In this document: positions 1 through 64,000 of the stretch, in pieces | Layout of the letters: each line of letters begins with the position of its first letter | Position numbering within the stretch: position 1 is the first letter of the stretch | NCBI GenBank assembly: GCA_965203095.1 | Contig: OZ241877.1 | Location: 1-64,000, forward strand | Reading direction: 5' to 3' | DNA: 64,000 nucleotides | Source: Bdellovibrionales bacterium | Lineage (GTDB): Bacteria; Bdellovibrionota; Bdellovibrionia; Bdellovibrionales; UBA1609 | Translations under genes and position numbers: made by a program | The notes under the pieces: generated by a model | The model's database searches: none | What the model was told of the DNA's origin: nothing | What the model saw: only the letters and a program-made list of their open reading frames with translations

Positions 1-153
1 GTTGATTTGATAAAAATCTCTTTTTATTCTTTAATAGTGTTTTTGTTTAAAAAAATGATATGTTTTTTTTAAAATATGTTAAAATCTGTTTGAGAATGGG
101 GTCAAGATGTTTTTGCCATAGTCCCAACGGATTGTAAAATTAAGGGTTGAAAA

Positions 154-1209
154 GTGCTTAATTTATTTAAAAAAAAGTCTAAGAGATACTTGGCCTTAGA
201 TATAGGGAGGCAAAATATAAAGCTAATGTCTTTTTTGCCGGGGAAGGCCTTTGCAGATATGATGATGATAAAAGCCACCCCTAAGGGGGCTTTTCAAAAA
301 GGTTTACTTGTCGACTCCGCTCCTCTTTGTGATCTTCTATCTCAATGTTTAACAGAGATGGAGTTTGAAGATGAATTGTCTGTGATTGCCGGTGTTTCGG
401 GAATGGGTGTGATTGCCAAAAAAATAGATATTCCGCAAATGGAGGAAAGCATGATTTCTGAATTTGTGGAAATTGAGGCCGAGCAAGAGCTTTTTTATAA
501 TAAAGAGGAAATGGACTTAGACTATGAAATTTTAAAAGGGGTGAATTTTAACAAACCAGAAGCCCAATCCCTCTTGGTGGTTACAGTTTTAAAACAAATT
601 ATAGAAAACTACAATTCAGTAATTCAAAAAATCCATTTGAATTGTGATATTTTAGATACAAATTTTTCAGCTCTTTTTAATATTGTTGAACACAATATCC
701 CTTTAGATATGAAAAAAATATATATGGTTATAGATATAGGTTGTGCCAGCACTAATTTAATTATTTTAATTAAAAATCAGGTGGTTTTTGCGAGAAATCT
801 CTCTATAGGAGGAGATTTTTTTAATCAAGAAATACAAAAAAGAATGTCGTTAGACCCTGCTACAGCGGAGGAGCTAAAAATCAGTGCGAGCCAAGGGCAA
901 GAGGCTCCTAAAGAGTTGGTCTCCCTAATTGTCAATAACCTTAATGACGCCTTTGTAGAAGAACTCTTGTCTTGTTATAATTTGTATCATAGCCTTTTTC
1001 CGGAAAAAAATGTGCAAGAAGGCTTTGTGACCGGTGGTGCCAGTCAAACATTAAATCTAACTCAAAAAATAAAGGATAAGATGGGCTTTCCTGTGAGTTT
1101 TTTTAACCCATTTAAAAATATTGATCTCAAACCGGAGTTTAAAAACCGGCAACATGAATTTCCATTATTTTCTGTAGTCGCTGGCCTATCTCTGAGGTCA
1201 CTCAAATGA
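154..1209 (+). CDS. pilM: Type IV pilus assembly protein PilM (actin-like)
   Basis: LALDIG N-terminus, VIDIG and VTGGAS actin-fold motifs; first gene of a pilMNOPQ-order operon. Confidence 0.9.
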   Translation: MLNLFKKKSKRYLALDIGRQNIKLMSFLPGKAFADMMMIKATPKGAFQKGLLVDSAPLCDLLSQCLTEMEFEDELSVIAGVSGMGVIAKKIDIPQMEESMISEFVEIEAEQELFYNKEEMDLDYEILKGVNFNKPEAQSLLVVTVLKQIIENYNSVIQKIHLNCDILDTNFSALFNIVEHNIPLDMKKIYMVIDIGCASTNLIILIKNQVVFARNLSIGGDFFNQEIQKRMSLDPATAEELKISASQGQEAPKELVSLIVNNLNDAFVEELLSCYNLYHSLFPEKNVQEGFVTGGASQTLNLTQKIKDKMGFPVSFFNPFKNIDLKPEFKNRQHEFPLFSVVAGLSLRSLK

Positions 1210-1850
1210 TTAAAGTCAACCTTAACAAAACAAAAAGCTCTACAATCTATAGCCAAAGTGTCAGTTCTGAATCTGTTCACTCCACTATCTTTACAAATAT
1301 AAAAAAAAGATTGCAGGGTAAAACCATAAATATCTCTCCGGCCATTTTGATAAAGATGGTCATTAACTTGATTTTGATTGCCTGTTTTCCTTTAGGTTTG
1401 AAAATTTATGAATTGAGGGAAATTAAAAAATTAAACGATAAAAAGAAAAAGGAAGAGCAGGTTTTAGCTAATGAGCAAAAAAAGCTGGCCATTTTAACTG
1501 AGGAGTTAGGCAAATATGATCATCTTCAGGATAAATCTAAGGAGTTTACGGATAAAATGGACTTTTTAAAAGATTTGGCGGAGACCCGGTTAATTGTTCC
1601 TCAAACAATTGATTTGATTCAGGATAAAATTCCAAAAACTGTCTGGTTAGAAAGCCTGAGCTTAAACATATCCACAGGGAAAAACATACTGCAAATAGAA
1701 GGGCAAAGTTTAGACGAAGCCGATGTTAATGCTTTTGCCGCCTCCCTTCACGATATTTTAAATGAAAACTCTATTGTTGTAAACACAAGGGATGTTAAAG
1801 AGAGCAACAGTGTGGTTAGAGTAAAATTCAAACTGGAAGGGGAAATGTAG
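1206..1850 (+). CDS. pilN: Type IV pilus assembly protein PilN
   Basis: MIKVNL start, TM helix, coiled coil, IPKTVWLESL motif; 4-nt overlap with pilM. Confidence 0.85.
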   Translation: MIKVNLNKTKSSTIYSQSVSSESVHSTIFTNIKKRLQGKTINISPAILIKMVINLILIACFPLGLKIYELREIKKLNDKKKKEEQVLANEQKKLAILTEELGKYDHLQDKSKEFTDKMDFLKDLAETRLIVPQTIDLIQDKIPKTVWLESLSLNISTGKNILQIEGQSLDEADVNAFAASLHDILNENSIVVNTRDVKESNSVVRVKFKLEGEM

Positions 1851-1859
1851 GAGGTTTTT

Positions 1860-2465
1860 TTGCGAATTTTATTTGACATTGCCAACTTTGGAATCATTCA
1901 ATTACTTGTTTTTGGAGGCTTGTTTGTGGGTATTTTTTACTTTACCTCCTATAATGACGGAAGTCATATAAAAAAAGCTATTGAGGATATTGAAAGCAAT
2001 ATTCAAAAGGTCTCTAAACAAAACCAACAAAAACAAAAAGAAATTCAAGATGTGAAAATGTTTGAAAAAGAAATCATGGCTCAAGAGAAAGATGTCAAGT
2101 TCCTTCTGGACTTTATCCCTAAGTCTTTAACCTATACAGATATATCTAACTTGCTTATCACTACAGCTAACCGCTCTGGGGTGAATATTGATGTAAAACA
2201 AGATCAAAAAGTGGAAAGTCGAGAAGATTCCGAATATCATATATTGAGCATTCAACTGGCCGTGAGTGGGGCTTTTTCACATATTCTTTTATTTTTATCT
2301 AAGTTGACTGATCAAAGAAGAATGCTCATAGTCAATAATGTGACGATGAGAGTGGAGCGGGAAACACAGCTGATAAAAGCCGATTTAAATATATCTGCTT
2401 ATCGCTATAAGGAGTTGGATAAAAAACAGACAGAAGAAGAGGGTGCAGAACAGGAATCATCATAA
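1860..2465 (+). CDS. pilO: Type IV pilus assembly protein PilO
   Basis: N-terminal TM, coiled coil, SGAFSHILLFL..L...RMLIV motif; operon position. Confidence 0.85.
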   Translation: MRILFDIANFGIIQLLVFGGLFVGIFYFTSYNDGSHIKKAIEDIESNIQKVSKQNQQKQKEIQDVKMFEKEIMAQEKDVKFLLDFIPKSLTYTDISNLLITTANRSGVNIDVKQDQKVESREDSEYHILSIQLAVSGAFSHILLFLSKLTDQRRMLIVNNVTMRVERETQLIKADLNISAYRYKELDKKQTEEEGAEQESS

Positions 2466-2503
2466 ACCCAGGGCTATAATGGGCACCGGGTGGGGGAGAG
2501 AGA

Positions 2504-3511
2504 ATGTCAAAAAAAAATAGTTTTCAGCTTTTTTTAAAAAAGGTTTTTTCTTATATTGGCTTTTCTATCACGGCTTTAATGGCCTGTTTTTTGGCTTTAT
2601 TTTTGGTTTTAAACTTTTTAAGCCCAGCATTATCTGCCCCATCCGATGGCTCATCGCCTAAAAAAGGGGAAAAAATGAAGGCAAAAAAGGTTTTTGGAGA
2701 TATTTTTAAAAATTTAAAAACTATAGCTAAAGAAAATCTATCTCAATCCTCTCCTGAGGAAAAATCAACTGACAAAGTGGAAAAGCCTTTGCCTGCTGTT
2801 AAAAAAGACTCTACTCCTGCTACTCCTACTAAGGGCCAGCCTTTAAAGCCATTAACAGGTGAGGCTGAGCCTCCTGCTCCGGAACCCCGCCCAGTTCCGG
2901 CTTTAAGTAAGCCCTCAGCGGTTGAAGGCCAAAACCTTCCGGCTCCAAATTCACTACCCCCTCCGGCCATAAAGACAGGCACTCCACAAGTATCCCCCCC
3001 TTCTGGGATAAAGGGAGCAGTGAAAGGGGATGAGTCCCCCGGTGGGAGCCAGCTGGCTGAGCCTTTAAATGATACGGCCCCAGCTGAAGAGGGAGTCAAG
3101 TCTTCAGAAATCAGTGCGGATATCCGATCCATTATGGGATCTTTTGAATACGATCCTACCAAAAAAAAGGATCCTTTTGAAAATCCCACTCCTAAGAAAG
3201 CTCAAGAAAGTAAAGGGATTATCATTATTCCTAAAACTCCGCCGGAAGAATATGATTTGTCAGAAATTGAATTGAAGGGGGTTATTTGGAACACACATAA
3301 CCAAGCCAAAGCTCTTTTTAAATTGCCAGGTTCTGCTGGCTTTTACACATTACAAGCTGGGGACAGGGTGGGTAAAAAGGGCGTTATTTTTAAAATTAGA
3401 GAAAGTGAGGTGGTGATAGTGGAGACAAATTATTTAGGTTCTGGCGAACAGAGAAAAGCAGAGAGAATCATAAAAATAAAGAAAATCAATCGAGTGGGAG
3501 TTGATACTTAA
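2504..3511 (+). CDS. pilP: PilP-like pilus protein with long Pro-rich linker
   Basis: KKDPFENP, PEEYDLSEIELKGVIW and GDRVG motifs; between pilO and pilQ. Confidence 0.8.
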   Translation: MSKKNSFQLFLKKVFSYIGFSITALMACFLALFLVLNFLSPALSAPSDGSSPKKGEKMKAKKVFGDIFKNLKTIAKENLSQSSPEEKSTDKVEKPLPAVKKDSTPATPTKGQPLKPLTGEAEPPAPEPRPVPALSKPSAVEGQNLPAPNSLPPPAIKTGTPQVSPPSGIKGAVKGDESPGGSQLAEPLNDTAPAEEGVKSSEISADIRSIMGSFEYDPTKKKDPFENPTPKKAQESKGIIIIPKTPPEEYDLSEIELKGVIWNTHNQAKALFKLPGSAGFYTLQAGDRVGKKGVIFKIRESEVVIVETNYLGSGEQRKAERIIKIKKINRVGVDT

Positions 3512-3613
3512 TCCCTATTGTATATGACACAGGCTGTTAAGTCTGTTGTTAAAAGGCTGGGCTTCTCTTATAATCTAAAAGGTTTTGTTTGTTTTACAAC
3601 TTTGAGAATCTGC

Positions 3614-6058
3614 ATGATGAGAATTATTTTAATTTTACTTTTTGTTTTTGTTGCTTCTCTTCCTTTGTCACCTGCACAAGATGAGCCTTTGTTTGACGAT
3701 TCGGATTTGGTCGATATTGAAGGTGCTAAAGATGAACCTGATGAGGATCAGCAGTTGGAAGAGGATTTTAATTCTCTTGAAGGAGAACCAGCAGATGATA
3801 ATTTTGACGAAGAGGATTTTGAAGTAATAGATGAAGATGAAGAAGAGAATATGGAAGAAGATTCTTTAGATGATGTAGAAAAGGATATTAAAGAGGAAGA
3901 GGAGAGCTTTGATAAAGAGGATTATGAAATCATCAGTGATCGCCCCGACTACGAAGCCATTAGTGATGAAGAGCTGGAGATGGAGTTTGAAGGCCAGGGA
4001 TCTAAACAGGAATCAGAAGGGGATCTATCCGATCCAGCAGATGAAGAAGGTTTAGAAGGGGATCTGTCTGATCCAGCAGATGAAGAAGGTTTAGAAGGGG
4101 ATCTATCCGATCCAGCAGATGAAGAAGGTTTAGAAGGGGATCTATCCGATCCAGCAGATGAAGAAGGTTTAGAAGGGGATCTGTCTGATCCAGCAGATGA
4201 AGAAGGTTTAGAAGGGGATCTATCCGATCCAGCAGATGAAGAAGGTTTAGAGGGGGATCTATCCGATCCAGCAGATGAAGAAGGTTTAGAAGATGCAAAG
4301 AGTGAGGAAGAAGGTAAGACTTCGGTTCTCAACACTATCACCAATATTCGCTATGTAAGGGAAAAAGATCAAATTTTTATTGATTGCACTGAGGTCACAT
4401 CCTATCAAGCGAGGGAAAATGATAAAACCAATCAACTGGTTATCGAGATTTTACAGACTCAGCTTTCTGATCAACTGACATGGCCCTTTGTTTTTCGAGA
4501 TTTTAAAACCAATTTTGGTTTAATGTTGGCAGACGAAAAAGACTCCAATATAGTAAGATTGGTCCTTCAGATCAAAGAAGGGGCGGACTTTCCAAAACAC
4601 ACTCAAAATAAAGCAGGGGATAAAATCATAATCGGTTATGGGGAAGTGGTTGATTATCAGATCATTCCTGAAGAAGATTCTTTTAACAGATCTTCTAAAG
4701 ACTCAAAATCCATTTTACCAGCTAAAACTTTGGAAGACCTGTATTTAGGAACTACTGAATTTTCTGGATTTCCCATATCCTTTCATGTCACCAGTGCTCC
4801 AATTAAACAGGTCCTTCGATTCATTTCAGAAGAAAGTGGTTTGAACATGGTAATTGGTGAAAATGTGAGTGGCAATATCACTTTAAAACTTGAGGATGTG
4901 CCTTGGGATCAGGCCCTGCATATTATTTTTAAGGTCATGTCTTTGGGTTATACAAGGGAGGGAAATGTCATCACTATACTTCCTTTAGCAGATATAGAAA
5001 AAAGAATAAATAAACTCAAGGAAATCTCGGATCGGCAAAGAAGTCTTTCTCCTTATGAGACCAAAGTGATCCCTATTAATTATGGGAAAACTACTGAAAT
5101 TCAAAGCAAAGTGAAAGATTTTTCCACCCCAAAACTCACGGGGAGTCAGAGTGGAGGAGGAAAGATCATTATCGATGATAAAAACAATACTCTTATCGTG
5201 ATAGACACTCCAGAGGCCATTAAAAAAATTGAGGCTATGGTCCAATATTTAGACACAGCCCCCAAACAGGTCATGGTAGAGGCTAAAATTGTTGAAGTGA
5301 CAGAGTTTTTCACCAGAGATTTTGGCCTGACATGGAGTCTCACTCAAAATTTTCCAACAACTTTTGATTATGCTGGCATAGTTAGGTTTTCCAGTCCTAC
5401 AGATATAGTCAATAATTTGTTTGGCGATATAGGGGGGAATATGGGTTTCAGCTCCACAGGAAGTGCCAGTTTGAATTTGAGTGGCCTGCCCATTATTGGA
5501 GATCTGGGGGCAAGCCTAAATTTAGCGGAAAGCGATGGGCACGCCCAAGTGATCAGTTCTCCAAAAGTGGTAGTAATTAGTGGGAAAAGTGCCTCCATTA
5601 CCAGAAATGCACCTATTCTTGTATCTAAAGGAGTTATCAGCACGGCGGCTCCAGCAAACCAACAAGGTGCTGGTTCTGCTTTACAACCTTTGGCTCAGTC
5701 GGCACCGGCAACACAGGATGTGAAAATTGATTTGACAGTCAAACCTGAAGTGACATCAACAGGAAGCATTTTTTTACAAGTGAATGTCACACGAACAGAT
5801 CCCGGCCCCAGTGCTGGATCTGAGGGTGAAGCCTTAGTAGTGAACCGAACGGCCAATACAGAAATACTGGCTAAAAATGGCCAAACCATTGTTATTGGTG
5901 GGATCTATGAGCAGGACAAATCCGAGTCAAAAAGTGCTTGGCCTTTTTTAGGGGATATTCCTATTTTAAATTTATTGTTTAGCACTTCTACCAGGAGAAA
6001 TTCTAAAACAGAACTTTTAATTTTTATTACTCCAAAAGTTTTAGATAGCCATGTTTAA
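3614..6058 (+). CDS. pilQ: Type IV pilus secretin PilQ with acidic repetitive N-terminal extension
   Basis: LEDVPWDQAL, QVMVEAKIVEV, VIGGIY, PFLGDIPILNLLF, ELLIFITP secretin motifs; start placed at the ATG preceding the signal peptide (ORF track starts 3518). Confidence 0.93.
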   Translation: MMRIILILLFVFVASLPLSPAQDEPLFDDSDLVDIEGAKDEPDEDQQLEEDFNSLEGEPADDNFDEEDFEVIDEDEEENMEEDSLDDVEKDIKEEEESFDKEDYEIISDRPDYEAISDEELEMEFEGQGSKQESEGDLSDPADEEGLEGDLSDPADEEGLEGDLSDPADEEGLEGDLSDPADEEGLEGDLSDPADEEGLEGDLSDPADEEGLEGDLSDPADEEGLEDAKSEEEGKTSVLNTITNIRYVREKDQIFIDCTEVTSYQARENDKTNQLVIEILQTQLSDQLTWPFVFRDFKTNFGLMLADEKDSNIVRLVLQIKEGADFPKHTQNKAGDKIIIGYGEVVDYQIIPEEDSFNRSSKDSKSILPAKTLEDLYLGTTEFSGFPISFHVTSAPIKQVLRFISEESGLNMVIGENVSGNITLKLEDVPWDQALHIIFKVMSLGYTREGNVITILPLADIEKRINKLKEISDRQRSLSPYETKVIPINYGKTTEIQSKVKDFSTPKLTGSQSGGGKIIIDDKNNTLIVIDTPEAIKKIEAMVQYLDTAPKQVMVEAKIVEVTEFFTRDFGLTWSLTQNFPTTFDYAGIVRFSSPTDIVNNLFGDIGGNMGFSSTGSASLNLSGLPIIGDLGASLNLAESDGHAQVISSPKVVVISGKSASITRNAPILVSKGVISTAAPANQQGAGSALQPLAQSAPATQDVKIDLTVKPEVTSTGSIFLQVNVTRTDPGPSAGSEGEALVVNRTANTEILAKNGQTIVIGGIYEQDKSESKSAWPFLGDIPILNLLFSTSTRRNSKTELLIFITPKVLDSHV
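4016..4288 (+). repeat. 7 x 39-bp coding tandem repeat (EGDLSDPADEEGL) in pilQ
   Basis: Unit gaaggggatctatccgatccagcagatgaagaaggttta counted 7 times; synonymous variant ctgtct in units 2 and 5. Confidence 0.97.
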
Positions 6059-7004
6059 GGTTTTTTCACATAACTTAAAAGGGATGAAAAAACAAATTTT
6101 AATCCTATTTTCTTTCTGTATTTTGGGTGCATGCACAGTCAACTCCGGAGGGAGCAATGTGAAAGTGATTGTATCCCCTTTTGGAAGAGGCCAGCAGGTG
6201 ATCTCTTCAAGGCCAGTGATTTATTTACATAATGGGGAGAGGCAAATTTGCCGGGGTCGGCCCTACCTGGTGAGGGAAGCTCGCAATATTTTGGCGAATA
6301 GGAATATGACTAAAGATTTTTTAGATGATTTTTTTCCTTTAGAGGAGGGCCAGGGGGCCAATAGGGAAGCTGAAGGGGGATCTAACAATAGAAATAATGA
6401 TCCTGTTCGCATGGATGTGGGATCCAATTGGCTAAAGTTTGGCCTCAACATTCAAAATGGCACAGAAAGAGTGACAAAAAGCAATGAGGAGAAAAACTTT
6501 TTTTTGATTGTTCATGACATAGCCTATTCTGCTGTGGGCTTGCACAAAGGCCGAAGGGTGGGAACTGTTAACGGGACAATCTCATCGGGTTTTTGCTCTT
6601 CGAGTGAAGGAGGAGGCAGTGGGGGGACTCCCTTCCTGTATTTTATCCCTCCAGGAACAAGTGTTCGCTACCGGCCCCTTTCCACAAACCCTTTTGAAAA
6701 CCTGACACTTTTTATATCTGGATTTGATATTATTGATCGAAGTGAGGAGGCATCGCCCAGATTACAAAGCTTAGGAGCAGGAGTAGCCGGAGCAGAAGGG
6801 GCCGGAGGAGCTGGGGCTGAAAGCCAGCCCGGTCAACAGGCTGGTTCAGCAAACTCTTATGGGCCGGATGAAATCATTATCATCCCCGATTACACTGTGG
6901 AGCTTGTTTTAAGAGGTTATTTTATGACTAACAAAGGGGAGCTTGTGTCAGAATTTGTAAAAAGGGTGAGATTTCAAACCCAAAGTTCTTTTAGGAATTT
7001 TTAG
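6051..7004 (+). CDS. Hypothetical lipoprotein downstream of pilQ
   Basis: Lipobox LGAC after hydrophobic stretch (likely start MKKQ); contiguous with pilQ. Confidence 0.65.
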   Translation: MFKVFSHNLKGMKKQILILFSFCILGACTVNSGGSNVKVIVSPFGRGQQVISSRPVIYLHNGERQICRGRPYLVREARNILANRNMTKDFLDDFFPLEEGQGANREAEGGSNNRNNDPVRMDVGSNWLKFGLNIQNGTERVTKSNEEKNFFLIVHDIAYSAVGLHKGRRVGTVNGTISSGFCSSSEGGGSGGTPFLYFIPPGTSVRYRPLSTNPFENLTLFISGFDIIDRSEEASPRLQSLGAGVAGAEGAGGAGAESQPGQQAGSANSYGPDEIIIIPDYTVELVLRGYFMTNKGELVSEFVKRVRFQTQSSFRNF

Positions 7005-7025
7005 AGCCTGTTCATAAAGAAGTTT

Positions 7026-8441
7026 CTATTTTTTTTGGAGTTTTTCGCTTAGGTTTTGCAGTTCTTGAAATTTATTTTTGCTATTCTCTTTTGAGGGTTG
7101 AGGGTCATAAACATCCATAGCTTTTCTGGGCTGAACGGGGTTTTTAAACACAGCCTCTTCCTCCCCTGGAACAAAAGGAATACTTACATTGGTTTTGTCT
7201 GTTTGGTCATTGGAATCCACATTTTTGTCCTTCATTATTAGGGCTTCGTAAGCGGATAGTTTTTTCCCCTGATGAGTTCGCTCTTTTATTTTTTTTGTTC
7301 CCTGTCCAAAACCCGTTTTAACCACTTGATTGATAATTTGTTTCATACTCCAGGAAGGATAACAGGTTTTAACTAAAGCCGTGACTCCAGTGGCAAAGGC
7401 CGTTGCTTGTGAAGTTCCGGTCATTTTACCATATCTCCATCTGCCACTGGCCAAATTCCGAAAATTTTGACCACTGAACTGAGATTGAAGATAAAAGGGT
7501 GGGGGAAGGGTGGAGCGAATGTCTTTCCCTGGCCCCGACTGTGCGTTGGAGTTATCTAAATATTTATGTTGAATATAATTGCTGGAATCCAAAATTTCAT
7601 TTTTTTTGTTATGGGACTGAACAAACAGAATATTTTGTAAATTATAGTTGGCGGGGTAATAACCTAATTTTCTCTTTCCGACATTTTCACCTTCATTTCC
7701 CAAAGCGGCCACAAATATAATGTTTTTGTCTGCGGCTAAGGCAATATTGGCTTTTTCCTCTTCATTTTCGCCAGGGCCTCCACCGGAGTAGTTGATAATA
7801 TCCGCCCCATTATCCACAGCGTATTTTATAGCTCGAATGGTGTTGGCAATATTATTGTGGCTGTTAGCGGATTCATCATAATATTTGAGGCTCATAATGC
7901 GGGAATGTCCGGCAACCCCTATGGCCTCACAATTGGAATTTCCGGGGCCTTCAGCTGAAATGATGCCAGAGACATGGGTGCCGTGTCCGTGGCGATCTTG
8001 GATGTCATTACTTTTTTTAACAAAATTCCAACCATGAATATCATCTACGAAACCATTGCCATCATCATCTATGCCATTGTTAGGGATTTCTTTTTTGTTT
8101 TTCCACAGCTGATTTTTCAGGCAGGGGTGCCGGGCGTGAATCCCCGTATCTAAGACGGCAACAATCACATCTTTATTATATTGTTTTTTGTAGGCTTTCG
8201 CACATTTTTTATAATCTTGAGCTATTTTTTGCAGTCCAATACTTTTTAAAGGCCATTCCCTTTCAATGTATTTGAACATGGATATATTTTTGCCTTGTGT
8301 GAAATGGGGACTTCCTCCACCATCAATCAAACCCCTGCTTTGTGAGGCTGAAGGGGAGGTTTTTTGAACCGAATCTCTTTTTTTAAAGCCTGTAAAAGAA
8401 AGAATGAGAAAAAACGGCAAAACAAAAATGATCCTTTTCAT
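7026..8441 (-). CDS. Secreted subtilisin-like S8 serine peptidase
   Basis: Signal peptide; catalytic triad motifs VLDTG, HGHGTHVSG, GTSQAT; NGIDDDGNGFVDD loop. Confidence 0.93.
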   Translation of the reverse strand: MKRIIFVLPFFLILSFTGFKKRDSVQKTSPSASQSRGLIDGGGSPHFTQGKNISMFKYIEREWPLKSIGLQKIAQDYKKCAKAYKKQYNKDVIVAVLDTGIHARHPCLKNQLWKNKKEIPNNGIDDDGNGFVDDIHGWNFVKKSNDIQDRHGHGTHVSGIISAEGPGNSNCEAIGVAGHSRIMSLKYYDESANSHNNIANTIRAIKYAVDNGADIINYSGGGPGENEEEKANIALAADKNIIFVAALGNEGENVGKRKLGYYPANYNLQNILFVQSHNKKNEILDSSNYIQHKYLDNSNAQSGPGKDIRSTLPPPFYLQSQFSGQNFRNLASGRWRYGKMTGTSQATAFATGVTALVKTCYPSWSMKQIINQVVKTGFGQGTKKIKERTHQGKKLSAYEALIMKDKNVDSNDQTDKTNVSIPFVPGEEEAVFKNPVQPRKAMDVYDPQPSKENSKNKFQELQNLSEKLQKK

Positions 8442-8448
8442 ATATGCC

Positions 8449-8476
8449 TTTTCGGCAAAATAACTAATTTTATTTA
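8449..8476 (-). promoter_or_regulatory. Sigma28-type promoter TAAA-N16-GCCGAAAA, 7 nt before the S8 peptidase ATG
   Basis: Matches FliA consensus; same geometry recurs at other genes in the window. Confidence 0.6.
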
Positions 8477-8595
8477 ATATTTTTTATAAAATGCCTTAAA
8501 ATGGGAAGTTGGCAGGATTTCACCAGACCAAGAGAAGAAATTTAGGGAGATTATTAGGTTCTTTTCAGCTGATTTGACAGCACAAAAAAAATCCC

Positions 8596-8624
8596 TTGAC
8601 ATTACCGGCTAATGTCCATATACT
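8596..8624 (+). promoter_or_regulatory. Sigma70 promoter TTGACA-N17-TATACT
   Basis: ttgaca ttaccggctaatgtcca tatact; spacer similar to the promoters at 9423 and 18748. Confidence 0.8.
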
Positions 8625-8660
8625 GGATAAGGATAAACTACTAAACCATAAGGAGCTAAC

Positions 8661-8837
8661 ATGGATGGAATTGACACAGGAACAGTTATAGCAGTTGTGG
8701 CGACTTTAGCTTTTTTATTGACTGGAGTTAATACTCTATTAAAGCCGATCAGAAAAGACATAGCTAAGCTTGAAACAGGACAAGCTAAGCTTGAAGCCAA
8801 GATTGATACTCTTTTAGCACTAATCAAAAGCAAATAG
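8661..8837 (+). CDS. 58-aa TM + coiled-coil small protein (missed by ORF track)
   Basis: MDGIDTGTVIAVVATLAFLLTGVNTLLKPIRKDIAKLETGQAKLEAKIDTLLALIKSK; RBS aaggag; paralogous to 9496, 14734, 18783, 22013. Confidence 0.8.
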   Translation: MDGIDTGTVIAVVATLAFLLTGVNTLLKPIRKDIAKLETGQAKLEAKIDTLLALIKSK

Positions 8838-8990
8838 TCTCTTTATTCCTTTTATTTGCCTTTTCCCGGTGGCACAGTTTAGGGTTCTTTTTTTCTTACA
8901 TTTTGGTCCTTTTTGTGAAAAATTTACAAAAGACTATTTTTTTCTTTTTTTTTTCGGACAATCCTGCTATAAGCCCTATAAGCCTACACA

Positions 8991-9326
8991 ATGAAAATAC
9001 TATTGAGCCTTATTCTTTTAATGAGCTTGCCGGCTTTTGCTAACTGCCATGATGCTTTTGATCCTAAAAAAGAACAACTGGCAGACCTGATCAGCCTCGC
9101 GAATTATAAAGACTTTAAGAGGGGATATAAGCGGGGAGTTATGAAGACATTGAGAAATCTTGCGATATTAGGAGCGATAGGAGCGATAGGAGCAGGAGCG
9201 GGAGCGGGGTATTTAATAGGTCAAGAGGTGATCGATGCTTTGGATAAAAAAACAAATGATACTGGAAAGACAACAGAAAAAATAATTGAAGCATTGAACA
9301 CAGACAAGATTAACTGGGTGGATTAA
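8991..9326 (+). CDS. Secreted small protein with Gly-zipper-like helix (constant-signal family)
   Basis: Signal MKILLSLILLMSLPAFA near-identical to 18167; GAIGAIGAGAGAG; ends INWVD. Confidence 0.75.
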   Translation: MKILLSLILLMSLPAFANCHDAFDPKKEQLADLISLANYKDFKRGYKRGVMKTLRNLAILGAIGAIGAGAGAGYLIGQEVIDALDKKTNDTGKTTEKIIEALNTDKINWVD

Positions 9327-9366
9327 GCCTCAGAACCCTCTGTTTTTCTCTCTAATCTCTATCTAT
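9321..9366 (+). repeat. Conserved 3' box, copy 1
   Basis: gattaagc..c(a/t)(g/a)aaccctct(a/g)tttttctctctaatctctatctat; also at 18632 and 19395. Confidence 0.9.
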
Positions 9367-9495
9367 ATTCCAGCAAATAAGCTCTTATTCATGCGGGTTT
9401 TAGAGCACTTTAAGCAAAGCCCTTGACATTCCCGGCCAATGTTCCAATAATGGATGTATGAAGATATTGATTAACCTAAAAGAAAAGGAGTTATT

Positions 9496-9750
9496 ATGAC
9501 TATATTATGGACGGCTTTAAGTATTGTTGTGGGAACGGTTATTGCTGTTTGCTCTATTATAGGGATTCAGTTTGGAGTTATTTATTTTCTTTTGAATGCT
9601 AAAATAAACCCACTTGAGAAAAGAATAGAAGGGCTTGAGGCTGGGCAAGCTAATCTTGAGAAAGGGCAAGCTAATCTTGAGAAAGGGCAAAAGGATATTT
9701 TTAAACTATTAGGAAAAGTGTTGGATGTGAAAAAAGAGCTGGAAGGGTAA
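9496..9750 (+). CDS. TM + coiled-coil small protein
   Basis: Hydrophobic N-half, LEAGQANLEKGQANLEKGQ heptads; own promoter TTGACA-N17-AATAAT at 9423 and RBS aaggag. Confidence 0.8.
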   Translation: MTILWTALSIVVGTVIAVCSIIGIQFGVIYFLLNAKINPLEKRIEGLEAGQANLEKGQANLEKGQKDIFKLLGKVLDVKKELEG

Positions 9751-9800
9751 AAATAAAAAATAGTCAAAAAAGTTTCGTTTTATTTGCCTTTATATAAGGG

Positions 9801-10634
9801 CTACTCTACCGGACAGGCCAAATAGGCAATCCAAGTATCGCAAATATCCCCTTTTTTAGACTTTTTAAACTGGCCAGAACCTTCTCCATTTTTATCTGTC
9901 TGTTCCCAATAAATATGAATTTTTGAAAAACCAGCCGATCTCAAAGCATCTTGCAGTTCTGGAAGAGACCAAATTCTCCATTGGTAGGAAAAGGCTTTTT
10001 TTTGCTTTCTCTCCCCCTTCCTTTTAAAGTGAATGTAAAATTGGGCATAATGGCTTATGGGGTCAAAAGTGCTCTGTTCCCAATAGTAATTAAAATCATC
10101 GTGCTCCACCTTTTCCTCAGAAAGCCCATGGCAGTCCGGCCCGCCCACAGCATCAATAAGAAAAAGCCCTGGGCGGAAAAGGGCTTTTTTTATATTTTTA
10201 AAATATTGGACTAAGCTCTCCCTTTTCTTAAGGGTAAAATAAGAAAAGTTGCTGACTGTAATAAGCTCTGCCGAAGGCAGATGGGGCCTTAGGACATTTT
10301 TATTGACAATTTTCAGGCGAGACTTTTGGGAACTGTTGAGCTGGGACAGGTGGTTTTTTTTGCCATATTCTAAGGGATCTTTGTCCGAATCAATGACGAT
10401 GGCCTGATTCTGAGGATGATCTTTAACCCAGTGAAAGCTCACATAAAAAGATCCGCAAAAATCTTCACGAAAGATCCGAGGTTTTTTTTTGAAAAAATCT
10501 TTATAGACAGATTTAAAGAATCGAATGTCCTCTTTAGGGCTTTGAACTGAATTTTTATAATAAAAATACTTGTCAAAAGGAGGGAGTTTTGGCATAATGC
10601 GGGCTGTTTTATAATAGTTTGAAGTGAAATTCAA
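9801..10634 (-). CDS. Putative class I SAM-dependent methyltransferase
   Basis: SVQSP, REDFCG motif I, NFSYF, YYWEQ, WRIWSLPE; likely start at MPKLPP. Confidence 0.7.
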   Translation of the reverse strand: MNFTSNYYKTARIMPKLPPFDKYFYYKNSVQSPKEDIRFFKSVYKDFFKKKPRIFREDFCGSFYVSFHWVKDHPQNQAIVIDSDKDPLEYGKKNHLSQLNSSQKSRLKIVNKNVLRPHLPSAELITVSNFSYFTLKKRESLVQYFKNIKKALFRPGLFLIDAVGGPDCHGLSEEKVEHDDFNYYWEQSTFDPISHYAQFYIHFKRKGERKQKKAFSYQWRIWSLPELQDALRSAGFSKIHIYWEQTDKNGEGSGQFKKSKKGDICDTWIAYLACPVE

Positions 10635-10732
10635 GCTTTTGAGCTGGTTCTATATAAAAAAAACTGAGGCTATTGACAAAGCTCTGATTTTTATCTATAA
10701 AAAGCTCTTAACTCAACCTAAAGGAGAAAACT

Positions 10733-11002
10733 ATGAAAAAGTTATATGTGGGCAACTTGCCCTACAGTGTAAAAAAAGAAGATTTAGAAAAGATCTTTTC
10801 AGATTATGGCACTGTATCTGAGGCGATCCTTATCGAGGATAGGGACACCGGGCGATCTAAAGGTTTTGGTTTTGTGGAAATGGATACTCCCGAATCCGCC
10901 GATAAAGCCTTTAAAGCTTTAGACGGGAAGGATATCCAGGGTCGGAATATAAAAGTTAATCCCGCCCAACCAAGAGCCCCTCGCTCTAACAAAAAATTTT
11001 AA
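10733..11002 (+). CDS. RRM-domain RNA-binding protein
   Basis: RNP2 LYVGNL and RNP1 KGFGFVEM. Confidence 0.95.
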   Translation: MKKLYVGNLPYSVKKEDLEKIFSDYGTVSEAILIEDRDTGRSKGFGFVEMDTPESADKAFKALDGKDIQGRNIKVNPAQPRAPRSNKKF

Positions 11003-11003
11003 T

Positions 11004-11025
11004 AAGCCAAGTCACTTGGTTTTTT
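11004..11025 (+). terminator. Possible intrinsic terminator after the RRM gene
   Basis: agccaag-tca-cttggtt hairpin followed by a T run. Confidence 0.45.
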
Positions 11026-11029
11026 CAAA

Positions 11030-11746
11030 ATGAGAACAGGGAATCGAGCCAAAGATGAGCTGAGGCCATTAGTTATTAAGCCCAATGTCAACTGCTGGGC
11101 TGAAGGAAGTGTTGAAATATGTATGGGGAGAAGTCAGCTCTTATGCACGGCCAGCGTTTCCGACACAACCCCTAACTGGCTGAACAGCCCCGGACAGGGT
11201 TGGGTGACGGCAGAATACGCCATGCTTCCCAGAGCTGGAGATTTTAGGAATAGCCGTGAAAGGGGGACTCATAGCGGGCGATCACAGGAAATATCCCGTT
11301 TGATTGGTCGCAGTTTGAGAGCGGGTGTGGATCTGCAAAAATTAGGCGAGAGGCAAGTTTATGTGGATTGTGATGTTTTGCAGGCGGATGGCGGGACCCG
11401 CTCTGCCGGTGTCACCGGTGCTTTTGTGGCTTTGGCCTTGGCTTTAAAAAATTTAAAAGATCGTTCTATTATAAAGGATCTGCCTTTAAAAAGTTATATT
11501 TGTGCTGTAAGTGCAGGGCTGATGAATGAGTCGGCTTATTTGGATTTGGATTCTCAAGAAGATAAAGATTGCTCAGTAGATATGAATTTTGTTATGAATG
11601 AGCGTGGAGAGTTTATTGAAATCCAGGGAACGGCGGAAAAGCAAAGCTGGACTAAAGATCAATTAGGACTTTTAATGGATATGGCCCAAAAATCCAGCCT
11701 TCTTCTGATTGATAAACAAAGGGAAATTGTAGGAGAATTTTTCTGA
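11030..11746 (+). CDS. rph: Ribonuclease PH
   Basis: GWVTAEYAMLPRA, GRSQEISRLIGRSLR, DCDVLQADGGTR, EIQGTAE. Confidence 0.96.
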   Translation: MRTGNRAKDELRPLVIKPNVNCWAEGSVEICMGRSQLLCTASVSDTTPNWLNSPGQGWVTAEYAMLPRAGDFRNSRERGTHSGRSQEISRLIGRSLRAGVDLQKLGERQVYVDCDVLQADGGTRSAGVTGAFVALALALKNLKDRSIIKDLPLKSYICAVSAGLMNESAYLDLDSQEDKDCSVDMNFVMNERGEFIEIQGTAEKQSWTKDQLGLLMDMAQKSSLLLIDKQREIVGEFF

Positions 11747-11915
11747 ATAGACGCTTTGCGTTAAAAACTCATCAAAGCTTTTTTCCTTAAATTATTGATT
11801 TTACCTTTTAATTTTTAAAAAAATAAATTTTTGAATAAAAAACCTTGTCTGACTTTTTTTTGAGGATTAAGTTAAGGAGAAGAACAGTAAAACCAACTTT
11901 TAGGAGTAATTAATT

Positions 11916-12500
11916 ATGAAAAATTTTAATTTAATCGCCATTTTGTTCTTTTCCTTGTTTTTTATTTCCTGTGAAGAGGAAAGCACCAGCCCTTCTGCTC
12001 CTTCTATTCAGGCATCTAAAGGTGTAGCAGGTGATAATCAGGTTCCCGCTCCTGAACATGTGCCTATTATGACGGAAAAAGCTCCATCAGTAGAACAACC
12101 TATAGTCACAGCAGAAATGACGGAAGAGGCTCAAGAACCGGTCACAGGTGAGGAGGGGACAGCCGTTCCCACTCCTGCAGACCCCGCTCCACAAGTCACT
12201 ACTGTTGAAGAAACAGCAGTCCCATCTAATAAGGTTTTTTGTGTAAAAGAGGGAGAGGCGGATATTGTTTTTTCTGTTTACAACTATGAACCCGGCAGTA
12301 AAGCACGATTATGTGAAATCTTTGATTCTCGATCTTCATCAGCTCCGCGTTGGTATGCCACACAAGATGCCACTTTTTGTAATTGGCTTATGGAAAATTG
12401 TTTAATAGGCTATAACAGTGCTCAATGCAATGATCCTACCAAGGATTTCAGAGTTCCTGCCTTACCAGAGGGATGGACATGCTCTGCGGGGGAGGAGTAA
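11916..12500 (+). CDS. Hypothetical lipoprotein with Pro/Thr/Glu linker and Cys-rich C-domain
   Basis: Lipobox FISC, RBS aggag, six Cys in C-terminal domain. Confidence 0.7.
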   Translation: MKNFNLIAILFFSLFFISCEEESTSPSAPSIQASKGVAGDNQVPAPEHVPIMTEKAPSVEQPIVTAEMTEEAQEPVTGEEGTAVPTPADPAPQVTTVEETAVPSNKVFCVKEGEADIVFSVYNYEPGSKARLCEIFDSRSSSAPRWYATQDATFCNWLMENCLIGYNSAQCNDPTKDFRVPALPEGWTCSAGEE

Positions 12501-12501
12501 A

Positions 12502-12720
12502 ATGAAAAACTTTTTAAAAAATCGGAGGGCCTTAGGGCTTACTTTTTTTATACTGATCTATTCCTCTTGTAGCACAACAGAACCAACACCTCATTATTTT
12601 TCTGAATCTGAAAAAATAAAATATGAAAGTAGTAAAAAGACTCTTCAAGAGCTGTGCAAAAAATATGGCTACAAATATAGACAAGGTAAGTGTGTCAGTT
12701 TTTATATTTCAGCTCCTTGA
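12502..12720 (+). CDS. Small hypothetical lipoprotein
   Basis: Start MKNFLKN after RBS ggaggag; lipobox YSSC. Confidence 0.55.
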   Translation: MKNFLKNRRALGLTFFILIYSSCSTTEPTPHYFSESEKIKYESSKKTLQELCKKYGYKYRQGKCVSFYISAP

Positions 12721-12782
12721 TAGATTTTCTAAATGTAACATAATATATCTTATCGGCATTTTGATATAAGAGACAGATTGTT

Positions 12783-14480
12783 TTATCGGGGCCATCTGGG
12801 GCAAGGGTTTTTGTTTTCCCTCAAAAATTTGTTGGTGTATTGATCCCATAAATTCACCATGGATAAGCCCGATACTTCCCCACTTCGCCCTAAAACCGCC
12901 TCTGTATGAGCCAAGTTAGAAACAGTCCATTTTAGCTGTCTTCCTGTTGTTTTTCCGGATCGGCTTCGTTTATTTCCTGGTGAGAATTTTTCTACAAAAT
13001 AAAATTCCCTCAATTCCTCCCAAGAGGCTTTATCTTTTTTGTATTTCCATCGGTCAGAGGATTTGACCAGATATCGAGTATCTTCCAAAGTGCGTCTGTC
13101 TCTTACAGCTTGAATCGCCCTCACAACCCACATCGCCCCACTGTTATAAGCCGAAACCCCCCTTCTCCAACCGTCTTTTTCATCTTCCGGCAGGCTTTGC
13201 CAAGAGGGGCATTGCCCTGTTTTTAAAGGCTGAGGATTCACTTTGTTATAGGAGTCAGACACTAAAATTTTTACCGCTGAATTGAGGTTATTTATAGGGT
13301 TTTTAAGGCATTTAAGATTGCTTGCAGTTCCCATTTCATGAGCATGGCCTTTAAGATTGCGACACTGATGGACTCGAGAATTTACTTGAAAAAGGCCCGC
13401 ACTTTCCTCTCGCTCATTACTGGCTGTTGCAGGGCAATTTCCTGCACTTTCAATACTCATCATGGCCATCATGATCTCTGGAGGCACCCCCTTTTTACAG
13501 GATTCACAGTAAGCTTTTTTAAAAAAATCTTTAAACTCACCTGGGCAGGTCCGGTTGAAGTTCTGAATAATGAGCTTCAAAGATGTTTTAGGGGAGCAAA
13601 TTTGAGAAATAAGTATTGTATTTTTTATTTTTCCTATAACTTTTTGCCTCACTTCCTTAAGTTTTGTTTTAATTTTGCTTAAAAACCCCTCTTTAACTAA
13701 TAAGCTCAAAGCAGAGCTATCTTTTGTGCATTCCGCACAAAAACCCGCTTCGGTATCCTCTATTCCTTCAAGGGAGAGGCACTCCTCCTCCTCGCCTCCC
13801 TTTTTCGGCTCTTCTCGTGTGGCGGGAACAGCATAGCCATCTTGTGCAGTCTCAAAACCTCCATTCACCGGTGTTATATTCTCTTCAGATACCAAATGAA
13901 CAGATCCTGTTTGCACGGTCTGTTTTCCCGAAGAATCTGTATCCACAATTTGCATCCGCCCCGGATCTGTTCTACTTACAAAAATTGCACGATTCCTGGA
14001 AGAAGAAGTATCACTTGCAGAAAGATCTTCAGCAGGTGCAGGTGGGCTACTTTGCCCTATATCAAGTCTTCCTCTGGTTTTAGCCGGCTTTGCCCTGGGT
14101 GGTGTTGGAGGAGTTGTGGGAGAGACTTTACCCTCAGCCCTTCGTGAAGAGGCTCGGCCTCTCCTATATCTTCTGGGGGGGGTCCAAGGCTCCCAATCGT
14201 CATCCTCTATCTCTTCTGTTTCAGCACTGGTAGGTAAAAAGGCTGGTAAAAAATATTGGAATTGAGGGATAGCCGAATCTGTTGGATAAACAGCTAAAGG
14301 GAGAGCTTGCCCCGACCACTGCCCCATACAAGAGGGATCTCCAGGGTATTCACAAAGAGGCACAACAGGAGCACCGGCAGGAATCCATGTGGGAGTTCCA
14401 TTAAAATTAGGGTTAAACATAATGTCTGCACCATTCACTGCCCAACTGAAAAAAATAAAACTAAAAATTTTTATAAGCAT
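12783..14480 (-). CDS. Secreted lytic transglycosylase (SLT domain) with low-complexity N-region
   Basis: MAMMSIESAG, GLFQV and AYNSG SLT motifs; signal peptide. Confidence 0.85.
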   Translation of the reverse strand: MLIKIFSFIFFSWAVNGADIMFNPNFNGTPTWIPAGAPVVPLCEYPGDPSCMGQWSGQALPLAVYPTDSAIPQFQYFLPAFLPTSAETEEIEDDDWEPWTPPRRYRRGRASSRRAEGKVSPTTPPTPPRAKPAKTRGRLDIGQSSPPAPAEDLSASDTSSSRNRAIFVSRTDPGRMQIVDTDSSGKQTVQTGSVHLVSEENITPVNGGFETAQDGYAVPATREEPKKGGEEEECLSLEGIEDTEAGFCAECTKDSSALSLLVKEGFLSKIKTKLKEVRQKVIGKIKNTILISQICSPKTSLKLIIQNFNRTCPGEFKDFFKKAYCESCKKGVPPEIMMAMMSIESAGNCPATASNEREESAGLFQVNSRVHQCRNLKGHAHEMGTASNLKCLKNPINNLNSAVKILVSDSYNKVNPQPLKTGQCPSWQSLPEDEKDGWRRGVSAYNSGAMWVVRAIQAVRDRRTLEDTRYLVKSSDRWKYKKDKASWEELREFYFVEKFSPGNKRSRSGKTTGRQLKWTVSNLAHTEAVLGRSGEVSGLSMVNLWDQYTNKFLRENKNPCPRWPR

Positions 14481-14488
14481 ATATAACT

Positions 14489-14516
14489 TTATCGGTATTT
14501 TCCTAAGTTTATTTTA
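14489..14516 (-). promoter_or_regulatory. Sigma28-type promoter TAAA-N16-ACCGATAA, 8 nt before the SLT ATG
   Basis: Direct motif match on the minus strand; no SD before the ATG. Confidence 0.6.
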
Positions 14517-14733
14517 AAAAACAAAATTCAGTTTAAAAATCCCTTTGGCATTATCAGGGGCATTATCAGGACTTTTAGCTTGGCCAATCCATCTTTTGTA
14601 AAATTATAGCATAAGCCATCCCATTCAAGATAGAAAAAAACTCCTGTTTTTTGAGCACTTTCAAATAAATCTTGACTTTTTGTTTTAAGCAATCAATAAT
14701 GGATATATAAAATAATTACCAGAGAGGTTAAAT

Positions 14734-15111
14734 ATGTCTGAAACAATGAACCCGGCCACAAAGGCAGGAATGGAAATAGCTGATAAGGCCCAATGGATAA
14801 ATATGGACACAGTAAGAGGACTTGTTCCATTGTTTATTTTTGGGATTTTTTTTGTCGCTGTTTTAACTTATATTAATTCCAATTTAGACTCAAAATTAGA
14901 TGCAAGAATAAACCCTATTGACAAAAAAATAACTAAGATTGAAAAAAGAATGGACAGTTTTGAGATAAGAATGGACAGCCTTGAAAAAAGAATGGACAGT
15001 TTTGAGATAAGAATGGACAGCCTTGAAAAAAGAATGGAAAATCTTGAGGCTGGGCAGGTTAAAATCTTAACTATCCTTGAGAAAATCAAGCCTCAAAGCT
15101 CTAAAAAATAA
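14734..15111 (+). CDS. TM + coiled-coil small protein with 21-bp heptad repeats
   Basis: MSETMNPAT start shared with 22013; (I/L)EKRMDS/FEIRMDS repeats; LEAGQ; promoter TTGACT-N17-AATAAT at 14672. Confidence 0.8.
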   Translation: MSETMNPATKAGMEIADKAQWINMDTVRGLVPLFIFGIFFVAVLTYINSNLDSKLDARINPIDKKITKIEKRMDSFEIRMDSLEKRMDSFEIRMDSLEKRMENLEAGQVKILTILEKIKPQSSKK

Positions 15112-15171
15112 AGGCTGGAGTCCCCAAGCAAAAAAAGGGGGATCTTACTGTTCGTAAAGGTTGGCCCATCA

Positions 15172-16257
15172 CTACTTGGCCGGCATTTTGGCCGACAAAA
15201 GCTTTTGATGAGGCATATCTAAAGTTCTGGTGGGGAAAGCAAATTTCAGATCCATTTTTTTAGCCAATTTAAGAATTTCCAAAAAAATAGCTTGTTTTTG
15301 TAAAAGCTCCGAATCCCAGTCACTCACTTTCAAAAAAAAGTTCAGCAAAATGTTCAAACTATGAGGGCCATAGCCAGAAAAATAACACTGATAATAATCC
15401 TTGCGGGTTTGAGGATTAGATTGAATGATTTTTTTTATCCCCTCCACAAAGGCAGAAATTTTTTCTGGAGGGCTATCATAAGTGAGGTTCAATGTGATTC
15501 TTGTCCTCCTGGACCGCCTTTTACCCAAATTATCGATAATGGAATCCGCTATTACTGAGTTGGGAATGGTGAGAAGGGAATCATAAAATGTTTTTATTTT
15601 TGTAGAGCGAAAACCGATATCCTCCACTGTGCCTTCCACCTTATTACAAACAATCCAGTCCCCTACAGAAAAGGGCTTGTCCATAATCACTGTAAAACCA
15701 CCAAAAAAATGGCTTAAAGTCTCCTTAGCGGCCAAAGCAATGGCCACACCACCTAAACCCAATCCCGCGAGCAAAGAGGTCACATTCACCCCAGAGTTTT
15801 GAAGGAAAAGCAGGATAATGACAATGCTGGAAAAAACCTTCAAAATTCTTTTAGAATAAGGCAAAAGATGTTTTGTAATGGAGTCGGAAGAGCGAGCCTG
15901 AGGTCCTAAATCTGGCCGGGACTTTAATCTGAGAGCAATAAACTTTTCTAAAATATCTAAAAATTGCCAGCAAATAAGAATCAGGCTGTAAGATAAAAGC
16001 ACCCTCAAAGCAGAGGACAAAAAAACTTGCCATCGGTCTTCTACAGAAATAAACAAAAAACCAATATGGCAAACAGTCCATAAAATAAGGATAGAGATAG
16101 CACTTGGAGAAATATTTTGAAGAGCGGGTTGGAGTTTTTTTGGTAAACTTTTCACCAGCTTTTTTAAGAATAATATGATGATGGGCCTGGAGTATCTACT
16201 TACAAAAACTCCAGTAAAAACAACAATTAAGATAAAAAATATAGGATGGTTTGTCAT
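15172..16257 (-). CDS. MscS family mechanosensitive channel
   Basis: LLAGLGLGGVAIALAAKETL, DKPFSVGDWI, GTVEDIGFRST, FAFPT. Confidence 0.93.
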   Translation of the reverse strand: MTNHPIFFILIVVFTGVFVSRYSRPIIILFLKKLVKSLPKKLQPALQNISPSAISILILWTVCHIGFLFISVEDRWQVFLSSALRVLLSYSLILICWQFLDILEKFIALRLKSRPDLGPQARSSDSITKHLLPYSKRILKVFSSIVIILLFLQNSGVNVTSLLAGLGLGGVAIALAAKETLSHFFGGFTVIMDKPFSVGDWIVCNKVEGTVEDIGFRSTKIKTFYDSLLTIPNSVIADSIIDNLGKRRSRRTRITLNLTYDSPPEKISAFVEGIKKIIQSNPQTRKDYYQCYFSGYGPHSLNILLNFFLKVSDWDSELLQKQAIFLEILKLAKKMDLKFAFPTRTLDMPHQKLLSAKMPAK

Positions 16258-16266
16258 TTTTTATTT

Positions 16267-17220
16267 TTAAGCAAGAAATCCCTTTTCCTTCATCCAGCTA
16301 TCATTTAAAAATTTGCTCATGTAATTTTGAATGCCATCGGGCAAAATAATTACACAGTTTTGCCCTTTTTTTAGCCGTCGGGCCTCTTTAAGGCCGGCAA
16401 AAACAGCTGAACCGGAAGAACCACCGCACAAAATGCCTTCTTGACGGATAAGCTCTCTACTTGTGGCAAAGGATTCTGCATCTTTAGTTTTAACCCATTT
16501 ATCTATTAAAGAGCGATCTAAAACTTCGGGAACAAAATCATAACCTATCCCCTCCACTTCATAGGGATGAATAGGCCCTTTCCCTGCCAATAAAGAACCT
16601 TCAGGATCTACGCCAATAATTTCACAATCTGGACAAACTGGCTTTATTTTTTGAGATAGCCCGGTCAAAGTCCCGCCCGTGCCGGCCCCAGCGACAAGCA
16701 TATCCACCTGCTTATTCAGGTCGGACAAGATCTCTAAAGCCGTCCCCTCGTAATGAGCCATATAATTGTCCGGGTTAGCATATTGATCTAAAATAAAAGA
16801 TTGAGGAATTTCCCTTTGTAGCTTTTTGGCCTTTTCAATATGGCTTTCTGGATCGTCAAAAGCCAAGTGAGCTGGGGTCCTAACAATTTTTGCCCCTAAA
16901 GCCTTTAAAATGATCTCCTTTTCCTGACTCATCTTATCGGGGAGAACAATAATTACCTTATAGCCCAAAACGGCCCCGGCTATAGCAATGCCAATACCTG
17001 TGTTCCCACTGGTGGGTTCAATCAAAGTGTCCCCTGGCCGAATATCCCCTCTTTGTTCCGCCTTTTTTAACATATTCCAGCCAATGCGATCCTTTACCGA
17101 TCCACCGGGGTTAAAAAACTCACATTTTACATAAACAGTGGCCGAAAGGCCCTCAGTCATCTTGTTGAGTTTGACTAAAGGGCTATTTCCAATAGTTTCT
17201 AAAATATTTTCAAAAATCAT
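16267..17220 (-). CDS. PLP-dependent cystathionine beta-synthase / cysteine synthase family enzyme
   Basis: CEFFNPGGSVKDR, EPTSGNTG, GTGGT, YEVEGIGYDF (CBS-like). Confidence 0.9.
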   Translation of the reverse strand: MIFENILETIGNSPLVKLNKMTEGLSATVYVKCEFFNPGGSVKDRIGWNMLKKAEQRGDIRPGDTLIEPTSGNTGIGIAIAGAVLGYKVIIVLPDKMSQEKEIILKALGAKIVRTPAHLAFDDPESHIEKAKKLQREIPQSFILDQYANPDNYMAHYEGTALEILSDLNKQVDMLVAGAGTGGTLTGLSQKIKPVCPDCEIIGVDPEGSLLAGKGPIHPYEVEGIGYDFVPEVLDRSLIDKWVKTKDAESFATSRELIRQEGILCGGSSGSAVFAGLKEARRLKKGQNCVIILPDGIQNYMSKFLNDSWMKEKGFLA

Positions 17221-17701
17221 AGTGTTTTTCCCTCAGAAAACCAGAAACTCAAATAAAAAAGGCAACTATCCTCATACTTTTGCTTTTTATATTGATGAAA
17301 TCCAACAAATTCAAGCATTTTAATCCTCCTTGAAAAAGACGGCCCAAAAAATCTCTGGCTTTTTAGCTCCCGACAAAACAGTCATTCCTGTAAATGTTCA
17401 TTATTTCGCTGACAGAATCATTTTTTAGCCTTTTCACAAATAGCATTCATTTGAACAGGGGGGCTCTTCCCACAAAAATCCGTTAAAAAAACAGATTTTA
17501 GCTGTTTTTTGCCTGATCTTGCCATTTTTTTCTAAAATTTTTTAAACAAAAACCCGATAAGTAAGTATTTACTATGAAGAAAAATAGACCCTTGGAAAGC
17601 TTGCTAAAAAGCTCCCCAAGCTTTTTGGCTTCCTTGAAAACGGGAATCCAGAAATCCCAATCTTTTCCGCAAAAACTTATTGAAAAGCCTTATTCCTTAA
17701 C

Positions 17702-17774
17702 TTTTTGCCCAAAGGCCATTTCATTTCGGGACGGCAATACCTTGAACCCTCATGAAACGCCCTTTGGGCAAAAA
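17702..17774 (+). mobile_element. Core-hairpin repeat element copy (outer ends decayed)
   Basis: Core ttcgggacggcaataccttgaaccctc (17725-17751) inside stem tttgcccaaagg..cctttgggcaaa. Confidence 0.85.
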
Positions 17775-17992
17775 TCATTAAAAAACCATTCCCTTAAAAC
17801 TCGTCATTATAAAAATGGAAGTCCTTATCCATTCAGATCGCTCCCCGCAAAAACAACCAACGGGAATCTTGCCCCCAGGGATCTCCGAGTCGCAGTTTCA
17901 AAACAATCCCCCCCCCTAAAAACGCTGTAAATTCAATAGTTTAAATCATTTTAAACACAAAAAAAACTTTTCTTTTAAACAAGGTTCATGGT

Positions 17993-18084
17993 GACTTAAG
18001 CTGGCTTTTATAGACTCAAGAAATCGTGACGAAATTAAGGCCAGCGGAGCATTGAACATAGCCTTGATTATCTGGGTGGATTGA
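17993..18084 (+). pseudogene. 3' remnant of a constant-tail family gene
   Basis: 18010-18084 reads IDSRNRDEIKASGALNIALIIWVD*, homologous to the ends of 18167 and 8991; no start codon. Confidence 0.7.
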
Positions 18085-18166
18085 GCTTTTGCCCCTTGTG
18101 TGAAAAATTTACAAAATGCTTTAAAAGACTTTATTTTCCCGGACAATCCTGCTATAACCAACCACA

Positions 18167-18637
18167 ATGAAAATACTATTAAGCCTTGTTCTTTTAATGA
18201 GCTTGCCGGCTTTTGCCAGCTCTCAATGCGGTGATGTCCCTCTTGCCCTGCAAGATTTGCTAATAGACTTGAGAGGGAAAAACTTGGAAGGGGAAAACTT
18301 GAGAAGGGCAGAGTTGTCACGGGCAGACTTGACAGAGGCAGTCTTAACAAGGGCAGACTTAACACGGGCAGACTTGGTTTTGGCGAACTTGACAAGGGCA
18401 GATTTGACAGAGGCAGTCTTGATAAAGGTAGACTTGAGTTTTGCAGACTTGAGAGGAGCAGATTTGAGAAGAGCGGACTTAAGTTTTGCAGACTTAAGCT
18501 GTTCAAAAAACTTAGAATTGGCAGACTTGAGAGAGGCGAACTTGAGCGGTGCTCTTATAGACTCAAAATATCGTGACATGATTATGAAAAGCGGAGCAAA
18601 GAACATAGGCGGAATTACCTGGTTCTTTGGGGATTAA
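18167..18637 (+). CDS. Secreted pentapeptide-repeat protein (constant-signal family)
   Basis: A(D/N)LxX repeats; signal MKILLSLVLLMSLPAFA. Confidence 0.9.
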   Translation: MKILLSLVLLMSLPAFASSQCGDVPLALQDLLIDLRGKNLEGENLRRAELSRADLTEAVLTRADLTRADLVLANLTRADLTEAVLIKVDLSFADLRGADLRRADLSFADLSCSKNLELADLREANLSGALIDSKYRDMIMKSGAKNIGGITWFFGD

Positions 18638-18677
18638 GCTCTAAAACCCTCTATTTTTCTCTCTAATCTCTATCTAT
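18632..18677 (+). repeat. Conserved 3' box, copy 2
   Basis: gattaagctctaaaaccctctatttttctctctaatctctatctat. Confidence 0.9.
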
Positions 18678-18747
18678 CCCCCAAAAAAAGCCCTCAGCAG
18701 GCAAAAAGCCTATTCTCGTTGATATTTGAAGCACTTTCAAAAAAAGC

Positions 18748-18776
18748 TTGACATTCCCGGCTAATGGCCATATAAT
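18748..18776 (+). promoter_or_regulatory. Consensus sigma70 promoter TTGACA-N17-TATAAT, leaderless geometry
   Basis: ATG at 18783 lies 6 nt after TATAAT, no SD. Confidence 0.85.
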
Positions 18777-18782
18777 GGCTTT

Positions 18783-19010
18783 ATGAAAGTTTTTACTCCA
18801 TTATTTCAAGCTGTTATTGCTTTCGTGGCTGTTTTGACGGGATTAGGGTTTGTCTTTAACCTTCTTTTAGCTCCGGTTAAAAGAGACATAGAAAAACTTG
18901 AGGCTGGACAGGCTAAACTTGAGGCTGGACAGGCTGAAATTAAACAGTTGTTTTATGAGTTTAAAAACCATTCTCATGATCAGCCAAAGCAAGCCAGCAA
19001 AAACAAATAG
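18783..19010 (+). CDS. TM + coiled-coil small protein
   Basis: Hydrophobic N-terminus, LEAGQAKLEAGQAEIKQ; 3' flank aaatagtctctttat shared with the 8661 copy. Confidence 0.8.
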   Translation: MKVFTPLFQAVIAFVAVLTGLGFVFNLLLAPVKRDIEKLEAGQAKLEAGQAEIKQLFYEFKNHSHDQPKQASKNK

Positions 19011-19400
19011 TCTCTTTATATCCTTAACCATCCCAGAAGACTTTAGGTCTTCTATCTCTATTCATAATCTTCGGGCCTGCAATGAAATAGAAAAAGAAAA
19101 CTACTCTTACTTAAAAGATCATTTTGTTTTGGAAGGAACTCAAACTGCCATCATTCCTTTTCTTATTGGAGCCGGAGGATCGCTTTTAGCTGCCGGAGGT
19201 ATTGGTTGCCTTATAGGAAACCGTATGAGATTAGACGGGGTGTTATTGACCGGAGTGTTAGGCATACCTTTAACTATATGGTGAGTGGTGCTCTTCCTTA
19301 TCCGTTTATGGTTATGCCAGTGTCTTTTGCATTAGGAGCTTTTGCCGGAGCCGTGATTTGCATGGCGGAAGATTTTGATATAATCCATTTTTTTGATTAA
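19011..19400 (+). pseudogene. Frameshifted Gly-rich membrane protein ending in the family 3' box
   Basis: Two overlapping hydrophobic ORFs join by a 1-nt shift at actatatggtg (~19278); ends IIHFFD then 3' box; no clear start or signal peptide. Confidence 0.5.
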
Positions 19401-19442
19401 GCCCCTCAGAACCCTCTATTTTTCTCTCTAATCTCTATCTAT
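19395..19442 (+). repeat. Conserved 3' box, copy 3
   Basis: gattaagcccctcagaaccctctatttttctctctaatctctatctat. Confidence 0.9.
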
Positions 19443-19668
19443 TCTTCCTCTTTTTTTAGACGACAGGCAGACGACAAACCCACACTGGCTCTAAGAGACA
19501 GCCCGCCAACCGCTCCGCAGAGGGCAGACGACAGGCAGACGACATAAACTGGAGTTTCGAGCAAAAGGAGGGGGCTATCTTCTGGTTTTTTTTCAATTTG
19601 TTTTCATTGTCTGTTCAATAGGTTTTTCTTCATTGCCCTAAAAAATATTTTTTGAGATATTTTAAATC

Positions 19669-19896
19669 ATGACATTACTATCCCGCTTGCCTAAAGGGCG
19701 AATGGCTTTAATTACAGGCTTTTCCGCCAATCAACACATTTTCCTCCGTTTTATGGAGATGGGCCTAGGGGCCAATGAGCGGATCCAAATGTTAGGCCAA
19801 CTGCCCTTTGGGGGCAATTTAGTTATTCTTTCCTATTATGGGAAATACACTTTAAGAAAAACAACGGCTCAGATGATTCAAGTCAAAGAGTTATAA
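19669..19896 (+). CDS. feoA: Ferrous iron transport protein A
   Basis: RFMEMGL..., PFGG, TLRK motifs; upstream of feoB. Confidence 0.85.
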   Translation: MTLLSRLPKGRMALITGFSANQHIFLRFMEMGLGANERIQMLGQLPFGGNLVILSYYGKYTLRKTTAQMIQVKEL

Positions 19897-20006
19897 GCCA
19901 TTACCCGCTGATAAGGAGGCTTATTCTCAAAGGGAAAAACCTCTTTCATAAGCCAACTCAGCAGGGGGCAATGGTTTCTCAGGCAGATCGCTTCGCGGTA
20001 AAAATT

Positions 20007-21893
20007 ATGAGCCAAAAAACAAAAAAATTTTTTCTTGTTGGCCCACCCAATAGTGGGAAAACCAGCCTTTTTAATTGGCTGACGGGTTTTCAAAATCCTG
20101 TTGTCAATTACCCAGGATCTACAGCCCTTTTTTCTGAAGGGAATATTTTAAAAAAATACCAACTGCCGGGAATAGTTGTAGATAGCCCCGGTTTTTACAG
20201 CCTATTCCCTCAATCAGAAAATGAACAACAGGTTCAAAAACTTCTTTTTAAAAATAAAGATCCGCGAATTTTAATTCTGACTTTAGATGTCAGCAAGTTG
20301 GAGATTCAGCTCCCTTTGTTTTTTCAACTTAAAGAAGCAGGTTTCTCCCCTGTTTTGGCTTTAACTATGTGGGATATAAAGCCATCCCCTATAAATTTAT
20401 CCCGCCTTAAAAAGCTCTTAAAGACCCCAGTGATTCCCATCAAAGGTTTGACGGGAGAGGGGGTGATGGATCTGATAGAAATCCTCAAAAACTGGATTCC
20501 GGAACAAAAACCTAAACCTATAAAGGCTTGGGATCTCAACAAGTTTAAAGAGATTTCCCGCCAGACCCAAAATTTGATTTCCCCATCTTCTAAAAAAGAT
20601 ATGGAAAAAGAAAAAAAACAAAGTTTTTTTGCTGACCACCGATGGGACAAGCTCTTTCTTCATCCTCAAAAAGGCTTGCTTTTATTTGCCGGGATTATGT
20701 TGGGGCTGTTCTCCTCCATTTTCTGGCTGGCCCAACCCTTTATGGAGTTTATAGATAAAGCCTTTTCCCTCTTAATAGATCAAAGCTTTAAGAGTTTGGC
20801 AATTTATCCTCAAATAGCGGATTTTGTATCTCATGGCCTGTTGGCCAGTTTAGCTGGAGTCTTGATTTTTGTCCCGCAAATTTTTATTCTTTTTGCCGGC
20901 ATTTCCCTTTTAGAGGACACAGGATATTTGGCCCGTGCTGTGGCCCTTATGGATGGTCCTTTTTCAAAAATAGGTTTAAGTGGCCGATCCTTTGTCCCTT
21001 TTTTGTCCGGCTATGCCTGTGCTGTTCCCTCTGTTTTGCTGGCCAGAAACCTTGATAGCCAAAAAGAGAGATGGATGAATTTTTTAGCCATTCCTTTTAT
21101 GACTTGTTCTGCCCGCCTCCCCGTCTATATTCTGCTCCTCAGTTTTTTGTTTTATAGTCAATCCGCCTTTTTGCCAGCTCTCACTTTGGGCGGGATTTAT
21201 ATGGCCAGCTTTTTTTTAGGAATCTCAGTCGTATGGCTTTTAAATCTCTTTTTTAAAAAACAAACAAAAGAGGCTTTTTTGTTGGATCTCCCCTTATATC
21301 GCCCTCCAATTTTAAAGAAAATTTTGCGGAATGCCTACATGCAGAGCCGACATTATATTGTTAAAGCCGGGCCAACTATTTTTTTTGTCGCCTTAGTGAT
21401 TTGGCTATTATGTCATTTCCCCGGACAGAGTGATTTGCCCCCTGCTGAAAGAATCCAACAGAGTTATGCGGGGCAAATCGGCCAATGGATAGAGCCAGCC
21501 TTTAAAGCTATGGGAGTGGATTGGAGAGTGGGGACAGCCCTAATAGCGGCCTTTGCGGCAAGAGAGGTTTTTGTTCCCGCTTTGGCTTTGGTTTTTAGCC
21601 TGGCACCAGAAGGCAATGCCCCTTTAAAACAATCCCTTATAGAAAGCATGCAAAAGGCTCAGCATGCGGATGGTTCTTTGATTTTTACATTCAGCAGTGT
21701 GACCGCATTGGTGGTTTTTTTTATATTTTCCCTTCAGTGCCTTTCCACAACGGCAGTTGTTTATAAAGAGAGCGGTTCCTGGAGGCTGGCCCTGTTTCAG
21801 TTTTTGGCTTTAAATGGAGGAGCTTATCTTATGGCGGTTTGCACTTATCAGGGCCTGGAATGGCTTTTGTCCAACCCATTTTTCGGCTCATAA
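20007..21893 (+). CDS. feoB: Ferrous iron transport protein B
   Basis: GPPNSGKT, NYPGST, DSPG, LEDTGYLAR, PFMTCSARLPVY, AAREVFV. Confidence 0.95.
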   Translation: MSQKTKKFFLVGPPNSGKTSLFNWLTGFQNPVVNYPGSTALFSEGNILKKYQLPGIVVDSPGFYSLFPQSENEQQVQKLLFKNKDPRILILTLDVSKLEIQLPLFFQLKEAGFSPVLALTMWDIKPSPINLSRLKKLLKTPVIPIKGLTGEGVMDLIEILKNWIPEQKPKPIKAWDLNKFKEISRQTQNLISPSSKKDMEKEKKQSFFADHRWDKLFLHPQKGLLLFAGIMLGLFSSIFWLAQPFMEFIDKAFSLLIDQSFKSLAIYPQIADFVSHGLLASLAGVLIFVPQIFILFAGISLLEDTGYLARAVALMDGPFSKIGLSGRSFVPFLSGYACAVPSVLLARNLDSQKERWMNFLAIPFMTCSARLPVYILLLSFLFYSQSAFLPALTLGGIYMASFFLGISVVWLLNLFFKKQTKEAFLLDLPLYRPPILKKILRNAYMQSRHYIVKAGPTIFFVALVIWLLCHFPGQSDLPPAERIQQSYAGQIGQWIEPAFKAMGVDWRVGTALIAAFAAREVFVPALALVFSLAPEGNAPLKQSLIESMQKAQHADGSLIFTFSSVTALVVFFIFSLQCLSTTAVVYKESGSWRLALFQFLALNGGAYLMAVCTYQGLEWLLSNPFFGS

Positions 21894-22012
21894 GCATTTT
21901 GATTTTCTCAATACCGGAAGGCTTTTTGCTTTCCCTACCAAAAAATCTACCCCCTCTACTATAAGACCAAGCCAAATCATAAAAAAATGAGGGTCAATTT
22001 TGCGGGAAAAAC

Positions 22013-22378
22013 TTATTTTGCTCGCTTAATCGGATTTTGAAAATTATTTTTTAGATCGATTAACATCTGTTTTATTTCAGCTTGGCCAGCCTCTAAATTA
22101 TCCATTCTTTTCTCAATTTTATCCACTTTCATCTCAATTTTATCCATTCTTATCTCAATCTTAGTTATTCTTTTATCAATAGGGTCTATTTTTGCATCCA
22201 AAAGAACATAAACCAGTCCAAACAGAACGGCCAAAAATCCAATGATAAAAGCCCCAGCTGAGAACAATATGGAAAAAGCTTTTACTGTTTCCGCACTCAT
22301 TCCCATACTCACTCCTTTAGCCTTATTATTAGCCATTCCCAATTGTGCATTTGTGGCCGGGTTTATTGTTTCAGACAT
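22013..22378 (-). CDS. TM + coiled-coil small protein
   Basis: MSETINPAT start, TM helix, DKIE heptads, LEAGQAEIKQ; RBS aaggag. Confidence 0.8.
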   Translation of the reverse strand: MSETINPATNAQLGMANNKAKGVSMGMSAETVKAFSILFSAGAFIIGFLAVLFGLVYVLLDAKIDPIDKRITKIEIRMDKIEMKVDKIEKRMDNLEAGQAEIKQMLIDLKNNFQNPIKRAK

Positions 22379-22475
22379 ATCGACTCCTTAATGGTTTTGA
22401 GCTTATTATACCCACAGTCACTTTGGGGGGCAACATAAAAAGTGAGTTTATGGATAGGTTCATGGATATTACTTA

Positions 22476-22650
22476 GTTGTCCGTGAAAAACCTTTGTTTT
22501 TTAACTTTTTTTGTCCAAAGGACCATTCCATTTCGGGACGGCAATACCTTGGACCATCACCGGACGGCCTTTAGGCAAAAGTGATTGAAAAGTCTGCCCC
22601 TGTAAAAGCAGAGAATGAGAAGGTCTTACTGAGACTTTTTCACGGACGAC
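22476..22650 (+). mobile_element. MITE-like core-hairpin element (175 bp)
   Basis: TIRs gttgtccgtgaaaaa / tttttcacggacgac; flanks tactta / tattta; core at 22532-22558. Confidence 0.9.
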
Positions 22651-22827
22651 TATTTAAAAACCTTGAAAATTATAAAAATCCCTATCTGATGTGGATTTTT
22701 GCGGGCTTTTTTTATCAATCCTGTCCAAAAAATGAAAAAAATCCCTTTTTATCACTTTTTTTTTGCAAAAGCTCAACAGATATGATATAAAAACCTCTCA
22801 ATACTTAAAATAAAAAAGGAGTGAATT

Positions 22828-23319
22828 ATGGATTTATTGAAAGTGGGCGATCGGGTGGTGTATCCTGGTCATGGTGTGGGCCAGGTGACTTCTATTGAAG
22901 ACAAAAACATTATGGGGAGCCGGCTGACTTTTTACTCTATGGAAATTATGGAGTCAGGGACTAAAATCATGGTGCCTAAAAACCGTTTAAAAAATGCAGG
23001 AGTTCGCCCTGTAGCCTCTAAAAAACAGGCTCAAGAAGTGATGGGTTTTATCAATGAGTTGAAAGAGGGGAATAAAAATTATTATTCCAATGGGAAAAAT
23101 TGGCAAAAAAGGCAACAGTCTTATATGGATAAAATTAAAACAGGATCCATTTATGAAATAGCCCAAGTGATATGCGATCTCAACCAAATCAAAAAAGCCA
23201 AAGAGCTAAGTTATGGAGAAAAACGAATGATGGACAAAGCCAAAAACATGCTTTACTCTGAATTTTCGCTCACAATGGATAAGAAGGAGCTAAAAGGCTT
23301 ATCTAACCAAAGGATTTGA
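22828..23319 (+). CDS. carD: CarD family transcriptional regulator
   Basis: VGDRVVYPGHGVG, IMVP, GVRPV, KELSYGEK. Confidence 0.92.
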   Translation: MDLLKVGDRVVYPGHGVGQVTSIEDKNIMGSRLTFYSMEIMESGTKIMVPKNRLKNAGVRPVASKKQAQEVMGFINELKEGNKNYYSNGKNWQKRQQSYMDKIKTGSIYEIAQVICDLNQIKKAKELSYGEKRMMDKAKNMLYSEFSLTMDKKELKGLSNQRI

Positions 23320-23415
23320 GAGCTTGCTTGGCTTGAGCAAAAAAAGGTTTCCCCACTGTTCAAATCTCAACTGTTCAAAAATGAGAAACAAACTAAAAAA
23401 CTTCAAGCATTAGCG

Positions 23416-24876
23416 GTGAAAATGCCTGTCCGTGTCCGATTTGCCCCCAGCCCTACAGGTTCTCTTCATGTTGGGGGGGCCAGAACAGCCCTCTTTAACT
23501 ATCTTTTTGCCAAAAAACACAAAGGCTCTTTTATCTTGAGAATTGAGGATACCGATCAAGATCGGCACCAAGAGGAATCCCTTAAACCTCTTTTAGAAAA
23601 CCTGAAATGGTTAGGGTTGAATTGGGATGAAGGCCCTTTTTTTAGCTCCTCTGGGATAGATTCTAAAGGGCCTTTAGGCCCTTACCGGCAAAGGGATCGC
23701 CTTTCCATTTACAAAGCCAAAGCCTTAGAGCTTATAGATAAGGGAAGGGCTTATTATTGTTTTATGACAGAGGAGGAAGAAGCCCAGAGGAAAGCGAGTG
23801 TTCTCAAGGGGAAAAGCCCCTGGAGAGCCTTTAGCCCGGACAGGGATTTGCCTTTAAAGTCTGCTAAGGAGAGGATCCAAAAAGGAGAGAAATTTTGTAT
23901 TCGTTTTAAAACTATTGCTCCCGATACACATTATATCATAGAGGATCTGTTGAGAGGGGAGATTCGCTACCCCAGTGATAGTTTAGGGGATTTTATCCTC
24001 ATCCGGACCGATGCTTTTCCCGTATATAACTTTTCCTGTGCTGTGGATGATGGCCTGATGCAAATAAGCCATGTTTTCCGGGGTGAAGAGCACCTGTCTA
24101 ATAGCTTAAAGCAAAAACTCATTCAACAAGCACTAAATCTCCCTCAGCCCAAAATAGGGCATCTTTCTATCATATTGGGAAAAGACAAAAAAAAACTGAG
24201 TAAAAGATCCGGAGCTGAAAACCTACAACATTATAAAAAAGAAGGCTACTTGCCCTCGGCCATAAATAATTTTTTAGCTCTCTTGGGTTGGAATCCTGGA
24301 ACGGATCAGGAGTTTTTTTCTATGGATGAACTCATCAAAAACTTTAGTGTGGCGGGGCTGAATTTGTCAGCGGCCCTTTTTGACCCTAATAAATTGCTTT
24401 GGTTAAACGAAAAGCACTTAAAAGCCCTTCCGGAATTAGAGTTAGCAGGACTCATAAAAGATTTTGTAAAAAAACCACTGCCAAAGGATCGCTCTTTAAA
24501 AAGTTTTATCTCTCCCCTACTCTCTAACTTTAAAACTTTAAAGTCATCGGCTAAAATCATAGAGCTTTTTTCAGATGATGGCTTTTCCATTCAAGAGTCG
24601 GCCCTTCAGGTTTTGCATTGGCCTACAAGCCCTAAACTCATTAAAAGTTGGTTAAAATTTTTGCAAGCTCTTTCAAAACCAAATATGAGCTGGGAGGATT
24701 TTAAAGTTTTTCAAAAATCTACTGGTTTGAAGGGGAAGGAGTTTTTTATGCCCCTTCGCTCCGCCTTAATAGGCCAGCCAGAGGGTTTAGAGCTTAAAAT
24801 CCTAATAAGCTTGCTCACAAAAGATCAAATGTTAAAAAGGGCAGAGCAAATTTTACAAAATCTCAAAAATCAATAA
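23416..24876 (+). CDS. gltX: Glutamate--tRNA ligase
   Basis: RFAPSPTG-HVGG, LRIEDTD, RGEEH, KLSKR. Confidence 0.95.
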   Translation: MKMPVRVRFAPSPTGSLHVGGARTALFNYLFAKKHKGSFILRIEDTDQDRHQEESLKPLLENLKWLGLNWDEGPFFSSSGIDSKGPLGPYRQRDRLSIYKAKALELIDKGRAYYCFMTEEEEAQRKASVLKGKSPWRAFSPDRDLPLKSAKERIQKGEKFCIRFKTIAPDTHYIIEDLLRGEIRYPSDSLGDFILIRTDAFPVYNFSCAVDDGLMQISHVFRGEEHLSNSLKQKLIQQALNLPQPKIGHLSIILGKDKKKLSKRSGAENLQHYKKEGYLPSAINNFLALLGWNPGTDQEFFSMDELIKNFSVAGLNLSAALFDPNKLLWLNEKHLKALPELELAGLIKDFVKKPLPKDRSLKSFISPLLSNFKTLKSSAKIIELFSDDGFSIQESALQVLHWPTSPKLIKSWLKFLQALSKPNMSWEDFKVFQKSTGLKGKEFFMPLRSALIGQPEGLELKILISLLTKDQMLKRAEQILQNLKNQ

Positions 24877-27800
24877 GGCTTTCCCTTAAGCCATTCCATA
24901 ATATAGCTGTATATCTCGTTTTGAAGAATAGGCAAAAGCCTTGTTCTTATTTGAGTGGCTTGAATGAGCCAGTAGGCTATTTGTTTAAAGTCTTCCCTAC
25001 CAAAGGAGATTTTACCTAAAAGTTCGTTTGTGATTATTTGTTTTTGGTAAGGCAAAAGGGATGGTTCTTGATAAAGTTCAATAAGGAAATTGGCTGTGAT
25101 ACTAATTACCCCTTGCAATTCAGAAACAGGACCTAAAAAAAACAGAGCTTTTTGAAACCGCCAATCACTAACAGAATATTCCGCAGACTTTAGCAAAAAA
25201 AGCAGTATTTTATCATCTATGGGGATATAGCTTTGATTGAGTTTTGCTACTAAATCGGCTTTAAATTGAGTGGCTTGGCTTTTTTCAATAATGGCATTTC
25301 TTTCAAGATATTCGATAAGATCAAACAGTCTAACACAAAAATTTTTTAAGTTTTTTGAGTGGCTTTGCTGAGGAGTGATTTTTTGATAAAAACTCTGTGC
25401 TACCTTTCTCAATATAGCATCTTCTGATAAAAAGACAAAAGAGCCTTCATCATAAAGGGCTAATAGAGGATCGAGAAACTCTTTTCCTATGACTTGTTCC
25501 CAGTGCATCCTTTTCTCCCTATCCAAAACAAAATCAGAAGATAAAGGTTTTTTTTTACAATGCTTTTCAGCCCAGGTTTTGACTTTCGCCCAAAATTTTA
25601 AATCTTTTATTATTCTATCTGCTGGGGTAAAGTTTTTTAGAAGTTCCCCCTTTTCATCTAAACCCACTGTCAAATAACCATCTTTGGAATGAAAAGCCCA
25701 TTCCTGCATATATCTTTCTAAAGAGCTGATTGTAGATGGGCATATATAAAAACGAAAGGGGCTGTTTTCTAAACACTCTTCCATTTTTAGCTGATGAATC
25801 CCTATTAAAGAGGAAAGATCAATTAAAACATTTTTTTTGTCTTCCAAGTAGTCTTTAGTTTTTTCCTTCATTTCCCATTCAGGAATGGCAGATATAAATT
25901 TATCTTCTGTAGAAGAATACAAATATCCTATTATATCAATAGGATGATGACTCATTCTTTGAGCTATAGAACCAATAGTCAGCCTCCCCTCTCTATAAAG
26001 TTGAAATATTTTTTTAAAAAAAACTTTTTGCTGTTGCATATTAGGGGCTATTTGCTCCATCATATTTTTAAAAATATCTTGCCTATCTCCTGCTTGTGAC
26101 ACAACAGCAGTTGTTAAAAAAGCTTTTGAACCAAAGCGAATTTCTGCCTTGTTTATAATTTCATGGTGTTTATGAATATATTTGCTTTTGACTTCCATAA
26201 TCTGATATTTTTTATTTGAAAATAAAATATTATCTCCCTTCTTTTTCCCTAATAGTTTTTGTGAAAGCTCATGATCCGGGGTATATATATCTGCCATGTC
26301 CTCTATAATGATTTCTGTCTCTTCCAAGGTTTGATCTTGGATCCGGACATAGCAGTCTAAAGCCACTTTTTCGGGATGAAGGAAAAGTTTATCCTCCGGT
26401 TTGTTTTCCTTTAGTTTAACTGTCTGAAAGTCAGAAAGCTTTGGTTGATTTAAAAATAAAATTAGATTAAAATACCATTTTTGCACCTCCATATCTTTTG
26501 GATTTTTTTTGATATTTTGGTATTGGATTTCTAAAGCTTTTTTAGTCTGTCCCGTTTTCATATAAGCGAAAGAAAGACGGCTGATTTGCTCAGCGGTCAA
26601 TTCATTTAAGTCAAAAGAGTAGTTTAATAATTTTTTAGCCTTCTCAGTCTGCCCATTATTTATATAAGCTATGCTTAGCTCTATTCTAACAAAATTGTTT
26701 TGAGGCTTGGCTTTAAAAAAATCTTCATAAACCAGAAGAGCTTTTGTTTTATCACCTAAGCTCTCATAAATGCAAAACAGTAGGTGTGCTGGCTCTATCC
26801 TGTTAGGGAATTTTTTAAGCAATTTCTCTGCCAGTTCAATAGCCAATCTGTTGTTTCCATTTTCAAAATAGGTATTTAATAATTTAAAAATTTCAGGATG
26901 ATTGAGATTCTGTTTAGTAATTTCTTCTAAAAGAGGTTCGGCCTCTTTATACATTTTACAGTGATAAAGCTCTTGAGCAAGTTGTTGAATATCACTTAAC
27001 CACTCTCTACTTTTCATATAAGGTCCTTCTTGGCTACCTCTTTCTTTTTTGTATTTTTTATCCTTAAAAACTTCAAAAGCTTTTTTGAGGTATTTTATTT
27101 TTTTATCCTTATGAATTTTGGCACTGTTTATATCTTGTTGTTTGGCTTTTTCTTTTGCATTTTCAATTTTGGATTTTAAAATTAAAGTGGATACATTATC
27201 TTGATCTTCTTTAGAAAAAAGATTCAAGGTTTTTTCTGCCTCTTTTATTTTTCCAAAATTGATCTGCCTAAATACTTGGTATTGCTGGGCTTCTAATCTG
27301 TTCTCATTACTTGTAGAGGGATCTTTTATTGTTTTGTCTAATAGCTCCCAGGCTTTATTTTGTTGTTGGTTTTGAAAGTATAGGTCTGCTAAATTTAAAT
27401 TCAGAATAAAGAATTTTCCAGCTCTATTTTGCTTTTCTAATAGGCTAATGCTTTTTTTAATATCGCCTTTTTTTCGGAATAACCGGCTAAGCTCTATTTT
27501 TAAATGATCATCTTTTGGAAAAAAATTAGATCCTGTTTTAAGGGCAAAGATAGCCTTGTTTATTTCCCCATTCAGCTCAAGGGCCAGGGCATAATGCAAG
27601 TGCAAGTTGGCTTGCGATCGGCTAAACTCAGCATATTGATCCATTAACTTTTTATAGATTTGTATAATTTCATGGAGCTTATCTTTTAAATCTTCCGGAA
27701 CAGATCTTCCTGAAAAAACCTCCGGCCTTTCTAAAATCAAATGTAGGGACATATCTGCATATCCCGCCTCAAACCTTATGTTTTTATAACTGCCCTTTTG

Positions 27801-28793
27801 CTTTTTAAAAATATTTAGCCATTTTTTGGCCTCATCATATTGTTTTTTCTTAATACTGATATGGGATAAGGTATAAGCTATTTCCGGTTTTTCTTTTAGG
27901 GATGAGGGTAGGCTGGAAATGATTTCCCTTATAGATTGTTTCTCTTTTTCTTTAATTTTAATCTCCAAAGCATGAGAGCTTATATTTAAAGGGTTGATGT
28001 TTTGTGCCTCTTTAATATGTTTTTTTGAGTTTTCTATATCCCCTAAATAAAAATAAGCTACCGCACAATTTGCAAGGGCCTCTTCGTTTGTTTTATCAAA
28101 TTGCAAAGCTTTAATAAGCAGTTCAAAGGCTATAAATTCTTGATTTATATTTATTTTTGCACAAGCCAAGTGGTTTAAAACTCTATATTTTTCTTTATCC
28201 TTTAAATATTCCCATTTTTCCTTTTTAAACTCTTCTAAAAGCTTAATAGCGGTTTTAGGCTCACTATCTATTAAATTCCCAACACGGCTTAACTCCTGAT
28301 GAGAACTTTCACTTTGAACTGATTTTATTATAGGAGAAATATTTGAAGGAGCTGGATAATATTTTTTATAAACTTCAGGCTGATTGTCTAAAAGCTCTTT
28401 TATCTCTTCCCAGCTATGGACCTGGACAGAAAAAAGATTTTTTCCCTTATGTTGTTCCGATATAAGCCGGGCCTCTTCTTGTATTTTAGCATCTCTTTTA
28501 CAAGTTGTGGCCAAAATAAATTTTTTTAAAGCGGGAACAAATTTTTTGGCTTTTTTTACTTCCGCCAGCAATTCTTGTTTTTTGATTTTCCCATTGTAAT
28601 CTCTTTTTTTGCATTGTATCCCTATATCTTTATCGGGAACAAAAATGTCCACACCGTTTTGAGGCTGGCCTCTTCTTCCATTTTTTTGAGTTTGTTTGCC
28701 AAACTCCCCCCTATACAAATCCAAACAGAGGCTTTCCAATTGATTTTCATCTGCGGGAGGAGGGATTTGTAATTCTGATAGTTTAAAAGGCAA
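24870..28793 (-). CDS. Mrr-like nuclease + TPR + GreA/B-C-like + PIN domain protein (predicted defence protein)
   Basis: N-terminal GRRGQPQNGVDI..GIQCK; TPR-like helices; PDHELSQKLLGKKKGD (GreA/B C-terminal-like); VLIDLSSL..LSEDAILR PIN-like C-terminus. Confidence 0.75.
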   Translation of the reverse strand: MPFKLSELQIPPPADENQLESLCLDLYRGEFGKQTQKNGRRGQPQNGVDIFVPDKDIGIQCKKRDYNGKIKKQELLAEVKKAKKFVPALKKFILATTCKRDAKIQEEARLISEQHKGKNLFSVQVHSWEEIKELLDNQPEVYKKYYPAPSNISPIIKSVQSESSHQELSRVGNLIDSEPKTAIKLLEEFKKEKWEYLKDKEKYRVLNHLACAKININQEFIAFELLIKALQFDKTNEEALANCAVAYFYLGDIENSKKHIKEAQNINPLNISSHALEIKIKEKEKQSIREIISSLPSSLKEKPEIAYTLSHISIKKKQYDEAKKWLNIFKKQKGSYKNIRFEAGYADMSLHLILERPEVFSGRSVPEDLKDKLHEIIQIYKKLMDQYAEFSRSQANLHLHYALALELNGEINKAIFALKTGSNFFPKDDHLKIELSRLFRKKGDIKKSISLLEKQNRAGKFFILNLNLADLYFQNQQQNKAWELLDKTIKDPSTSNENRLEAQQYQVFRQINFGKIKEAEKTLNLFSKEDQDNVSTLILKSKIENAKEKAKQQDINSAKIHKDKKIKYLKKAFEVFKDKKYKKERGSQEGPYMKSREWLSDIQQLAQELYHCKMYKEAEPLLEEITKQNLNHPEIFKLLNTYFENGNNRLAIELAEKLLKKFPNRIEPAHLLFCIYESLGDKTKALLVYEDFFKAKPQNNFVRIELSIAYINNGQTEKAKKLLNYSFDLNELTAEQISRLSFAYMKTGQTKKALEIQYQNIKKNPKDMEVQKWYFNLILFLNQPKLSDFQTVKLKENKPEDKLFLHPEKVALDCYVRIQDQTLEETEIIIEDMADIYTPDHELSQKLLGKKKGDNILFSNKKYQIMEVKSKYIHKHHEIINKAEIRFGSKAFLTTAVVSQAGDRQDIFKNMMEQIAPNMQQQKVFFKKIFQLYREGRLTIGSIAQRMSHHPIDIIGYLYSSTEDKFISAIPEWEMKEKTKDYLEDKKNVLIDLSSLIGIHQLKMEECLENSPFRFYICPSTISSLERYMQEWAFHSKDGYLTVGLDEKGELLKNFTPADRIIKDLKFWAKVKTWAEKHCKKKPLSSDFVLDREKRMHWEQVIGKEFLDPLLALYDEGSFVFLSEDAILRKVAQSFYQKITPQQSHSKNLKNFCVRLFDLIEYLERNAIIEKSQATQFKADLVAKLNQSYIPIDDKILLFLLKSAEYSVSDWRFQKALFFLGPVSELQGVISITANFLIELYQEPSLLPYQKQIITNELLGKISFGREDFKQIAYWLIQATQIRTRLLPILQNEIYSYIMEWLKGKPY

Positions 28794-28796
28794 TCT

Positions 28797-30098
28797 CTAA
28801 TCCTCCCTTTTGTTTTTGTCCCAAAGCCCTTTATACTCTTCTAATCCATTATTTTTATTTTCTACAGGAGGGCGGATCGGGGAGGGGGTTGGTTCTCTGA
28901 TAGGCAAGGGGTGAGGGATATTTTTCTTTTTATTATAGCTCAAAGAAGCCTCAAAATTTTCTTTTAAGTTGGTGCAAAAAAAATCAAAGGGCCAAATTTC
29001 AATCCCCTCCTCTGTTTTTCTGACAGTCTTTCCCATATAAACTACGATTAGCCTTTTAACATTCCTAAGCTCTTTTATAGCTTTTAAACCTTTGAAGTCT
29101 TTAGAGGAAACCTGCTCCTTGGCCTTAGCCTCAATAGCTATCAACTCCTCTCCTCTTTTTAAAATAAAATCCACCTCTGTTGTTTTGGCCTCTGCCGGGG
29201 ACCAGTAATAAATCTCTTCATAAAGCTTGTGGTAATCTTTATAAGCCCTTAAAATTTGAGCTATCAGCCCTTCAAAAAGAAAGCCTTTTTCCTCAACGGA
29301 GACCGGACCAAAATTCTTTTTTAAAGCACGGGCAAGACCCGGATCCGTAATATAAAATTTAGGACGTTGTTTTTCTTTTACTCTCAATTTAGGGGAATAA
29401 GCTGGGATAAAAAAACCCAACATAGTATCTTCTAAAATGGAAAAAAACTGGCGGACAGACTGTCTTTTAGTTTCAGAATCCCTTGCAATGGCTGTCATAT
29501 TTAAAGCCTGACTATGAAACAAACCCGCCACTTGTAAAAAACGGGTAAAGGCCGGAAGATTTCTAACCAAAGCCTCTGCTTTGATTTCCTCTTCAAGATA
29601 GGTTCCGGCATAATCTCTTAACTTATCACCTCTGTCAGTAGATGACCATACAATGGGAAGTAGACCGTAGCGTAAAGCCTCATTCAAATTAAAATCCTCC
29701 CCTAACTCTTCTGGAACAAAGGGATGAAGAGTGGCCTGGCCAAGGCGACCCCCTAAAAGATTGGCTTGTCGTGCATTGATCTTGCGAATACTGGAGCCTG
29801 TGAGAATAAAATGGCGGTTAGAGGACCCTATTAAGCGTTGGACTTCGTCCAACAACTGAGGCATTTTTTGAATTTCATCCACAATAACCAGACCATTACC
29901 CTTAAAAGCACGGACTTCTTCATAAAATTGCCCTGTATTGGAAAGGTAGCTTTGGTAAAGAGATCCGTCTAAAAGATCAATATAAAGGGCTGAGGGAAAA
30001 CGTCTTTTTAAAAGCTCTGTTTTGCCACTCCCTCTCAGGCCAAACAAAAGAAGATTTTTTTTGTTAGAAAATGAAATGAGCCGTTTTTTGTATATCAT
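28797..30098 (-). CDS. AAA+ ATPase (AAA_14) with DUF4143 C-domain
   Basis: GLRGSGKT, IVDEIQK, LTGSS, LLGGR, KFYITDPGL, EVDF..IEAK. Confidence 0.9.
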   Translation of the reverse strand: MIYKKRLISFSNKKNLLLFGLRGSGKTELLKRRFPSALYIDLLDGSLYQSYLSNTGQFYEEVRAFKGNGLVIVDEIQKMPQLLDEVQRLIGSSNRHFILTGSSIRKINARQANLLGGRLGQATLHPFVPEELGEDFNLNEALRYGLLPIVWSSTDRGDKLRDYAGTYLEEEIKAEALVRNLPAFTRFLQVAGLFHSQALNMTAIARDSETKRQSVRQFFSILEDTMLGFFIPAYSPKLRVKEKQRPKFYITDPGLARALKKNFGPVSVEEKGFLFEGLIAQILRAYKDYHKLYEEIYYWSPAEAKTTEVDFILKRGEELIAIEAKAKEQVSSKDFKGLKAIKELRNVKRLIVVYMGKTVRKTEEGIEIWPFDFFCTNLKENFEASLSYNKKKNIPHPLPIREPTPSPIRPPVENKNNGLEEYKGLWDKNKRED

Positions 30099-30101
30099 TT
30101 T

Positions 30102-30250
30102 AACAATTTCTGCTATTTTTTATAAAAAGTCAATAGGAAATGCCGATTTTTGTCGGATCTAATAACAATTTTCGCCGATTTTTGTTAAAAGTCAATAAAA
30201 AAATACCGCTTTTTGTCAGATCTAATAACAATTTTCGCCGATTTTTGTTA
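30102..30250. repeat. ~63-bp tandem duplication with five phased GCCGATTTTT-like boxes
   Basis: Boxes start at 30112, 30142, 30174, 30205, 30237, directly upstream of the AAA gene. Confidence 0.85.
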
Positions 30251-30822
30251 GAAATTTAAAAACTTAAGATGTTTTTCTCGTGAAACAGAAGGGATTTTAG
30301 AGAAAATGTTAAGGTTTCTCTTCCCCCCTGGCTCAATACCTTGTAATTGCCACTATTACAATCCAAAACCAAAACACAACACGAATCTTTCTGGCAAGGC
30401 CCATACTCATGACTTTTCTGTTCAAAACAAAGTCAAAAGTCTTAATGATTTAATCTCATTGTTTGAAAAAGCTTGACATTCCCTGTCCTTTTCCATAATA
30501 AAATTGTTTGTTTTTTTAGTTTTGACATTAGCTTTAGCTCCGCTTAACCGTGGGGCTTTTGCTTTACCGGATCTACTACTTTTCAAGACAAAACTATATC
30601 AAAACCTTTGTAAATTTTTCACACAACAGCTCAATAAAGTATCTCATTTTGGGCCTAAAAGCGGGCATTTTAAAGCAAACAGCCCGGCGGGACCGGGTAT
30701 TTGCTATGAAACTACATTCTATTTTTACCTACAATAGTAGGATTTGCACTTATCTTATCGGACGGGCTATCCCCAGAGCTTTAATTTTTTTCTTTTTATC
30801 TCTGTTTTTAGACTTTCTTTTT

Positions 30823-32094
30823 TTAAAAAACGGTTGTTTTTAATAGTTCAGAAAGTTTTATATGGCTAATATGCCTCGCAGGCAAATAACAAGATAGCCA
30901 AGAACATATAAAAGCTCCAGCAATAGCCAATAAATAACTGATGGGCATGAGTTGCGTGGGGAGACTTCGGTCCTGATATATTTCAGGCAGAAAAGGAAAA
31001 CTATTTAGTTTAAGAAAAGCCAACACAGCCATAGCCAATAAAAATCCAAGGCTTATTCCTATTGCAGATAAAAACATTCCCATAAAAGTAAAAAGTCGGA
31101 CAGTGTCTTTTTGAGAAAACCCCATAGCTTGAAGTATAGCTAAGTCCTCCCTTTTTTGAGTAATGAGTAAAAAAAGAGCAGAGGAGAGCCCCAGGCAAGA
31201 GAGCAGTAAAGTTATAGTTAAAAATAAAGTCATTATAAATTTTTCTAACTTAAGGGCAAAAAACATGTTAGAGTTGGCCTCCATCCAAGTCCGACTGGAA
31301 TAGGCACTCAAAAGTTTTTTATAAAAGGGAGCTTGTTCCGGATCATAAAGCCGAATTTCTGCCCCATACCGGATTTTGGAAAAATCGCCAAAATCCATAA
31401 GGCCCTTAGGGTAGTAAATAGATAGAGCGGATTTTTCATATTCTGCTGGAGGCAAAACCCCCTTAATTTTAAAGTTTTTTATTGGTGGAGGAATATGGGA
31501 AGGGAGGAGAAGCCCCGCTAAGGGAATAAGGCTTATGTCTCCGGAAAAAAGCCCTCCAGCCAAAGCCAACTCATGGCTTAAAAGCACTTCTTTTTTGCTT
31601 AAAAGACTAAGAGGCGGGCGACTTTCTTCCTCTAAAAAAGAAGAATCTTTATGGGATGGCTCTTCAAAAGCCTGAGATAACATTTTATCCCATTCTTGCT
31701 GAGGATGACCTATGGCCAGGACCCCTTTAAAACCCTCTGTGCTTTGTAAAATCACTTCCTGTGTCTCAAAAAATGTTATGGATTGGATTCCCCTTTTTTG
31801 CTCTAAACTTAAAACAGGAGAAGAAAGAGGCCATTTCTCTTTACCTAAAAACAAACTTCTGCCTTTCTCCTGGGATTGAATAAGAGGAGGGCCTTTAAAA
31901 CGAATAGACAGATGGGCCGACTGAGAGAGCAGGCGGGATTTTATGGCTTGGCCAAAGCCCCCCATAATGCTCATAATTAAAATTAAGGCGGATAGGCTAA
32001 TAGTCATTCCCGCTAAGCCAATCCAAGAAACCCAGCGAATAAGAGAACCCGCCCGGTGGGAAAAAAAATACCGGCGGAAAAAATAAAAAGACAT
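30823..32094 (-). CDS. Lipoprotein-releasing ABC permease LolC/E family
   Basis: LIMSIMGGF, ALKLEK, DLAILQAMG, YLPAR motifs. Confidence 0.85.
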   Translation of the reverse strand: MSFYFFRRYFFSHRAGSLIRWVSWIGLAGMTISLSALILIMSIMGGFGQAIKSRLLSQSAHLSIRFKGPPLIQSQEKGRSLFLGKEKWPLSSPVLSLEQKRGIQSITFFETQEVILQSTEGFKGVLAIGHPQQEWDKMLSQAFEEPSHKDSSFLEEESRPPLSLLSKKEVLLSHELALAGGLFSGDISLIPLAGLLLPSHIPPPIKNFKIKGVLPPAEYEKSALSIYYPKGLMDFGDFSKIRYGAEIRLYDPEQAPFYKKLLSAYSSRTWMEANSNMFFALKLEKFIMTLFLTITLLLSCLGLSSALFLLITQKREDLAILQAMGFSQKDTVRLFTFMGMFLSAIGISLGFLLAMAVLAFLKLNSFPFLPEIYQDRSLPTQLMPISYLLAIAGAFICSWLSCYLPARHISHIKLSELLKTTVF

Positions 32095-32166
32095 AGCCTT
32101 TTATCTATCACAAACTGGTTTTTGTTGACAACAATCCCACCATTAGAGATCATTACAGGATAAACA

Positions 32167-34425
32167 ATGTATGATAGCAAAAAAAGCCCCGCCTTTATCA
32201 AAAAATGTTATGGAAAGGCCCAACAGAGGCTGGCATCTGTTCGAAAACTGTATCCTAAACCGCTCACTCTTACAGAAAAAATATGGATATCCCATCTGAG
32301 CTTTCCTGAAAAGTTTTCGGAAAAAGAGGAGTTCCTGCAACTCTTGCCCGATCGGGTGATTATGCAGGATGTGACGGCCCAGATGGCCCTACTGCAATTT
32401 ATGTTGGCGGGTAAAAACTCTGTGTCTGTCCGGACAAGTATTCACTGCGATCACCTGATTGTGGCTAAAGAAGGGGCCGAGAAAGACATAAAAAACTCTC
32501 TCACTTCCAACAAAGAGGTTTTTGATTTTTTATCCTCCACAGCCAGCCTTTACAATATCGGTTTTTGGAAACCCGGAGCAGGGATCATTCATCAAGTGGT
32601 TTTGGAAAATTATGCCTTCCCCGGTGCCCTTATTATTGGGACTGATTCCCACAGCCCCAACGCCGGAGGCTTAGGGACTTTAGCCGTAGGGGTGGGTGGG
32701 GCAGACGCCGTAGATGTAATGGCGGGTTTTCCCTGGGAATTAAAAAAACCTCAGGTCATTGGGGTCCATTTAACAGGTGAGCTTTCCGGTTGGGCCTCTC
32801 CTAAAGATGTTATTTTAAAGTTATTGGGGCTTTTGACTGTTAAAGGGGGGACAAACAAAGTTATTGAGTATTTTGGCGAAGGGGCCAAAAATATCAGTTG
32901 CACAGGCAAGGCCACTATCACTAACATGGGAGCGGAGTTAGGGGCCACCAGCTCTATTTTTCCCTTCGATCTGAAAATGAAAAATTACCTCAAAGCCACT
33001 TTGAGAGAAGAGATAGCCCAGCTGGCACTTCAGTATTCTGCTAACTTAGAGGCGGATAAAGAAGTTTTAAAAGATCCGTCCCAATATTATGATGAGCTTA
33101 TAGAAATCTCTTTGTCCGATCTCAAACCTTATATCTCTGGCCCCCACAGCCCCGATCGGATCCGGACCCTAAAAGAACTCAAAACAGAGGCCAAAAAAGA
33201 AGAATGGCCTTTAAAACTCTCCTCAGCTCTAATTGGCTCTTGCACCAACTCCTCCTATCAGGATATGGGCCGGGCAGTGGATGTGGCCCGGCAGGCTCAT
33301 CTTAAGAATATAAAAATGCCTCAACCTTTTTTAGTGACTCCCGGATCCGACCTTGTAAAAAAGACTATTGAAAGAGATGGCTATATGAAAGATTTTGAAA
33401 AAGTAGGAGCTACAGTTTTAGCCAATGCCTGTGGGCCTTGTATTGGACAATGGAATCGCAATTTAAAAAAAGGCGAGACCAATGTCATATTGAACAGTTT
33501 TAATAGGAATTTTAAAGGTCGGAATGATGCCAACCCTAACACTTTGTCTTTTATAGCCAGTCCGGAAATAGTGATGGCTATCGGCCTCGCCGGCCGTTTG
33601 GATTTTGATCCTGAAACCGATGAGTTGGAGCAAAATGGCCATAAAGTCAAATTCCTCCCCCCTCAGGCTAAAGAACTGCCCACTCACTTTGTGGTGGAAA
33701 AAGGCAATGGATACATAGCCCCCACTGGTCGAGGGGAAATAAAAATCCGCCCTCATTCCCAAAGGCTTTCCCTCTTAAAAGCCTTCCCTCCTTGGGACGG
33801 AAAAGATTTGGAAAATCTTTTAATTTTGTGCAAGGCTGAGGGAAAGTGCACTACAGATCATATTTCCCCCGCGGGGTTTTGGCTGAAATATCGAGGGCAT
33901 TTGGATAAAATTTCTAACAATCTCCTTTTAGGGGCACGAAATAGCTGGACCGGAGAGATAGGGCGAGGGGAAAATATTTTTATAAAACAAAAAGCCCCTT
34001 TTGCTGAAATAGCGAGAGATTATAAAAAAAGAGGCCAAGGCTGGGTGATTATTGGGGGGAGCAATTATGGCGAAGGCAGTAGCCGGGAGCATGCGGCAAT
34101 GAGCCCCCGCCATCTCAACTGCCGAGCAGTTTTAGTCCAAAGTTTTGCCCGTATTCATGAAACCAATTTGAAAAAACAAGGTGTTTTGCCCCTCTGCTTT
34201 GTTGATCCCTCCGATGAAAATTTGTTTTTACCAGAGGATCGGCTCAGTATTACTGAGTTGGATAGGCTTGAGCCTCATAGCCAACACCCTGTTTTGATCC
34301 AGCATCGAGATGGGTCAAAAAAAACCATTTATGTAAAACACTCTATGAATGCGGAACAAATTGAATGGTTTAAAGCCGGATCTTCCCTTAAGGCTCTATC
34401 AAACAAAATATCTGCGGGGGGATAG
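32167..34425 (+). CDS. Aconitate hydratase (mitochondrial-type)
   Basis: DRVIMQDVTAQMA, IHCDH, GTDSH, LIGSCTNSS, ANACGPCIG, CTTDHIS, NYGEGSSREHAA. Confidence 0.95.
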   Translation: MYDSKKSPAFIKKCYGKAQQRLASVRKLYPKPLTLTEKIWISHLSFPEKFSEKEEFLQLLPDRVIMQDVTAQMALLQFMLAGKNSVSVRTSIHCDHLIVAKEGAEKDIKNSLTSNKEVFDFLSSTASLYNIGFWKPGAGIIHQVVLENYAFPGALIIGTDSHSPNAGGLGTLAVGVGGADAVDVMAGFPWELKKPQVIGVHLTGELSGWASPKDVILKLLGLLTVKGGTNKVIEYFGEGAKNISCTGKATITNMGAELGATSSIFPFDLKMKNYLKATLREEIAQLALQYSANLEADKEVLKDPSQYYDELIEISLSDLKPYISGPHSPDRIRTLKELKTEAKKEEWPLKLSSALIGSCTNSSYQDMGRAVDVARQAHLKNIKMPQPFLVTPGSDLVKKTIERDGYMKDFEKVGATVLANACGPCIGQWNRNLKKGETNVILNSFNRNFKGRNDANPNTLSFIASPEIVMAIGLAGRLDFDPETDELEQNGHKVKFLPPQAKELPTHFVVEKGNGYIAPTGRGEIKIRPHSQRLSLLKAFPPWDGKDLENLLILCKAEGKCTTDHISPAGFWLKYRGHLDKISNNLLLGARNSWTGEIGRGENIFIKQKAPFAEIARDYKKRGQGWVIIGGSNYGEGSSREHAAMSPRHLNCRAVLVQSFARIHETNLKKQGVLPLCFVDPSDENLFLPEDRLSITELDRLEPHSQHPVLIQHRDGSKKTIYVKHSMNAEQIEWFKAGSSLKALSNKISAGG

Positions 34426-34509
34426 ACTAAAGCCCTGTCATGTTCATATTATGCCTGCTGATATGTTGAAAAGGCTTTCTTTCCTGCATAAAATAAAAGT
34501 TAAAGGGGC

Positions 34510-35754
34510 TTGTCCATGTTATTTTATTCATTCAATATTTTTTTAAAAAAACTTGTTTTTCTATTGCTTTTCATGACCCTCTTCTCCTGTATCCCCAACA
34601 TGAACATGGGGGGGGAGAATAGGGATAGAAAAGGCCCTATATCTCAAGTTGTAGAGGGGGATAGGCCAGAAAGAGAAGAGGGCAAAGGTTTTTCAGGTTC
34701 TTGCCCTTCAAACAAATTGTCCTCAAAAGAAATCTCTCTTAAAGATTTAGAATTTGTGGATTCTGAAAATGTGGGTGAGTATCTTCTCCAGGGCCGTTGC
34801 TCAACAAAAAAACACTTGGTTTATGTGACTGTCAATGGTCGCAAAACCACTGCTAATCCCAAGTGTGACAAAGGCCGGTGGAAAGTGACCTTAAACTTAA
34901 CTACTATTGTTCATGAAGAAGAGTATATGATCTTTCTCATAGAGCACAACCGGGAAGAAATTTGTAAAAAAGTGCGAGTGAGTTTTATAGGCCCTAAAAA
35001 CTATGTTCCCATACCTCCAGTGGATGACAACTACGAATCGAGTTTTTATGTGATGAAGTATGAGGCCAAAGTGGAGGAGAAGGAAGGGGCTTTAGCTAAA
35101 GCTATTTCTGTCCCAGAGGGTTTGCCGGCAACGGCAAGAAGAGTTTCACAGGGAGCGGCCCGTATTTTGTGCCAAAACAACGGGAGCCGGTTTGATTTGA
35201 TTCAAAACTCACAGTGGCAAAATATTGCCCGATCTATAGAAGATGTGGATGAAAATTGGTCCCAGGGCCAGGCCATTCCTTCAGACAATAACCTTTTAAA
35301 TTGTGGGGTGATCCGGGGTCGCCCTCGCTCCGCCTCAGCAGACGACAATGAGGACTGTGCCCTTGCCTCCTGTCAGGAGGGCTGGGATGAAAACAGAAGA
35401 ACACATCTTCTCCCTCACGGTGGAGGGCGGATATGGGATATATGTGGCAATGTGGGTGAAATGATGAAGGATAAGTATAGAAAAAACCACTCTTTTGATG
35501 ATTATATCTATCGCCTTTCCGATGAGTTAAAGGAGCTGTTTGGCCCTAAAAAAACTTATAAAACAGCTGGTTCTGGCCGAACCAGAAACACTTGGAATTT
35601 GGGCTATGCCGATGTTAAAAGGGGGAAAGACCTAATTGTTCGTGGAGTTCCGGGAAGAGACGCTGGGATATTCTCTGTAGATGTCTCTCAAAATCAGTCC
35701 AGCCGGCGAGGATACGCTATTGATGTGGGGTTCCGCTGTGTATATATTCCTTAA
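34510..35754 (+). CDS. Lipoprotein with C-terminal FGE-sulfatase/C-type-lectin-like domain
   Basis: Lipobox LFSC; FYVMKYEAK, IWDICGNVGE, GFRC motifs. Confidence 0.7.
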   Translation: MSMLFYSFNIFLKKLVFLLLFMTLFSCIPNMNMGGENRDRKGPISQVVEGDRPEREEGKGFSGSCPSNKLSSKEISLKDLEFVDSENVGEYLLQGRCSTKKHLVYVTVNGRKTTANPKCDKGRWKVTLNLTTIVHEEEYMIFLIEHNREEICKKVRVSFIGPKNYVPIPPVDDNYESSFYVMKYEAKVEEKEGALAKAISVPEGLPATARRVSQGAARILCQNNGSRFDLIQNSQWQNIARSIEDVDENWSQGQAIPSDNNLLNCGVIRGRPRSASADDNEDCALASCQEGWDENRRTHLLPHGGGRIWDICGNVGEMMKDKYRKNHSFDDYIYRLSDELKELFGPKKTYKTAGSGRTRNTWNLGYADVKRGKDLIVRGVPGRDAGIFSVDVSQNQSSRRGYAIDVGFRCVYIP

Positions 35755-36908
35755 GCTCCTGTTTTTTTTAATGAAATATCTTTACCGATAGCTAAGCTGG
35801 TTTTTCCCGATCCGTCATTGATATGGCTTAGGCCACTAAAATACATTTTGAGTTTTTCTGCAGAAGGGCTATTTTTAACAGCCTCCTCTTGGCTGATCTG
35901 TTTCTTGTTAACAAGCTCTATGAGATGCTGATTAAAAGACTGCATTCCCCAAACTTCCAGCCCCTCTTCAATAAGGCTGTCTAAAAGAGAAGTGCTTTTG
36001 TCCTCATCTTCTAAAAAAGAACGTACACGGGGGTTATTGATTAAAATTTCCACAGCGGGGATAAGTCCTTTTTTGTCTTTTCTCATCAATAATTTTTGGC
36101 ACAATATAACTCTTAAACTTGAGGCAAACTTCATACGAAAAAACTTCTTCTTATCCGACTTCACTAAAGCCAAAACCCGATGGATGGTATCAGAAACACT
36201 ATTAGTATGAAGGGTAGAAAAAACCAAATGTCCAGTGCTTGCGGCCGCTAAGGCGGTCTCCATAGATTCAAAATCCCTTATCTCTCCAAAAAAGATAATG
36301 TCTGGGTCTTGCCGCAATGTGGATTTGAGAGCCAGGTTGTAATTCAAATAATCCGATCCCAATTCTCTTTGGCTGACTATGCTCTTCCTGTCCTCAATTA
36401 AAAACTCAATAGGATCTTCAATGGTGATAATATGCCGGCTCAACCGTTGATTGACATCATTGAGCATGGAGGCAATTGTTGAAGATTTCCCATTCCCTGT
36501 GGATCCCGTCACAAGAATCAATCCATTTCTATAAGATCGTAAAATTTTAGGCACTTTTGAGGGCAAATTCAGCTCCTCATAAGTTGGCAATTTGAAGGGA
36601 ATATTTCGCACCACCACTCTTAAGGTTCCCCTTTGATAAAAAATATTGAATCGGAACCGGCCCACCCCCTTCACTCCATAAGAAAAATCCACTTGCCTCA
36701 TCTCCATTAAATTTTGCCGGCGATAGGCATTCAAAAAAGGTTCAATGGCCTGAGTAATGTCTTCATTAGTGAGATAAAATTGCTTTTTATAAAGGAGCAT
36801 CAGCTGGCCGTTTTTTCGAACTACAGGAGCTGTCCCCACCTTAAGGTGTAGGTCACTCAGCTGATGTTTGACCATCAATTCAAAACATTCTTGAATATTG
36901 AGCCTCAT
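35751..36908 (-). CDS. PilT/PilU family pilus retraction ATPase
   Basis: SDLHL, GRFRFN, GSTGNGKSS, TIEDPIE, LRQDPD, GHLVFSTLH, GMQSF. Confidence 0.92.
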   Translation of the reverse strand: MRLNIQECFELMVKHQLSDLHLKVGTAPVVRKNGQLMLLYKKQFYLTNEDITQAIEPFLNAYRRQNLMEMRQVDFSYGVKGVGRFRFNIFYQRGTLRVVVRNIPFKLPTYEELNLPSKVPKILRSYRNGLILVTGSTGNGKSSTIASMLNDVNQRLSRHIITIEDPIEFLIEDRKSIVSQRELGSDYLNYNLALKSTLRQDPDIIFFGEIRDFESMETALAAASTGHLVFSTLHTNSVSDTIHRVLALVKSDKKKFFRMKFASSLRVILCQKLLMRKDKKGLIPAVEILINNPRVRSFLEDEDKSTSLLDSLIEEGLEVWGMQSFNQHLIELVNKKQISQEEAVKNSPSAEKLKMYFSGLSHINDGSGKTSLAIGKDISLKKTGA

Positions 36909-36915
36909 ATTAACT

Positions 36916-36943
36916 ATATCGGATAAAACTTAAGTAAATTTTA
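36916..36943 (-). promoter_or_regulatory. Sigma28-type promoter TAAA-N16-TCCGATAT, 7 nt before the PilT/PilU ATG
   Basis: Minus-strand motif with the same spacing as 8449, 14489 and 44564. Confidence 0.6.
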
Positions 36944-36944
36944 G

Positions 36945-37994
36945 TCAAAATCGGCTGTGGGCCAGCCTTTTGATTTCTTTTTGAATGTCGGAAACTTGAG
37001 GCACAGTGGCTGTTTCTAAATGGGGATGAAGCCCCACTCCGGGAATTTGTTTTCCCGCTAAAACTGCTGGTGGGGCCAAAAGATGAGAAAAAAGCTCCTG
37101 AACTGCTCGATAAGCCAAATGCTCCCCAAAATTGGCCACTTCTGTATCCTCATTCACAAAAAGCACTCGCCCTGTTTTTTGAATAGAGCTTTTAATCAAA
37201 GGCCAGTCATAAGGGTAAAGGCTGATCAAATCAATCAACTCCACACTGACATCCCCATCCTTAATAGCCTCTGCTGAAAGATGAAGGGACCGGCCAAAAC
37301 TCACTACTGTCAACTCCTCCCCTTCTTGAACAATTCGCCCCCGGCCAATAGGGACTTTATACTCTTTTAAAGAGGGCCAACGGGGCCGAAAGTTTTTTCT
37401 TTCCTCCCCTAAGGGGGCATCTATCATTTGCTTTAAAACTTTTTCGTCTTCTGGCTCGCCAGGGATCTTTTCTTTAGATTTTATTCTCAAAAGAGCCTTA
37501 GGCTTTAAATAAAAAACAGGATGGGGATCCAAAATGGCAGAGAGCAAAAGCCCATACGCGTCCACAGCATTAGATGGGGATACCACTTTCCAGCCAGGGA
37601 TCCTTACAGCCCAGGTATCAAAACTATGGCTATGGTAAATGGACCCGTGAATCCCGGCCCCATTAGGAGTCATTAAAACCAAAGGCAAAGGGAATTGCCC
37701 ATTACTGGCCCACAAATTATTGCCCGCAAGTTTTAACAAATCAATAGTGTTAAAAATATAATCCGCAAACTGAATTTCAGCAACGCATCTTTGCCCGGTC
37801 ATAGCTATTCCTATAGCCATTCCCACAATACCCCTTTCGTCTAAGGGCGTATTCCATGCCGTTTTGATCCCCTGAGTGGCTGTAAAAACTCCACCTAAGG
37901 GGGGACCTACATCTTGGCCAAACACATCCCTCAACTCCAGGTGCTCTTCCGCATAGTGAAGAGCCATCCTTATCCCCTGAACCATTGTGGCCAT
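36945..37994 (-). CDS. 2-oxoacid (probably branched-chain) dehydrogenase E1 beta
   Basis: FGQDV..GGVF, NTPLDERG, AEIQFADY, YHSHS. Confidence 0.9.
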   Translation of the reverse strand: MATMVQGIRMALHYAEEHLELRDVFGQDVGPPLGGVFTATQGIKTAWNTPLDERGIVGMAIGIAMTGQRCVAEIQFADYIFNTIDLLKLAGNNLWASNGQFPLPLVLMTPNGAGIHGSIYHSHSFDTWAVRIPGWKVVSPSNAVDAYGLLLSAILDPHPVFYLKPKALLRIKSKEKIPGEPEDEKVLKQMIDAPLGEERKNFRPRWPSLKEYKVPIGRGRIVQEGEELTVVSFGRSLHLSAEAIKDGDVSVELIDLISLYPYDWPLIKSSIQKTGRVLFVNEDTEVANFGEHLAYRAVQELFSHLLAPPAVLAGKQIPGVGLHPHLETATVPQVSDIQKEIKRLAHSRF

Positions 37995-38009
37995 ATTTCT
38001 GTCCTTTTT

Positions 38010-39005
38010 TTAAAATTTTCGCCAGTTGGCCTCTTCATTCTGATAAATATACTGCCATATACTCTCTGGCTTGGGATCTCTCTCCTGCATGACTTCCTGT
38101 TGGGCCTTTTTGGCTTCCTCTTTATAGCCATCCCATACTTTTTTTATCTGTTCTGCATTTAAAATTTTTTCTTTTTTGAGACGGTTCTCAAACTGCTTAA
38201 TACAACAATCTTCGGGAACATAGTTGGCCCCAGAGGCTGAAGAATGGCCATACAGACGGGAAACTTTAGCCTCAATAAATACCGGTTTTCGCTTTTTTCG
38301 AATGCTCTGAATGGATTTTTCCAAAACCTGCCAACTCTCCACAGGATCATTCCCATCAATTGGATAGCTTTCTATTTGAAAAGCTCTGGCCCGATCAATG
38401 ATATTACAAGCATGTTGGCTGGAGTGGCTGGTGGAAATCCCCCACTGATTGTTTTGCACAGTGATAAGTAAAGGCAGTTCCTTTTTGGGGCGACTGGCCC
38501 ATATCAAACAAGTTGCAAAATCCCCTTCATGGGAACCTGCGTCCCCTCCCGTCACTACAGTGAGGCTATTATTGCCTTTTTCCCTTTTTTGAACATGAGC
38601 TGTCCCTATGGCCATAGAGTATTGCACTTCAATAGTTGAGCTTATAGGGGCCACATTCCATTGAGGAAGGCTGTAATGGTTGACAAAATTTCTCCCGCCG
38701 GAAGACTGATCTGTAGCTTTGTTCAACATAGTTCTGAAAGCCTCTTTCATACTCAGGCCCATAGCTATCAAAGTAGGCAAAGCCCTATAGTGAAGGTAAA
38801 GCCAGTCTTTATTTATCCCTTGCCCCTTATCTATTAAAAGACCTAAGGGAACAGAAAAAGCCTCCTCCCCCGGCCCTCCAATCCAAAAATAACCTAAGCC
38901 CTGCTTGTAAATATGAATAAGCCTCTCCTCTGTCACACGGGCTTTGACCATCAAATTATGAATTTGAATCCATCGCTCTTTAGGAAGAATGGAAATTTTT
39001 GACAT
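38010..39005 (-). CDS. 2-oxoacid dehydrogenase E1 alpha
   Basis: TPP motif GDAG..EGDF..QNNQWGIST, DGND, RLYGHSS. Confidence 0.9.
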   Translation of the reverse strand: MSKISILPKERWIQIHNLMVKARVTEERLIHIYKQGLGYFWIGGPGEEAFSVPLGLLIDKGQGINKDWLYLHYRALPTLIAMGLSMKEAFRTMLNKATDQSSGGRNFVNHYSLPQWNVAPISSTIEVQYSMAIGTAHVQKREKGNNSLTVVTGGDAGSHEGDFATCLIWASRPKKELPLLITVQNNQWGISTSHSSQHACNIIDRARAFQIESYPIDGNDPVESWQVLEKSIQSIRKKRKPVFIEAKVSRLYGHSSASGANYVPEDCCIKQFENRLKKEKILNAEQIKKVWDGYKEEAKKAQQEVMQERDPKPESIWQYIYQNEEANWRKF

Positions 39006-39013
39006 AAAAATTT

Positions 39014-41122
39014 TTAAAAAGATTGGTTTTTAGCAGAGGATTGAGGAGTTCCTGCACTTTTTGAAAGCAAAGCCAGATCGACTGCAACATTTAAAGCCTC
39101 CTGAATATCAGGTCTGGCAAAATATTTCTTTTTATCATTTCCCCCTTCTTCATTTTCCAGTTCCTCTTCTTTTATCCAACTTTTGTCATCATCCTCGTTT
39201 ATGTCCTTCAGGGCTGTAGCAATAGTGATCACTTTTCGTTTTTCTTGTTCTTTTTTAAACTCCGATAACCTTTTTTTTATGCGATGGAATTTTTTGTTTT
39301 TTGAAACTCTTTTTTCAGAAAAATCTTTCAACTTTTTAATGACTTGCTGGTCCAAGGGCTTCCATCGGCCCGGCCCCCCCTTAGGAAATATGTCTTTTGC
39401 GGGGGACAGGAAGCTTTCAATAGTTTCTGCGGCTAAGGCATTATCCGTTTTCCTCTCTCCTAATTCCTCTATATTTAAAATACTGGGAAGAGGCACATCT
39501 GAGCGGACCCCCTCTTTTTGCGTGGATTTGCCACTGGGAATAAAATACAAGCCCACAGTGGTTTTTAAAGCACCAAAACCAGGGCGAAGTCGCTCTACCG
39601 ACTGAACACTGCCCTTGCCAAAAGTGTGCTCGCCACCCACAATTACCGCTCGCCTGTAATCTTGTAAAGTTCCAGAGACAATCTCAGATGCACTGGCACT
39701 CAAGCGATTGACCAGCACAACCAAAGGCCCGGCATAAAAAACCCGGCTGTCCCTATCTCTAAAAATTTGTGGGCGGGAACTGTTTTTTTCTGACTGCTTA
39801 ACCACATTGCCCTTGGAAAAGAAAAGCCCACTTAAGCCCACCGCCTCTTCTAAGGAACCTCCGCGATTAAAGGAGAGATCCAAAACTAAGGCCTGGATCC
39901 CTTGTTTTTTAGCTAAAATCAAAAGCTCTTTGACTTTGCGAGTCACCGACTTGCCCCAACCACCATCAGAACCATAAAAAGAGGGCACTTTTACCAATCC
40001 CACATTATAAGTTTCACCATTGTTTTTTACTTTGTGGTAGGAGATGGAGGCTTCTTCGTCTTTCAACTCCACCCGATCCCTTATGAGTTCCACTACAGAG
40101 ACTGTGTTTTTCCCGCTTTTTTCCGTCCGGGAAATTTTTAAAAAAACAGGAGTCCCCTTGGGCCCACGAATAATCGTCACAACATCTTCTATTCTCTCAC
40201 CAAAAATATTAACTAATTTTTCAGGACTTTGGCCCACAGCTAAAATTCTATCCTTAACTTTTATTTTTTGAGATCGAGCGGCCGCACCACTGGGGATGAG
40301 CTTTTCCACAACGGTATAGCCAGAACGGGAGCTTAAAGTCGCACCAATGCCCTCTAATTCCAAATTCATGTTGATTTGAAATTCCTCCCAATCCTCCTTA
40401 TCTAAATAGTTGGAGTGAGAATCTAAAGACTGGCTATAGGCATTAAGGTAACTAGAAAACCACTTCGATGGCTTGCAGGCTTTAAAGCTATTTTTGCTCC
40501 GGATCTTGCAATCCCTCAGCTCTTTTCGGCTGAGGCGAGGCTTCCAGGATAAAATCTGTTTTTGCTGATTGCTTAAGATATAAAAAACCTGCTGAACTGA
40601 TTTTTTTAAATCTTTCTCCATCAAAAAGATACGGGCAACATGGTATTGAATATAGCTTTTCATATTGTGATTGGCCTCAGTGACTGTTTTAGGATGAGGT
40701 TTTAAAGCCTTCAAATCATCATCCCGAATGTATTTTAATTTTCTTGTAAATAAAAAACTGTCATTTAAGATCTGGCTGGCAAAATGGATCCTCTCTTGAA
40801 CTCTCATAGAGTAAATATCATAGATATAGTAAAGGCCAGCACATCTTCGTTTTTTAATATCTAAAAAAAGCCTTTTGTTTTTTCTCTTAATGCTATCTAT
40901 GTCCGATTGTAAAAAATACATCTTTTCCCGATCCAAGGCTTTAATCAGTTGATCTAAAACCCGATCCCTTAATTCTGTTGTAAGCTTTTTATGAGAAATA
41001 TGGTTTTTCAAAAAGCGACCTTGTATGTAATGGAGTTGCCGGCAGGACAGCTCCTCCGCTTGAGTAAAAGGAGCACTTAAGAGCAGAAAAGCCACCAAAC
41101 TAAAAAAAGAAAAAAGCCTCAT
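39014..41122 (-). CDS. prc: Tail-specific (C-terminal processing) protease S41
   Basis: LEGIGA PDZ, IRGPKGT, NRGGSL, SASASEIV, TFGKGSVQ. Confidence 0.9.
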   Translation of the reverse strand: MRLFSFFSLVAFLLLSAPFTQAEELSCRQLHYIQGRFLKNHISHKKLTTELRDRVLDQLIKALDREKMYFLQSDIDSIKRKNKRLFLDIKKRRCAGLYYIYDIYSMRVQERIHFASQILNDSFLFTRKLKYIRDDDLKALKPHPKTVTEANHNMKSYIQYHVARIFLMEKDLKKSVQQVFYILSNQQKQILSWKPRLSRKELRDCKIRSKNSFKACKPSKWFSSYLNAYSQSLDSHSNYLDKEDWEEFQINMNLELEGIGATLSSRSGYTVVEKLIPSGAAARSQKIKVKDRILAVGQSPEKLVNIFGERIEDVVTIIRGPKGTPVFLKISRTEKSGKNTVSVVELIRDRVELKDEEASISYHKVKNNGETYNVGLVKVPSFYGSDGGWGKSVTRKVKELLILAKKQGIQALVLDLSFNRGGSLEEAVGLSGLFFSKGNVVKQSEKNSSRPQIFRDRDSRVFYAGPLVVLVNRLSASASEIVSGTLQDYRRAVIVGGEHTFGKGSVQSVERLRPGFGALKTTVGLYFIPSGKSTQKEGVRSDVPLPSILNIEELGERKTDNALAAETIESFLSPAKDIFPKGGPGRWKPLDQQVIKKLKDFSEKRVSKNKKFHRIKKRLSEFKKEQEKRKVITIATALKDINEDDDKSWIKEEELENEEGGNDKKKYFARPDIQEALNVAVDLALLSKSAGTPQSSAKNQSF

Positions 41123-41263
41123 ATAAATCTCTATCGGTTTAATTCTTAATGGATAATAGCTTTATTTAAAGATTTTTTTCATAAAGTCAAGTTTTTGTCT
41201 AAAAGTAGGACTAAAAAACAGGTCTAAAATTCACTTCATTGGCCCATTTTTTATCTTTATTTT

Positions 41264-42505
41264 TCAGGAAGAGATTTGCTTTAAAATTTCTGATTTGCCC
41301 GCTGAGGGCTTTTGTATTTGAATCTCATAAGCCTCTTTTAGTAAGGGGGAAATTTTATGTCGAGGTAGCTGAGGAAGTCGCTCTAAAATATCAAAACCTT
41401 TGACGAGGGGGCTTGGAAGTCGCCCTCCCTTTTGGATCCTCTCATACCTCCTCAATGTCTGGTTTAAGCCCTCAAGGCAGAGATTTTGACTTTTTTGCCA
41501 AAAAAAACTCAGCTCAAACACCGGCCCTTTTTGCCCTTCGAGGGCCTTCAGCTTTTCTGATAACAGAGAATGAGAGGTCAGCATTTTAACGGCTTTTAAA
41601 TAAGAAAGAACCTTTTTTATATCAGAGGATTTAAGGCGGAGTTTTTTTAAAAAAATATGAGCCGATTCGGGCTGAGAATAAAAAAAGGGCAGGGCCAAAA
41701 TCGCCCAACAAAAGGCTTTTTCATGAAAAAAAGAAAAGTTTTTATCCCAAAAAACAAAGGGATCTTTAAAAAAGGGGCTTTTTTGTGGAAGGCCGGGGAA
41801 AAGGCTTTCAAAAAAGCCATACTGCTTTAAAAGGCTTAAAGCCGGCCCGATTCTCCCTTCAGAAAACAGGCTTTCCAGCTCACTTAAAATCCTCTCTTGA
41901 GAGAGTTTTTTTATTTTTTGTGCAAAAAGGGGGATGGCTTTTTTAGTGGCTTTATCTATGTGAAAAATCAGCTTATGGGCCAGCCTTAAGGCCCTAATGG
42001 CCCGGAGATGATCTTCCTCAAATCTTTTTTCCGGGGAGCCTACGGCTTTAAGCCTTTTTTCACGAAGATCTTTAAGGCCCCCCGTCTTATCAATAATAGA
42101 GTTTTGTTGAGGATCGTAAAATAAGGCATTTATAGTAAAATCCCGCCTTTGGGCGTCTTCCTCCATTGTGCCATAAGATATGGAATCTGGCCTTCTCCCA
42201 TCACTTGAGTGGGAATCTTTTCTAAAACTTGTGATTTCCACAAGCTTTCCCTTTTTAATAGGGACTAAAACCACTCCGTATTTAGCAAATTTCCCCTTGG
42301 CAGAGGGAAAAATTTTTAATAGCTCTTCTGGCTGGGCCGGACTGGCCAGGTCAATGTCTTTGACAGCTCGTCCTAAAAGAATATCCCGAACAGCTCCTCC
42401 TGCCAGAACAGTCGGAAAACCTTTTTGGCAAAGGTTTTGAATCAAAGCCTTTATTTCTGGCCAAAAAGCGATTTTTTGTAAGCGATTCTTAAATTCCTTC
42501 TCCAT
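41264..42505 (-). CDS. tRNA nucleotidyltransferase (CCA-adding / poly(A) polymerase family)
   Basis: GGAVRD..DID, DGRRP loop, RRDFTINAL, RFEEDHLR; start moved to MEKEFK because the upstream ORF extension runs through a repeat element. Confidence 0.9.
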   Translation of the reverse strand: MEKEFKNRLQKIAFWPEIKALIQNLCQKGFPTVLAGGAVRDILLGRAVKDIDLASPAQPEELLKIFPSAKGKFAKYGVVLVPIKKGKLVEITSFRKDSHSSDGRRPDSISYGTMEEDAQRRDFTINALFYDPQQNSIIDKTGGLKDLREKRLKAVGSPEKRFEEDHLRAIRALRLAHKLIFHIDKATKKAIPLFAQKIKKLSQERILSELESLFSEGRIGPALSLLKQYGFFESLFPGLPQKSPFFKDPFVFWDKNFSFFHEKAFCWAILALPFFYSQPESAHIFLKKLRLKSSDIKKVLSYLKAVKMLTSHSLLSEKLKALEGQKGPVFELSFFWQKSQNLCLEGLNQTLRRYERIQKGGRLPSPLVKGFDILERLPQLPRHKISPLLKEAYEIQIQKPSAGKSEILKQISS

Positions 42506-42533
42506 AAAAAAACCTTTTTTAGAAGAATAAGTA

Positions 42534-42640
42534 GTCGTCCGTGAAAAAGCTGGAAGATTTTTTTGGCAAAGCTCGTCCCATTTTGTGGGAAAATATCTTG
42601 CCCCCTCCCTCACTGTCTGGTCTTTGAAAAAGCAAGGTGT
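42534..42640 (+). mobile_element. Degenerate core-hairpin element
   Basis: Left end gtcgtccgtgaaaaagc preceded by taagta; decayed core ttttgtgggaaaatatcttgccccctc. Confidence 0.7.
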
Positions 42641-42653
42641 TGGAACCCCGGGT

Positions 42654-43211
42654 TTATGAGAAAACTCTGGGTTTAAAGTTCTTTCTGTTTTGAACAAAAA
42701 CATCACCCACAGCCTCAATTACAAGAAAGCCCCTTTTTCTGGCTAAAATATCTGCTTGCCGGTTAGATTTTATTAAAAAGGCCACGGCCCCATAAATTGT
42801 TTTCCCCTCAAATTCCGGCCAATAAGTTTTAAATTTTTTTATGTTTTGTTCAAACTCTTTTACATCCGAAGGATCTAAGCTGGCTCTTACTTCCACAACC
42901 ACGACATCTTTTCCGTTAATGGCGACAATGTCAAACTCGGTATCAGCCCTTTTTATCCTGGTCATCACTCGATCCACTTCAAAACCTCTCTCCTTAAGCC
43001 TTTTAGCCAGATTCCCTTTCACTAAGTTTTCACCCAATCTCCCCCACTGGTTCCCGCTATCCCCCATATATTTATCCAATGTTTTTGCGGTTTTTTCCAC
43101 TTGTCGGTCTGTCTTTTGGCTACTGGCTGATAGCTCTTTAAGGTTTTTTTGTGTCTCCCGGACAAGCTTCCAGACTTCAGCCACTGTAGGATTTTTTGAT
43201 GATCGACTCAT
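42654..43211 (-). CDS. Coiled-coil + PD-(D/E)XK-fold protein, copy 2
   Basis: WGRLGE, EFDIVAING..VVEVR; near-identical to 43237-43848. Confidence 0.8.
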   Translation of the reverse strand: MSRSSKNPTVAEVWKLVRETQKNLKELSASSQKTDRQVEKTAKTLDKYMGDSGNQWGRLGENLVKGNLAKRLKERGFEVDRVMTRIKRADTEFDIVAINGKDVVVVEVRASLDPSDVKEFEQNIKKFKTYWPEFEGKTIYGAVAFLIKSNRQADILARKRGFLVIEAVGDVFVQNRKNFKPRVFS

Positions 43212-43236
43212 TTTAACTCCTTATTAAAACCCGTGT

Positions 43237-43848
43237 TTATGAGAAAATTCTGGGTTTAAAGTTCTTTCTGTTTTGAACAAAAACATCACCCACAGCCTCA
43301 ATTACAAGAAAGCCCCTTTTTCTGGCTAAAATATCTGCTTGCCGGTTAGATTTTATTAAAAAAGCGACAGCCCCATAAATTGTTTTCCCCTTAAATTCCG
43401 GCCAATAAGTTTTAAATTTTTTTATGTTTTGCTCAAACTCCTTTACATCCGAAGGATCTAAGCTGGCTCTTACTTCCACAACCACGACATCTCTTCCGTT
43501 AATGGCGACAATGTCAAACTCAGTATCGGCCCTTTTTATCCTGGTCATCACTCGATCCACTTCAAAACCTCTCTCCTTAAGCCTTTTAGCCAGATTCCCT
43601 TTCACTAAGTTTTCACCCAATCTCCCCCATTGGTTCCCGCTATCCCCCATATATTTATCCAATGTTTTTGCGGTTTTTTCCACCTGTCGCTCTGTTCTTT
43701 GGCTACTGGCTCGCCATTCGGCGATATCTTTTGCACTTTTTTTGGCTAATTTATTGTGAAGGTCTGATATCTCTTTAATGTTTTTTTGTGTCTCCCGGAC
43801 AAGCTTCCAAGCTTCAGCCACTGTAGGATTTTTTGATGATCGACTCAT
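43237..43848 (-). CDS. Coiled-coil + PD-(D/E)XK-fold protein, copy 1
   Basis: Same as copy 2 plus an 18-aa coil insertion; identical RBS taaggagttaaa. Confidence 0.8.
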   Translation of the reverse strand: MSRSSKNPTVAEAWKLVRETQKNIKEISDLHNKLAKKSAKDIAEWRASSQRTERQVEKTAKTLDKYMGDSGNQWGRLGENLVKGNLAKRLKERGFEVDRVMTRIKRADTEFDIVAINGRDVVVVEVRASLDPSDVKEFEQNIKKFKTYWPEFKGKTIYGAVAFLIKSNRQADILARKRGFLVIEAVGDVFVQNRKNFKPRIFS

Positions 43849-44007
43849 TTTAACTCCTTATTTTTAGTTTGTGTCCATAAATACCCTTTATAGTTTAATG
43901 CATAATGGATTCCTCTATTCAGGCCATTATAACATAAGAATTTTAGATGGGCTATAGTTTTTTGCCGGTATCCGGCATTTTTGTTCAGCTGGCGAAAAAT
44001 CTTATTT

Positions 44008-44520
44008 TTAGTTTGCCTAAAGACCACCCCATTTTCTTTCGTGGGAAAAATACCTTGGACCATCACCGGGGGGCTTTGGGCAAAATGAAGATTAAAGGAT
44101 ATTTTCTCCTGAGCTTGTTAAAAAACACCTCTTTAAGTTTCTTTTTCCAAAGGCCATTTCATTTCGGGACGGCAATACCTTGGACCCTCATGAAATGGCC
44201 TTTGGAAAAAAGAAGGAAAAAGCCATTATTCTTTAGTTTTTTTGCTCAAAGATCCCCCCATTATCTGCTCTATTTTGCGGGAAAATACCTTGGCCCCTCA
44301 TGGAACAAAGTCATTAAGAGGATGCTTTTTTAGATCGATTTATTGTCTGTGAAAAACTTCTGTCTTTTATCGCATAAGCAAAAGCCAGCGGTGAGGGTCC
44401 AAGGTATTGCCGTCCCGAACAAGCTGGACTTTTGCTTATGCGATCTATTAAATGTAGACTTTTTCACAGAGGATTTTTTAGCAATTAGTAGGCTGGCTTT
44501 TGGGCAAAAGTGATTAAAAT
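44008..44520. mobile_element. Cluster of four core-hairpin elements (two intact, two decayed cores)
   Basis: Intact cores 44163-44189 (+) and 44393-44419 (-); decayed cores at ~44038 and ~44274; TIR-bounded unit 44342-44474. Confidence 0.85.
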
Positions 44521-44563
44521 GTAGCTTTTCCTGCTTTTTTTAAAGAAAAAGCCCTTTATGGGC

Positions 44564-44591
44564 TAAAGTTTGGGATCAAACCAGCCGATAG
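44564..44591 (+). promoter_or_regulatory. Sigma28-type promoter TAAAGTTT...GCCGATAG
   Basis: Best FliA consensus match in the window; 10 nt before ATG 44602. Confidence 0.7.
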
Positions 44592-44601
44592 TCTTAATAT
44601 A

Positions 44602-45948
44602 ATGAGAAAAAAGTTTTTTTTATGGACAAAATCCTTTTTTTTTAAAACTTTGCGGGCTGTGGCTGTTGGGGCTGTGGCTGTTGGGGCTGTGGATAATATA
44701 CCTATGCCAGCACCACCAAAAGCAATAGCAGTAGCAGAATCAACAGGGGCGACGGGGACATGTGATGAGATTCTTCCAGCTGAAGTGGAGGCGGCAAGCA
44801 AAGGTCTAATGGATATGGGGGCTATGGCTATGGTGGGGCAAACCGCCAACACTGCGGTATCCGCTACTGAAGATGGAGGAGGTTCTGCCAAATTGGCTCA
44901 CCAAGGCAGTATGGCTATCAATGGGACTATGTCGGCTTATGCCTTATCTGTTTATGACAGTTGCACTTCCGCTTTCACCGCTTGTGAAACAGCTTGTGCG
45001 GTGGGAGAAGAGAAAGACGCTGTTCTTAGTAATTGTCCTAAAGAGGGTGCAGAAATTTGTTCTAAATATGGACCTGGAGAGACTCCTCCTTCTGACCTTA
45101 GTGTTGATTGTTCAAAGGTAAAAGCAAATTGTGAAGACCATAAAACAAAGATTTTAGCTCAATGCACAAGTGCCGCTGGGGCTTGCGATCAGGCTTTAAT
45201 ACAAGCGGGTTTATCTCTTGCCAATGTGGGAATATCCCTTATGGCTTTAAGAGCACTGAGAGGAGATGATGATGGAGGAGATGAATGTGAAGAAGGCGAA
45301 GACTGTCCGGATGAGAATACAACTCCTCTTCCTGATTTTAGGTCTTCCAGCCTTCCAACAGCTACTACAAACTCTCCCAACACTTCACCGGGAGAAGATG
45401 AGAAAAAAACTAATCAAGAATTTACTCCACCGGAAAAACCAGAAGAGAAAAAAACCACTGTGGCGAAAAAGGAGAAAGGGGAAAAATACAAACCCACTAA
45501 AGAAGGGACAGGAAGTGACAACACAATGGGTTTGGCCTCTGCACTTGGTGGGCAAAAGTCCGCTACTCCCTCAAATTCTGCTGGGGGCTTAGGTTCCTCT
45601 GGTTTGGGCCGAGGGCTTAGTTCTGCCTCTAATAATGATGGCGAGCCTTTAATGGATGATGAAGATGATGAGGACTGGAGACGAAATAACCCAGGAATAA
45701 CAGGTGCTTTTTCCGGAGGTCTGACATCTCAGCCCGCCAATGTTAGAGGAGGGGCAGGGGGCTTAGGGGGGCCTTCTCAAAGAGGAAAGTCGGGCAAAAA
45801 AAATAAAAACAAAAAATGGGCCCAAGCCTCCAAAAAGAAAGGGGATATTTTTGCTAAAGCCGGAGCACATAGCAGTATTTTTGAAAAAATGAGCCAGATC
45901 ATTCAATCTTATTGTGGCAAAGAAAAGGGGAATTGTAGCCAAAAATAA
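44602..45948 (+). CDS. Cys-rich secreted/membrane hypothetical protein with Gly/Ser low-complexity tail
   Basis: CxxxC clusters, hydrophobic helix, C-terminal SIFEKMSQ motif. Confidence 0.7.
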   Translation: MRKKFFLWTKSFFFKTLRAVAVGAVAVGAVDNIPMPAPPKAIAVAESTGATGTCDEILPAEVEAASKGLMDMGAMAMVGQTANTAVSATEDGGGSAKLAHQGSMAINGTMSAYALSVYDSCTSAFTACETACAVGEEKDAVLSNCPKEGAEICSKYGPGETPPSDLSVDCSKVKANCEDHKTKILAQCTSAAGACDQALIQAGLSLANVGISLMALRALRGDDDGGDECEEGEDCPDENTTPLPDFRSSSLPTATTNSPNTSPGEDEKKTNQEFTPPEKPEEKKTTVAKKEKGEKYKPTKEGTGSDNTMGLASALGGQKSATPSNSAGGLGSSGLGRGLSSASNNDGEPLMDDEDDEDWRRNNPGITGAFSGGLTSQPANVRGGAGGLGGPSQRGKSGKKNKNKKWAQASKKKGDIFAKAGAHSSIFEKMSQIIQSYCGKEKGNCSQK

Positions 45949-46004
45949 AAGGATATGCTTTTTTTGGAAAAAAGGCATTTTTAATTAAAAAAAAGGAGGA
46001 CAAT

Positions 46005-47588
46005 ATGGGTAAAAAAACTTTTATTGGGATTTTTTTATTGAGCATGGTCTGTGCGGGATCCCCTTTATGGGCTTTGAGTCCTGATCTCGAAAGAGAAACA
46101 GCACATGCCACACGAATTGCTGAGGAAAGTATGGCAAGACTTAAAAGCGATTTGGACAATTGCCGGCACCGTTGCCAAAGCTCCTGCCGAAGAGATGATC
46201 CCAATGGAGATTGTTCACCAAAAAAATGTGATGAGATACAATGTAAAACTCAAAAAACCAACTATGACAATGCCTCTGGAAAAGGAGTGAGTGCTCAAAG
46301 TGCCACTATCGAGGATTCAAAAGCACAACAACAGGAAATCATCAACAGACATAATCAAACTCTTGAAGGGAGAAAAACCGCTTTAGAACAGTGCCGTTCT
46401 CGATGCAAATCCAACTGCCAACAAAGCAATGGGGACAATTGCACAGATGATTTTTGTGATAATGAACATTGTAGTGCTTTAAAACGAGAAGTTGATCATC
46501 AACAAGAACGGGTGAATACGGCCGAACAAGGTATGGCAGAACTGGACCGCACTGCAGGAGAATCTACAAATGGAGGCTCCTCCAGCCCCTTAGAGGAAGT
46601 TGGAAAAAAAGCCAGGGATATGGGCATTTATGCGGCCATTGGCGGGGCGGGAACAGCGGCATTTTCCGCCTGGGCCTATGTTGCTTGTGGATGTACCGGT
46701 GGTTGTTGGCAATGTCCTGTAGCTGTAGCCGCGGCCGCGGCCGCGGCCTGGCAAACAGTGAGTATGGTAAAAAAGGCAAAAGAATTAGGGGACATAGAAC
46801 AAACCCTGTGTGCAGAGGAAGAGGGATGCCCCCCGAAAGATCCCCCAGGGGTTCCCCAAGATCCCCATCTTTATCTTTGCGGATCTGCTCCTTGTCCGTC
46901 ACCAGAAGAACTGAAGGCACAATTCAGTTCTTCTGGTGGCTCTGGTAATGATCCAAATGAAAATGATCCTTCTGACATTAAAAAATTTACACCAAAAGAT
47001 GAGACGGATGCGTTTACAGGCAGTTCAACTTATAGAGATGTGACAGATGCATGGCCAGGAGGACTTCCGGGTTTTCCACAAGATCTGTTAGATCGTAAAA
47101 TTCCTCAAAATGAGGACGATTGGAAGAAGTTTCCTAAAAAATACAGACCCACTCCGGCAACTAAGAATAAAATGAAAAAAATGATGGCCCAGGTCAATAA
47201 AGACAACAAAGCCTTGTTAAATCAGCTGTCCACCGGGAATCCTTTTGATGAGGACGGGGAGTTGAAAGAATTAGGGGATATGGATGGAGCCAAAACAGCT
47301 CAATTTTCTGGAGGAAGTAGTTCTGCTGGCCCTTCTCGCCCTTTAGCCTCTACAGCCACTGGTGGGGCACAAAAAAAGAAAAAGAAAAACGCACTGGCGG
47401 AACAGATGAAAAAGATGCTCAATAAAATGTATGGAGAAGGAGGAAGTGGGAAAAAAGATCTTTCGGATAAATCCATTCAAGTGGGCACTGATATTGTGGG
47501 AGTGGCTGAGGACAATATTTTTATGATGGTCCATCGCCGGCACCGGAGCTTAGATGGTGAAAATCGCTTTATCAAGGAAATGTTTTAG
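46005..47588 (+). CDS. Cys-rich secreted hypothetical protein
   Basis: Signal peptide, duplicated CRxRCxSxC module, Ala-rich helices, C-terminal DNIFMMVHRR; RBS aggagg. Confidence 0.75.
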   Translation: MGKKTFIGIFLLSMVCAGSPLWALSPDLERETAHATRIAEESMARLKSDLDNCRHRCQSSCRRDDPNGDCSPKKCDEIQCKTQKTNYDNASGKGVSAQSATIEDSKAQQQEIINRHNQTLEGRKTALEQCRSRCKSNCQQSNGDNCTDDFCDNEHCSALKREVDHQQERVNTAEQGMAELDRTAGESTNGGSSSPLEEVGKKARDMGIYAAIGGAGTAAFSAWAYVACGCTGGCWQCPVAVAAAAAAAWQTVSMVKKAKELGDIEQTLCAEEEGCPPKDPPGVPQDPHLYLCGSAPCPSPEELKAQFSSSGGSGNDPNENDPSDIKKFTPKDETDAFTGSSTYRDVTDAWPGGLPGFPQDLLDRKIPQNEDDWKKFPKKYRPTPATKNKMKKMMAQVNKDNKALLNQLSTGNPFDEDGELKELGDMDGAKTAQFSGGSSSAGPSRPLASTATGGAQKKKKKNALAEQMKKMLNKMYGEGGSGKKDLSDKSIQVGTDIVGVAEDNIFMMVHRRHRSLDGENRFIKEMF

Positions 47589-47618
47589 GCTTTGCCCAAC
47601 CCCTCCTCGGATTTTTTG

Positions 47619-47638
47619 ATTCCTGCTTTTGCAGGAAT
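47619..47638. repeat. REP-like palindrome attcctgc-tttt-gcaggaat
   Basis: Perfect 8-bp inverted repeat in the intergenic gap. Confidence 0.6.
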
Positions 47639-47675
47639 ACTTAAGCTTTAAAGAAGAAAATCCGATAAGATAATC

Positions 47676-48140
47676 ATGATGAAGCTTTGGTTTTTTCTCT
47701 CTTTTCTTTTTTGGACATCATCCTGCCAAGGGAATTTCTCTTTATCTCAATGGTTCGGCCAACTTAAGGATCAGGGCTTAACTTATTTTGCCTCAAGAGC
47801 GACTGAAAACAAACTCTCTGCCAAAGATCGACAAGAATTTTTGTATCTTTTTGGCGATTTGAGTTCTGCCAGCTCCTGCTCTCAGGTTCGTGCCTCTATA
47901 GAGGGCAATACCAGCCTTCAATTTTTTGAAAGGGAGTTTCACCTGCCCAAAGGTTTTTTATTTGATGAGTTTTTAGACTATGACTATGAAGAAGCCTTAC
48001 TGCAAGCTCAGCGAGAGCCTTCAGCTGAAGTGGCCTTTTCCTTAGTCAGTGTTTGGAAGACGGAGCTTTCCTTAGAAGAAATAGAGCCTATTATAAAAAA
48101 AGTCAGAATATGCTACCCAGACGAATATTTAGAAACTTGA
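47676..48140 (+). CDS. Hypothetical lipoprotein
   Basis: Hydrophobic N-terminus with TSSC; TCCGATAA 7 nt upstream. Confidence 0.6.
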   Translation: MMKLWFFLSFLFWTSSCQGNFSLSQWFGQLKDQGLTYFASRATENKLSAKDRQEFLYLFGDLSSASSCSQVRASIEGNTSLQFFEREFHLPKGFLFDEFLDYDYEEALLQAQREPSAEVAFSLVSVWKTELSLEEIEPIIKKVRICYPDEYLET

Positions 48141-48194
48141 AGTTTAATAGATCGAAAAATCCCTACTTGAGATAGCCTGCCCCCTCACACAAGG

Positions 48195-48752
48195 TTAACA
48201 AGGCTCAACCCCTTTGATTTCCGGCACAAACTGTCGCAAACGGGTTTCAATACCTTGTTTTAAAGTGAAAGTGGAGCTGGGGCAACCCGAACAGGCCCCC
48301 TTCAGCCTCAAAAACACAATTCCCTCTTTGTAGGAGACAAACTCAATTTGCCCCCCGTCCAAGGCCACTGCGGGCTGAATGTCCCGTTCTAAAATTTCTT
48401 TTATCTTTTGAGCCTCTAAGGAATCTGGAATAGTGGGTGGCTCTTTTTTGGCCTTATTCTCTTTAGGCCGGAGAACAAGCTCCCCACGATTTAAATGTTC
48501 CCGAATCAGATCGGATAAGGGATCACAAATCATATCCCATTCTAACCAATCCTCTTTTGTGACCGTCACAAAATCTTTACCTAAGAAAACCCTTTGGGCC
48601 CAGGGAAAGCCTAAAATTTTTTCCGCCAAGGGGGATCTTTGGGCTTGATCCCTTTCAGTAAATTCTAAAGCCTCATTGCTTATGGGCCGAGAGATAACAA
48701 ACTTCAAAGATTGAGGGTTGGGTGTTCTTTCATAAGTGACCTGAAAAGGCAT
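48195..48752 (-). CDS. Nfu/NifU-family Fe-S cluster carrier
   Basis: TPNPQSLKF, SPLA, DGGQIEF, GACSGCPSS. Confidence 0.93.
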   Translation of the reverse strand: MPFQVTYERTPNPQSLKFVISRPISNEALEFTERDQAQRSPLAEKILGFPWAQRVFLGKDFVTVTKEDWLEWDMICDPLSDLIREHLNRGELVLRPKENKAKKEPPTIPDSLEAQKIKEILERDIQPAVALDGGQIEFVSYKEGIVFLRLKGACSGCPSSTFTLKQGIETRLRQFVPEIKGVEPC

Positions 48753-48789
48753 ATTTTTATTTTATACAAAAAAATAAAATAAGCAAAAA

Positions 48790-49134
48790 CTATTCTTTAG
48801 TTTTTATGCAGTCTTTGAGAAAATACTCTATGTCCTCAGCCCTGATGGCAAGGGCCATCTCATTGGCTTGAAGACGAATTTCTGCCTCTTCTATCTCTTC
48901 AGCTATTTGAATAATTTGTGCCTGATCTTTTGGCAGATTTTTTAAAAGCTCAGTGACTGTCTTCAAGGAGGCCCTTAAAGCCTGTTGGCTGAGCTGAATA
49001 TCTTGATAGTATCGGCTAAAGTGAGAGGGGATGTCTTGACAGGCTATCTCGGACTCCATATCAAAAAGATCTTCGCCCATAGCGGGAAGGCTTACAAACA
49101 AAGAAAAGATAATAAAGATTTTTTTTACAAACAT
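48790..49134 (-). CDS. Small secreted helical hypothetical protein
   Basis: Signal peptide MFVKKIFIIFSLFVSLPAMG; RBS aaggag. Confidence 0.6.
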   Translation of the reverse strand: MFVKKIFIIFSLFVSLPAMGEDLFDMESEIACQDIPSHFSRYYQDIQLSQQALRASLKTVTELLKNLPKDQAQIIQIAEEIEEAEIRLQANEMALAIRAEDIEYFLKDCIKTKE

Positions 49135-49298
49135 TAGAAACTCCTTTAATGGCAATGGCCTTGTCAGGAAGGGTTTTTGATTTTCAAGCTCAAGCTTTCT
49201 TCCCCAATGGCTATTATGTTTATACAGGATTTTTATGGAAAAATCAAGTATAGAGAGGGAAAGTGAAAATTTTTCACTTTTTCACAAAGGACTATTTA

Positions 49299-49486
49299 GT
49301 TGTCCGTGAAAAAGCCTCAGTAAGTCCTTCTCATCCCCTGCTTTTACAGGCTCAGGCTTTTCAATGACTTTTGCCTAAAGGCCGTCCGGTGATGGTCCAA
49401 GGTATTGCCGTCCCGAAATGGGACGGACCTTTAGGCAAAGAAACTGAAGAATCCCCTGTGAATTATAGAGGTTTTTCACGAGCGAC
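49299..49486 (-). mobile_element. MITE-like core-hairpin element (188 bp)
   Basis: TIRs gttgtccgtgaaaaa / tttttcacgagcgac; exact 6-bp flanking duplication tattta; core 49391-49417. Confidence 0.93.
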
Positions 49487-49594
49487 TATTTAGAATGAGG
49501 AAAATTTGTGGAAAAGAAGAGTCCCACAAAAATAAAAGAGCTTGACATTCCCAATACTTCAAAGAATCTTTAAAATCCCAAAAAAGGAGGGGCT

Positions 49595-51034
49595 TTGTCT
49601 CAAAAAATCACTGTGGCTTATGGCGATGGCATTGGGCCTGAAATTATGGCTGTGGTTTTAAATATTCTCCACCGGGCCGGGGCGGATTTAAAAATAGATC
49701 AGGTGGAATTAGGAGAAAAGATCTACAAACAAGGCTATATGTCCGGCATCCGTCCAGAGGATTGGGCCCTTATTCGGAAAAACAAAGTTTTCCTTAAAGC
49801 CCCCGTCACCACCCCACAGGGGGGTGGTTTTAAAAGCCTTAATGTCAAGGTGAGAAAAAGCCTGGGGCTTTTTGCCAATGTTCGCCCCATTCGCTCCCTT
49901 TCCCCTTATGTGGGAACAAAATTTCCCGATATGGATGTGGTGATCATTCGTGAAAATGAAGAGGATCTTTACGCAGGTATTGAGCACAGGCAGACCCAGG
50001 AGGTTTTTCAATGTTTAAAGCTGATAAGCCTTTCCGGTTCTGAAAGAGTGGCTCGCTATGCTTTTGAGTATGCCCGGCAAAATGGCCGGAAAAAAATAAC
50101 TTGTATGACCAAAGACAACATTATGAAACTCACTGACGGCTCTTTTCGAAAAGTTTTTGAAAAAGTGGCCAAAGAATATCCGGACATATTGAGCGAACAT
50201 TGGATTATAGATATTGGTTCGGCCAAATTTGCCGTTCAACCAGAAGATTTTGATGTGATTCTTCTGCCCAATCTTTATGGGGATATTTTGAGCGATGTCT
50301 CTGCTCAACTGGCAGGCTCTGTAGGTATGGGCGGGTCCAGTAATATTGGAGAAAGCCATGCTATGTTTGAGGCCATCCATGGTTCTGCTCCCCGGAGGGC
50401 GGGCCAAAACATAGCTAACCCCAGCGGGCTGTTAAATGCCTCTTTGATCCTGCTCTGTCATATTGGCAAAAAAGATATTGCAGAAAAGATACATAAAGCA
50501 TGGCTTAGGACTCTTGAGGAGGGGATCCACACTTATGATATTTATAACTCTCAAAACAGCCGTCAAAAGGTGAGCACAAGCGACTTTGGGAAGGCCCTAA
50601 TGGAAAATTTAGGGGCTGAGCCTAAAAATCTTTCTTCAAATTTTAAAAAAGGGGCGGGAGGGCCTATCTCCATCTCCCCTATCCCCTCACCTCCTATAGA
50701 GGAAAAGCATTTGGACGGGGTGGATGTTTTTGTTTGTGAGTCGAGCAGGGATCCTGAGGCTTTAGCCCTCCGGTTAAAAAAAGCCAATTCTCATTCGGAT
50801 ATGGATCTGGCACAAATCACTAATAGAGGGATTAAGGTTTATCCCAATCCTTTTCCTGAAACTTTTTGTGTGGATCACTGGCGTTGCCGTTTTTTAAAAA
50901 ACCCATCCACTGCTTTAAAAACAAAACATATTCTCTCTTTGTTGAGGGATTTGGATCTGGCTCAAATAGAAGTTATCAAAACAGAAAATCTTTATTCTTT
51001 TTCCGGAAAAGCTCAATACTCTCAAATTGAATAA
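49595..51034 (+). CDS. icd: Isocitrate dehydrogenase (long form with C-terminal extension)
   Basis: GDGIGPEI, LKAPVTTPQGGG, RENEEDLY, NLYGDILSD, FEAIHGSAP, ITNRG, DHWRCRF. Confidence 0.93.
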   Translation: MSQKITVAYGDGIGPEIMAVVLNILHRAGADLKIDQVELGEKIYKQGYMSGIRPEDWALIRKNKVFLKAPVTTPQGGGFKSLNVKVRKSLGLFANVRPIRSLSPYVGTKFPDMDVVIIRENEEDLYAGIEHRQTQEVFQCLKLISLSGSERVARYAFEYARQNGRKKITCMTKDNIMKLTDGSFRKVFEKVAKEYPDILSEHWIIDIGSAKFAVQPEDFDVILLPNLYGDILSDVSAQLAGSVGMGGSSNIGESHAMFEAIHGSAPRRAGQNIANPSGLLNASLILLCHIGKKDIAEKIHKAWLRTLEEGIHTYDIYNSQNSRQKVSTSDFGKALMENLGAEPKNLSSNFKKGAGGPISISPIPSPPIEEKHLDGVDVFVCESSRDPEALALRLKKANSHSDMDLAQITNRGIKVYPNPFPETFCVDHWRCRFLKNPSTALKTKHILSLLRDLDLAQIEVIKTENLYSFSGKAQYSQIE

Positions 51035-51036
51035 TT

Positions 51037-51219
51037 TTATGAGGATTGGTTTTTATCTTTAAAAAACAGGCCCTTGTGATTTCTCCAATTTTTTTCCGGA
51101 CTTTTTTTATAAAGCTCTTGCCACTTTTTAAAAAATTGAGATCTGGAGTGCTCTATCTCCCCCTCTTTATTAAAAATGGGGTATTTTTTACCAAAAAGAA
51201 ATTCCATAATTTTTTTCAT
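51037..51219 (-). CDS. Small hypothetical protein
   Basis: 60-aa ORF filling the gap, co-oriented with the upstream lipoprotein. Confidence 0.4.
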   Translation of the reverse strand: MKKIMEFLFGKKYPIFNKEGEIEHSRSQFFKKWQELYKKSPEKNWRNHKGLFFKDKNQSS

Positions 51220-51247
51220 ACTGCTGGTTTTTTACCTAAAACTATTT

Positions 51248-51799
51248 TTAAGTATAGCCTGTGCGAAACTCATGCCGGGCCTTTTCCTCCAGTTCTCTTT
51301 TAATATTGATTAAATCAGCTTTTAGATCTTTTTCAACATGCAAGGATATAGCCAAAAAAATTTTGGCCAGCCGATGGAGATGCTCATTACCCGCGTCCAT
51401 TAGATTGCTTGCTGTAGATTCTTTTTTTAAATCATTTAAGGCAGTCAAAATTTTTGAGCGGTCGCAGTTTGTAGGGTATGAGGACAAAAAAGCTTGTGAA
51501 AAGCCCTCCACAGCCTTTGTCAAATCGTCAAAAATGGGGGCATTAGGGCCTATTCTATCTTGCAGGAACTGGCTTAGGGCTGTTTGAACTGGGCCTATCG
51601 GAGGCAAATCTTTGGCTTGGCAAGGATTTTGCAGGGCCCCCTGCTTGGTGTAATTTGCAGAGGATTTGCCTTTATCCTGCCCCTTTGTGGCTGGACTCTT
51701 TTCCGTAGGAGTGATTTTTAAGGTTTTGCCTTTGTCCTTCTTTTCCGGAGAGCAGGCCACTGTCCCCAAAATAAAAGCCAATAAATAAAGCCACTTCAT
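51248..51799 (-). CDS. Hypothetical lipoprotein
   Basis: Lipobox TVAC; TTGACA-N18-TAGAGT 7 nt upstream. Confidence 0.7.
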   Translation of the reverse strand: MKWLYLLAFILGTVACSPEKKDKGKTLKITPTEKSPATKGQDKGKSSANYTKQGALQNPCQAKDLPPIGPVQTALSQFLQDRIGPNAPIFDDLTKAVEGFSQAFLSSYPTNCDRSKILTALNDLKKESTASNLMDAGNEHLHRLAKIFLAISLHVEKDLKADLINIKRELEEKARHEFRTGYT

Positions 51800-51855
51800 A
51801 AGGAAAACTCTATCTCACTTACAAGAGTTTTGTCAAACAGATCTTATGCTATATA

Positions 51856-51910
51856 ATCGCCTGTGAAAAGCCTCTGCGATCTATCAAATATAGACTTTTT
51901 CACGGATGAT
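51856..51910. mobile_element. 55-bp coreless derivative of the MITE family
   Basis: Ends atcgcctgtgaaaa / tttttcacggatgat with exact tatata duplication on both sides. Confidence 0.8.
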
Positions 51911-51992
51911 TATATAGTTTGAGGACTTTTAGCTCAACTGGGCCGGTGCCAGCCGAAAAACTTTGTGAGCAAAACAGGCCAAAAAAGATTTT

Positions 51993-52694
51993 TTATCGTT
52001 TCCGACCCTTTGGTTCGCTAAACCTATCCAAATCAATGGTTGTGCAAACTTGACGGGCCCTTTTGTCAACACATCGGGTAAAAGCTCTAAAAGTATCTTT
52101 TACGACAAACCTACTGGCCACTCTGCCAATCCTTTCCCATGCATCATACTTCCCTTCCGCCTTTTTGTTCTCCCTCCGTTCATCTATCTCTTCAATACCA
52201 TAATCTTCATAGTCTGCAATATCATCAGCCATAGAGTAAAACTCTTCAGTTAAAGAAAACTTTTCTTCTTCAATACTTTCTAAAGAGGTTTCAATCTCCG
52301 CCACCTTATCTTCATCTCCCTTATTTTTATAATACTTCAATGCCCTTTTGTATTTTTGCTCTGTCTCACAAAGTGGCCTTAAATTGCTATCAATGCTCTC
52401 AATAAGGCAGTTAAGAGCCATGTTTCGAGGATCATAATCTCCAAGTCCAACTCTTACTCTGCAAGTGTGTTTCTTATAACTCGCACATTCAACAAGACTT
52501 CCTCCTAAAGCAGCCAGAAAGTCTTTTTTATCTTCTGAAATATCAATCTCTGTGAGGTCTGGTAAATCTTCAAACTCATCTATTCCTGTTCCAGTATCTT
52601 TGGGTGGTTCTCTTTCCCGATCCTTAGCGGGTCTTAACCCCCCACATGAAGTGAGACAAAAAAAGAAAAGAAGAAACAAAGCTTTATTTTTCAT
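51993..52694 (-). CDS. Hypothetical lipoprotein
   Basis: MKNKALF..LTSC lipobox; RBS aaggag. Confidence 0.7.
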   Translation of the reverse strand: MKNKALFLLFFFCLTSCGGLRPAKDREREPPKDTGTGIDEFEDLPDLTEIDISEDKKDFLAALGGSLVECASYKKHTCRVRVGLGDYDPRNMALNCLIESIDSNLRPLCETEQKYKRALKYYKNKGDEDKVAEIETSLESIEEEKFSLTEEFYSMADDIADYEDYGIEEIDERRENKKAEGKYDAWERIGRVASRFVVKDTFRAFTRCVDKRARQVCTTIDLDRFSEPKGRKR

Positions 52695-52861
52695 TAGTTC
52701 CACTCCTTAAAGGCCACTGGGGCTTATTTTTTCAAAAATTGTGAGCCTATCAGCCCTCTCACAAAAACTCTATCGGTTTATTGTCCTATAAAATAAATAG
52801 AATTTTGAATCAGTTGATTAAAACAGGCATAAAGGCTGGCTTTAGGCAAAAAAACTAAAGC

Positions 52862-53290
52862 TTAATTCCCTTTTTTATTGATGATTTTAATGAGATGGAG
52901 TTGGTTCATCCCCTCTTTTCTCTCATAAGAAAGGCTATCCACACATTTTTTAGCAATTCTTATGCCCAGGCCCCCCAGTGGGCGATCTGCTATGCCAGCA
53001 TTTAAATTTTTTGGCTGGTATCCCAAAGGGTTAAAGGCGGGGCCAGCAGATGTTAAAAGGCAGTGGATTTTATCTCCCTTTATATTACAATCCACTTGAA
53101 TGCTTTTTGTCCCCCTTCTAAGGTTTTTCCCGGGACGACTGTATTTTATAATGTTGGTCACCAACTCTCCTAAAGCCAAATCCATTTCAGAGATGATTTT
53201 TTTGGGAATCTGTCTCTCCCGGCCCATTTCTTCTAAAAAAAAACTCAACTGCTCTAAAGCCCCTATTTGAAGTGGCAGTTGGATTTGCAT
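52862..53290 (-). CDS. RsbW-like anti-sigma factor / HATPase_c_2 kinase
   Basis: LALGELVTNIIKYS, GPAFNPL, RPLGGLGI, YER..GMN. Confidence 0.88.
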   Translation of the reverse strand: MQIQLPLQIGALEQLSFFLEEMGRERQIPKKIISEMDLALGELVTNIIKYSRPGKNLRRGTKSIQVDCNIKGDKIHCLLTSAGPAFNPLGYQPKNLNAGIADRPLGGLGIRIAKKCVDSLSYERKEGMNQLHLIKIINKKGN

Positions 53291-53457
53291 AACCCCCCCC
53301 TTCCCAACGGAAAAAATAGATCGTCCCCTCTGAAAAACTTGCCTAAAAGCCCGCATGTGTCAAGCCTTAAAAAAATCTTTAACAGGTTTTGCGAAATGGC
53401 TCAAAAATGATTCTGTCAAAAAAATCATGAACAGGACAGGAATAACTGTTTATGTGC

Positions 53458-53540
53458 TTTTGCCCAAAGCCACAGCATGAGGGTCCAAGGTATTGCCGTC
53501 CCGAAATGCTGTGGCCTTTGAGCAAAGAAACTAAAGAACA
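53458..53540 (-). mobile_element. Core-hairpin element between the RsbW-like and STAS genes
   Basis: Core 53479-53505 inside stem tttgcccaaagccacagcat / atgctgtggcctttgagcaaa. Confidence 0.88.
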
Positions 53541-53587
53541 ATTTTTTGCACTTGACAAAAACAATTTTTTTGAATGAAGTATAAATT

Positions 53588-53968
53588 ATGACTGAGGATT
53601 TAAAGCATTTCATGTCCCATAGCCAGGATCCCGAGGGCTATTTAATTGTTCAAATCAAAGATCGCTTTGATGAGAAAAACTATTCTCCCATTCAAGAAGA
53701 GATCGAGAATTTAATAAAAAATTCAAGCTCTCATCTCATTTTAGACCTCAACAATGTAAAAAGCATCCGGAGTGCGGGCTTGCGGGTGATTTTATCCCTG
53801 GCCAAGCTTTTCCAAAACACAAACAAAAATTTTGTCCTACTGTATTCTGAAAATGAGGAAAACAACCAAGTGGCACAAATACTGGAAGTCAGTGGCTTTA
53901 CAAAAATCATCCCTATCTTTTCCTCAAAAGAATCTGCTGTAAAGTATTGTAAAAAACCTACAGGATAA
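53588..53968 (+). CDS. STAS anti-anti-sigma factor
   Basis: LILDLNNVKSIRSAGLRVIL, ILEVSGF. Confidence 0.88.
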   Translation: MTEDLKHFMSHSQDPEGYLIVQIKDRFDEKNYSPIQEEIENLIKNSSSHLILDLNNVKSIRSAGLRVILSLAKLFQNTNKNFVLLYSENEENNQVAQILEVSGFTKIIPIFSSKESAVKYCKKPTG

Positions 53969-53978
53969 GGAGCGAGCT

Positions 53979-55031
53979 TTGGGCTTTTGTGAGTATATTT
54001 GGATAGACGGGGCCCAACCCACTCAAAAACTTCGCTCAAAGGCTCGATTCTTACATTTTAACAAAAATATGGAAAAAATTTCTTTAGAGGATTTCCCTCT
54101 ATGGGGTTTTGACGGTTCCTCCACATATCAGGCCAAGGGCCATAACTCCGATCTGATTTTAAAGCCAGTGAATTTTGTCCGGGACCCTTTGCGAGCGGGG
54201 GAAGGGCAGTTTTTAATCATCTGTGAGGTTTTAACCCCCTCTAACAAGCCCCATCCCACCAATACCAGAGCACGGTTGAGGCAGGTCCTCTCCCGCGGGG
54301 CAGATCGGGAAAAGCCCCTTTTTGGAGTGGAGCAGGAATACACCCTATTTAAAAACCGAACCCCTTTGGGCTGGCCGGACAAAGGCTACCCCGCCCCCCA
54401 AGGCCCTTTTTACTGCGGGGTAGGGGCGGATGAAGTTTTTGGAAGGGAGCTTGTGGAAAGGCATAGCCAGGCCTGTGTTCAAGCCAATATTATGATTTTT
54501 GGGATCAATGCGGAGGTCATGCCGGGCCAATGGGAATTCCAGATCGGTTATAGAGGGATTGAGGGGGAAAGTGCGGACCCTTTAAATGTAGGGGATCATA
54601 CATGGATAGCTCGCTGGCTTCTCTACCGGCTGGGGGAGGATTTGGGCATTACCGCCACCTTGGACCCTAAACCTGTCCGGGGGGACTGGAACGGTGCGGG
54701 CCAACACACTAACTTTTCTACAAAATCCCTTCGAAATCCTAAAACAGGGGCGGAAAGCATCAAAAAATATTTAGAAAGGCTTTCCAAAAAACACAAAGAG
54801 CATATTGCCGTCTATGGCCACAGGCTTTCAGAGCGACTGACAGGGCGACATGAGACCTGCCATATTGATGAGTTTCGCCATGGCGTGGCCGACCGAGGGG
54901 CCTCTATCCGAATCCCACTTCATGTCTCCAACAAAGGTTATGGCTATTTAGAAGACAGAAGGCCAGGGGCCAACGCCGATCCTTATGAAGTGGCGGAGAG
55001 GATCTTAAAAACCATCTGCGAAATTGAGTAA
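53979..55031 (+). CDS. Glutamine synthetase type II
   Basis: EYIWIDG, LRSK, WGFDGSST, PQGPFYCGVG, NAEVMPGQWEFQ, GDWNGAG, RLTGRHET, EDRRP; 350 aa. Confidence 0.95.
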   Translation: MGFCEYIWIDGAQPTQKLRSKARFLHFNKNMEKISLEDFPLWGFDGSSTYQAKGHNSDLILKPVNFVRDPLRAGEGQFLIICEVLTPSNKPHPTNTRARLRQVLSRGADREKPLFGVEQEYTLFKNRTPLGWPDKGYPAPQGPFYCGVGADEVFGRELVERHSQACVQANIMIFGINAEVMPGQWEFQIGYRGIEGESADPLNVGDHTWIARWLLYRLGEDLGITATLDPKPVRGDWNGAGQHTNFSTKSLRNPKTGAESIKKYLERLSKKHKEHIAVYGHRLSERLTGRHETCHIDEFRHGVADRGASIRIPLHVSNKGYGYLEDRRPGANADPYEVAERILKTICEIE

Positions 55032-55034
55032 AAC

Positions 55035-56471
55035 ATGAAAAACCCGGCCCAACTCTTCCAATCCTATAAAATAAAACCTCAGTTTTACGATGAGTTTTTT
55101 TCTTCTGAAAATAAAGCCCGCCCCTTAGCTCAAAACTTTATTCAAGAGTTTAATAACTTGCCTTTGCAGGACATTGAAAGGGCCCATTCATCCATCTCTC
55201 AGTTTTTTCAAACAGAGCTTTCCGCCTTTAATGTCCCAAAGGAAAGGGCCCTCTCTATGGACATCATCCCCTCCCTCCTCAATCAAAAAGATTGGGATCA
55301 TATAAAAAAAGGACTGAGTCAAAGGCTAAAGGCTCTAAACCTCTTTCTCAAAGACATTTATACTAAAGAACAAATTTTAAAAGAGGGCCTTGTGCCCAAA
55401 GATTTGGTTTATGAATCTCCACATTTTTTAAAAGAGATGAAGGGGGTCAAAATCCCCTTTGATATTTATATTCAAATATTGGGATCAAATATTGTTCGAA
55501 CTTCTGAAGGTTTTTTTGTGGGAGTGAGCCAGCCCAGCCCCCAAGGGAGTTTTTATTTAATACTGAGCCGGCGGGTGATGAAGCAAAAGTTCCCTCGCCT
55601 TTTCAGGAAGTGCAATGTTAAAAAAACCGATGGCTTAATTCCCTTTTTAAAATCCTTAAAATCACTTTCTGAAGAAGAAAAACCTTTTTCCGCCATTTTA
55701 AGCCCTGGCCCTTCCCACCCCCATTATTTTGAAATGAGTTGCCTCAGTAGACAAATGGGAATAGAGATGATCCAAAGTGCCGATCTAACCATCCACGAGG
55801 GAGGGCTTTATGTTAAAACCATTAAAAAGCTTAAAAAAATACATGTTGTATTTTGTCCCTTTGATATTTTTTACCCCCCTTTGGCCTTTCCGGATCATTT
55901 TGCCAAAGATATTCTTCAGCTTTTTTCCACTAACTATCCTGCAAGTATCACCCCAGTTCCTGGGGCCGGTGTGGCCTGTGACCGATCTATTTATAGCTAT
56001 ATCCCTAAAATCATACAGTATTATTTAAAAGAAGAAAGCCTTTTACCCAATATTCCCACTCAGCTTTGTCGCGAAAAAAAACATTTAGAACAAATTTTAC
56101 AAGATCTGCCAAAGTTAATTGTCAAACGCCTTACTGAATCAGAGAACTTTTTTATTGGGCCGAAATCCTCTAAAAAAGAGAGAGAGATTTTTAAGGAACA
56201 ACTTAAAGCCCATCCAAAAGATTTTATAGCCCAAACCCTTTTGCCTATTTCCACATCCCCTTGTTTTATTGATGGGGAAATAAAACCCCGGCATATATCT
56301 TTAAGAATGTTCACTTGGCTCAACCGTTTTTTTGAGGTGGGCACTGTTCCGGGGGGCTTTTGCCAAGCCTTTTCTGAGGAAGAAGATCTATTCTACCCCA
56401 CTCATTCTGCAGTGGCTTTAAAAGATCTGTGGCTTTTAAAAGAGGAGGATTATGCTTTCCCGCGTAGCTAA
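55035..56471 (+). CDS. Circularly permuted type 2 ATP-grasp homolog, catalytically degenerate
   Basis: FYDEF, GLSQRLKALNLFLKDIY, SPGP..YFE, GAGVACDRS, FIAQ..ISTSP, PRHISLR; lacks the EDN and GSGG motifs. Confidence 0.85.
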   Translation: MKNPAQLFQSYKIKPQFYDEFFSSENKARPLAQNFIQEFNNLPLQDIERAHSSISQFFQTELSAFNVPKERALSMDIIPSLLNQKDWDHIKKGLSQRLKALNLFLKDIYTKEQILKEGLVPKDLVYESPHFLKEMKGVKIPFDIYIQILGSNIVRTSEGFFVGVSQPSPQGSFYLILSRRVMKQKFPRLFRKCNVKKTDGLIPFLKSLKSLSEEEKPFSAILSPGPSHPHYFEMSCLSRQMGIEMIQSADLTIHEGGLYVKTIKKLKKIHVVFCPFDIFYPPLAFPDHFAKDILQLFSTNYPASITPVPGAGVACDRSIYSYIPKIIQYYLKEESLLPNIPTQLCREKKHLEQILQDLPKLIVKRLTESENFFIGPKSSKKEREIFKEQLKAHPKDFIAQTLLPISTSPCFIDGEIKPRHISLRMFTWLNRFFEVGTVPGGFCQAFSEEEDLFYPTHSAVALKDLWLLKEEDYAFPRS

Positions 56472-57456
56472 TAATTTTTACTGGATGGGGCGATATATAG
56501 AAAGGGCCTCTACCATAGCTCGGCTTTTGTTGGTTCAAATCAGTGAAATGCCGGAAGACTCTTCTGATTTTGTCTCCGCCAGCTGGAAAGGGATTTTTGA
56601 TAGCTTTAAATTATCGGATTTAAAGAAAAGTTTTTTGCCGGAACCAAAAGGTGAAAAATCAGTTTCAGATGATTTTTTGTTGGCAGACGCTTACACCCTG
56701 ACAGACTATTTTACTTTTGAAACTCATCACCCAGTATCCATCTATAGTTGCTTTAAATGGGCCAGGGAAAATGCCATTCAAAATCAAGATATAGCCAGAT
56801 CTATTGGCCTCTCCATTCATAAAACCTATTTGAAATTGGAAAAAACAAGCTTAAAAGAGCTTTGGCCGGACAAAATGGCGGATTTTTATAAAAACATTTT
56901 AGAGTTTAGCTGGCTCTTCCATGGCCTCATAAAAGATCGGCTCTACCAAGGCTTAGCCTTCCACTTCATCCACTTGGGCATTTACTTAGAGAGATTGCAA
57001 AATCAAGCCTCTATTTTTGAAAATCATATTCGCCTAATGATACAGCATAAAGAAGAAGAAGAGGATGTCATCAGCCTTCTCTTAAGGCTCTCTGCTTTAG
57101 AAAGCTATCGCCAGATTCACTCTTTAGATCTCACACTCCCTAAAGTGGCTGATTTTTTAATTTATGCCCAATTCCCGCACTCCTTAAAGTTTGCTGAAGA
57201 GCAAATAAGAAAATCCCTTTCCTCCATTGAGGGAATAGAAGATCCCAATGCCCTACCCTTTCCCTCCTTAAACAAAATAGAGAGCCAGCTGAGAGCCTCT
57301 TATGTGGGACAAGCCTTGCCTAAATTTTTAAATTCTTTTTATAAAAATGCAATAGCTGTAGGAGAGTCCATTAGCAAAATTTATTTTCATCAAGAAAAGA
57401 TAGGGGAAGGGCCACAAGAACAGTTCCCTCATCTTTTTTCGAAAAAAAAGAAATAA
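56452..57456 (+). CDS. Alpha-E domain protein (DUF403)
   Basis: MLSRVA..YWMGRYIERA, ARENA, LGIYLER, FPHSL. Confidence 0.9.
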   Translation: MLSRVANNFYWMGRYIERASTIARLLLVQISEMPEDSSDFVSASWKGIFDSFKLSDLKKSFLPEPKGEKSVSDDFLLADAYTLTDYFTFETHHPVSIYSCFKWARENAIQNQDIARSIGLSIHKTYLKLEKTSLKELWPDKMADFYKNILEFSWLFHGLIKDRLYQGLAFHFIHLGIYLERLQNQASIFENHIRLMIQHKEEEEDVISLLLRLSALESYRQIHSLDLTLPKVADFLIYAQFPHSLKFAEEQIRKSLSSIEGIEDPNALPFPSLNKIESQLRASYVGQALPKFLNSFYKNAIAVGESISKIYFHQEKIGEGPQEQFPHLFSKKKK

Positions 57457-57474
57457 TGCCCCATTAAAAAAGCT

Positions 57475-59181
57475 TTATCGAATTTTAGGGAACAAAGGGA
57501 TAGAAGGGCATTTTATAGCCCAATCAAAGGGGAAACTGCCCCAAGCGGTATGTTTAAGGCTCAGCTTTTGCCCATCATAGTTTAGCTTAGTGGTAGGGTT
57601 TAGAGCGGGATTTATCTCCGGCAAGGAGGGGACCATTCCCAACTGAGATAAAAGCTCTGTCATTTTCCCCGGCATAATCGGGAAAAGAAATAGAGCACAA
57701 ATCCTTAAAGCCTCTATAACAGTCCAAAGAACTTGTCCGGCTCGCTTTTTCCCGCTTTGTGATTTTAATAACTTCCAAGGGGCCTCTCGCTCTAAATACC
57801 TGTTAAGCTCTGTCAAAAGGCCAAACAGATCCTCTAAGGCTTGAGAAAGCTCAAATTTCTCTATCCGCTCTTTCCAGCCTGCTTTTGTTTTTAAATTCCC
57901 AAAAAAAAGCTCTTCCGTCATCTGTTTGATCTTTTGATCTGCTATCTCATCCCTTGGGACTTTCCCCTCAAAATGCTTTTCTATCAAACGGGAGACTCGG
58001 CTAAAAATATTGCCTAAATTGTCCGACAGATCCTCATTGCATTTTTGGATCATTAATTCTTTAGAAATAGCTGAATCTTTTCCTAAAAAAATGTTCTTAG
58101 CTAAAAAATACCTCAAGCCATCCACCCCTAAAATATCCGATAACTCCAAAGGATCCAGTTTATCCCCTTGAGATTTGCTCATCTTTTTATCCGATCGGTT
58201 CAAAAGCCAGCCATGGGCAAAAATACTTTTGGGCAATTTTAAATCCAAAGCCATCAAAAGGCAGGGCCAATACACCGCATGAGTCATTAAAATATCTTTG
58301 CCAATAAGATGAATGGCTCCAGCTCTATTCCAAAAATTTTCAAAATAAGTTTTATCTTCCTCCTTACCAATATAATCCTCCTTTACAAGGTAGGCCCCAT
58401 AACCCAAACCGGTAATATAATTGAGAAGGGCATCCACCCAAACATAAACTACAGAGCTTTTATCAAAACTCAGCTCTATCCCCCACTGGACTCTTGACTT
58501 GGGGCGACTCACACAAAGATCTTTCAGAGGCTTTTTTAAAAAGGCTTTAATTTCATTTTGCCTCTCTATTGGCCGGATAAATTGGGGATGAGTTTCTAAA
58601 TGACGAATCAAAAGATCTTGATATTTTGACATTTTAAAAAACCAAGCCTTTTCCTGTAGGGGGATAACCTCTTTTCCCGATGGGGATTTTCCATCTATTA
58701 AATCTTTTTCGGTATAAAAAATCTCTTCGCTCACACAATACCAGCCCTTGTATTGGCTTAAATAAATGTCTCCCTTATCTTTTATTTTTTGAAGAAGGCT
58801 TTGAACCGTTTGACTGTGATTAGGAGGAGTGCCCCCCTCTTTTAGTTGTTGATATTTATGACTTGTGTAAAAAAAAGATTGATCCTCCTCACCAATGGCA
58901 TTGTATTCAATGTTCAGTTTTTGCCAAACGGTTTTAAAATGCTCTCTCATCTCTGCACAGTGGAGTTCCGGCTCTACGCCTCTGGCCTTTGCGGCCTGCT
59001 CGCATTTTTGCCCATGCTCGTCCGTTCCCGTTAAAAAAAAAGTCTCATAATCTAAAAGTTTGTGATAGCGGTTCAAAATATCAGCAATAATTGTGCTGTA
59101 AGCTGTCCCTAAGTGAGGCCGATCGTTTACATAATAAAGAGGGGTGCTGATATAAAAAAAATGGGAACAGCTCATCCGCAT
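57475..59181 (-). CDS. metG: Methionine--tRNA ligase
   Basis: TPLYYVN..HLG, LTGTDEHGQK, YVWVDAL, IGKDI, KMSKS. Confidence 0.95.
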   Translation of the reverse strand: MRMSCSHFFYISTPLYYVNDRPHLGTAYSTIIADILNRYHKLLDYETFFLTGTDEHGQKCEQAAKARGVEPELHCAEMREHFKTVWQKLNIEYNAIGEEDQSFFYTSHKYQQLKEGGTPPNHSQTVQSLLQKIKDKGDIYLSQYKGWYCVSEEIFYTEKDLIDGKSPSGKEVIPLQEKAWFFKMSKYQDLLIRHLETHPQFIRPIERQNEIKAFLKKPLKDLCVSRPKSRVQWGIELSFDKSSVVYVWVDALLNYITGLGYGAYLVKEDYIGKEEDKTYFENFWNRAGAIHLIGKDILMTHAVYWPCLLMALDLKLPKSIFAHGWLLNRSDKKMSKSQGDKLDPLELSDILGVDGLRYFLAKNIFLGKDSAISKELMIQKCNEDLSDNLGNIFSRVSRLIEKHFEGKVPRDEIADQKIKQMTEELFFGNLKTKAGWKERIEKFELSQALEDLFGLLTELNRYLEREAPWKLLKSQSGKKRAGQVLWTVIEALRICALFLFPIMPGKMTELLSQLGMVPSLPEINPALNPTTKLNYDGQKLSLKHTAWGSFPFDWAIKCPSIPLFPKIR

Positions 59182-59186
59182 AGTCC

Positions 59187-61688
59187 TCAGTTTTTTTGCT
59201 TGAGGGAGATAGAAAACTCTGCTTTTACTTGTTGAATGGCTTTTTCTAAAAGAGTTTGTATCTTTTCCTCTGTCCAGGATTGGCCTTGAGGCTCTAATCG
59301 CACTCTAAACGAAAGGGATCTCTCTTTTTTCTGCTCATAAATGTCAAAAAGCTGAACTTCCACCGGTAAAGCTTTCAGGCTTTTTTTTATCCCCTTTCTC
59401 AGATCTTCTGCAGGAAGAGAGGGGGGGACTACAAAAGAGAGATCTCTTTCTACAGAGGGGAGATCAGAAAAAGGCTTAAAGCGGGAGGCTTTTTTATTTT
59501 GGAATAAAAAAGTCTCACAAAAGATCTCAGCTAAAGCCACATCTACAGGGATTTTATATTTTTTCCGCAAGAGGGGGTGCAAACTAAACAAAAAACCGGA
59601 AGGCTGGTTTTTAAAAATAAGGCTCACACTCTGTTGGGGATGAAGGAAGGGAATATTCTTTTTTAAAGGTTGATAAATCACTTTAATTTGAAAAGCCTCA
59701 AAAATAAGATCTAAAAGAGATTTGAGTTGATATAAATTATTGGCCTTTTTTTGACTCCAAATATCCACTGGATCGCCCCAAAGGGCCAAGCCCAAGTGCA
59801 ACTGTTGCCGGTAGCTTTTCCCTTCCTGATAAAATACAGGAGACAGTTCAAAAATCCGGCCCTGTTTATTATTATGGCGAAAATTGTTAACTACATTTTT
59901 AAACAGGTCAGGCACCAACAAAGGCTTCATTAAGGACAACTGCTGGCTCAAAGGGTTATTTATTGAAAAAAAACTCCGGCGGAGTTCCGTCTTTTTAAAA
60001 TCAGTTAAACCCATAATATCTTCTAAAACAGAGCTGTCTTTTAAAAACTCTTTATAATAGAGGGGATCACAAAAACTATAATTGATGGCCTCTAAGCATC
60101 CTTTTCCGATTAAAAAATTTCGCAGTTTCTGATGGTTCCGGTAAGGGGCCTCAGGCATAAATGTAGGAATGGGTGGGGGCATACTCTCTATTATTTTGTG
60201 ATAGCCTTGGAGACGAGCCAATTCCTCAATCAGATCCTCTTTAATTTTTAAATCTCTCCGGTAAGAGGGGGCTAAAACTTTAAAGCGGGTTTTGGCTGTG
60301 GGAAGATTTGCACTACCGCTTTTAATTTCTTTTTGAAGTTTTTGCCCACTTTGAGTTGAGCTATCCTTTTGGATTTGGCAAGCCAACCTCTTCAGGTCAT
60401 TTTGAAATTGAGACAAGGGCATGGCCTGCCCTAAGCGATCTTCCACATCTTCTAAACTGATTTCTATTTCTGCCAGTGGGGCCATTTCGTGTTGAATATC
60501 ATAAAAATCCTTAGACAACTCCCCCCCCGCCTCTTTTTGAATAAGGAAACAGGCCCAATCCAAAGCCTCCCGGACTGCTAAAGGATCTATACCTCTACTA
60601 AAACGATAAGACGAATCGGTCTCCAAAGCATATCTTCGGGCTGTTTTCCTTATGGGGGCCGGAGCAAAAAAAGCCGACTCTATAAAAACATCTTTTGTCT
60701 CTTTTTTAATGCCAGAATTTATCCCGCCAATAATTCCGGCCAAAGCCAAAATTTTATCTTTGTCTCTAATCACTATCTCCTCACCAGTCAAAACCCGTTC
60801 GCATTCATCTAAGGCTAAAAATTTTTCGTCTTTTTTAGACCAGTCCACAGTTAAACTTTGAATGGTGTTAAAATCAAAAGTGTGCAAAGGTTGGCCTTGG
60901 TCCCATAAAACAAAATTAGCGACATCCACCACATTGTTAATGGGCTTTAAGCCCAAAGATTTTAACTTTTGTTTGAGCCTATCTGAAGACTCCCCCACCG
61001 CTACCCCTTTGATTAAACGGCCAGAGTAGCGAGGGCAGGCTAAGGGGGCTTTAACCTGAACAGGTATCCTCTTTTTGACAGAAAGAGATTTGTCCTCAAT
61101 AAGAGAAAACTTAGGGACAGAAAAAGATAAGGAGAACAAACAGGCAATCTCCCTGGCCAAACCTCTATGGCTCAAACAGTCGGATCGGTTGGGCGGGATA
61201 GTGATCTCAAAAATCACATCCTTTAAAGCCATCCTATCAGAAAAGCTTTGGCCTAAAAGGGCTTTTTCAGGCAAAACCCATATCCCATCCTCTTCATCTG
61301 GGAAAGCCAACTCCGATCGGCTAAGGAGCATGCCTTCGCTTTCTATCCCTCGGATACGGGATTTTTTAATTTTTAAGCCTCCTGCAAGCACCGCTCCCGG
61401 CAAGGCTAAAATCACCTTATCCCCCACTTTGTAATTTTTGGCCCCACAAACAACAGTATAATTTTTAAGCCCGTCAAACACTTTACAAAGGCTCAGACGA
61501 TCAGCCTGAGGATGTTGTTCCGATGACTGAATTTCCGTTATAAAAATATTTTTAAATAGCTCTCTTTGATCTTCAAAAGAGTCCACCTCTAAGCCCGATA
61601 GAGTTAAGGCCGTTCCTAATTTTTCTGGCTTATCAAAAAAAGCCTTAGTCTCTATAAAATCACTTATCCAATTGAGAGAAAATTTCAT
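59187..61688 (-). CDS. pheT: Phenylalanine--tRNA ligase beta subunit
   Basis: MKFSLNWI, HPQADRL, VVCGAKN, PNRSDC, INNVVD, EDLIEELAR, ERDLSF. Confidence 0.95.
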   Translation of the reverse strand: MKFSLNWISDFIETKAFFDKPEKLGTALTLSGLEVDSFEDQRELFKNIFITEIQSSEQHPQADRLSLCKVFDGLKNYTVVCGAKNYKVGDKVILALPGAVLAGGLKIKKSRIRGIESEGMLLSRSELAFPDEEDGIWVLPEKALLGQSFSDRMALKDVIFEITIPPNRSDCLSHRGLAREIACLFSLSFSVPKFSLIEDKSLSVKKRIPVQVKAPLACPRYSGRLIKGVAVGESSDRLKQKLKSLGLKPINNVVDVANFVLWDQGQPLHTFDFNTIQSLTVDWSKKDEKFLALDECERVLTGEEIVIRDKDKILALAGIIGGINSGIKKETKDVFIESAFFAPAPIRKTARRYALETDSSYRFSRGIDPLAVREALDWACFLIQKEAGGELSKDFYDIQHEMAPLAEIEISLEDVEDRLGQAMPLSQFQNDLKRLACQIQKDSSTQSGQKLQKEIKSGSANLPTAKTRFKVLAPSYRRDLKIKEDLIEELARLQGYHKIIESMPPPIPTFMPEAPYRNHQKLRNFLIGKGCLEAINYSFCDPLYYKEFLKDSSVLEDIMGLTDFKKTELRRSFFSINNPLSQQLSLMKPLLVPDLFKNVVNNFRHNNKQGRIFELSPVFYQEGKSYRQQLHLGLALWGDPVDIWSQKKANNLYQLKSLLDLIFEAFQIKVIYQPLKKNIPFLHPQQSVSLIFKNQPSGFLFSLHPLLRKKYKIPVDVALAEIFCETFLFQNKKASRFKPFSDLPSVERDLSFVVPPSLPAEDLRKGIKKSLKALPVEVQLFDIYEQKKERSLSFRVRLEPQGQSWTEEKIQTLLEKAIQQVKAEFSISLKQKN

Positions 61689-61853
61689 AAAAACAGTATA
61701 ACCGGAACAAAGAGCCTTCTTCAAGCTCTTTTATTTTTGTGGGACTCTATACTTTTTCCATAAATTTTCCTTATTTATACTGATTTTGTTTGAAAATTCC
61801 TGCTTTCTCTACTCTGTTTTGACCGGAAATCTCAAATGTAATCAGTATAATTA

Positions 61854-62041
61854 GTCGTCCGTGAAAAAGCCTCAGTAAGTCCCTCTCATCCCCTGCTTTT
61901 ACAGGCTCAGACTTTTCAATCACTTTTGCCTAAAGGCCGTCCCATGAGGGTCCAAGGTATTGCCGTCCCGAAATGGGACGGACCTTTAGGCAAAGAAACT
62001 GAAGAATCCCCTGTGAATTATAGAGCTTTTTCACGGGCGAT
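61854..62041 (-). mobile_element. MITE-like core-hairpin element (188 bp, near-identical to 49299-49486)
   Basis: TIRs gtcgtccgtgaaaaa / tttttcacgggcgat; flanks taatta / taattt; core 61946-61972. Confidence 0.93.
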
Positions 62042-62080
62042 TAATTTAGTCGTTCTAAAAAAACTATCCTCCTAAATTTA

Positions 62081-62230
62081 GTGACTCATGAAAAAGTATC
62101 CTCTCAACTTCTTTTTTCCAAAGGCCATTTCATTCATGAGGGTCCAAGGTATTGCCGTCCCGAAATGGGATGGCCTTTGGAAAAAGAAACTAAAGAATAA
62201 GGCTTTCCAGAAGGATTTTTCACAAAAGAT
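62081..62230 (-). mobile_element. Second adjacent core-hairpin element
   Basis: Core 62138-62164 in stem ttttccaaaggccat / atggcctttggaaaa; decayed TIRs. Confidence 0.85.
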
Positions 62231-62335
62231 TGTTGAGTTATATGCTTGCAAGTGATGATAATAGGTTATATAAATCACTGTAAAACAACAAAATGATTTG
62301 TTTTCTGTTCATCTCACTTAAAGGATCTAAAAGCT

Positions 62336-63139
62336 ATGTATTTAAAAATGAGAATTTTGATCATATTTTTTGTCAGTTTTGAGTTTACTGGCCATTCCTC
62401 AGCCACAAAATCAAAAAAACCAGTCTCTACTTATGGGGTAGCTGTCCAAAAACCGGCCTTTGTAGGCTCCGCTTGGACAAAGATAAAAAATAATACTGCT
62501 TATGGGGCGGCCATCAATGGGGATATGGGCACTCTTCTTGCCGAACTGGCCAAAGGCTATGACCCTAACAAAAAATTGAGATACAGCAAAAATACAGCTT
62601 TGCACTTTGCCGCTGAAAAGGGGCATTTGCCCATTATTATGGAACTGGTAAAACATGGGGCCAGAATTAACTCCTACAATGGAAAGGGCTTAAGCCCTCT
62701 TCATATAGCTCTTCAATTTAGGCAATTAAAAGTAGCTGAATGGCTTATTGAACAGGGGGCTGATATTTATATTCCAAATGAAAAAAATTATGGAAAATCG
62801 GAATCAGTCCATCTGTCTTTAGAAATAGCAATAGCTGAATGGAAAAAGCTCTTCCATAGCAAAATTGAAGTGAGCCCCCCCGATAGACCTATAAAATATT
62901 ACATACCGGAAGATCAACTGGAACAATACTCTCACTTACCCATCGAGGGAGAAGATGTGGTCCGACAAAGGGAGAAGATCCAACAACTTATTTCAGGTTA
63001 TGGAAGGCTCATTTTGATTATTTTAGAAAAAGGAGAAATAAATATCCCTCTGTTTTTAAAAAAACTTCCAGAAAAATATAGAGAACGGCTTAAAGCACAA
63101 ACGACAAAAGGGGGGCCTTGCCAGGCCTCTTTCCAATAA
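62336..63139 (+). CDS. Ankyrin-repeat protein, probably secreted
   Basis: TALHFAAEKGH and SPLHIALQ..GAD ankyrin repeats; hydrophobic N-terminus. Confidence 0.9.
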   Translation: MYLKMRILIIFFVSFEFTGHSSATKSKKPVSTYGVAVQKPAFVGSAWTKIKNNTAYGAAINGDMGTLLAELAKGYDPNKKLRYSKNTALHFAAEKGHLPIIMELVKHGARINSYNGKGLSPLHIALQFRQLKVAEWLIEQGADIYIPNEKNYGKSESVHLSLEIAIAEWKKLFHSKIEVSPPDRPIKYYIPEDQLEQYSHLPIEGEDVVRQREKIQQLISGYGRLILIILEKGEINIPLFLKKLPEKYRERLKAQTTKGGPCQASFQ

Positions 63140-63187
63140 TAGGCCAATAGGTCTTAAAGGCTTTTATAAACCAGGGCCTTTAACCCA

Positions 63188-64000
63188 TTATAAAGAGGAA
63201 AATTGCTTTAAAAATCGAATGTCATTTTCAAAAAACAGCCGAATATTGGGAATACCATATAAAAGTAAAGCCAGCCTCTCCACACCTAAGCCAAAAGCAA
63301 AACCCTGCCACTGGGAGCTATCCATATTAACGGAATGAAAGACTTTGGGATGGACTAAGCCACAGCCCCCAATTTCAATCCAGCCTGTTTTTTTGCAAAC
63401 CGAACAACCTTTCATAGAGCAAAAAAGGCAAGAGACATCATACTCCGCAGAAGGCTCCGTAAAAGGGAAAAAACTGGGGCGAAATCGCACCTGAGCCTTT
63501 GATTCTTGAAAAAGCTCTTTTAAAAAATAAGAGAGTGTCCCCTTGAGATCTGCTAAAGACACCCGCCGATTCACATAAAGACCTTCTACCTGATGAAACA
63601 TGGGGGAATGAGAGACATCGCTGTCCCGGCGGAACACAGCCCCTGGAGCTAAGGCGGATAAAGGGGGCTTTTGTGATTCCAAAATTCGAATTTGAACGGG
63701 GCTGGTATGTGTTCTTAAAACATGATCCTCTCCAATATAAAAACTGTCTTGCAGATCTCGGCTGGGGTGAAAGGGGGGGAAATTTAAGGCCGAAAAATTA
63801 TACCAGTCCGACTCCACAAAAGGCCCTGTTTGAACAGAATAGCCTAAAGGCTTGAAAACATCCACAACAAGTTCAATCACTTGGGATATGGGATGCTTTG
63901 CTCCTATAGGCAAATAAGGCCCAGGCAAGCTTAAATCTATGGCTTCTTTTTTAAGATCCTCTTTTATGGCCTCTTCCACTATTTCCCTTTTGCGTTTTAA
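63188..64000 (-). CDS. pheS: Phenylalanine--tRNA ligase alpha subunit (5' end outside window)
   Basis: HPSRDLQDSF, LRTHTSPVQIR, FHQVEG, FPFTEPS, GFAFGLGVER; frame open to the window edge. Confidence 0.96.
   Translation of the reverse strand, partial: LKRKREIVEEAIKEDLKKEAIDLSLPGPYLPIGAKHPISQVIELVVDVFKPLGYSVQTGPFVESDWYNFSALNFPPFHPSRDLQDSFYIGEDHVLRTHTSPVQIRILESQKPPLSALAPGAVFRRDSDVSHSPMFHQVEGLYVNRRVSLADLKGTLSYFLKELFQESKAQVRFRPSFFPFTEPSAEYDVSCLFCSMKGCSVCKKTGWIEIGGCGLVHPKVFHSVNMDSSQWQGFAFGLGVERLALLLYGIPNIRLFFENDIRFLKQFSSL

Follow-up and report, generated by a model that had tools for sequence, protein, structure and literature searches.

The systems closest to the one described here are families of variable proteins in which constant DNA adjoins exchanged DNA. 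As set out in the available text on Anaplasma msp2 (PMC3338850), variation there involves a single expression site, silent donors, and homologous hypervariable regions, and the family described here resembles it in dispersed copies, conserved flanks, a variable middle, and mosaics drawn from several donors. The Mycoplasma vpma, vsp, and vlp lipoprotein families are likewise variable-protein multigene families with common 5′ regions, and vpma/vsp switching depends on one promoter and a neighbouring tyrosine recombinase, as far as the accessible part of PMC2268961 describes it. Rhs C-terminal displacement, in the portion of PMC2935791 at hand, offers two further likenesses, namely unrelated payloads joined to a conserved part by homologous recombination and orphan fragments left in arrays. 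The S74 fibres of Bdellovibrio known as MAT (mosaic adhesive trimer) are also comparable, forming conserved-end, variable-end repertoires in the available extract of PMC10769870.

Two loci, A (8587-9750) and B (17505-19442), were analysed in the window, a stretch of 64,000 nucleotides from a Bdellovibrionales genome. They are probably best explained as members of a genome-specific family in which palindrome-promoter-signal and tail-box anchors alternate with swapped segments through RecA-type recombination, with no dedicated recombinase; the anchors, their order, the payload classes, the mosaicism, and the deletions are the observed parts of this explanation. The features of the two loci are as follows.

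8587..8631, + strand, PCC, the sigma-70-type promoter block of coiled-coil (CC) genes (TTGACA-17-TATACT)
8661..8837, + strand, CC gene, 58 aa, with a hydrophobic helix at the N terminus, then a short heptad coiled coil
8911..8975, + strand, upstream block UP, with a 15-bp palindrome (8914-8928) and a promoter-like segment
8991..9326, + strand, cassette gene, 111 aa, with signal block (8991-9041), Gly-zipper payload, and in-frame PRP-family tail
9288..9330, + strand, TAIL anchor, with the D-stop junction at its end (38 copies in the genome)
9331..9368, + strand, BOX, the 3′ element, rich in C, poor in G, and of weak structure
9416..9458, + strand, PCC promoter block
9496..9750, + strand, CC gene, 84 aa
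17505..17982, + strand, deleted island head, a remnant that comprises the 5′ flank and opening codons of an S74-chaperone fibre gene
18004..18088, + strand, orphan TAIL, left over from the C-terminal end of a PRP gene, with UP directly 3′
18096..18159, + strand, upstream block UP, with palindrome 18099-18113
18167..18637, + strand, cassette gene, 156 aa, with signal block, pentapeptide-repeat payload (PF00805), and diverged tail
18642..18677, + strand, BOX
18739..18783, + strand, PCC promoter block (TTGACA-17-TATAAT)
18783..19010, + strand, CC gene, 75 aa, of a type also found in other Bdellovibrionales
19026..19400, + strand, Cys/TM-class payload gene, 5′-deleted and frameshifted, without promoter, signal, or first third
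19407..19442, + strand, BOX

Every feature that an earlier note had listed for the two loci was recovered at the positions given, with qualifications. The shared upstream DNA is present at 8911-8975 and 18096-18159, the signal MKILLSL(I/V)LLMSLPAFA opens the genes at 8991 and 18167 (70 nt, 89% identical), boxes start at 9331, 18642, and 19407, the orphan tail remnant lies near 18004-18088, and the interspersed CC genes (8661, 9496, and 18783) each have a TTGACA-17-TATAAT-like promoter. The promoter-like segment of UP (8911..8975) and PCC have the CCGGACAAT spacer motif in common. A BLAST search with the remnant detects the 18167 tail, a diverged version that the TAIL profile misses. The ORF described as frameshifted and hydrophobic is frameshifted, and its identity was refined to a 5′-deleted member of the Cys/TM payload class. 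The ATG of the 18783 CC gene lies 6 nt 3′ of the -10 hexamer, and the gene is likely leaderless on this spacing. The box at 9331..9368 is a candidate Rho-utilisation site; box copies fold at 0 to -8.5 kcal/mol (12 of 36 folded), and Rfam gave no match over threshold within 8000-23000.

Locus B is the deletion wreck of a fibre-PRP island. Six S74-chaperone fibre tails stand at the head of cassette arrays in the genome, and these fibres start with a prepilin-like motif, as read from the sequence. An unrelated dispersed repeat overlaps the fibre-gene remnant at 17598-17800, and 3 of the 94 matches of the repeat at 17702-17799 lie near cassettes. A weak TNT match of the ORF at 17574-17930 (E 0.004, below cut-off) overlies non-coding repeats and was treated as chance.

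Further copies of these elements were found by a search of the genome, in which the window loci account for 2 of 22 loci, single-box loci included. The census counted 45 copies of the upstream block, 30 of the signal block, 38 of the tail, and 36 of the box, arranged in a fixed order, and since the 15-bp UP palindrome occurs 38 times compared with 2-4 strand-hits in shuffled sequence, the sharing of elements is not due to chance. Cassette genes span 85-270 codons, and a promoter block precedes every signal copy among those listed. On inspection of the sequence, the signal looks like a cleaved type I signal rather than a lipoprotein signal; its variants are 23 non-synonymous and 7 synonymous, so the constancy of the block may not reflect selection on the peptide.

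Two constant DNA anchors, one comprising palindrome, promoter, and signal peptide and the other tail and box, delimit two types of segment at the 22 sites. The first runs in frame from signal to tail or box and holds mostly pentapeptide repeats, more rarely Gly-zipper, Cys/TM, or beta-rich contents. The second, from box to the next promoter, is empty or is occupied by an Rpn gene, by a CC gene that brings its own promoter, or by a different small secreted gene. The measured gaps are 29-35 nt when empty, 262-732 nt with mostly CC or other small genes inside, and 1346-1430 nt with Rpn inside. What follows the 30 signal cassettes is a CC promoter in 8, a further upstream block in 11, and other DNA in 11.

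Payloads behind the 30 signals comprise 22 pentapeptide-repeat (PRP), 4 Gly-zipper (GZ), 3 Cys/transmembrane (TM), and 1 truncated copy. The three classes are unrelated to one another; the 22 PRP payloads are alignable paralogues. The 18167 payload matches PF00805 with E 4.5e-26 (90.5 bits, cut-off 20.2). This family has 141 matches genome-wide. In a comparison with nine congeners under one common threshold, 79 domain matches here stand against 0-12 in the congeners; the PRP family has expanded to about 40 ORFs. The GZ and TM payloads, which contain Gly-rich hydrophobic helices, had no match in Pfam, NCBIfam, or PADLOC and no usable one in ESM Atlas, and a structure model of the TM payload, built from 4 sequences, reached pLDDT 44.5. 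A by-eye suggestion that the PRP N-terminal helix derives from the TM class gained no support from BLASTP and was dropped.

Several lines of evidence support exchange of payloads. In a tree built from the 5′ module (29 of 30 copies), the 4 GZ rows need 4 changes and the 3 TM rows need 3, which does not improve on shuffled labels, and a 100/97 branch unites TM copy 108348 with PRP copy 1436845; resolution of the tree is poor, with good support for 3 of 24 inner branches, so that exchanges cannot be counted exactly. Among 18 PRP cassettes, 5′ and 3′ distances are uncorrelated (Mantel r -0.07). Copies combine exact blocks that come from different donors: 1680360 equals 478442 exactly over +48..+300 and switches afterwards, and 977348 and 963310 are each mosaics of three or more donors. 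An Rpn-promoter-signal block of about 1.35 kb occurs four times at 94-96% identity; its copies run into GZ or differing PRP payloads, and their matching ends between +42 and +74 for 5 of the 6 pairs. Flank homogenisation is not always distinguishable from payload replacement.

The earlier reading, which named alignable paralogous payloads as a ground for refutation, is partly refuted on its own terms: 22 of 30 payloads are such paralogues, and crossovers occur inside payloads as well as in the flanks. Its core, that predicted secreted proteins form a polymorphic family whose flanks are constant, whose payloads are unrelated, and whose members recombine, is supported by the census, the tree, the patchworks, the Rpn-promoter-signal blocks, and the payload catalogue. 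No recombinase is linked to the cassettes, and none of the three tyrosine recombinases in the genome heads an array; RecA, MutS, MutL, and Rho are encoded. Given scattered breakpoints and no linked recombinase, RecA-type conversion between two constant anchors is likely.

Segments would accordingly be swapped by ectopic recombination and gene conversion dependent on RecA. The products would be exported by Sec through the cleaved signal, with co-regulation of cassettes mediated by the palindrome and Rho termination at the box, and may provide a changeable set of binders where the cell meets its prey or host. Ongoing switching was not seen in assembled contigs from two samples of one study, and contig joints were discarded as signs of it, being explained by paralogues. 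Loss of mismatch repair was rejected as the source of mosaicism, with MutS and MutL domains in long open frames in all 5 genomes tested, and dRS3-like hairpins were rejected as recombination marks (1 of 53 pattern matches near a cassette, 5% expected).

The modules may instead have spread by duplication and deletion in a repeat-rich reduced genome, leaving variability without a selected role, an explanation that we consider possible but rather unlikely. It accords with the numerous broken copies (frameshifts and remnants), the near-neutral ratio of signal-block variants, the abundance of further repeat families (one with 94 BLAST hits), and the absence of matches to the DNA modules of this genome (G000) in 59 of 60 relatives, the remaining one having a weak 43-nt match. 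However, the frame from signal through tail has stayed open in most PRP copies despite changed repeat number, and two relatives, G007 and G135, have parallel families with their own leaders, the upstream palindrome being kept in both G000 and G007. The G007 leader is pilin-derived and precedes Sel1-like, ankyrin, and hexapeptide payloads. The G135 TM gene is homologous to that of G000 (25% aa, E 1e-6), yet its leader is 80% identical to a G135 PRP leader and 44-53% to the G000 TM leaders, which are themselves 80-93% identical to G000 PRP leaders; leaders track the genome rather than the payload, a further point in favour of exchange. Single-protein searches of 100 relatives gave no match for TM and one weak match for GZ (E 9e-5), and a TM alignment search of 108 family genomes returned G135 and one weak match.

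A polymorphic toxin system, in which the payload is a toxin neutralised by the next CC gene, corresponds to the effector/partner pairs once suggested for these loci and is now judged very improbable. Association of CC genes with cassettes does exist (14 of 23 near cassettes, 1.3 expected), the GZ and TM helices are hydrophobic and Gly-rich, and the orphan tails look like rhs tip arrays as depicted in the available text of PMC2935791. Rpn and other genes are, however, likewise enriched in the same slot between box and promoter, and alternation of CC genes and cassettes needs no partner function because that slot takes varied contents. Pairing was rejected on the counts, since a CC promoter comes next in only 8 of 30 signal cassettes, 9 of 23 CC genes are isolated (>2.5 kb from any cassette), and 3 of 19 G007 leader loci have a CC gene. 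CC subtype does not track payload class, CC genes are mutually homologous whereas payloads are unrelated, the same CC type lies among housekeeping genes in relatives where the payload gene is absent, and no toxin or defence family matched above cut-off. Neighbouring CC genes are likely passengers rather than antidote partners.

Even less credible is a dedicated site-specific system of the integron or Xer1/shufflon kind that would use the D-stop junction or the 15-bp palindrome. Most tails do meet boxes at a single short junction, gaps are nearly fixed (tail to promoter 7-8 nt, empty box to promoter 29-35 nt), and a XerD-like gene precedes one box. Yet the genome has only 3 tyrosine recombinases, of which the two scanned are XerD-like and phage-integrase-like, the one tested against the integron model scored 32 bits (cut-off 265), each cassette has its own promoter block rather than a single expression site, and breakpoints are scattered. 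That the mosaics arose as artefacts when this metagenome-derived genome was assembled is barely conceivable. Although no contig among those listed spans a whole locus or covers the middle of the 8991 payload (4 of 4 runs), contigs from short reads agree without differences with 18128-18584, with 19096-19433, and with 18794-19069, the last of which crosses the CC/TM-remnant deletion junction, the 18167 payload is present in a second sample (4 differences in 379 nt), and parallel families occur in other assemblies.

With alternating anchors and swapped segments as the preferred reading, this small-genome predator relative has a large and variable set of predicted secreted proteins, built by placing one promoter-plus-signal block in front of unrelated bodies, after which the copies were mixed. 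An equivalent design on different DNA in two relatives suggests a recurring route for repeat-protein repertoires, by which pentapeptide, Sel1-like, and ankyrin repertoires could gain export and shared regulation. A more ambitious and doubtful extension is that a portable "export socket" arose repeatedly among reduced-genome Bdellovibrionales, and that active re-shuffling of its payloads is a selected means of generating diversity in the recognition of prey or host; each lineage would then have taken its operator-promoter-signal block from another parent gene (in G007, a type IV pilin), with unrelated repeat proteins and membrane-active payloads plugged in. Two payload families as yet uncharacterised, a putative operator, and a coiled-coil family expanded in this lineage are further products of the analysis, and no account of this cassette family was found in the literature, supplements aside.

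Compared with known systems, neither the integrase and attC hairpins of an integron cassette array nor the single promoter and fixed crossover site of an Xer1/vpma-type shufflon was found, and unlike vpma/vsp as covered in the accessible part of PMC2268961, the cassettes have no adjacent tyrosine recombinase. The available portion of PMC2935791 sets Rhs apart by its core and by immunity: no Rhs core is present here, no payload-specific immunity gene stands behind each payload (CC promoter next in 8 of 30, no matching by class), anchors flank the payload on both sides, and the genes have only 85-270 codons. The A(D/N)LXX repeats of 22 of 30 payloads are those of PF00805 proteins, but the best score (64 bits) is far below the NCBIfam equivalog cut-offs (125-500) for Qnr, MfpA, or PipB identity, the HetL score is likewise far below its cut-off, and these proteins have a predicted signal peptide. 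The S74 fibres, with their prepilin-like start, are likened rather than assigned to the MAT fibres of PMC10769870 (in its available extract), and they adjoin cassettes instead of forming part of them. In contrast to the single expression site and promoterless donors of msp2, 45 upstream blocks accompany 30 signal copies, each cassette has a promoter block, and some payloads are non-homologous, judged against the available text of PMC3338850; the msp2-type hallmark of mosaics that combine several donors inside conserved flanks is present here.

Every feature that the earlier note listed at locus A (around gene 8991) and locus B (around gene 18167) was found there. Cassettes run in the order upstream block (UP), signal block (SIG), payload, TAIL and BOX, and the principal elements at the two loci are:

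8991-9326, gene for a 111-aa Gly-zipper (GZ) product, without a Pfam, NCBIfam or PADLOC match
18167-18637, gene for a 156-aa pentapeptide-repeat protein (PRP) with a PF00805 match
9331, 18642 and 19407, boxes 3′ of payload genes
8661, 9496 and 18783, small coiled-coil (CC) genes encoding a hydrophobic helix plus coiled coil, with near-consensus sigma-70 promoters

The two payload genes share the DNA ahead of them and a predicted signal peptide of 17 residues. Locus A reads CC, UP-SIG-GZ-TAIL-BOX, CC, and its GZ gene terminates in a PRP-family tail, which, judged from sequence, is a direct sign of chimerism. Locus B is derived from a larger island by deletion. Positions 17505-17982 match S74-chaperone fibre genes over their upstream region and opening codons, and this remnant is joined to the final ~27 codons of a PRP gene. 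The stretch 18763-19219 has a colinear counterpart at 108823-107925 of contig C1 from the same genome, from which it lacks ~420 nt. Through the latter deletion a Cys/transmembrane (TM) gene has lost its promoter, its signal and its first third, and this second junction is spanned by short-read contigs with zero differences.

Profiles built from the window copies and run on the whole genome (1.80 Mb, 2 contigs, 38% GC) recovered 45 UP, 30 SIG, 38 tails, 36 boxes and 24 CC-promoter blocks, far more signal DNA and boxes than the window holds. Cassette order is kept, with the elements of a cassette on one strand, and they group into 22 loci, single-box loci included. Tandem arrays lie on C1 at:

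184.8-188.3 kb, cassette array
475.8-479.2 kb, cassette array
962-978 kb, cassette array

Behind the 30 SIG copies stand 22 PRP, 4 GZ, 3 TM and 1 truncated payload, and some genes that encode a different signal peptide, further PRPs and a beta-rich class among them, also use UP, tail or box. Pentapeptide units occur in 41 ORFs or fragments, and at one threshold PF00805 gave 79 matches here versus 0-12 in nine congeners. With a 191-nt tail-UP-SIG query, nothing matched in the nine congeners, and 60 relatives gave a single weak match of 43 nt. The element after a tail is a box in 21 of 38 cases and UP directly in 15; slots from box to next UP are empty at 29-35 nt, hold mostly CC or other small genes at 262-732 nt, and contain Rpn at 1346-1430 nt.

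Several comparisons support payload exchange. On a tree of 5′ modules (29 of the 30 copies, 1257751 omitted), GZ and TM rows are scattered to the same degree as shuffled labels; one well-supported branch pairs a TM cassette with a PRP one, and elsewhere the tree is weak. Across 18 PRP cassettes, 5′ and 3′ distances are uncorrelated, and exact-match painting of 30 genes revealed patchworks with switch points in promoter, signal, repeats and tail. An Rpn gene (PF04754, TIGR01784) with UP and SIG occurs in four copies, 94-96% identical across ~1.35 kb; the match stops at +42 to +74 in five of six pairs, and downstream lie GZ in one copy and PRP in three. Homology between GZ/TM and PRP genes stops anywhere from +46 to +85, at no single base, and two more proteins, encoded on other short contigs, combine the cassette signal with new variants of GZ and TM. 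The proposed family of predicted secreted proteins with exchanged middles is supported by scattered classes and patchworks; it is a real, genome-wide and lineage-specific system. The four near-identical Rpn/YhgA genes (C1 65402, 1437150, 1470541, 1680067) are each divergent and ahead of a cassette promoter; Rpn has 16 tblastn matches in the genome.

CC genes had been suggested as partners of effector payloads. Their association with cassettes holds: of 23 CC genes, 14 have a cassette element no more than 1.5 kb away, where 1.3 were expected and none of 10,000 draws exceeded 8, and 11 come directly after a box. Pairing is not supported: a CC promoter comes next after only 8 of 30 cassettes, and nine CC genes lie >2.5 kb from any element. 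CC genes are expanded in the genus, with matches in five of nine congeners (30 in G007, 12 in G009), often solitary among housekeeping genes, and in none of 31 more distant genomes. The CC profile matched 945 representatives in a large library, the nine looked up all without names, and a search with the 18783 protein found 12 loci, seven from Bdellovibrionales MAGs. CC genes behave like passengers, not cognate partners. In two stand-alone CC genes of the window (14734-15111, 22013-22378), 21-nt tandem repeats vary coiled-coil length.

Visual inspection of the sequence gave the UP promoter, which a consensus scan did not call; UP and CC promoters have a spacer motif in common. UP also carries a 15-bp near-palindrome, found 38 times versus 2-4 strand-hits in shuffles, with 7 in G007 and 0-5 in each of 39 other genomes. 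Because a few unrelated genes for predicted secreted proteins have it in front too, it is likely an operator. A further small family, whose predicted secreted products are about 330-350 aa long, likewise has it upstream (C1 94270, 134606, 603418). The box is C-rich, G-poor (C/G 12) and weakly structured, and Rho is encoded, making a Rho-utilisation site plausible. At C1 511937, the sequence directly after a XerD-like gene holds a box plus a partial CC-promoter leader.

Homologous recombination between the short constant anchors, UP-SIG and TAIL-BOX, most likely drives both whole-payload replacement and segmental mosaics. RecA, MutS and MutL are present; there are only three tyrosine recombinases, none at the head of an array. 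Insertion sequences and island duplications may aid dispersal, and some arrays are flanked by IS3, DDE transposase and resolvase genes. The pentapeptide-repeat family has an established beta-helix fold, and PRP payloads are predicted to be exported beta-helix binders; a low-confidence model suggests that TM and GZ payloads are possibly membrane-inserting helices.

Away from locus B, six S74-chaperone fibre genes, their tails leading cassette arrays, each head a PRP array on C1:

111-113.7k, fibre gene, apparently frameshifted near its start
188.8-191.4k, fibre gene
472.8-475.3k, fibre gene
978.5-981.1k, fibre gene
1223-1225.7k, fibre gene
1229-1231k, fibre gene

All begin with a prepilin-like motif and carry the S74 chaperone at the C terminus; five are of 815-890 codons and one is partial and broken. 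A 5.3-kb direct duplication around a DDE transposase (C1 1224-1233.4k) includes a fibre tail, two PRP genes, a beta-class stub and a murG-like start. Separately, a ~100-nt dispersed repeat (window 17702-17799, 22509, 44140, 49390, 53476, 61943, 62135; 94 BLAST matches genome-wide, both orientations), possibly a MITE or REP-type element, is not linked to cassettes. Other long direct and inverted repeats lie at 42644-43862, at 49293-49491 with 61848-62046, and at 22498-22656 (sizes and identities among them 300 nt at 96%, 99 nt at 96% and 199 nt at 94%). A 39-nt tandem repeat (3937-4326, an acidic 13-mer) falls in the N-terminal region of the large ORF 3518-6058, which by eye looks like a PilQ-type secretin.

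Relatives carry parallel families. The congener G007 has its own promoter-leader block, its leader resembling a type IV pilin gene start, with 23 DNA matches that include four pilin genes and one promoter-only copy. Its payloads, typed from sequence and sub-cut-off NCBIfam matches, include Sel1-like proteins, about ten in number, two ankyrin proteins, one with hexapeptide repeats, and others, some with unassigned domains. Members of this pilin-derived-leader family (L066, L065, L062, L090-L111) are without the GFSLVE cleavage motif. The palindrome recurs on several G007 leader loci, and a CC gene in only 3 of 19. In G135, from another genus, a TM homologue adjoins a PRP gene; the leader of the TM homologue shares 80% identity with one G135 PRP leader and 59-69% with the five others, versus 44-53% with leaders of the window genome, where TM and PRP leaders are 80-93% identical. 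In two more TM homologues the start is lipoprotein-like. Leaders therefore track genome rather than payload, and the point of note is leader exchange across protein families in three lineages.

Reduced Bdellovibrionota have been reported as sponge symbionts (PMC9944714), which is context only. A literature search of main texts found no description of the cassette family. Membership among polymorphic toxins, integrons or shufflons failed on the features tested, and the system has shown neither dedicated machinery nor partner pairs. Cassette exchange is unlike vpma switching, which Xer1 drives (PMC2268961), and resembles in its working both msp2 segmental conversion (PMC3338850) and rhs displacement (PMC2935791).

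Follow-up and report, generated by a model that had tools for sequence, protein, structure and literature searches.

Hairpins with a near-invariant core are carried by IS5-family miniature elements in a Bdellovibrionales genome

A 27-nt core sequence, dispersed on hairpins through a 64,000-nt stretch of DNA from a Bdellovibrionales genome (the window; contig OZ241877.1 of the 90% complete genome G000), belongs to miniature inverted-repeat elements (MITEs) of one IS5-family lineage of the NF033578 type. About half of the cores sit between two terminal inverted repeats, many of these with exact TANNTA duplications. We give this reading, together with the origin and upkeep of the hairpin discussed below, a probability of about 0.7. 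As a transposable element the shell is unremarkable, its hairpin cargo less so. Related genomes hold the autonomous element, in which the hairpin overlaps the end of the transposase gene, and free-standing relatives of the hairpin which point to the TwoAYGGAY RNA motif.

Results

The original prediction had placed eight cores in the window, in both orientations, and all of them were confirmed in coordinates and strands with 0-1 mismatch, as were the stem sequences quoted with them; shuffled sequence gave no match (0/100). Three decayed copies had also been proposed. Two are recognised by model R1, one of them weakly, while the third, near position 42580, has no R1 match and is recognisable by its preceding terminal repeat and by the arm-like sequence that it keeps (Table 1). 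Genome-wide there are 81 cores at up to 3 mismatches, 41 on the plus and 40 on the minus strand. The copy at 22532 is a fusion at the core: its left half is of the 153-bp class, its right half of the 188-bp class, and its R1 score is the lowest (48.9 bits) of the eight. The core-less shell at 51856 is an internal deletion derivative.

Table 1. Core-bearing hairpins and related shells in the window.
Feature	Position	Inferred folding strand	Remarks
Hairpin, core 17725-17751	17700..17776	-	one possible terminal repeat nearby; R1 77.2 bits
175-bp chimeric MITE, core 22532-22558	22476..22650	-	both terminal repeats; flanks differ, TACTTA / TATTTA
Terminal repeat (42534), then decayed arm and core	42534..42625	.	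end approximate
Decayed hairpin, core with 7 mismatches	44008..44088	-	R1 28.6 bits
Perfect-core hairpin, core 44163-44189	44138..44214	-	no terminal repeat within 140 nt; R1 84.9 bits; z -8.7
Strongly decayed hairpin	44260..44313	-	R1 16.4 bits, E 0.09
133-bp class MITE, core 44393-44419	44342..44474	+	worn terminal repeats; z -9.3
188-bp class MITE, core 49391-49417 (TGAT variant)	49299..49486	+	exact TATTTA duplication
55-bp core-less shell	51856..51910	.	two terminal repeats, TATATA on both sides; read directly from sequence
Perfect-core hairpin, core 53479-53505	53455..53530	+	no terminal repeat within 140 nt; R1 70.6 bits
188-bp class MITE, core 61946-61972	61854..62041	+	flanks TAATTA / TAATTT
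Adjacent older copy, core 62138-62164	62049..62230	+	worn ends; boundaries uncertain because the ends carry 4 mismatches each; 4-nt insertion in one arm; R1 68.4 bits

The short non-coding copies fall into size classes of 133, 153 and 188 bp and are bounded by 15-bp terminal inverted repeats. Both repeats flank 40 of the 81 cores in G000 (within 140 nt, at most 4 mismatches); a further 18 have one repeat only, a figure to be read against a control in which chance matches were common at that threshold, and 23 have none within 140 nt. Exact 6-mer duplications border 19 of the 40 two-ended copies; all are TANNTA, in seven different versions, and one locus, being duplicated, is counted twice among them. 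In the related genome G104, where the counts rest on 1.2 of 2.0 Mb, 99 of 130 cores are two-ended and 46 of these have an exact duplication, TANNTA in 44. A 2-bp duplication with TA-ended repeats would fit the same data. Searches for an empty site returned none among the paralogous loci, nor in the contigs of four runs (contigs cannot show absence), and literature searches yielded no relevant paper that uses TANNTA. It had been claimed that the family reverses the usual MITE and REPIN pattern, and that a match to an IS end would refute the proposal; the outer ends are conserved IS5-type terminal repeats with 6-bp duplications, so that the reversal falls away and the match exists, for the shell. 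These ends and duplications had gone unnoticed in the earlier reading.

The distribution of the core is patchy: the short-core pattern occurs in one of 401 genomes of the phylum, G000 itself, and the short core in 3 of 109 family genomes. Exact-core scans found it neither in viral and metagenome contig collections nor in a genome contig collection, for which the pattern would miss a 26-nt variant, and plasmid searches returned no relevant match; one of them picked up just 95 bp shared by IS5 genes of Leptospira.

The original prediction had proposed looking for a transposase that shares the ends of the copies. Such a gene exists, in the related genome G105 and not in G000 as sequenced: an autonomous IS5-family element there has the same ends and carries the hairpin at the end of the transposase gene, ahead of the right end, with the stop codon falling inside the 5' arm. 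Six of the 11 R1 matches in G105 share their strand with a match to NF033578 and begin 65 nt past it, and transposases adjoining hairpins score 467.6 and 460.6 bits (cut-off 275). The right end of this element is best matched by the 133-bp class. Among the individual loci, the 445-aa frame of L302 is intact and runs into the 5' arm, where it ends; L349, a full-length element, is flanked by TATTTA at either end and has its transposase match in two pieces; and L212 and L418 are broken copies with a hairpin in G104. Cognate transposases with the same ends occur in G105, G110 and G017, and in broken form in G104; a metagenome search with the G104 transposase end led to two distant loci. Very probably a G105-type transposase, acting in trans now or formerly, moved the copies of G000, a genome now without it.

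The same ends bound elements of about 1.55-1.6 kb, each with a transposase gene of the NF033578 type, in Nitrobacter (L039, 549 bits on NF033578), in an alphaproteobacterium (L113, 528 bits) and in family members. A conserved structured module that spans the stop codon of the transposase is found in the one G105-type clade and is absent from L039, L113, L189, L190 and L191, and model R2 found no match in five unrelated genomes having the same terminal repeat. The eight transposases with a terminal AKP, which is where the protein overlaps the arm, all group in one 100/99 clade of 10 rows, two of whose members lack this ending; for P0001-P0006 the adjacent hairpin was deduced from the protein end and not read in DNA.

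In a set of 25 representative stems the arms are 37% identical (42% with gaps) and the core 88%, and in alignment A1, whose rows were mostly preselected for pairing, 88.8% of cells are paired against 57.1% in shuffles. The proposal of a constrained core on variable yet paired stems therefore stands, in a weaker form than "always complementary": ungapped pairing of 13/16 is reached in 46 of 75 genome copies, and the copy at 22532 is a chimera. The core is not the unpaired loop that it was taken for, as it contains pairs that change compensatorily; among 233 copies, core pair 4 is G-C in 208 and A-T in 9, and core pair 5 is G-C in 155, T-A in 37 and A-T in 33. Over distinct arm pairs in three genomes G.T exceeds A.C on one strand (39/16, 48/15 and 28/2), and the RNA fold is stabler on that strand in 50/59, 97/101 and 24/24 cases; these counts are not independent events. 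A fold of one strand is thus favoured, and the folding strand is probably the reverse of the one first quoted as the core. Non-canonical pairs next to the core are kept in 27 of 38 rows, the GA/GAA loop on the long stem does not vary in A1 and hardly varies in A2, and the frame is retained in eight genomes despite unrelated stems and different apical inserts.

A search of the window against Rfam, suggested with the original prediction, gave no hit for any copy, and among ribozymes and riboswitches only generic hairpin matches appeared, far below cut-off. A hammerhead ribozyme was considered and rejected: the UGAG..CGAA part is present, the CUGA turn is not. Cleavage at the invariant GUA was likewise rejected, given G107 copies without GUA.

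Discussion

The features of the hairpin suggest that it may act as a folded single strand in transposase sense, as RNA rather than DNA at odds of about 60:40, with an apex kept by a protein recognising its shape; we regard this model as fairly likely. It has to be weighed against a hairpin with no present function, in which invariance would come from recent copying, horizontal transfer or gene conversion, and template switching alone would pair the stems. The TGAT variant of the core is found in 10 of 75 copies spread over different stem classes, so core sequence has been exchanged between copies, and together with the chimeras joined at the core, the patchy distribution and the missing orientation bias to host genes this favours a functionless hairpin. 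Such a hairpin does not account for compensatory changes within the core, for the preponderance of G.T over A.C on one strand, seen in three genomes, for non-canonical pairs beside the core that stay uncorrected, or for a frame common to eight genomes when the proteins of G000 and G104 are 46% identical at the median, and we consider the functionless reading unlikely.

The missing orientation bias also gives no sign that the host uses the RNA. Retention by the host, either as terminators or as hairpins that stabilise mRNA, would suit the very stable folds (z about -7 to -9) and the intergenic position of 71 of the 80 scored G000 copies (crude gene call). In co-directional gaps, however, 13 copies in G000 lie in the same and 17 in the opposite orientation (p 0.58), in G104 36 and 37, and there is no excess between convergent genes (11/71 against a background of 64/501), which makes this explanation highly improbable.

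Several lines of sequence comparison may connect the hairpin with TwoAYGGAY, an RNA motif described by Weinberg 2010 (PMC2864571; Rfam RF01731). Both are multi-copy, intergenic, structured repeats whose basal stem is long. G099, G107, G109, G111 and G533 have free-standing relatives that share the frame and lack IS5 ends, and related forms with two AYGGAY-type loops were found at L312, L353, L405 and L408; in Bdellovibrionales such two-loop forms share the 5' and 3' strands of the window core. L312 scores 35.5 bits on RF01731 across the whole model (gathering cut-off 43) and L353 21.9 bits, whereas L416, L417, L328, L343 and L355 give no match. None of the 109 family genomes exceeds the cut-off and five have matches below it, of up to 42.3 bits; Pseudomonas loci with the same GGCC-loop sub-hairpin do exceed it. 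Model R3 of the two-loop forms is poor (5 pairs) and gives 15.9 bits to a window copy and 14.0 to an unrelated place. Tandem G.A pairs have been reported for the basal stem of TwoAYGGAY (PMC4333381), and their positional equivalence with the GA/GAA loop of the window form was judged by eye only. The window form differs in being bounded by IS5 ends and in having no AYGGAY loops. It is reasonably probable on these comparisons that the hairpin predates its capture and would be a reduced TwoAYGGAY-like member, which lost both AYGGAY loops and kept the basal GA/GAA internal loop, the 3-bp helix and the junction strands. One IS5 clade would then have captured this reduced hairpin, and its MITEs would have spread it.

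TwoAYGGAY has been proposed to sequester CsrA, in PMC4333381 and in bioRxiv 10.64898/2026.09.22.753630, and the copies described here might do the same: csrA is present in all five genomes tested, G000 among them, and the long forms have ANGGA-type loops. The folding strand of the short cores, however, contains ANGGA in 1/233 and GGA in 2/233 copies. The opposite strand has GGA in 233/233 and ANGGA in 162/233, but it is the strand that the structural evidence disfavours, and the usual G000 core has no ANGGA on either. CsrA-sequestering RNAs are therefore a very improbable description of these copies.

The hairpin could also be, as single-stranded DNA, a REP-like unit in its own right, cut or moved by its own HUH enzyme (RAYT/TnpA) or by an Ssn-type nuclease, with the IS5 shell as no more than a second carrier. 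Operons for ATP synthase and ribosomal proteins do contain free-standing copies in both orientations (genes named from sequence), NTS-like REP hairpins, of which G000 has 58 pattern matches, are cargo of other IS5-type shells, and REPIN spacers likewise change compensatorily according to PMC3116915. A search for a RAYT or HUH gene had been proposed, but PF01797 has no match in G000, the GIY-YIG proteins of this genome are 263-621 aa and not 94 aa long and have no intact flanking cores, the published SRM pattern matches 0 of 75 hairpins, and no gene family is consistently core-flanked in both G000 and G104. At the stem foot no GTAG/CGTC tag stands out (no formal test). REPINs and CGTC/NTS REPs with RAYT or Ssn proteins (PMC3116915, PMC3733652, PMC11893778) resemble the window family in having dispersed hairpins whose stems change compensatorily, clusters of mosaic make-up and recognition of one strand; in them the ends and tag are conserved while the middle varies, and the window family has IS5-type ends and duplications. 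We hold an independent REP-like unit to be quite unlikely.

For stems that drift and still pair, we lean slightly towards arm copying by template switching, combined with selection on the non-canonical pairs beside the core. Among single-copy changes, some of which may recur in copies within the unread 40% of G104, 17 were double-sided Watson-Crick changes and 18 one-sided. The same fold-back would make a MITE from a right end alone, and crossovers in the shared core would shuffle halves between classes. The left 45 nt of MITE L346 equal the inverted right end of the IS5 element at 45/45 positions, against 17/45 for its left end; thus, while NF033578-type MITEs in general are also short and non-coding, with terminal inverted repeats and target duplications, at least one MITE here is built from two right ends. 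Such a birth is shown once only, because the MITE ends of G104 match neither IS5 end of that genome (0/71 at 24/31). The suggestion that one arm arose by inverted copying from the end of a host gene found no support: the distance from a free-standing copy to the nearest gene end is tens to hundreds of bases.

The many double-sided stem changes are a warning that covariation in a repeat family can reflect arm-to-arm copying and not only selection on RNA structure, and IS5-borne spread of the hairpin would be one way in which RNA-like repeats can disperse through genomes. The mobility mechanism of TwoAYGGAY repeats was left open by Li et al. 2026 (bioRxiv 10.64898/2026.09.22.753630), the main text of which does not mention IS5, MITE, target site or Bdellovibrio. 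Nature provides a series of deletions that leads from TwoAYGGAY-like forms with two loops to an apex of 26-27 nt, and this series displays what persists of a widespread repeat once the proposed CsrA sites are gone, and the intact IS5 with its hairpin offers an assay system of transposase, MITE and core variants with natural compensations. Two questions become addressable with it: the conservation of the hairpin, and the multiplication of TwoAYGGAY-type repeats, called unresolved in the same preprint. As a less probable reading, an IS5 clade may have adopted a TwoAYGGAY-derived RNA at the 3' terminus of the transposase mRNA, with the apex as a putative binding site that raises the success of the element and with MITEs born by fold-back; the binder may be the transposase or a host factor. 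If this were true, the minimal 27-nt core would define what is functionally basic in TwoAYGGAY-type repeats once the Csr-binding loops are set aside, and there would be a concrete route for the unexplained expansion in TwoAYGGAY copy number.

Copy Number and Shell of the Element

All eight copies of the 27-nt core on which the original prediction was built were confirmed in the window, with 0 matches in 100 shuffles. Across the window's genome, G000 (1.8 Mb, 90% complete), 81 copies were found at up to 3 mismatches, about equally on both strands. The exact form occurred in 0 of 40 sampled relatives. A core one base shorter, searched with a looser pattern, is present 126 times in the related genome G104 and 26 times in G110, which belongs to another genus, and the core is common to G000 and G104 despite a median protein identity of 46%. 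Records named 'Bdellovibrionales bacterium', whose loci lie outside our handle-based counts, contain the same ends in many copies and the same core in some.

The core-bearing elements fall into classes of 133, 153, and 188 bp, each bounded by a 15-bp inverted repeat. Both terminal repeats lie within 140 nt of the core in 40 of the 81 G000 copies, and 19 of these 40 are flanked on both sides by the same six bases, always TANNTA with seven different middles; a further 23 cores have no nearby terminal repeat and are embedded in mosaics with other repeats. In the 1.2 of 2.0 Mb of G104 that were read, two ends enclose 99 of 130 cores, with exact duplications at 46 (looser end pattern). It had been proposed that the family reverses the usual pattern of MITEs, with conserved ends and a drifting middle; for the outer ends this contrast fails because of these repeats and duplications, and the shell is a MITE. 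Insertion appears blind to gene orientation, since crude ORF calls gave neither a gene-strand bias nor an excess of copies between convergent genes.

MITE copies of the window (Table) are covered with 2-12 differences by contigs from two sequencing runs: X4, which is labelled as a sponge metagenome, and X8, as a marine one. In a third run, X2, most of the depth at position 44409 is one base short, i.e., the shorter core form, and other carriers are therefore present in that sample.

The IS5 Parent

In unrelated bacteria, the same ends delimit elements of about 1.55 kb that encode IS5-family transposases of the NF033578 type. IS5-type shells with these ends and other hairpin cargo, including NTS-like REPs, were also seen in unrelated bacteria (loci L068, L102, L116, L135, L141, L117, L058, L087, and L138). 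Among 109 family genomes, NF033578 matched in 20, above the cut-off in 4, with no match in G000; the short-hairpin covariance model R1, with 44 candidates scored in each genome, matched in nine. In the related genome G105, 6 of 11 R1 matches follow a same-strand transposase match at a distance of exactly 65 nt. In the intact 1.58-kb element L302 a 445-aa frame terminates within the hairpin 5' arm and the right end directly follows the 3' arm, while a full-length copy, L349, is flanked on both sides by TATTTA. Broken IS5 copies in G104 have the layout of the G105 elements. The transposase C-terminal peptide overlapping the arm (AKP) also occurs in six database proteins at 78-95% identity, and in a 34-row tree that comprised the first 25 hits plus two distant ones and seven loci, all eight AKP-ending transposases fall inside one 100/99 clade of 10, the label needing 1-3 changes. 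R1 gave no match at more distant IS5 loci.

The left end of L346, a G105 MITE, is the inverted right end of L302, identical over 45 nt, and L346 is two right ends joined via the hairpin; this make-up was seen once, and the G104 ends did not show it. MITEs in general are established to be moved by transposase in trans, according to PMC3733652, and the G000 copies were probably moved by IS5 transposase supplied in this way.

Structure and Variation of the Hairpin

Among 233 copies one compensating core pair is G-C in 208 and A-T in 9, and a second is G-C in 155, T-A in 37, and A-T in 33. The core proves structured when the other strand, not the one originally quoted, is considered: its apex there combines a GA/GAA internal loop with a 3-bp helix, junction strands of five and two bases, and a variable top. 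This is the transposase-sense strand; it also gives the more stable fold, and G.T is commoner than A.C on it in all three genomes, the counts being of non-independent events. Stem pairing was 88.8% (57.1% shuffled, at most 47.7% slid), inflated by rows mostly chosen for pairing, and 82.8% for 24 rows from eight genomes (57.7% shuffled, at most 63.5% slid), likewise inflated by row choice. The informative evidence is the many pair types per column, not these percentages.

Within subfamilies, 17 single-copy changes were double-arm changes keeping a Watson-Crick pair vs. 18 single-arm changes. Few such doubles are expected if point mutations strike each arm independently, and arm-to-arm template switching, a known process described in PMC8604942, is thus the simplest source; stems would vary by copying of one arm onto the other. 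Template switching is unable to account for the G.T excess, or for the G.A and U.C pairs retained next to the core in 27 of 38 rows; both features suggest selection acting on a single folded strand. Chimeric elements occur among the core copies and a TGAT patch in 10 of 75, and core constancy probably reflects partly such exchange between copies and partly selection on the apical shape.

As for candidate readers, neither RAYT nor Ssn was found in G000; CsrA is present, but the folding strand lacks its motif. In G104, a csrA gene stands some 200 bp away from two of the hairpin copies, which may be chance at such copy density. A family of GIY-YIG proteins, 230-270 aa long and combining a basic linker with a C-terminal domain, was present in all five genomes tested, at 1-5 copies each.

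Free-Standing Relatives and TwoAYGGAY

An Rfam search of the window gave nothing at gathering level and generic hairpin matches only below it. In G104 the hairpin top is modular, with short forms of several kinds and others bearing one or two added hairpins. A model of the wider hairpin frame (R2) matched in eight of the 15 genomes from the G104 genus. Across the order, where it matched in 2 of 151 genomes, it also picked out G533, a member of another family. IS5 ends are absent from the copies examined in G099, G107, G109, G111, and G533; the hairpin fairly probably predates its capture by IS5.

Some free-standing relatives bear two hairpins with AYGGAY-type loops, and the two-loop consensus has its 5' strand and 3' ten bases in common with the window core. 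The GGCC-loop sub-hairpin of these forms is present in 16 copies in one Pseudomonas genome, where three tested loci score above the cut-off of RF01731 (TwoAYGGAY). Locus L312 scored 35.5 bits on RF01731, other two-loop forms scored lower or gave no hit, and hits in five further family genomes were all under the cut-off. Because two-loop forms resemble the core yet RF01731 scores fall below cut-off, we place the window element outside RF01731 but as probable kin; it is not a member, yet has fairly probably descended from a related repeat.

TwoAYGGAY-like elements that score under Rfam's cut-off and have near-perfect basal stems, some 30-40 bp long, were noted at L405-L412 (G001, G042, G120, G124, and G022), and the stems of the three G042 copies differ from one another. 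A second hairpin family with a multibranch apex of about 155 nt (L225 and about eight similar places) is closed by the same UGA/GAA loop; IS5 ends were absent in the two copies inspected.

Other Repeats

The 1.92-kb insertion sequence, which we take to be IS1634-like, has four copies whose flanking direct repeats measure 1370, 1161, about 3345, and 84 bp. Long variable duplications are a feature of this family, and one of more than 1 kb seems unusual; one of these duplications doubled a MITE copy. The 1.14-kb element, presumably IS630-like, was recently active, as its eight copies are near-identical. The second contig, G000:C2, lacks any 80-aa ORF over the 3.4 kb at its start and is probably foreign to the host bacterium.

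Table. Coordinates of repeats and associated features.
Feature	Location	Detail
MITE copies covered by metagenome contigs	window 44280-44466	
1.92-kb insertion sequence	G000:C1 175259-177179, 971122-973042, 1227586-1229518, 1350952-1352884	PF01609
1.14-kb element	G000:C1 722682-723821 (example)	338-aa frame
Head-to-tail array	G000:C2 1-17191	~15 copies of 1.1-kb unit
39-bp tandem repeats	window 3937-4326	PilQ-like gene
15-bp and 21-bp coding repeats	window 18267-18545, 14904-15048	
58-nt block	window 9320-9377, 18631-18688, 19396-19453	common to regions downstream of several short genes
Second hairpin family (L225)	G104:C1 137022	
csrA near hairpins	G104:C1 366165-366741	
GIY-YIG protein examples	G000; G110	L177, L184; L178, L182, L186-L188

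Standing of the Family

A literature search, with subscription journals and ISfinder outside its reach, found no description of an IS5 element or MITE bearing such a motif. The MITE family is real, belongs to a known kind, and is apparently undescribed. Its conserved cargo is unusual, and its parent has been identified.

Follow-up and report, generated by a model that had tools for sequence, protein, structure and literature searches.

Operons that join a CP-ATP-grasp ligase, an alpha-E protein and a transglutaminase, in some cases with an Anbu peptidase, were described by Iyer et al. 2009 (via PMC6376114, PMC5666114 and PMC3495828, in the accessible text of these articles), and the same families and gene order are found in three of the genomes compared here (G007, G008 and G097). 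This operon family is reported to be induced by nitrogen starvation in the accessible portions of PMC6376114 and PMC5666114, the former giving it no confirmed function. The Bacillus RsbU/RsbV/RsbW-SigB partner switch (PMC8256260) combines a STAS protein carrying a conserved serine, an HATPase_c_2 kinase and a SpoIIE-type phosphatase, and these three components are also present in the genome under study (G000, 90% complete).

Members of both systems meet in a 64,000-nucleotide stretch of this Bdellovibrionales genome (the window). An RsbW-like anti-sigma/serine kinase (HATPase_c_2, from Pfam and homologue alignment) lies on the minus strand at 52862-53290, its likely start being 53290, where homologues align, and its longest ORF beginning at 53356. 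Divergent from it, on the plus strand, follow a stand-alone STAS protein of the anti-sigma-factor-antagonist type (53588-53968, Pfam STAS), a glutamine synthetase II (GSII; 53979-55031, Pfam Gln-synt_N/C), a 478-residue candidate pseudo-ligase of CP-ATP-grasp type 2 (P0001; 55035-56471, Pfam CP_ATPgrasp_2) and alpha-E (56452-57456, Pfam Alpha-E). The ORF coordinates agree with the layout given in the initial annotation, with gaps of 10 nt (STAS/GSII) and 3 nt (GSII/ATP-grasp) and a 20-nt overlap (ATP-grasp/alpha-E). The divergent intergenic region holds a dispersed hairpin repeat without assigned strand (53455..53538), which has about 120 blastn matches across the genome and no relation to the module. 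Promoter and terminator scans of the locus found no more than chance would give (6 vs 8.8 and 8 vs 8.3), and an Rfam search gave no credible match. Scanning metagenomes for the locus returned distant relatives only (31-37% identity), and scanning genome contigs returned only the G007 record.

Loss of the ligase active site and of the transglutaminase

P0001 is a member of CP-ATP-grasp type 2, matching CP_ATPgrasp_2 (PF14403) at 308 bits against a cut-off of 32, and its predicted structure (pLDDT 81.6, built with intact homologues) has a glutathione-synthetase-like fold, the best match being 3N6X (TM 0.81), a structure of the operon of Iyer et al. 2009. Both degenerate segments quoted in the initial annotation are present in the intact ORF (GVSQPSPQG at 163-171 and KRLTESENF at 364-372), and the family's RRIDD, DDK, HVDLRP and NSSQGGG segments are missing as well. 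We scored the residues of the D..R, EDNxR, RR, DDK, Gly loop, DLR and NSSQG motifs, which we take to be catalytic, their conservation itself being measured. P0001 keeps 6/22 of these sites (R155, K364, Q400, R424, K463 and D464), compared with 21-22 in all 119 nearest relatives; the alignment thus bears out the earlier impression of a dead ligase, and P0001 is, on the evidence of its sequence, catalytically degenerate. An assembly or frameshift artefact was rejected: the EDN-motif changes read as in-frame substitutions, a short-read contig possibly from the source sample (X1) shows 0 differences over 54494-57500, and one from a second sample (X4) shows 0 differences over 54492-55181 and 56074-56474.

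The dead state is specific to this lineage, since all 20 close relatives (20/20) are intact. P0001 is the sole member of its 50% cluster, and a conserved clade of dead ligases was sought among its relatives and not found; it derives from an intact stand-alone clade through a terminal branch of 1.76 (median 0.18). The initial proposal that the dead ATP-grasp belongs to a conserved module was therefore not upheld.

Alpha-E (164 bits against PF04168) keeps both ER pairs, E17-R18 and E180-R181, as had been noted, but it is partly eroded elsewhere, with 85/100 clade-conserved sites kept, compared with 91-100 in 18 relatives, and with R109, W119, N123, E168 and G208 lost. No transglutaminase adjoins the locus, again as first noted, and none was found in the 90%-complete genome (no PF01841 match; a tblastn search with the proteins of three relatives gave nothing below E 0.1), so that the linked transglutaminase of a peptide-ligation operon is missing from G000. 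MetRS converges on alpha-E at 57475, the site of the transglutaminase gene in relatives, and the interval between the two holds no candidate ORF for an Anbu peptidase. Three related loci (G007, G008 and G097) retain the transglutaminase within an intact operon, and two genomes (G100 and G107) have no ATP-grasp and carry an ER-less alpha-E at the head of a receiver-PP2C operon. This natural series, from intact operon through dead ligase (G000) to ER-less alpha-E only, suggests that a non-catalytic role of the pair outlasts ligase activity.

Maintenance or decay of the pseudo-ligase gene

The P0001 gene is probably still under selection, to judge from how its frame and its losses compare with neutral expectation. 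Simulated unconstrained decay to 0.53-0.65 identity introduced 10-14 stops and left 0/200 open frames at each setting. Close strains diverge to no greater extent in ATP-grasp (51/1086, 4.7%) than in GS (23/580, 4.0%). ATP-grasp divergence is about 1/3 to 1/2 of the neutral expectation at a reference omega ≤0.15, in an indirect test that is not significant at a reference omega of 0.3; saturation at synonymous sites (four-fold identity 0.33-0.46 in the ATP-grasp) made between-species dN/dS unusable. Losses in P0001 are concentrated in motifs (16/51 sites kept there vs 128/198 elsewhere, p=2.7e-5) and clustered, falling into 99 runs where simulations gave about 120-125, and its first 150 residues rank with the best conserved stretches (51/69 conserved sites kept vs 96/184 elsewhere, p=0.0025). 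Moreover, all six kept motif sites (6/6) fall within the 12 that long homologues retain (P=0.012), 9/10 of the homologues checked being ATP-grasp/alpha-E fusions.

A rather unlikely alternative is slow decay, in which, after transglutaminase loss, ATP-grasp, alpha-E and RsbW would all be eroding in a reduced genome, the frame staying open only through translational coupling or polarity in the GS operon. Consistently with this alternative, 7/10 genomes of the genus have neither the ATP-grasp nor this STAS (the same three carry both), and G100 and G107 resemble later stages. Retention in P0001 hardly varies with conservation class (0.53, 0.58 and 0.53), hydrophobic-core retention (0.87) matches the neutral open-frame simulation (0.81-0.85, the observed value being reached by 10-38% of simulations), and slightly more prolines have been gained than expected (8 vs about 4). 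The G1-box Asp of RsbW is also lost in G000 and G107; this loss and the alpha-E erosion would be expected if the whole module were decaying, and they count against the explanation that we favour. The clustered, motif-targeted losses, the better-kept N-terminus and the reduced strain divergence nevertheless argue against simple decay.

The initial annotation had favoured a specific role of the pseudo-ligase as a sensor for GS. GSII has GlnII as its best family (455 bits, just below the cut-off of 500), and it belongs to GSII by its conserved motifs and by the columns that are invariant among 14 aligned GSII proteins, all of which it shares. In the initial model, which seems to us improbable, the dead ATP-grasp would bind GSII as a scaffold or metabolite sensor and relay the phosphorylation state of STAS to it. 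ATP-grasp does start 3 nt past the only GS gene matched in the genome, the genome has no detectable PII, and K364, Q400, R424 and K463, whose roles we presume from glutathione-synthetase-like ligases, could still hold a ligand in the predicted fold. However, GS adjoins ATP-grasp in only 2/4 family genomes with this ATP-grasp type (G000 and G007), and the adjacency predates inactivation, because G007 has an intact ligase with a transglutaminase after it. The position of GS varies freely within the genus (GSII in 10/10 genomes, in varying contexts); GS was seen at 0/80 distant ATP-grasp loci within the flanks examined, and in other genera forms switch-GS loci without ATP-grasp. The pseudo-ligase would more likely be a structural partner of alpha-E than of GS.

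A partner switch beside nitrogen genes

PII is a near-universal nitrogen sensor, and glnK normally sits beside amt. PII was present in 13/14 control genomes and was not found in this genome. RsbW keeps the N-box E/N and the GGLG box, its G1-box Asp being replaced by Ser; across 13 genomes this residue is Ser in G000, Asn in G107 and Asp in the other 11. Ser62 of STAS, the presumed phospho-acceptor, is invariant in 12/12 aligned module STAS proteins, and a receiver-SpoIIE (PP2C) protein is encoded elsewhere in the genome (C1:99727-104160), alongside a sensor kinase and a binding protein of the periplasm, which gives the genome both the STAS serine and the PP2C of a partner switch. The SigB/SigF-type factor of a canonical switch was not found in the genome, whose three sigma-70 matches are a 601-codon protein (taken as RpoD by size), a FliA/WhiG-type and an RpoH-like factor, in addition to sigma-54.

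Stand-alone RsbW (E<1e-14) occurs in 13/109 family genomes and is anticorrelated with PII, which is present in 0/13 of them vs 63/109 of the family, kin not being independent (in genus g45, three PII-bearing genomes lie outside the 13 and two PII-less genomes among them). PP2C occurs in 12/109, all within the 13. In 12/13 a switch gene lies beside GS, Amt, glutaminase or ATP-grasp/alpha-E genes, G011 having no nitrogen gene nearby; it adjoins GS and/or Amt in 8/13 (G000, G007, G015, G044, G048, G049, G089 and G090) and an intact ATP-grasp operon in 2/13 (G008 and G097), the other two of the 12 being G100 and G107 with their ER-less alpha-E. The arrangement RsbW / STAS-Amt-GSII, with PII absent, recurs in two genomes outside the taxonomic order. 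It does not apply to G000, because Amt was found in 0/10 genomes of the genus, G000 included. The switch is not required for PII loss, since 33 family genomes lack both. The proposed tie of the switch to nitrogen genes therefore held across several genera; the dead ligase is unique to this genome, the switch-nitrogen linkage is not, and it is the switch, not the dead ligase, that is the conserved unit.

Another reading, quite unlikely in our view, denies the switch any control over nitrogen genes: it would itself be a passenger under nitrogen regulation, or belong to a transferred island, and would control something else, for instance the FliA regulon or a growth/predation cycle. FliA/WhiG-type, RpoH-like and sigma-54 factors are available, known partner switches act on varied sigma factors (PMC11619594 and PMC13712970, in their accessible text), and G011, G354 and G027 (the last having both switch and PII) lack adjacent nitrogen genes. 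Against this, the linkage survives many rearrangements, with non-homologous GSII, GSIII, Amt, glutaminase and ATP-grasp operon. Moreover, STAS directly adjoins amt or GS, in the usual place of glnK.

The explanation that we favour, and hold to have about an even chance, is a partner switch, linked to nitrogen, that would act in place of PII in genomes lacking it, and beside which a non-catalytic ATP-grasp has been kept, likely as a partner of alpha-E. Its hosts would be PII-less, mostly small-genome Bdellovibrionota. The periplasmic binding protein and sensor kinase would signal to the receiver-PP2C phosphatase, whose place a membrane sensor-PP2C would take in other genomes; PP2C and RsbW together would set STAS Ser62 phosphorylation, and the STAS/RsbW state may tune GS, Amt, glutaminase and the nitrogen-starvation ATP-grasp/alpha-E/transglutaminase operon. 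The output would most likely be transcriptional, by way of a sigma factor, not SigB/SigF, that RsbW keeps bound. From an ancestral operon RsbW / STAS-GSII-ATP-grasp-alpha-E-transglutaminase, this lineage would have shed the transglutaminase along with the active site of the ligase, retaining ATP-grasp as a non-catalytic subunit, most likely the alpha-E partner.

A further version, which we consider unlikely, makes STAS/RsbW/PP2C a true PII replacement: the binding protein and sensor would read extracellular amino acids, GS and the ammonium channel would be direct targets of phospho-controlled STAS, and ATP-grasp/alpha-E, repeatedly stripped of catalysis (the dead ATP-grasp here, the ER-less alpha-E in G100 and G107), would be kept as a switch adaptor. 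The favoured switch, which follows GS, Amt and glutaminase genes specifically where PII is missing, points to a second logic of nitrogen control that can be tested, and the pseudo-ligase apparently kept beside it hints at an unstudied control of nitrogen use.

Comparison with described systems

Distant ATP-grasp loci have a transglutaminase at 63/80 and RsbW/PP2C-like matches at 1/80, whereas in G000 no transglutaminase was found, ATP-grasp is linked to STAS/RsbW and GS, and the active site present in the operon of Iyer et al. 2009 is gone. ATP-grasp/alpha-E fusions (~850 aa, PF14403+PF04168) offer a closer likeness: most lack the EDN-motif E and N, the DDK lysine, the Gly loop and NSSQ, and they mostly keep the same six sites as P0001. 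P0001 differs in being unfused, in its origin from a stand-alone clade and in the loss of six further sites that fusions keep. We found no paper testing whether these fusions are inactive. Two M. tuberculosis proteins negative for GABA-trehalose are presumably members of the family. The accessible text of the preprint on them (10.64898/2026.04.15.718621) states that they made no GABA-trehalose, which is uninformative for this locus.

Unlike the Bacillus system (PMC8256260), the present switch comes without a detected SigB/SigF-type factor, is linked to nitrogen-assimilation genes and would take its input from a binding protein with a sensor kinase, or from a sensor-PP2C. Chlamydia trachomatis Rsb (PMC11619594) is likewise a metabolite-tied partner switch (alpha-ketoglutarate, housekeeping sigma), and Anabaena NfsS/NfsR (PMC13712970) is one tied to nitrogen starvation. 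The accessible text of these two articles describes neither a GS/Amt linkage nor a PII stand-in, whereas the present switch has the former and is proposed as the latter.

Locus and degenerate ligase

An ORF check of the window recovered the five ORFs with the spacings given in the initial annotation, and profile searches upheld its family assignments: an RsbW-like gene (-) divergent from STAS, glutamine synthetase II (GSII), CP-ATP-grasp and alpha-E genes (+) (52862-57456). The locus finding is real. In the probable source sample, short-read contigs over 54494-57500 showed 0 differences, a second sample gave short-read contigs identical to the locus at 54492-55181 and 56074-56474, and two sponge metagenomes from one study contained contigs 92-99% alike to it. 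A dispersed hairpin repeat of ~85 nt lies at 53455-53538, with further copies near 17690-17773, 44130-44210, 49390-49451, 61923-62006 and 62135-62200; its loop is conserved, its stems vary yet still pair, and it has ~120 blastn matches in this genome (G000), a folding z of -4.3 and no Rfam match. Elsewhere in the window, 44602-47588 encodes a tandem pair of Cys/Gly-rich proteins that look secreted (448 aa and 527 aa), with pairs of like appearance in G009 (L031 14677-17753), and 49595-51034 encodes an NADP isocitrate dehydrogenase of the alphaproteobacterial type (scoring above the TIGR02924 cut-off), a 2-oxoglutarate source whose proximity to the RsbW gene (~1.8 kb) is probably coincidental.

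The ATP-grasp protein (P0001; PF14403, 478 aa, 55035-56471, +), earlier suspected of being a dead ligase, indeed keeps 6/22 motif sites, while its 20 close relatives (43-46% identity; the next ones only ~36%) and the next 99 keep 21-22. Which of these motif residues would bind metal or ATP is presumed from glutathione-synthetase-like enzymes, the fold class that structure comparison matched. Family-wide conserved columns were kept at 73/138, against 134-138 in 18 full-length close relatives. Because its terminal branch is 1.76 (median 0.18), its tree placement is unsure, and no sister protein was found among 1.84 billion 50%-cluster representatives. Judged by sequence, P0001 is a lineage-specific predicted pseudoenzyme with precedent in its own family. 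A title-level literature search, covering mostly open texts, found no paper on a dead CP-ATP-grasp.

Retention or decay of P0001

Several results count for P0001 being kept. Unconstrained mutation of the G007 gene, from another member of the same small-genome genus, to 0.53-0.65 identity produced 10-14 stops and 0/200 open frames per setting. Conserved sites were kept at 16/51 in motifs (a motif list made after the alignment was seen) vs 128/198 elsewhere, losses were more clustered than in open-frame simulations, and residues 1-150 retained 51/69 conserved sites, the remainder 96/184. Among the strain pieces listed (12, each inside one gene, at depth 2-5 and with codon positions not visible; two gene-spanning pieces, another of 83% identity and a fourth lying on the repeat were left out), differing sites numbered 51/1086 in ATP-grasp and 23/580 in GS, and ATP-grasp indels were in frame (3 nt) only. 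These counts imply an ATP-grasp omega of ~0.1-0.3 provided that GS omega is <=0.15, and the test fails once it is set at 0.3. Against keeping, hydrophobic retention equalled that of neutral simulation, substitutions were only marginally conservative (the observed score was reached in 1-7% of simulations), and prolines were slightly in excess. The structure model has a pLDDT of 81.6, with low values at 278-300 and 456-458; as intact homologues went into building it, it is no proof that P0001 folds.

Of 110 representatives longer than 620 aa, 107 were scorable and kept a median of 12/22 sites, 15 retaining the EDN Glu and 11 the Asn; ten checked were nine ATP-grasp/alpha-E fusions and one ATP-grasp/transglutaminase fusion. 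Since the long representatives are this eroded, degenerate ATP-grasp plus alpha-E is a common architecture, on which P0001 appears to have converged; all six of its kept sites lie within the 12 kept by the long representatives (P=0.012). With this precedent, we would favour alpha-E over GS as its partner. In a second genus, G107 (L154 9536-10510) and G100 (L155 9590-10537) carry orphan alpha-E genes that lack both ER pairs and sit on long branches in a quick tree. Each lies immediately 5' of an operon for a receiver-PP2C, a binding protein and a sensor kinase, and neither genome has a PF14403 match.

This ATP-grasp type occurred in 4/109 family genomes, 14 others having weak partial matches only. 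G007 reads RsbW | STAS-GSII-ATP-grasp-alpha-E-transglutaminase; G008 reads RsbW | STAS, sensor-PP2C, then ATP-grasp-alpha-E-transglutaminase, with GS elsewhere; in G097 the ATP-grasp-alpha-E-transglutaminase operon converges on STAS-PP2C-RsbW. All three ligases score intact, their loci probably reflecting the ancestral context, and G000 has no transglutaminase match in its 90%-complete genome. In G007, both intergenic gaps around STAS (L012 7000-7605 and 7986-8592) are taken up by short tandem repeats that bear no relation to the hairpin of G000. Within the genus, GSII was present in 10/10 genomes, in varying neighbourhoods, and STAS and ATP-grasp in the same 3/10. Four further metagenomic STAS orthologues had longest-contig sizes equal to those of intact ATP-grasps, which hints indirectly that the two are co-located. 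In a set of 80 distant ATP-grasp loci, with flanks of variable length, alpha-E was found in 74, transglutaminase in 63, RsbW/PP2C-like matches in 1 and GS in none.

A nitrogen-linked partner switch

The conserved unit is the switch (RsbW, STAS and PP2C), and a PII-independent, nitrogen-linked partner switch is a more general result than the dead ligase. Stand-alone RsbW was found in 13/109 family genomes at E<1e-14, not counting G061, whose match at 7e-14 is a fusion of 558 codons in a genome with PII. PII occurred in 0/13 of these vs 63/109 overall (Fisher 4e-6, an overstatement given the non-independence of kin and 33 genomes with neither PII nor the switch), and PP2C in 12/109, every one among the 13. 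Layouts were STAS-Amt-GSII (G015), GSII-STAS-RsbW-PP2C (G048), GSII-STAS-Amt-RsbW-PP2C (G049), Amt-GSII-STAS (G044) and Amt-RsbW-STAS-PP2C-glutaminase-GSIII (G089, G090); G011 showed PP2C only as a fragment and no nitrogen gene. A sample of 401 phylum genomes gave 5 matches outside the family, of which 4 loci were inspected: G271 and G282 again show RsbW | STAS-Amt-GSII and lack PII, and G027, which has PII, and G354 have no adjacent nitrogen gene. STAS Ser62 was invariant in 12/12 aligned proteins, and the RsbW G1 Asp was altered only in G000 and G107. We found no description of such a switch with GS, Amt or GlnK in the literature covered, mostly open texts.

The switch-linked Amt (L191 5379-6770 and orthologues) forms a score group apart from other family Amt proteins, its best family being the 'marine subtype' TIGR03644 (470 bits, below the 514 cut-off). 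The glutaminase adjoining GSIII in G089/G090 has EF-hand-like and ankyrin parts (L195 3033-4592, L208 3779-5338). Large membrane PP2Cs (L013 10459-13137, L142 10601-13291, L191, L195, L206, L208, L227) have in common an N-terminal periplasmic part that Pfam does not assign with confidence (one gives a weak dCache_1 match) and that is a candidate for a new domain sensing nitrogen.

Input and target

A receiver-PP2C operon like that of G100/G107 lies in G000 ~43 kb beyond the locus (C1:99727-104160, L210), with a Peripla_BP_6 binding protein and a HAMP/HisKA kinase (weak TorS-like sensor match), and is likely the input arm of the switch. By analogy with canonical systems, as outlined in PMC8256260, the phosphatase and RsbW would set STAS phosphorylation. 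G000 also encodes a second, divergent stand-alone STAS (C1:1083418-1083774). Its sigma factors are a presumed RpoD, FliA/WhiG, RpoH-like and sigma-54; since no SigB/SigF type was found in G000, the target may be the housekeeping sigma or the nitrogen enzymes directly. In Chlamydia, according to PMC11619594, RsbU senses alpha-ketoglutarate and the switch acts on the housekeeping sigma, a type of target that is possible in G000 as well.
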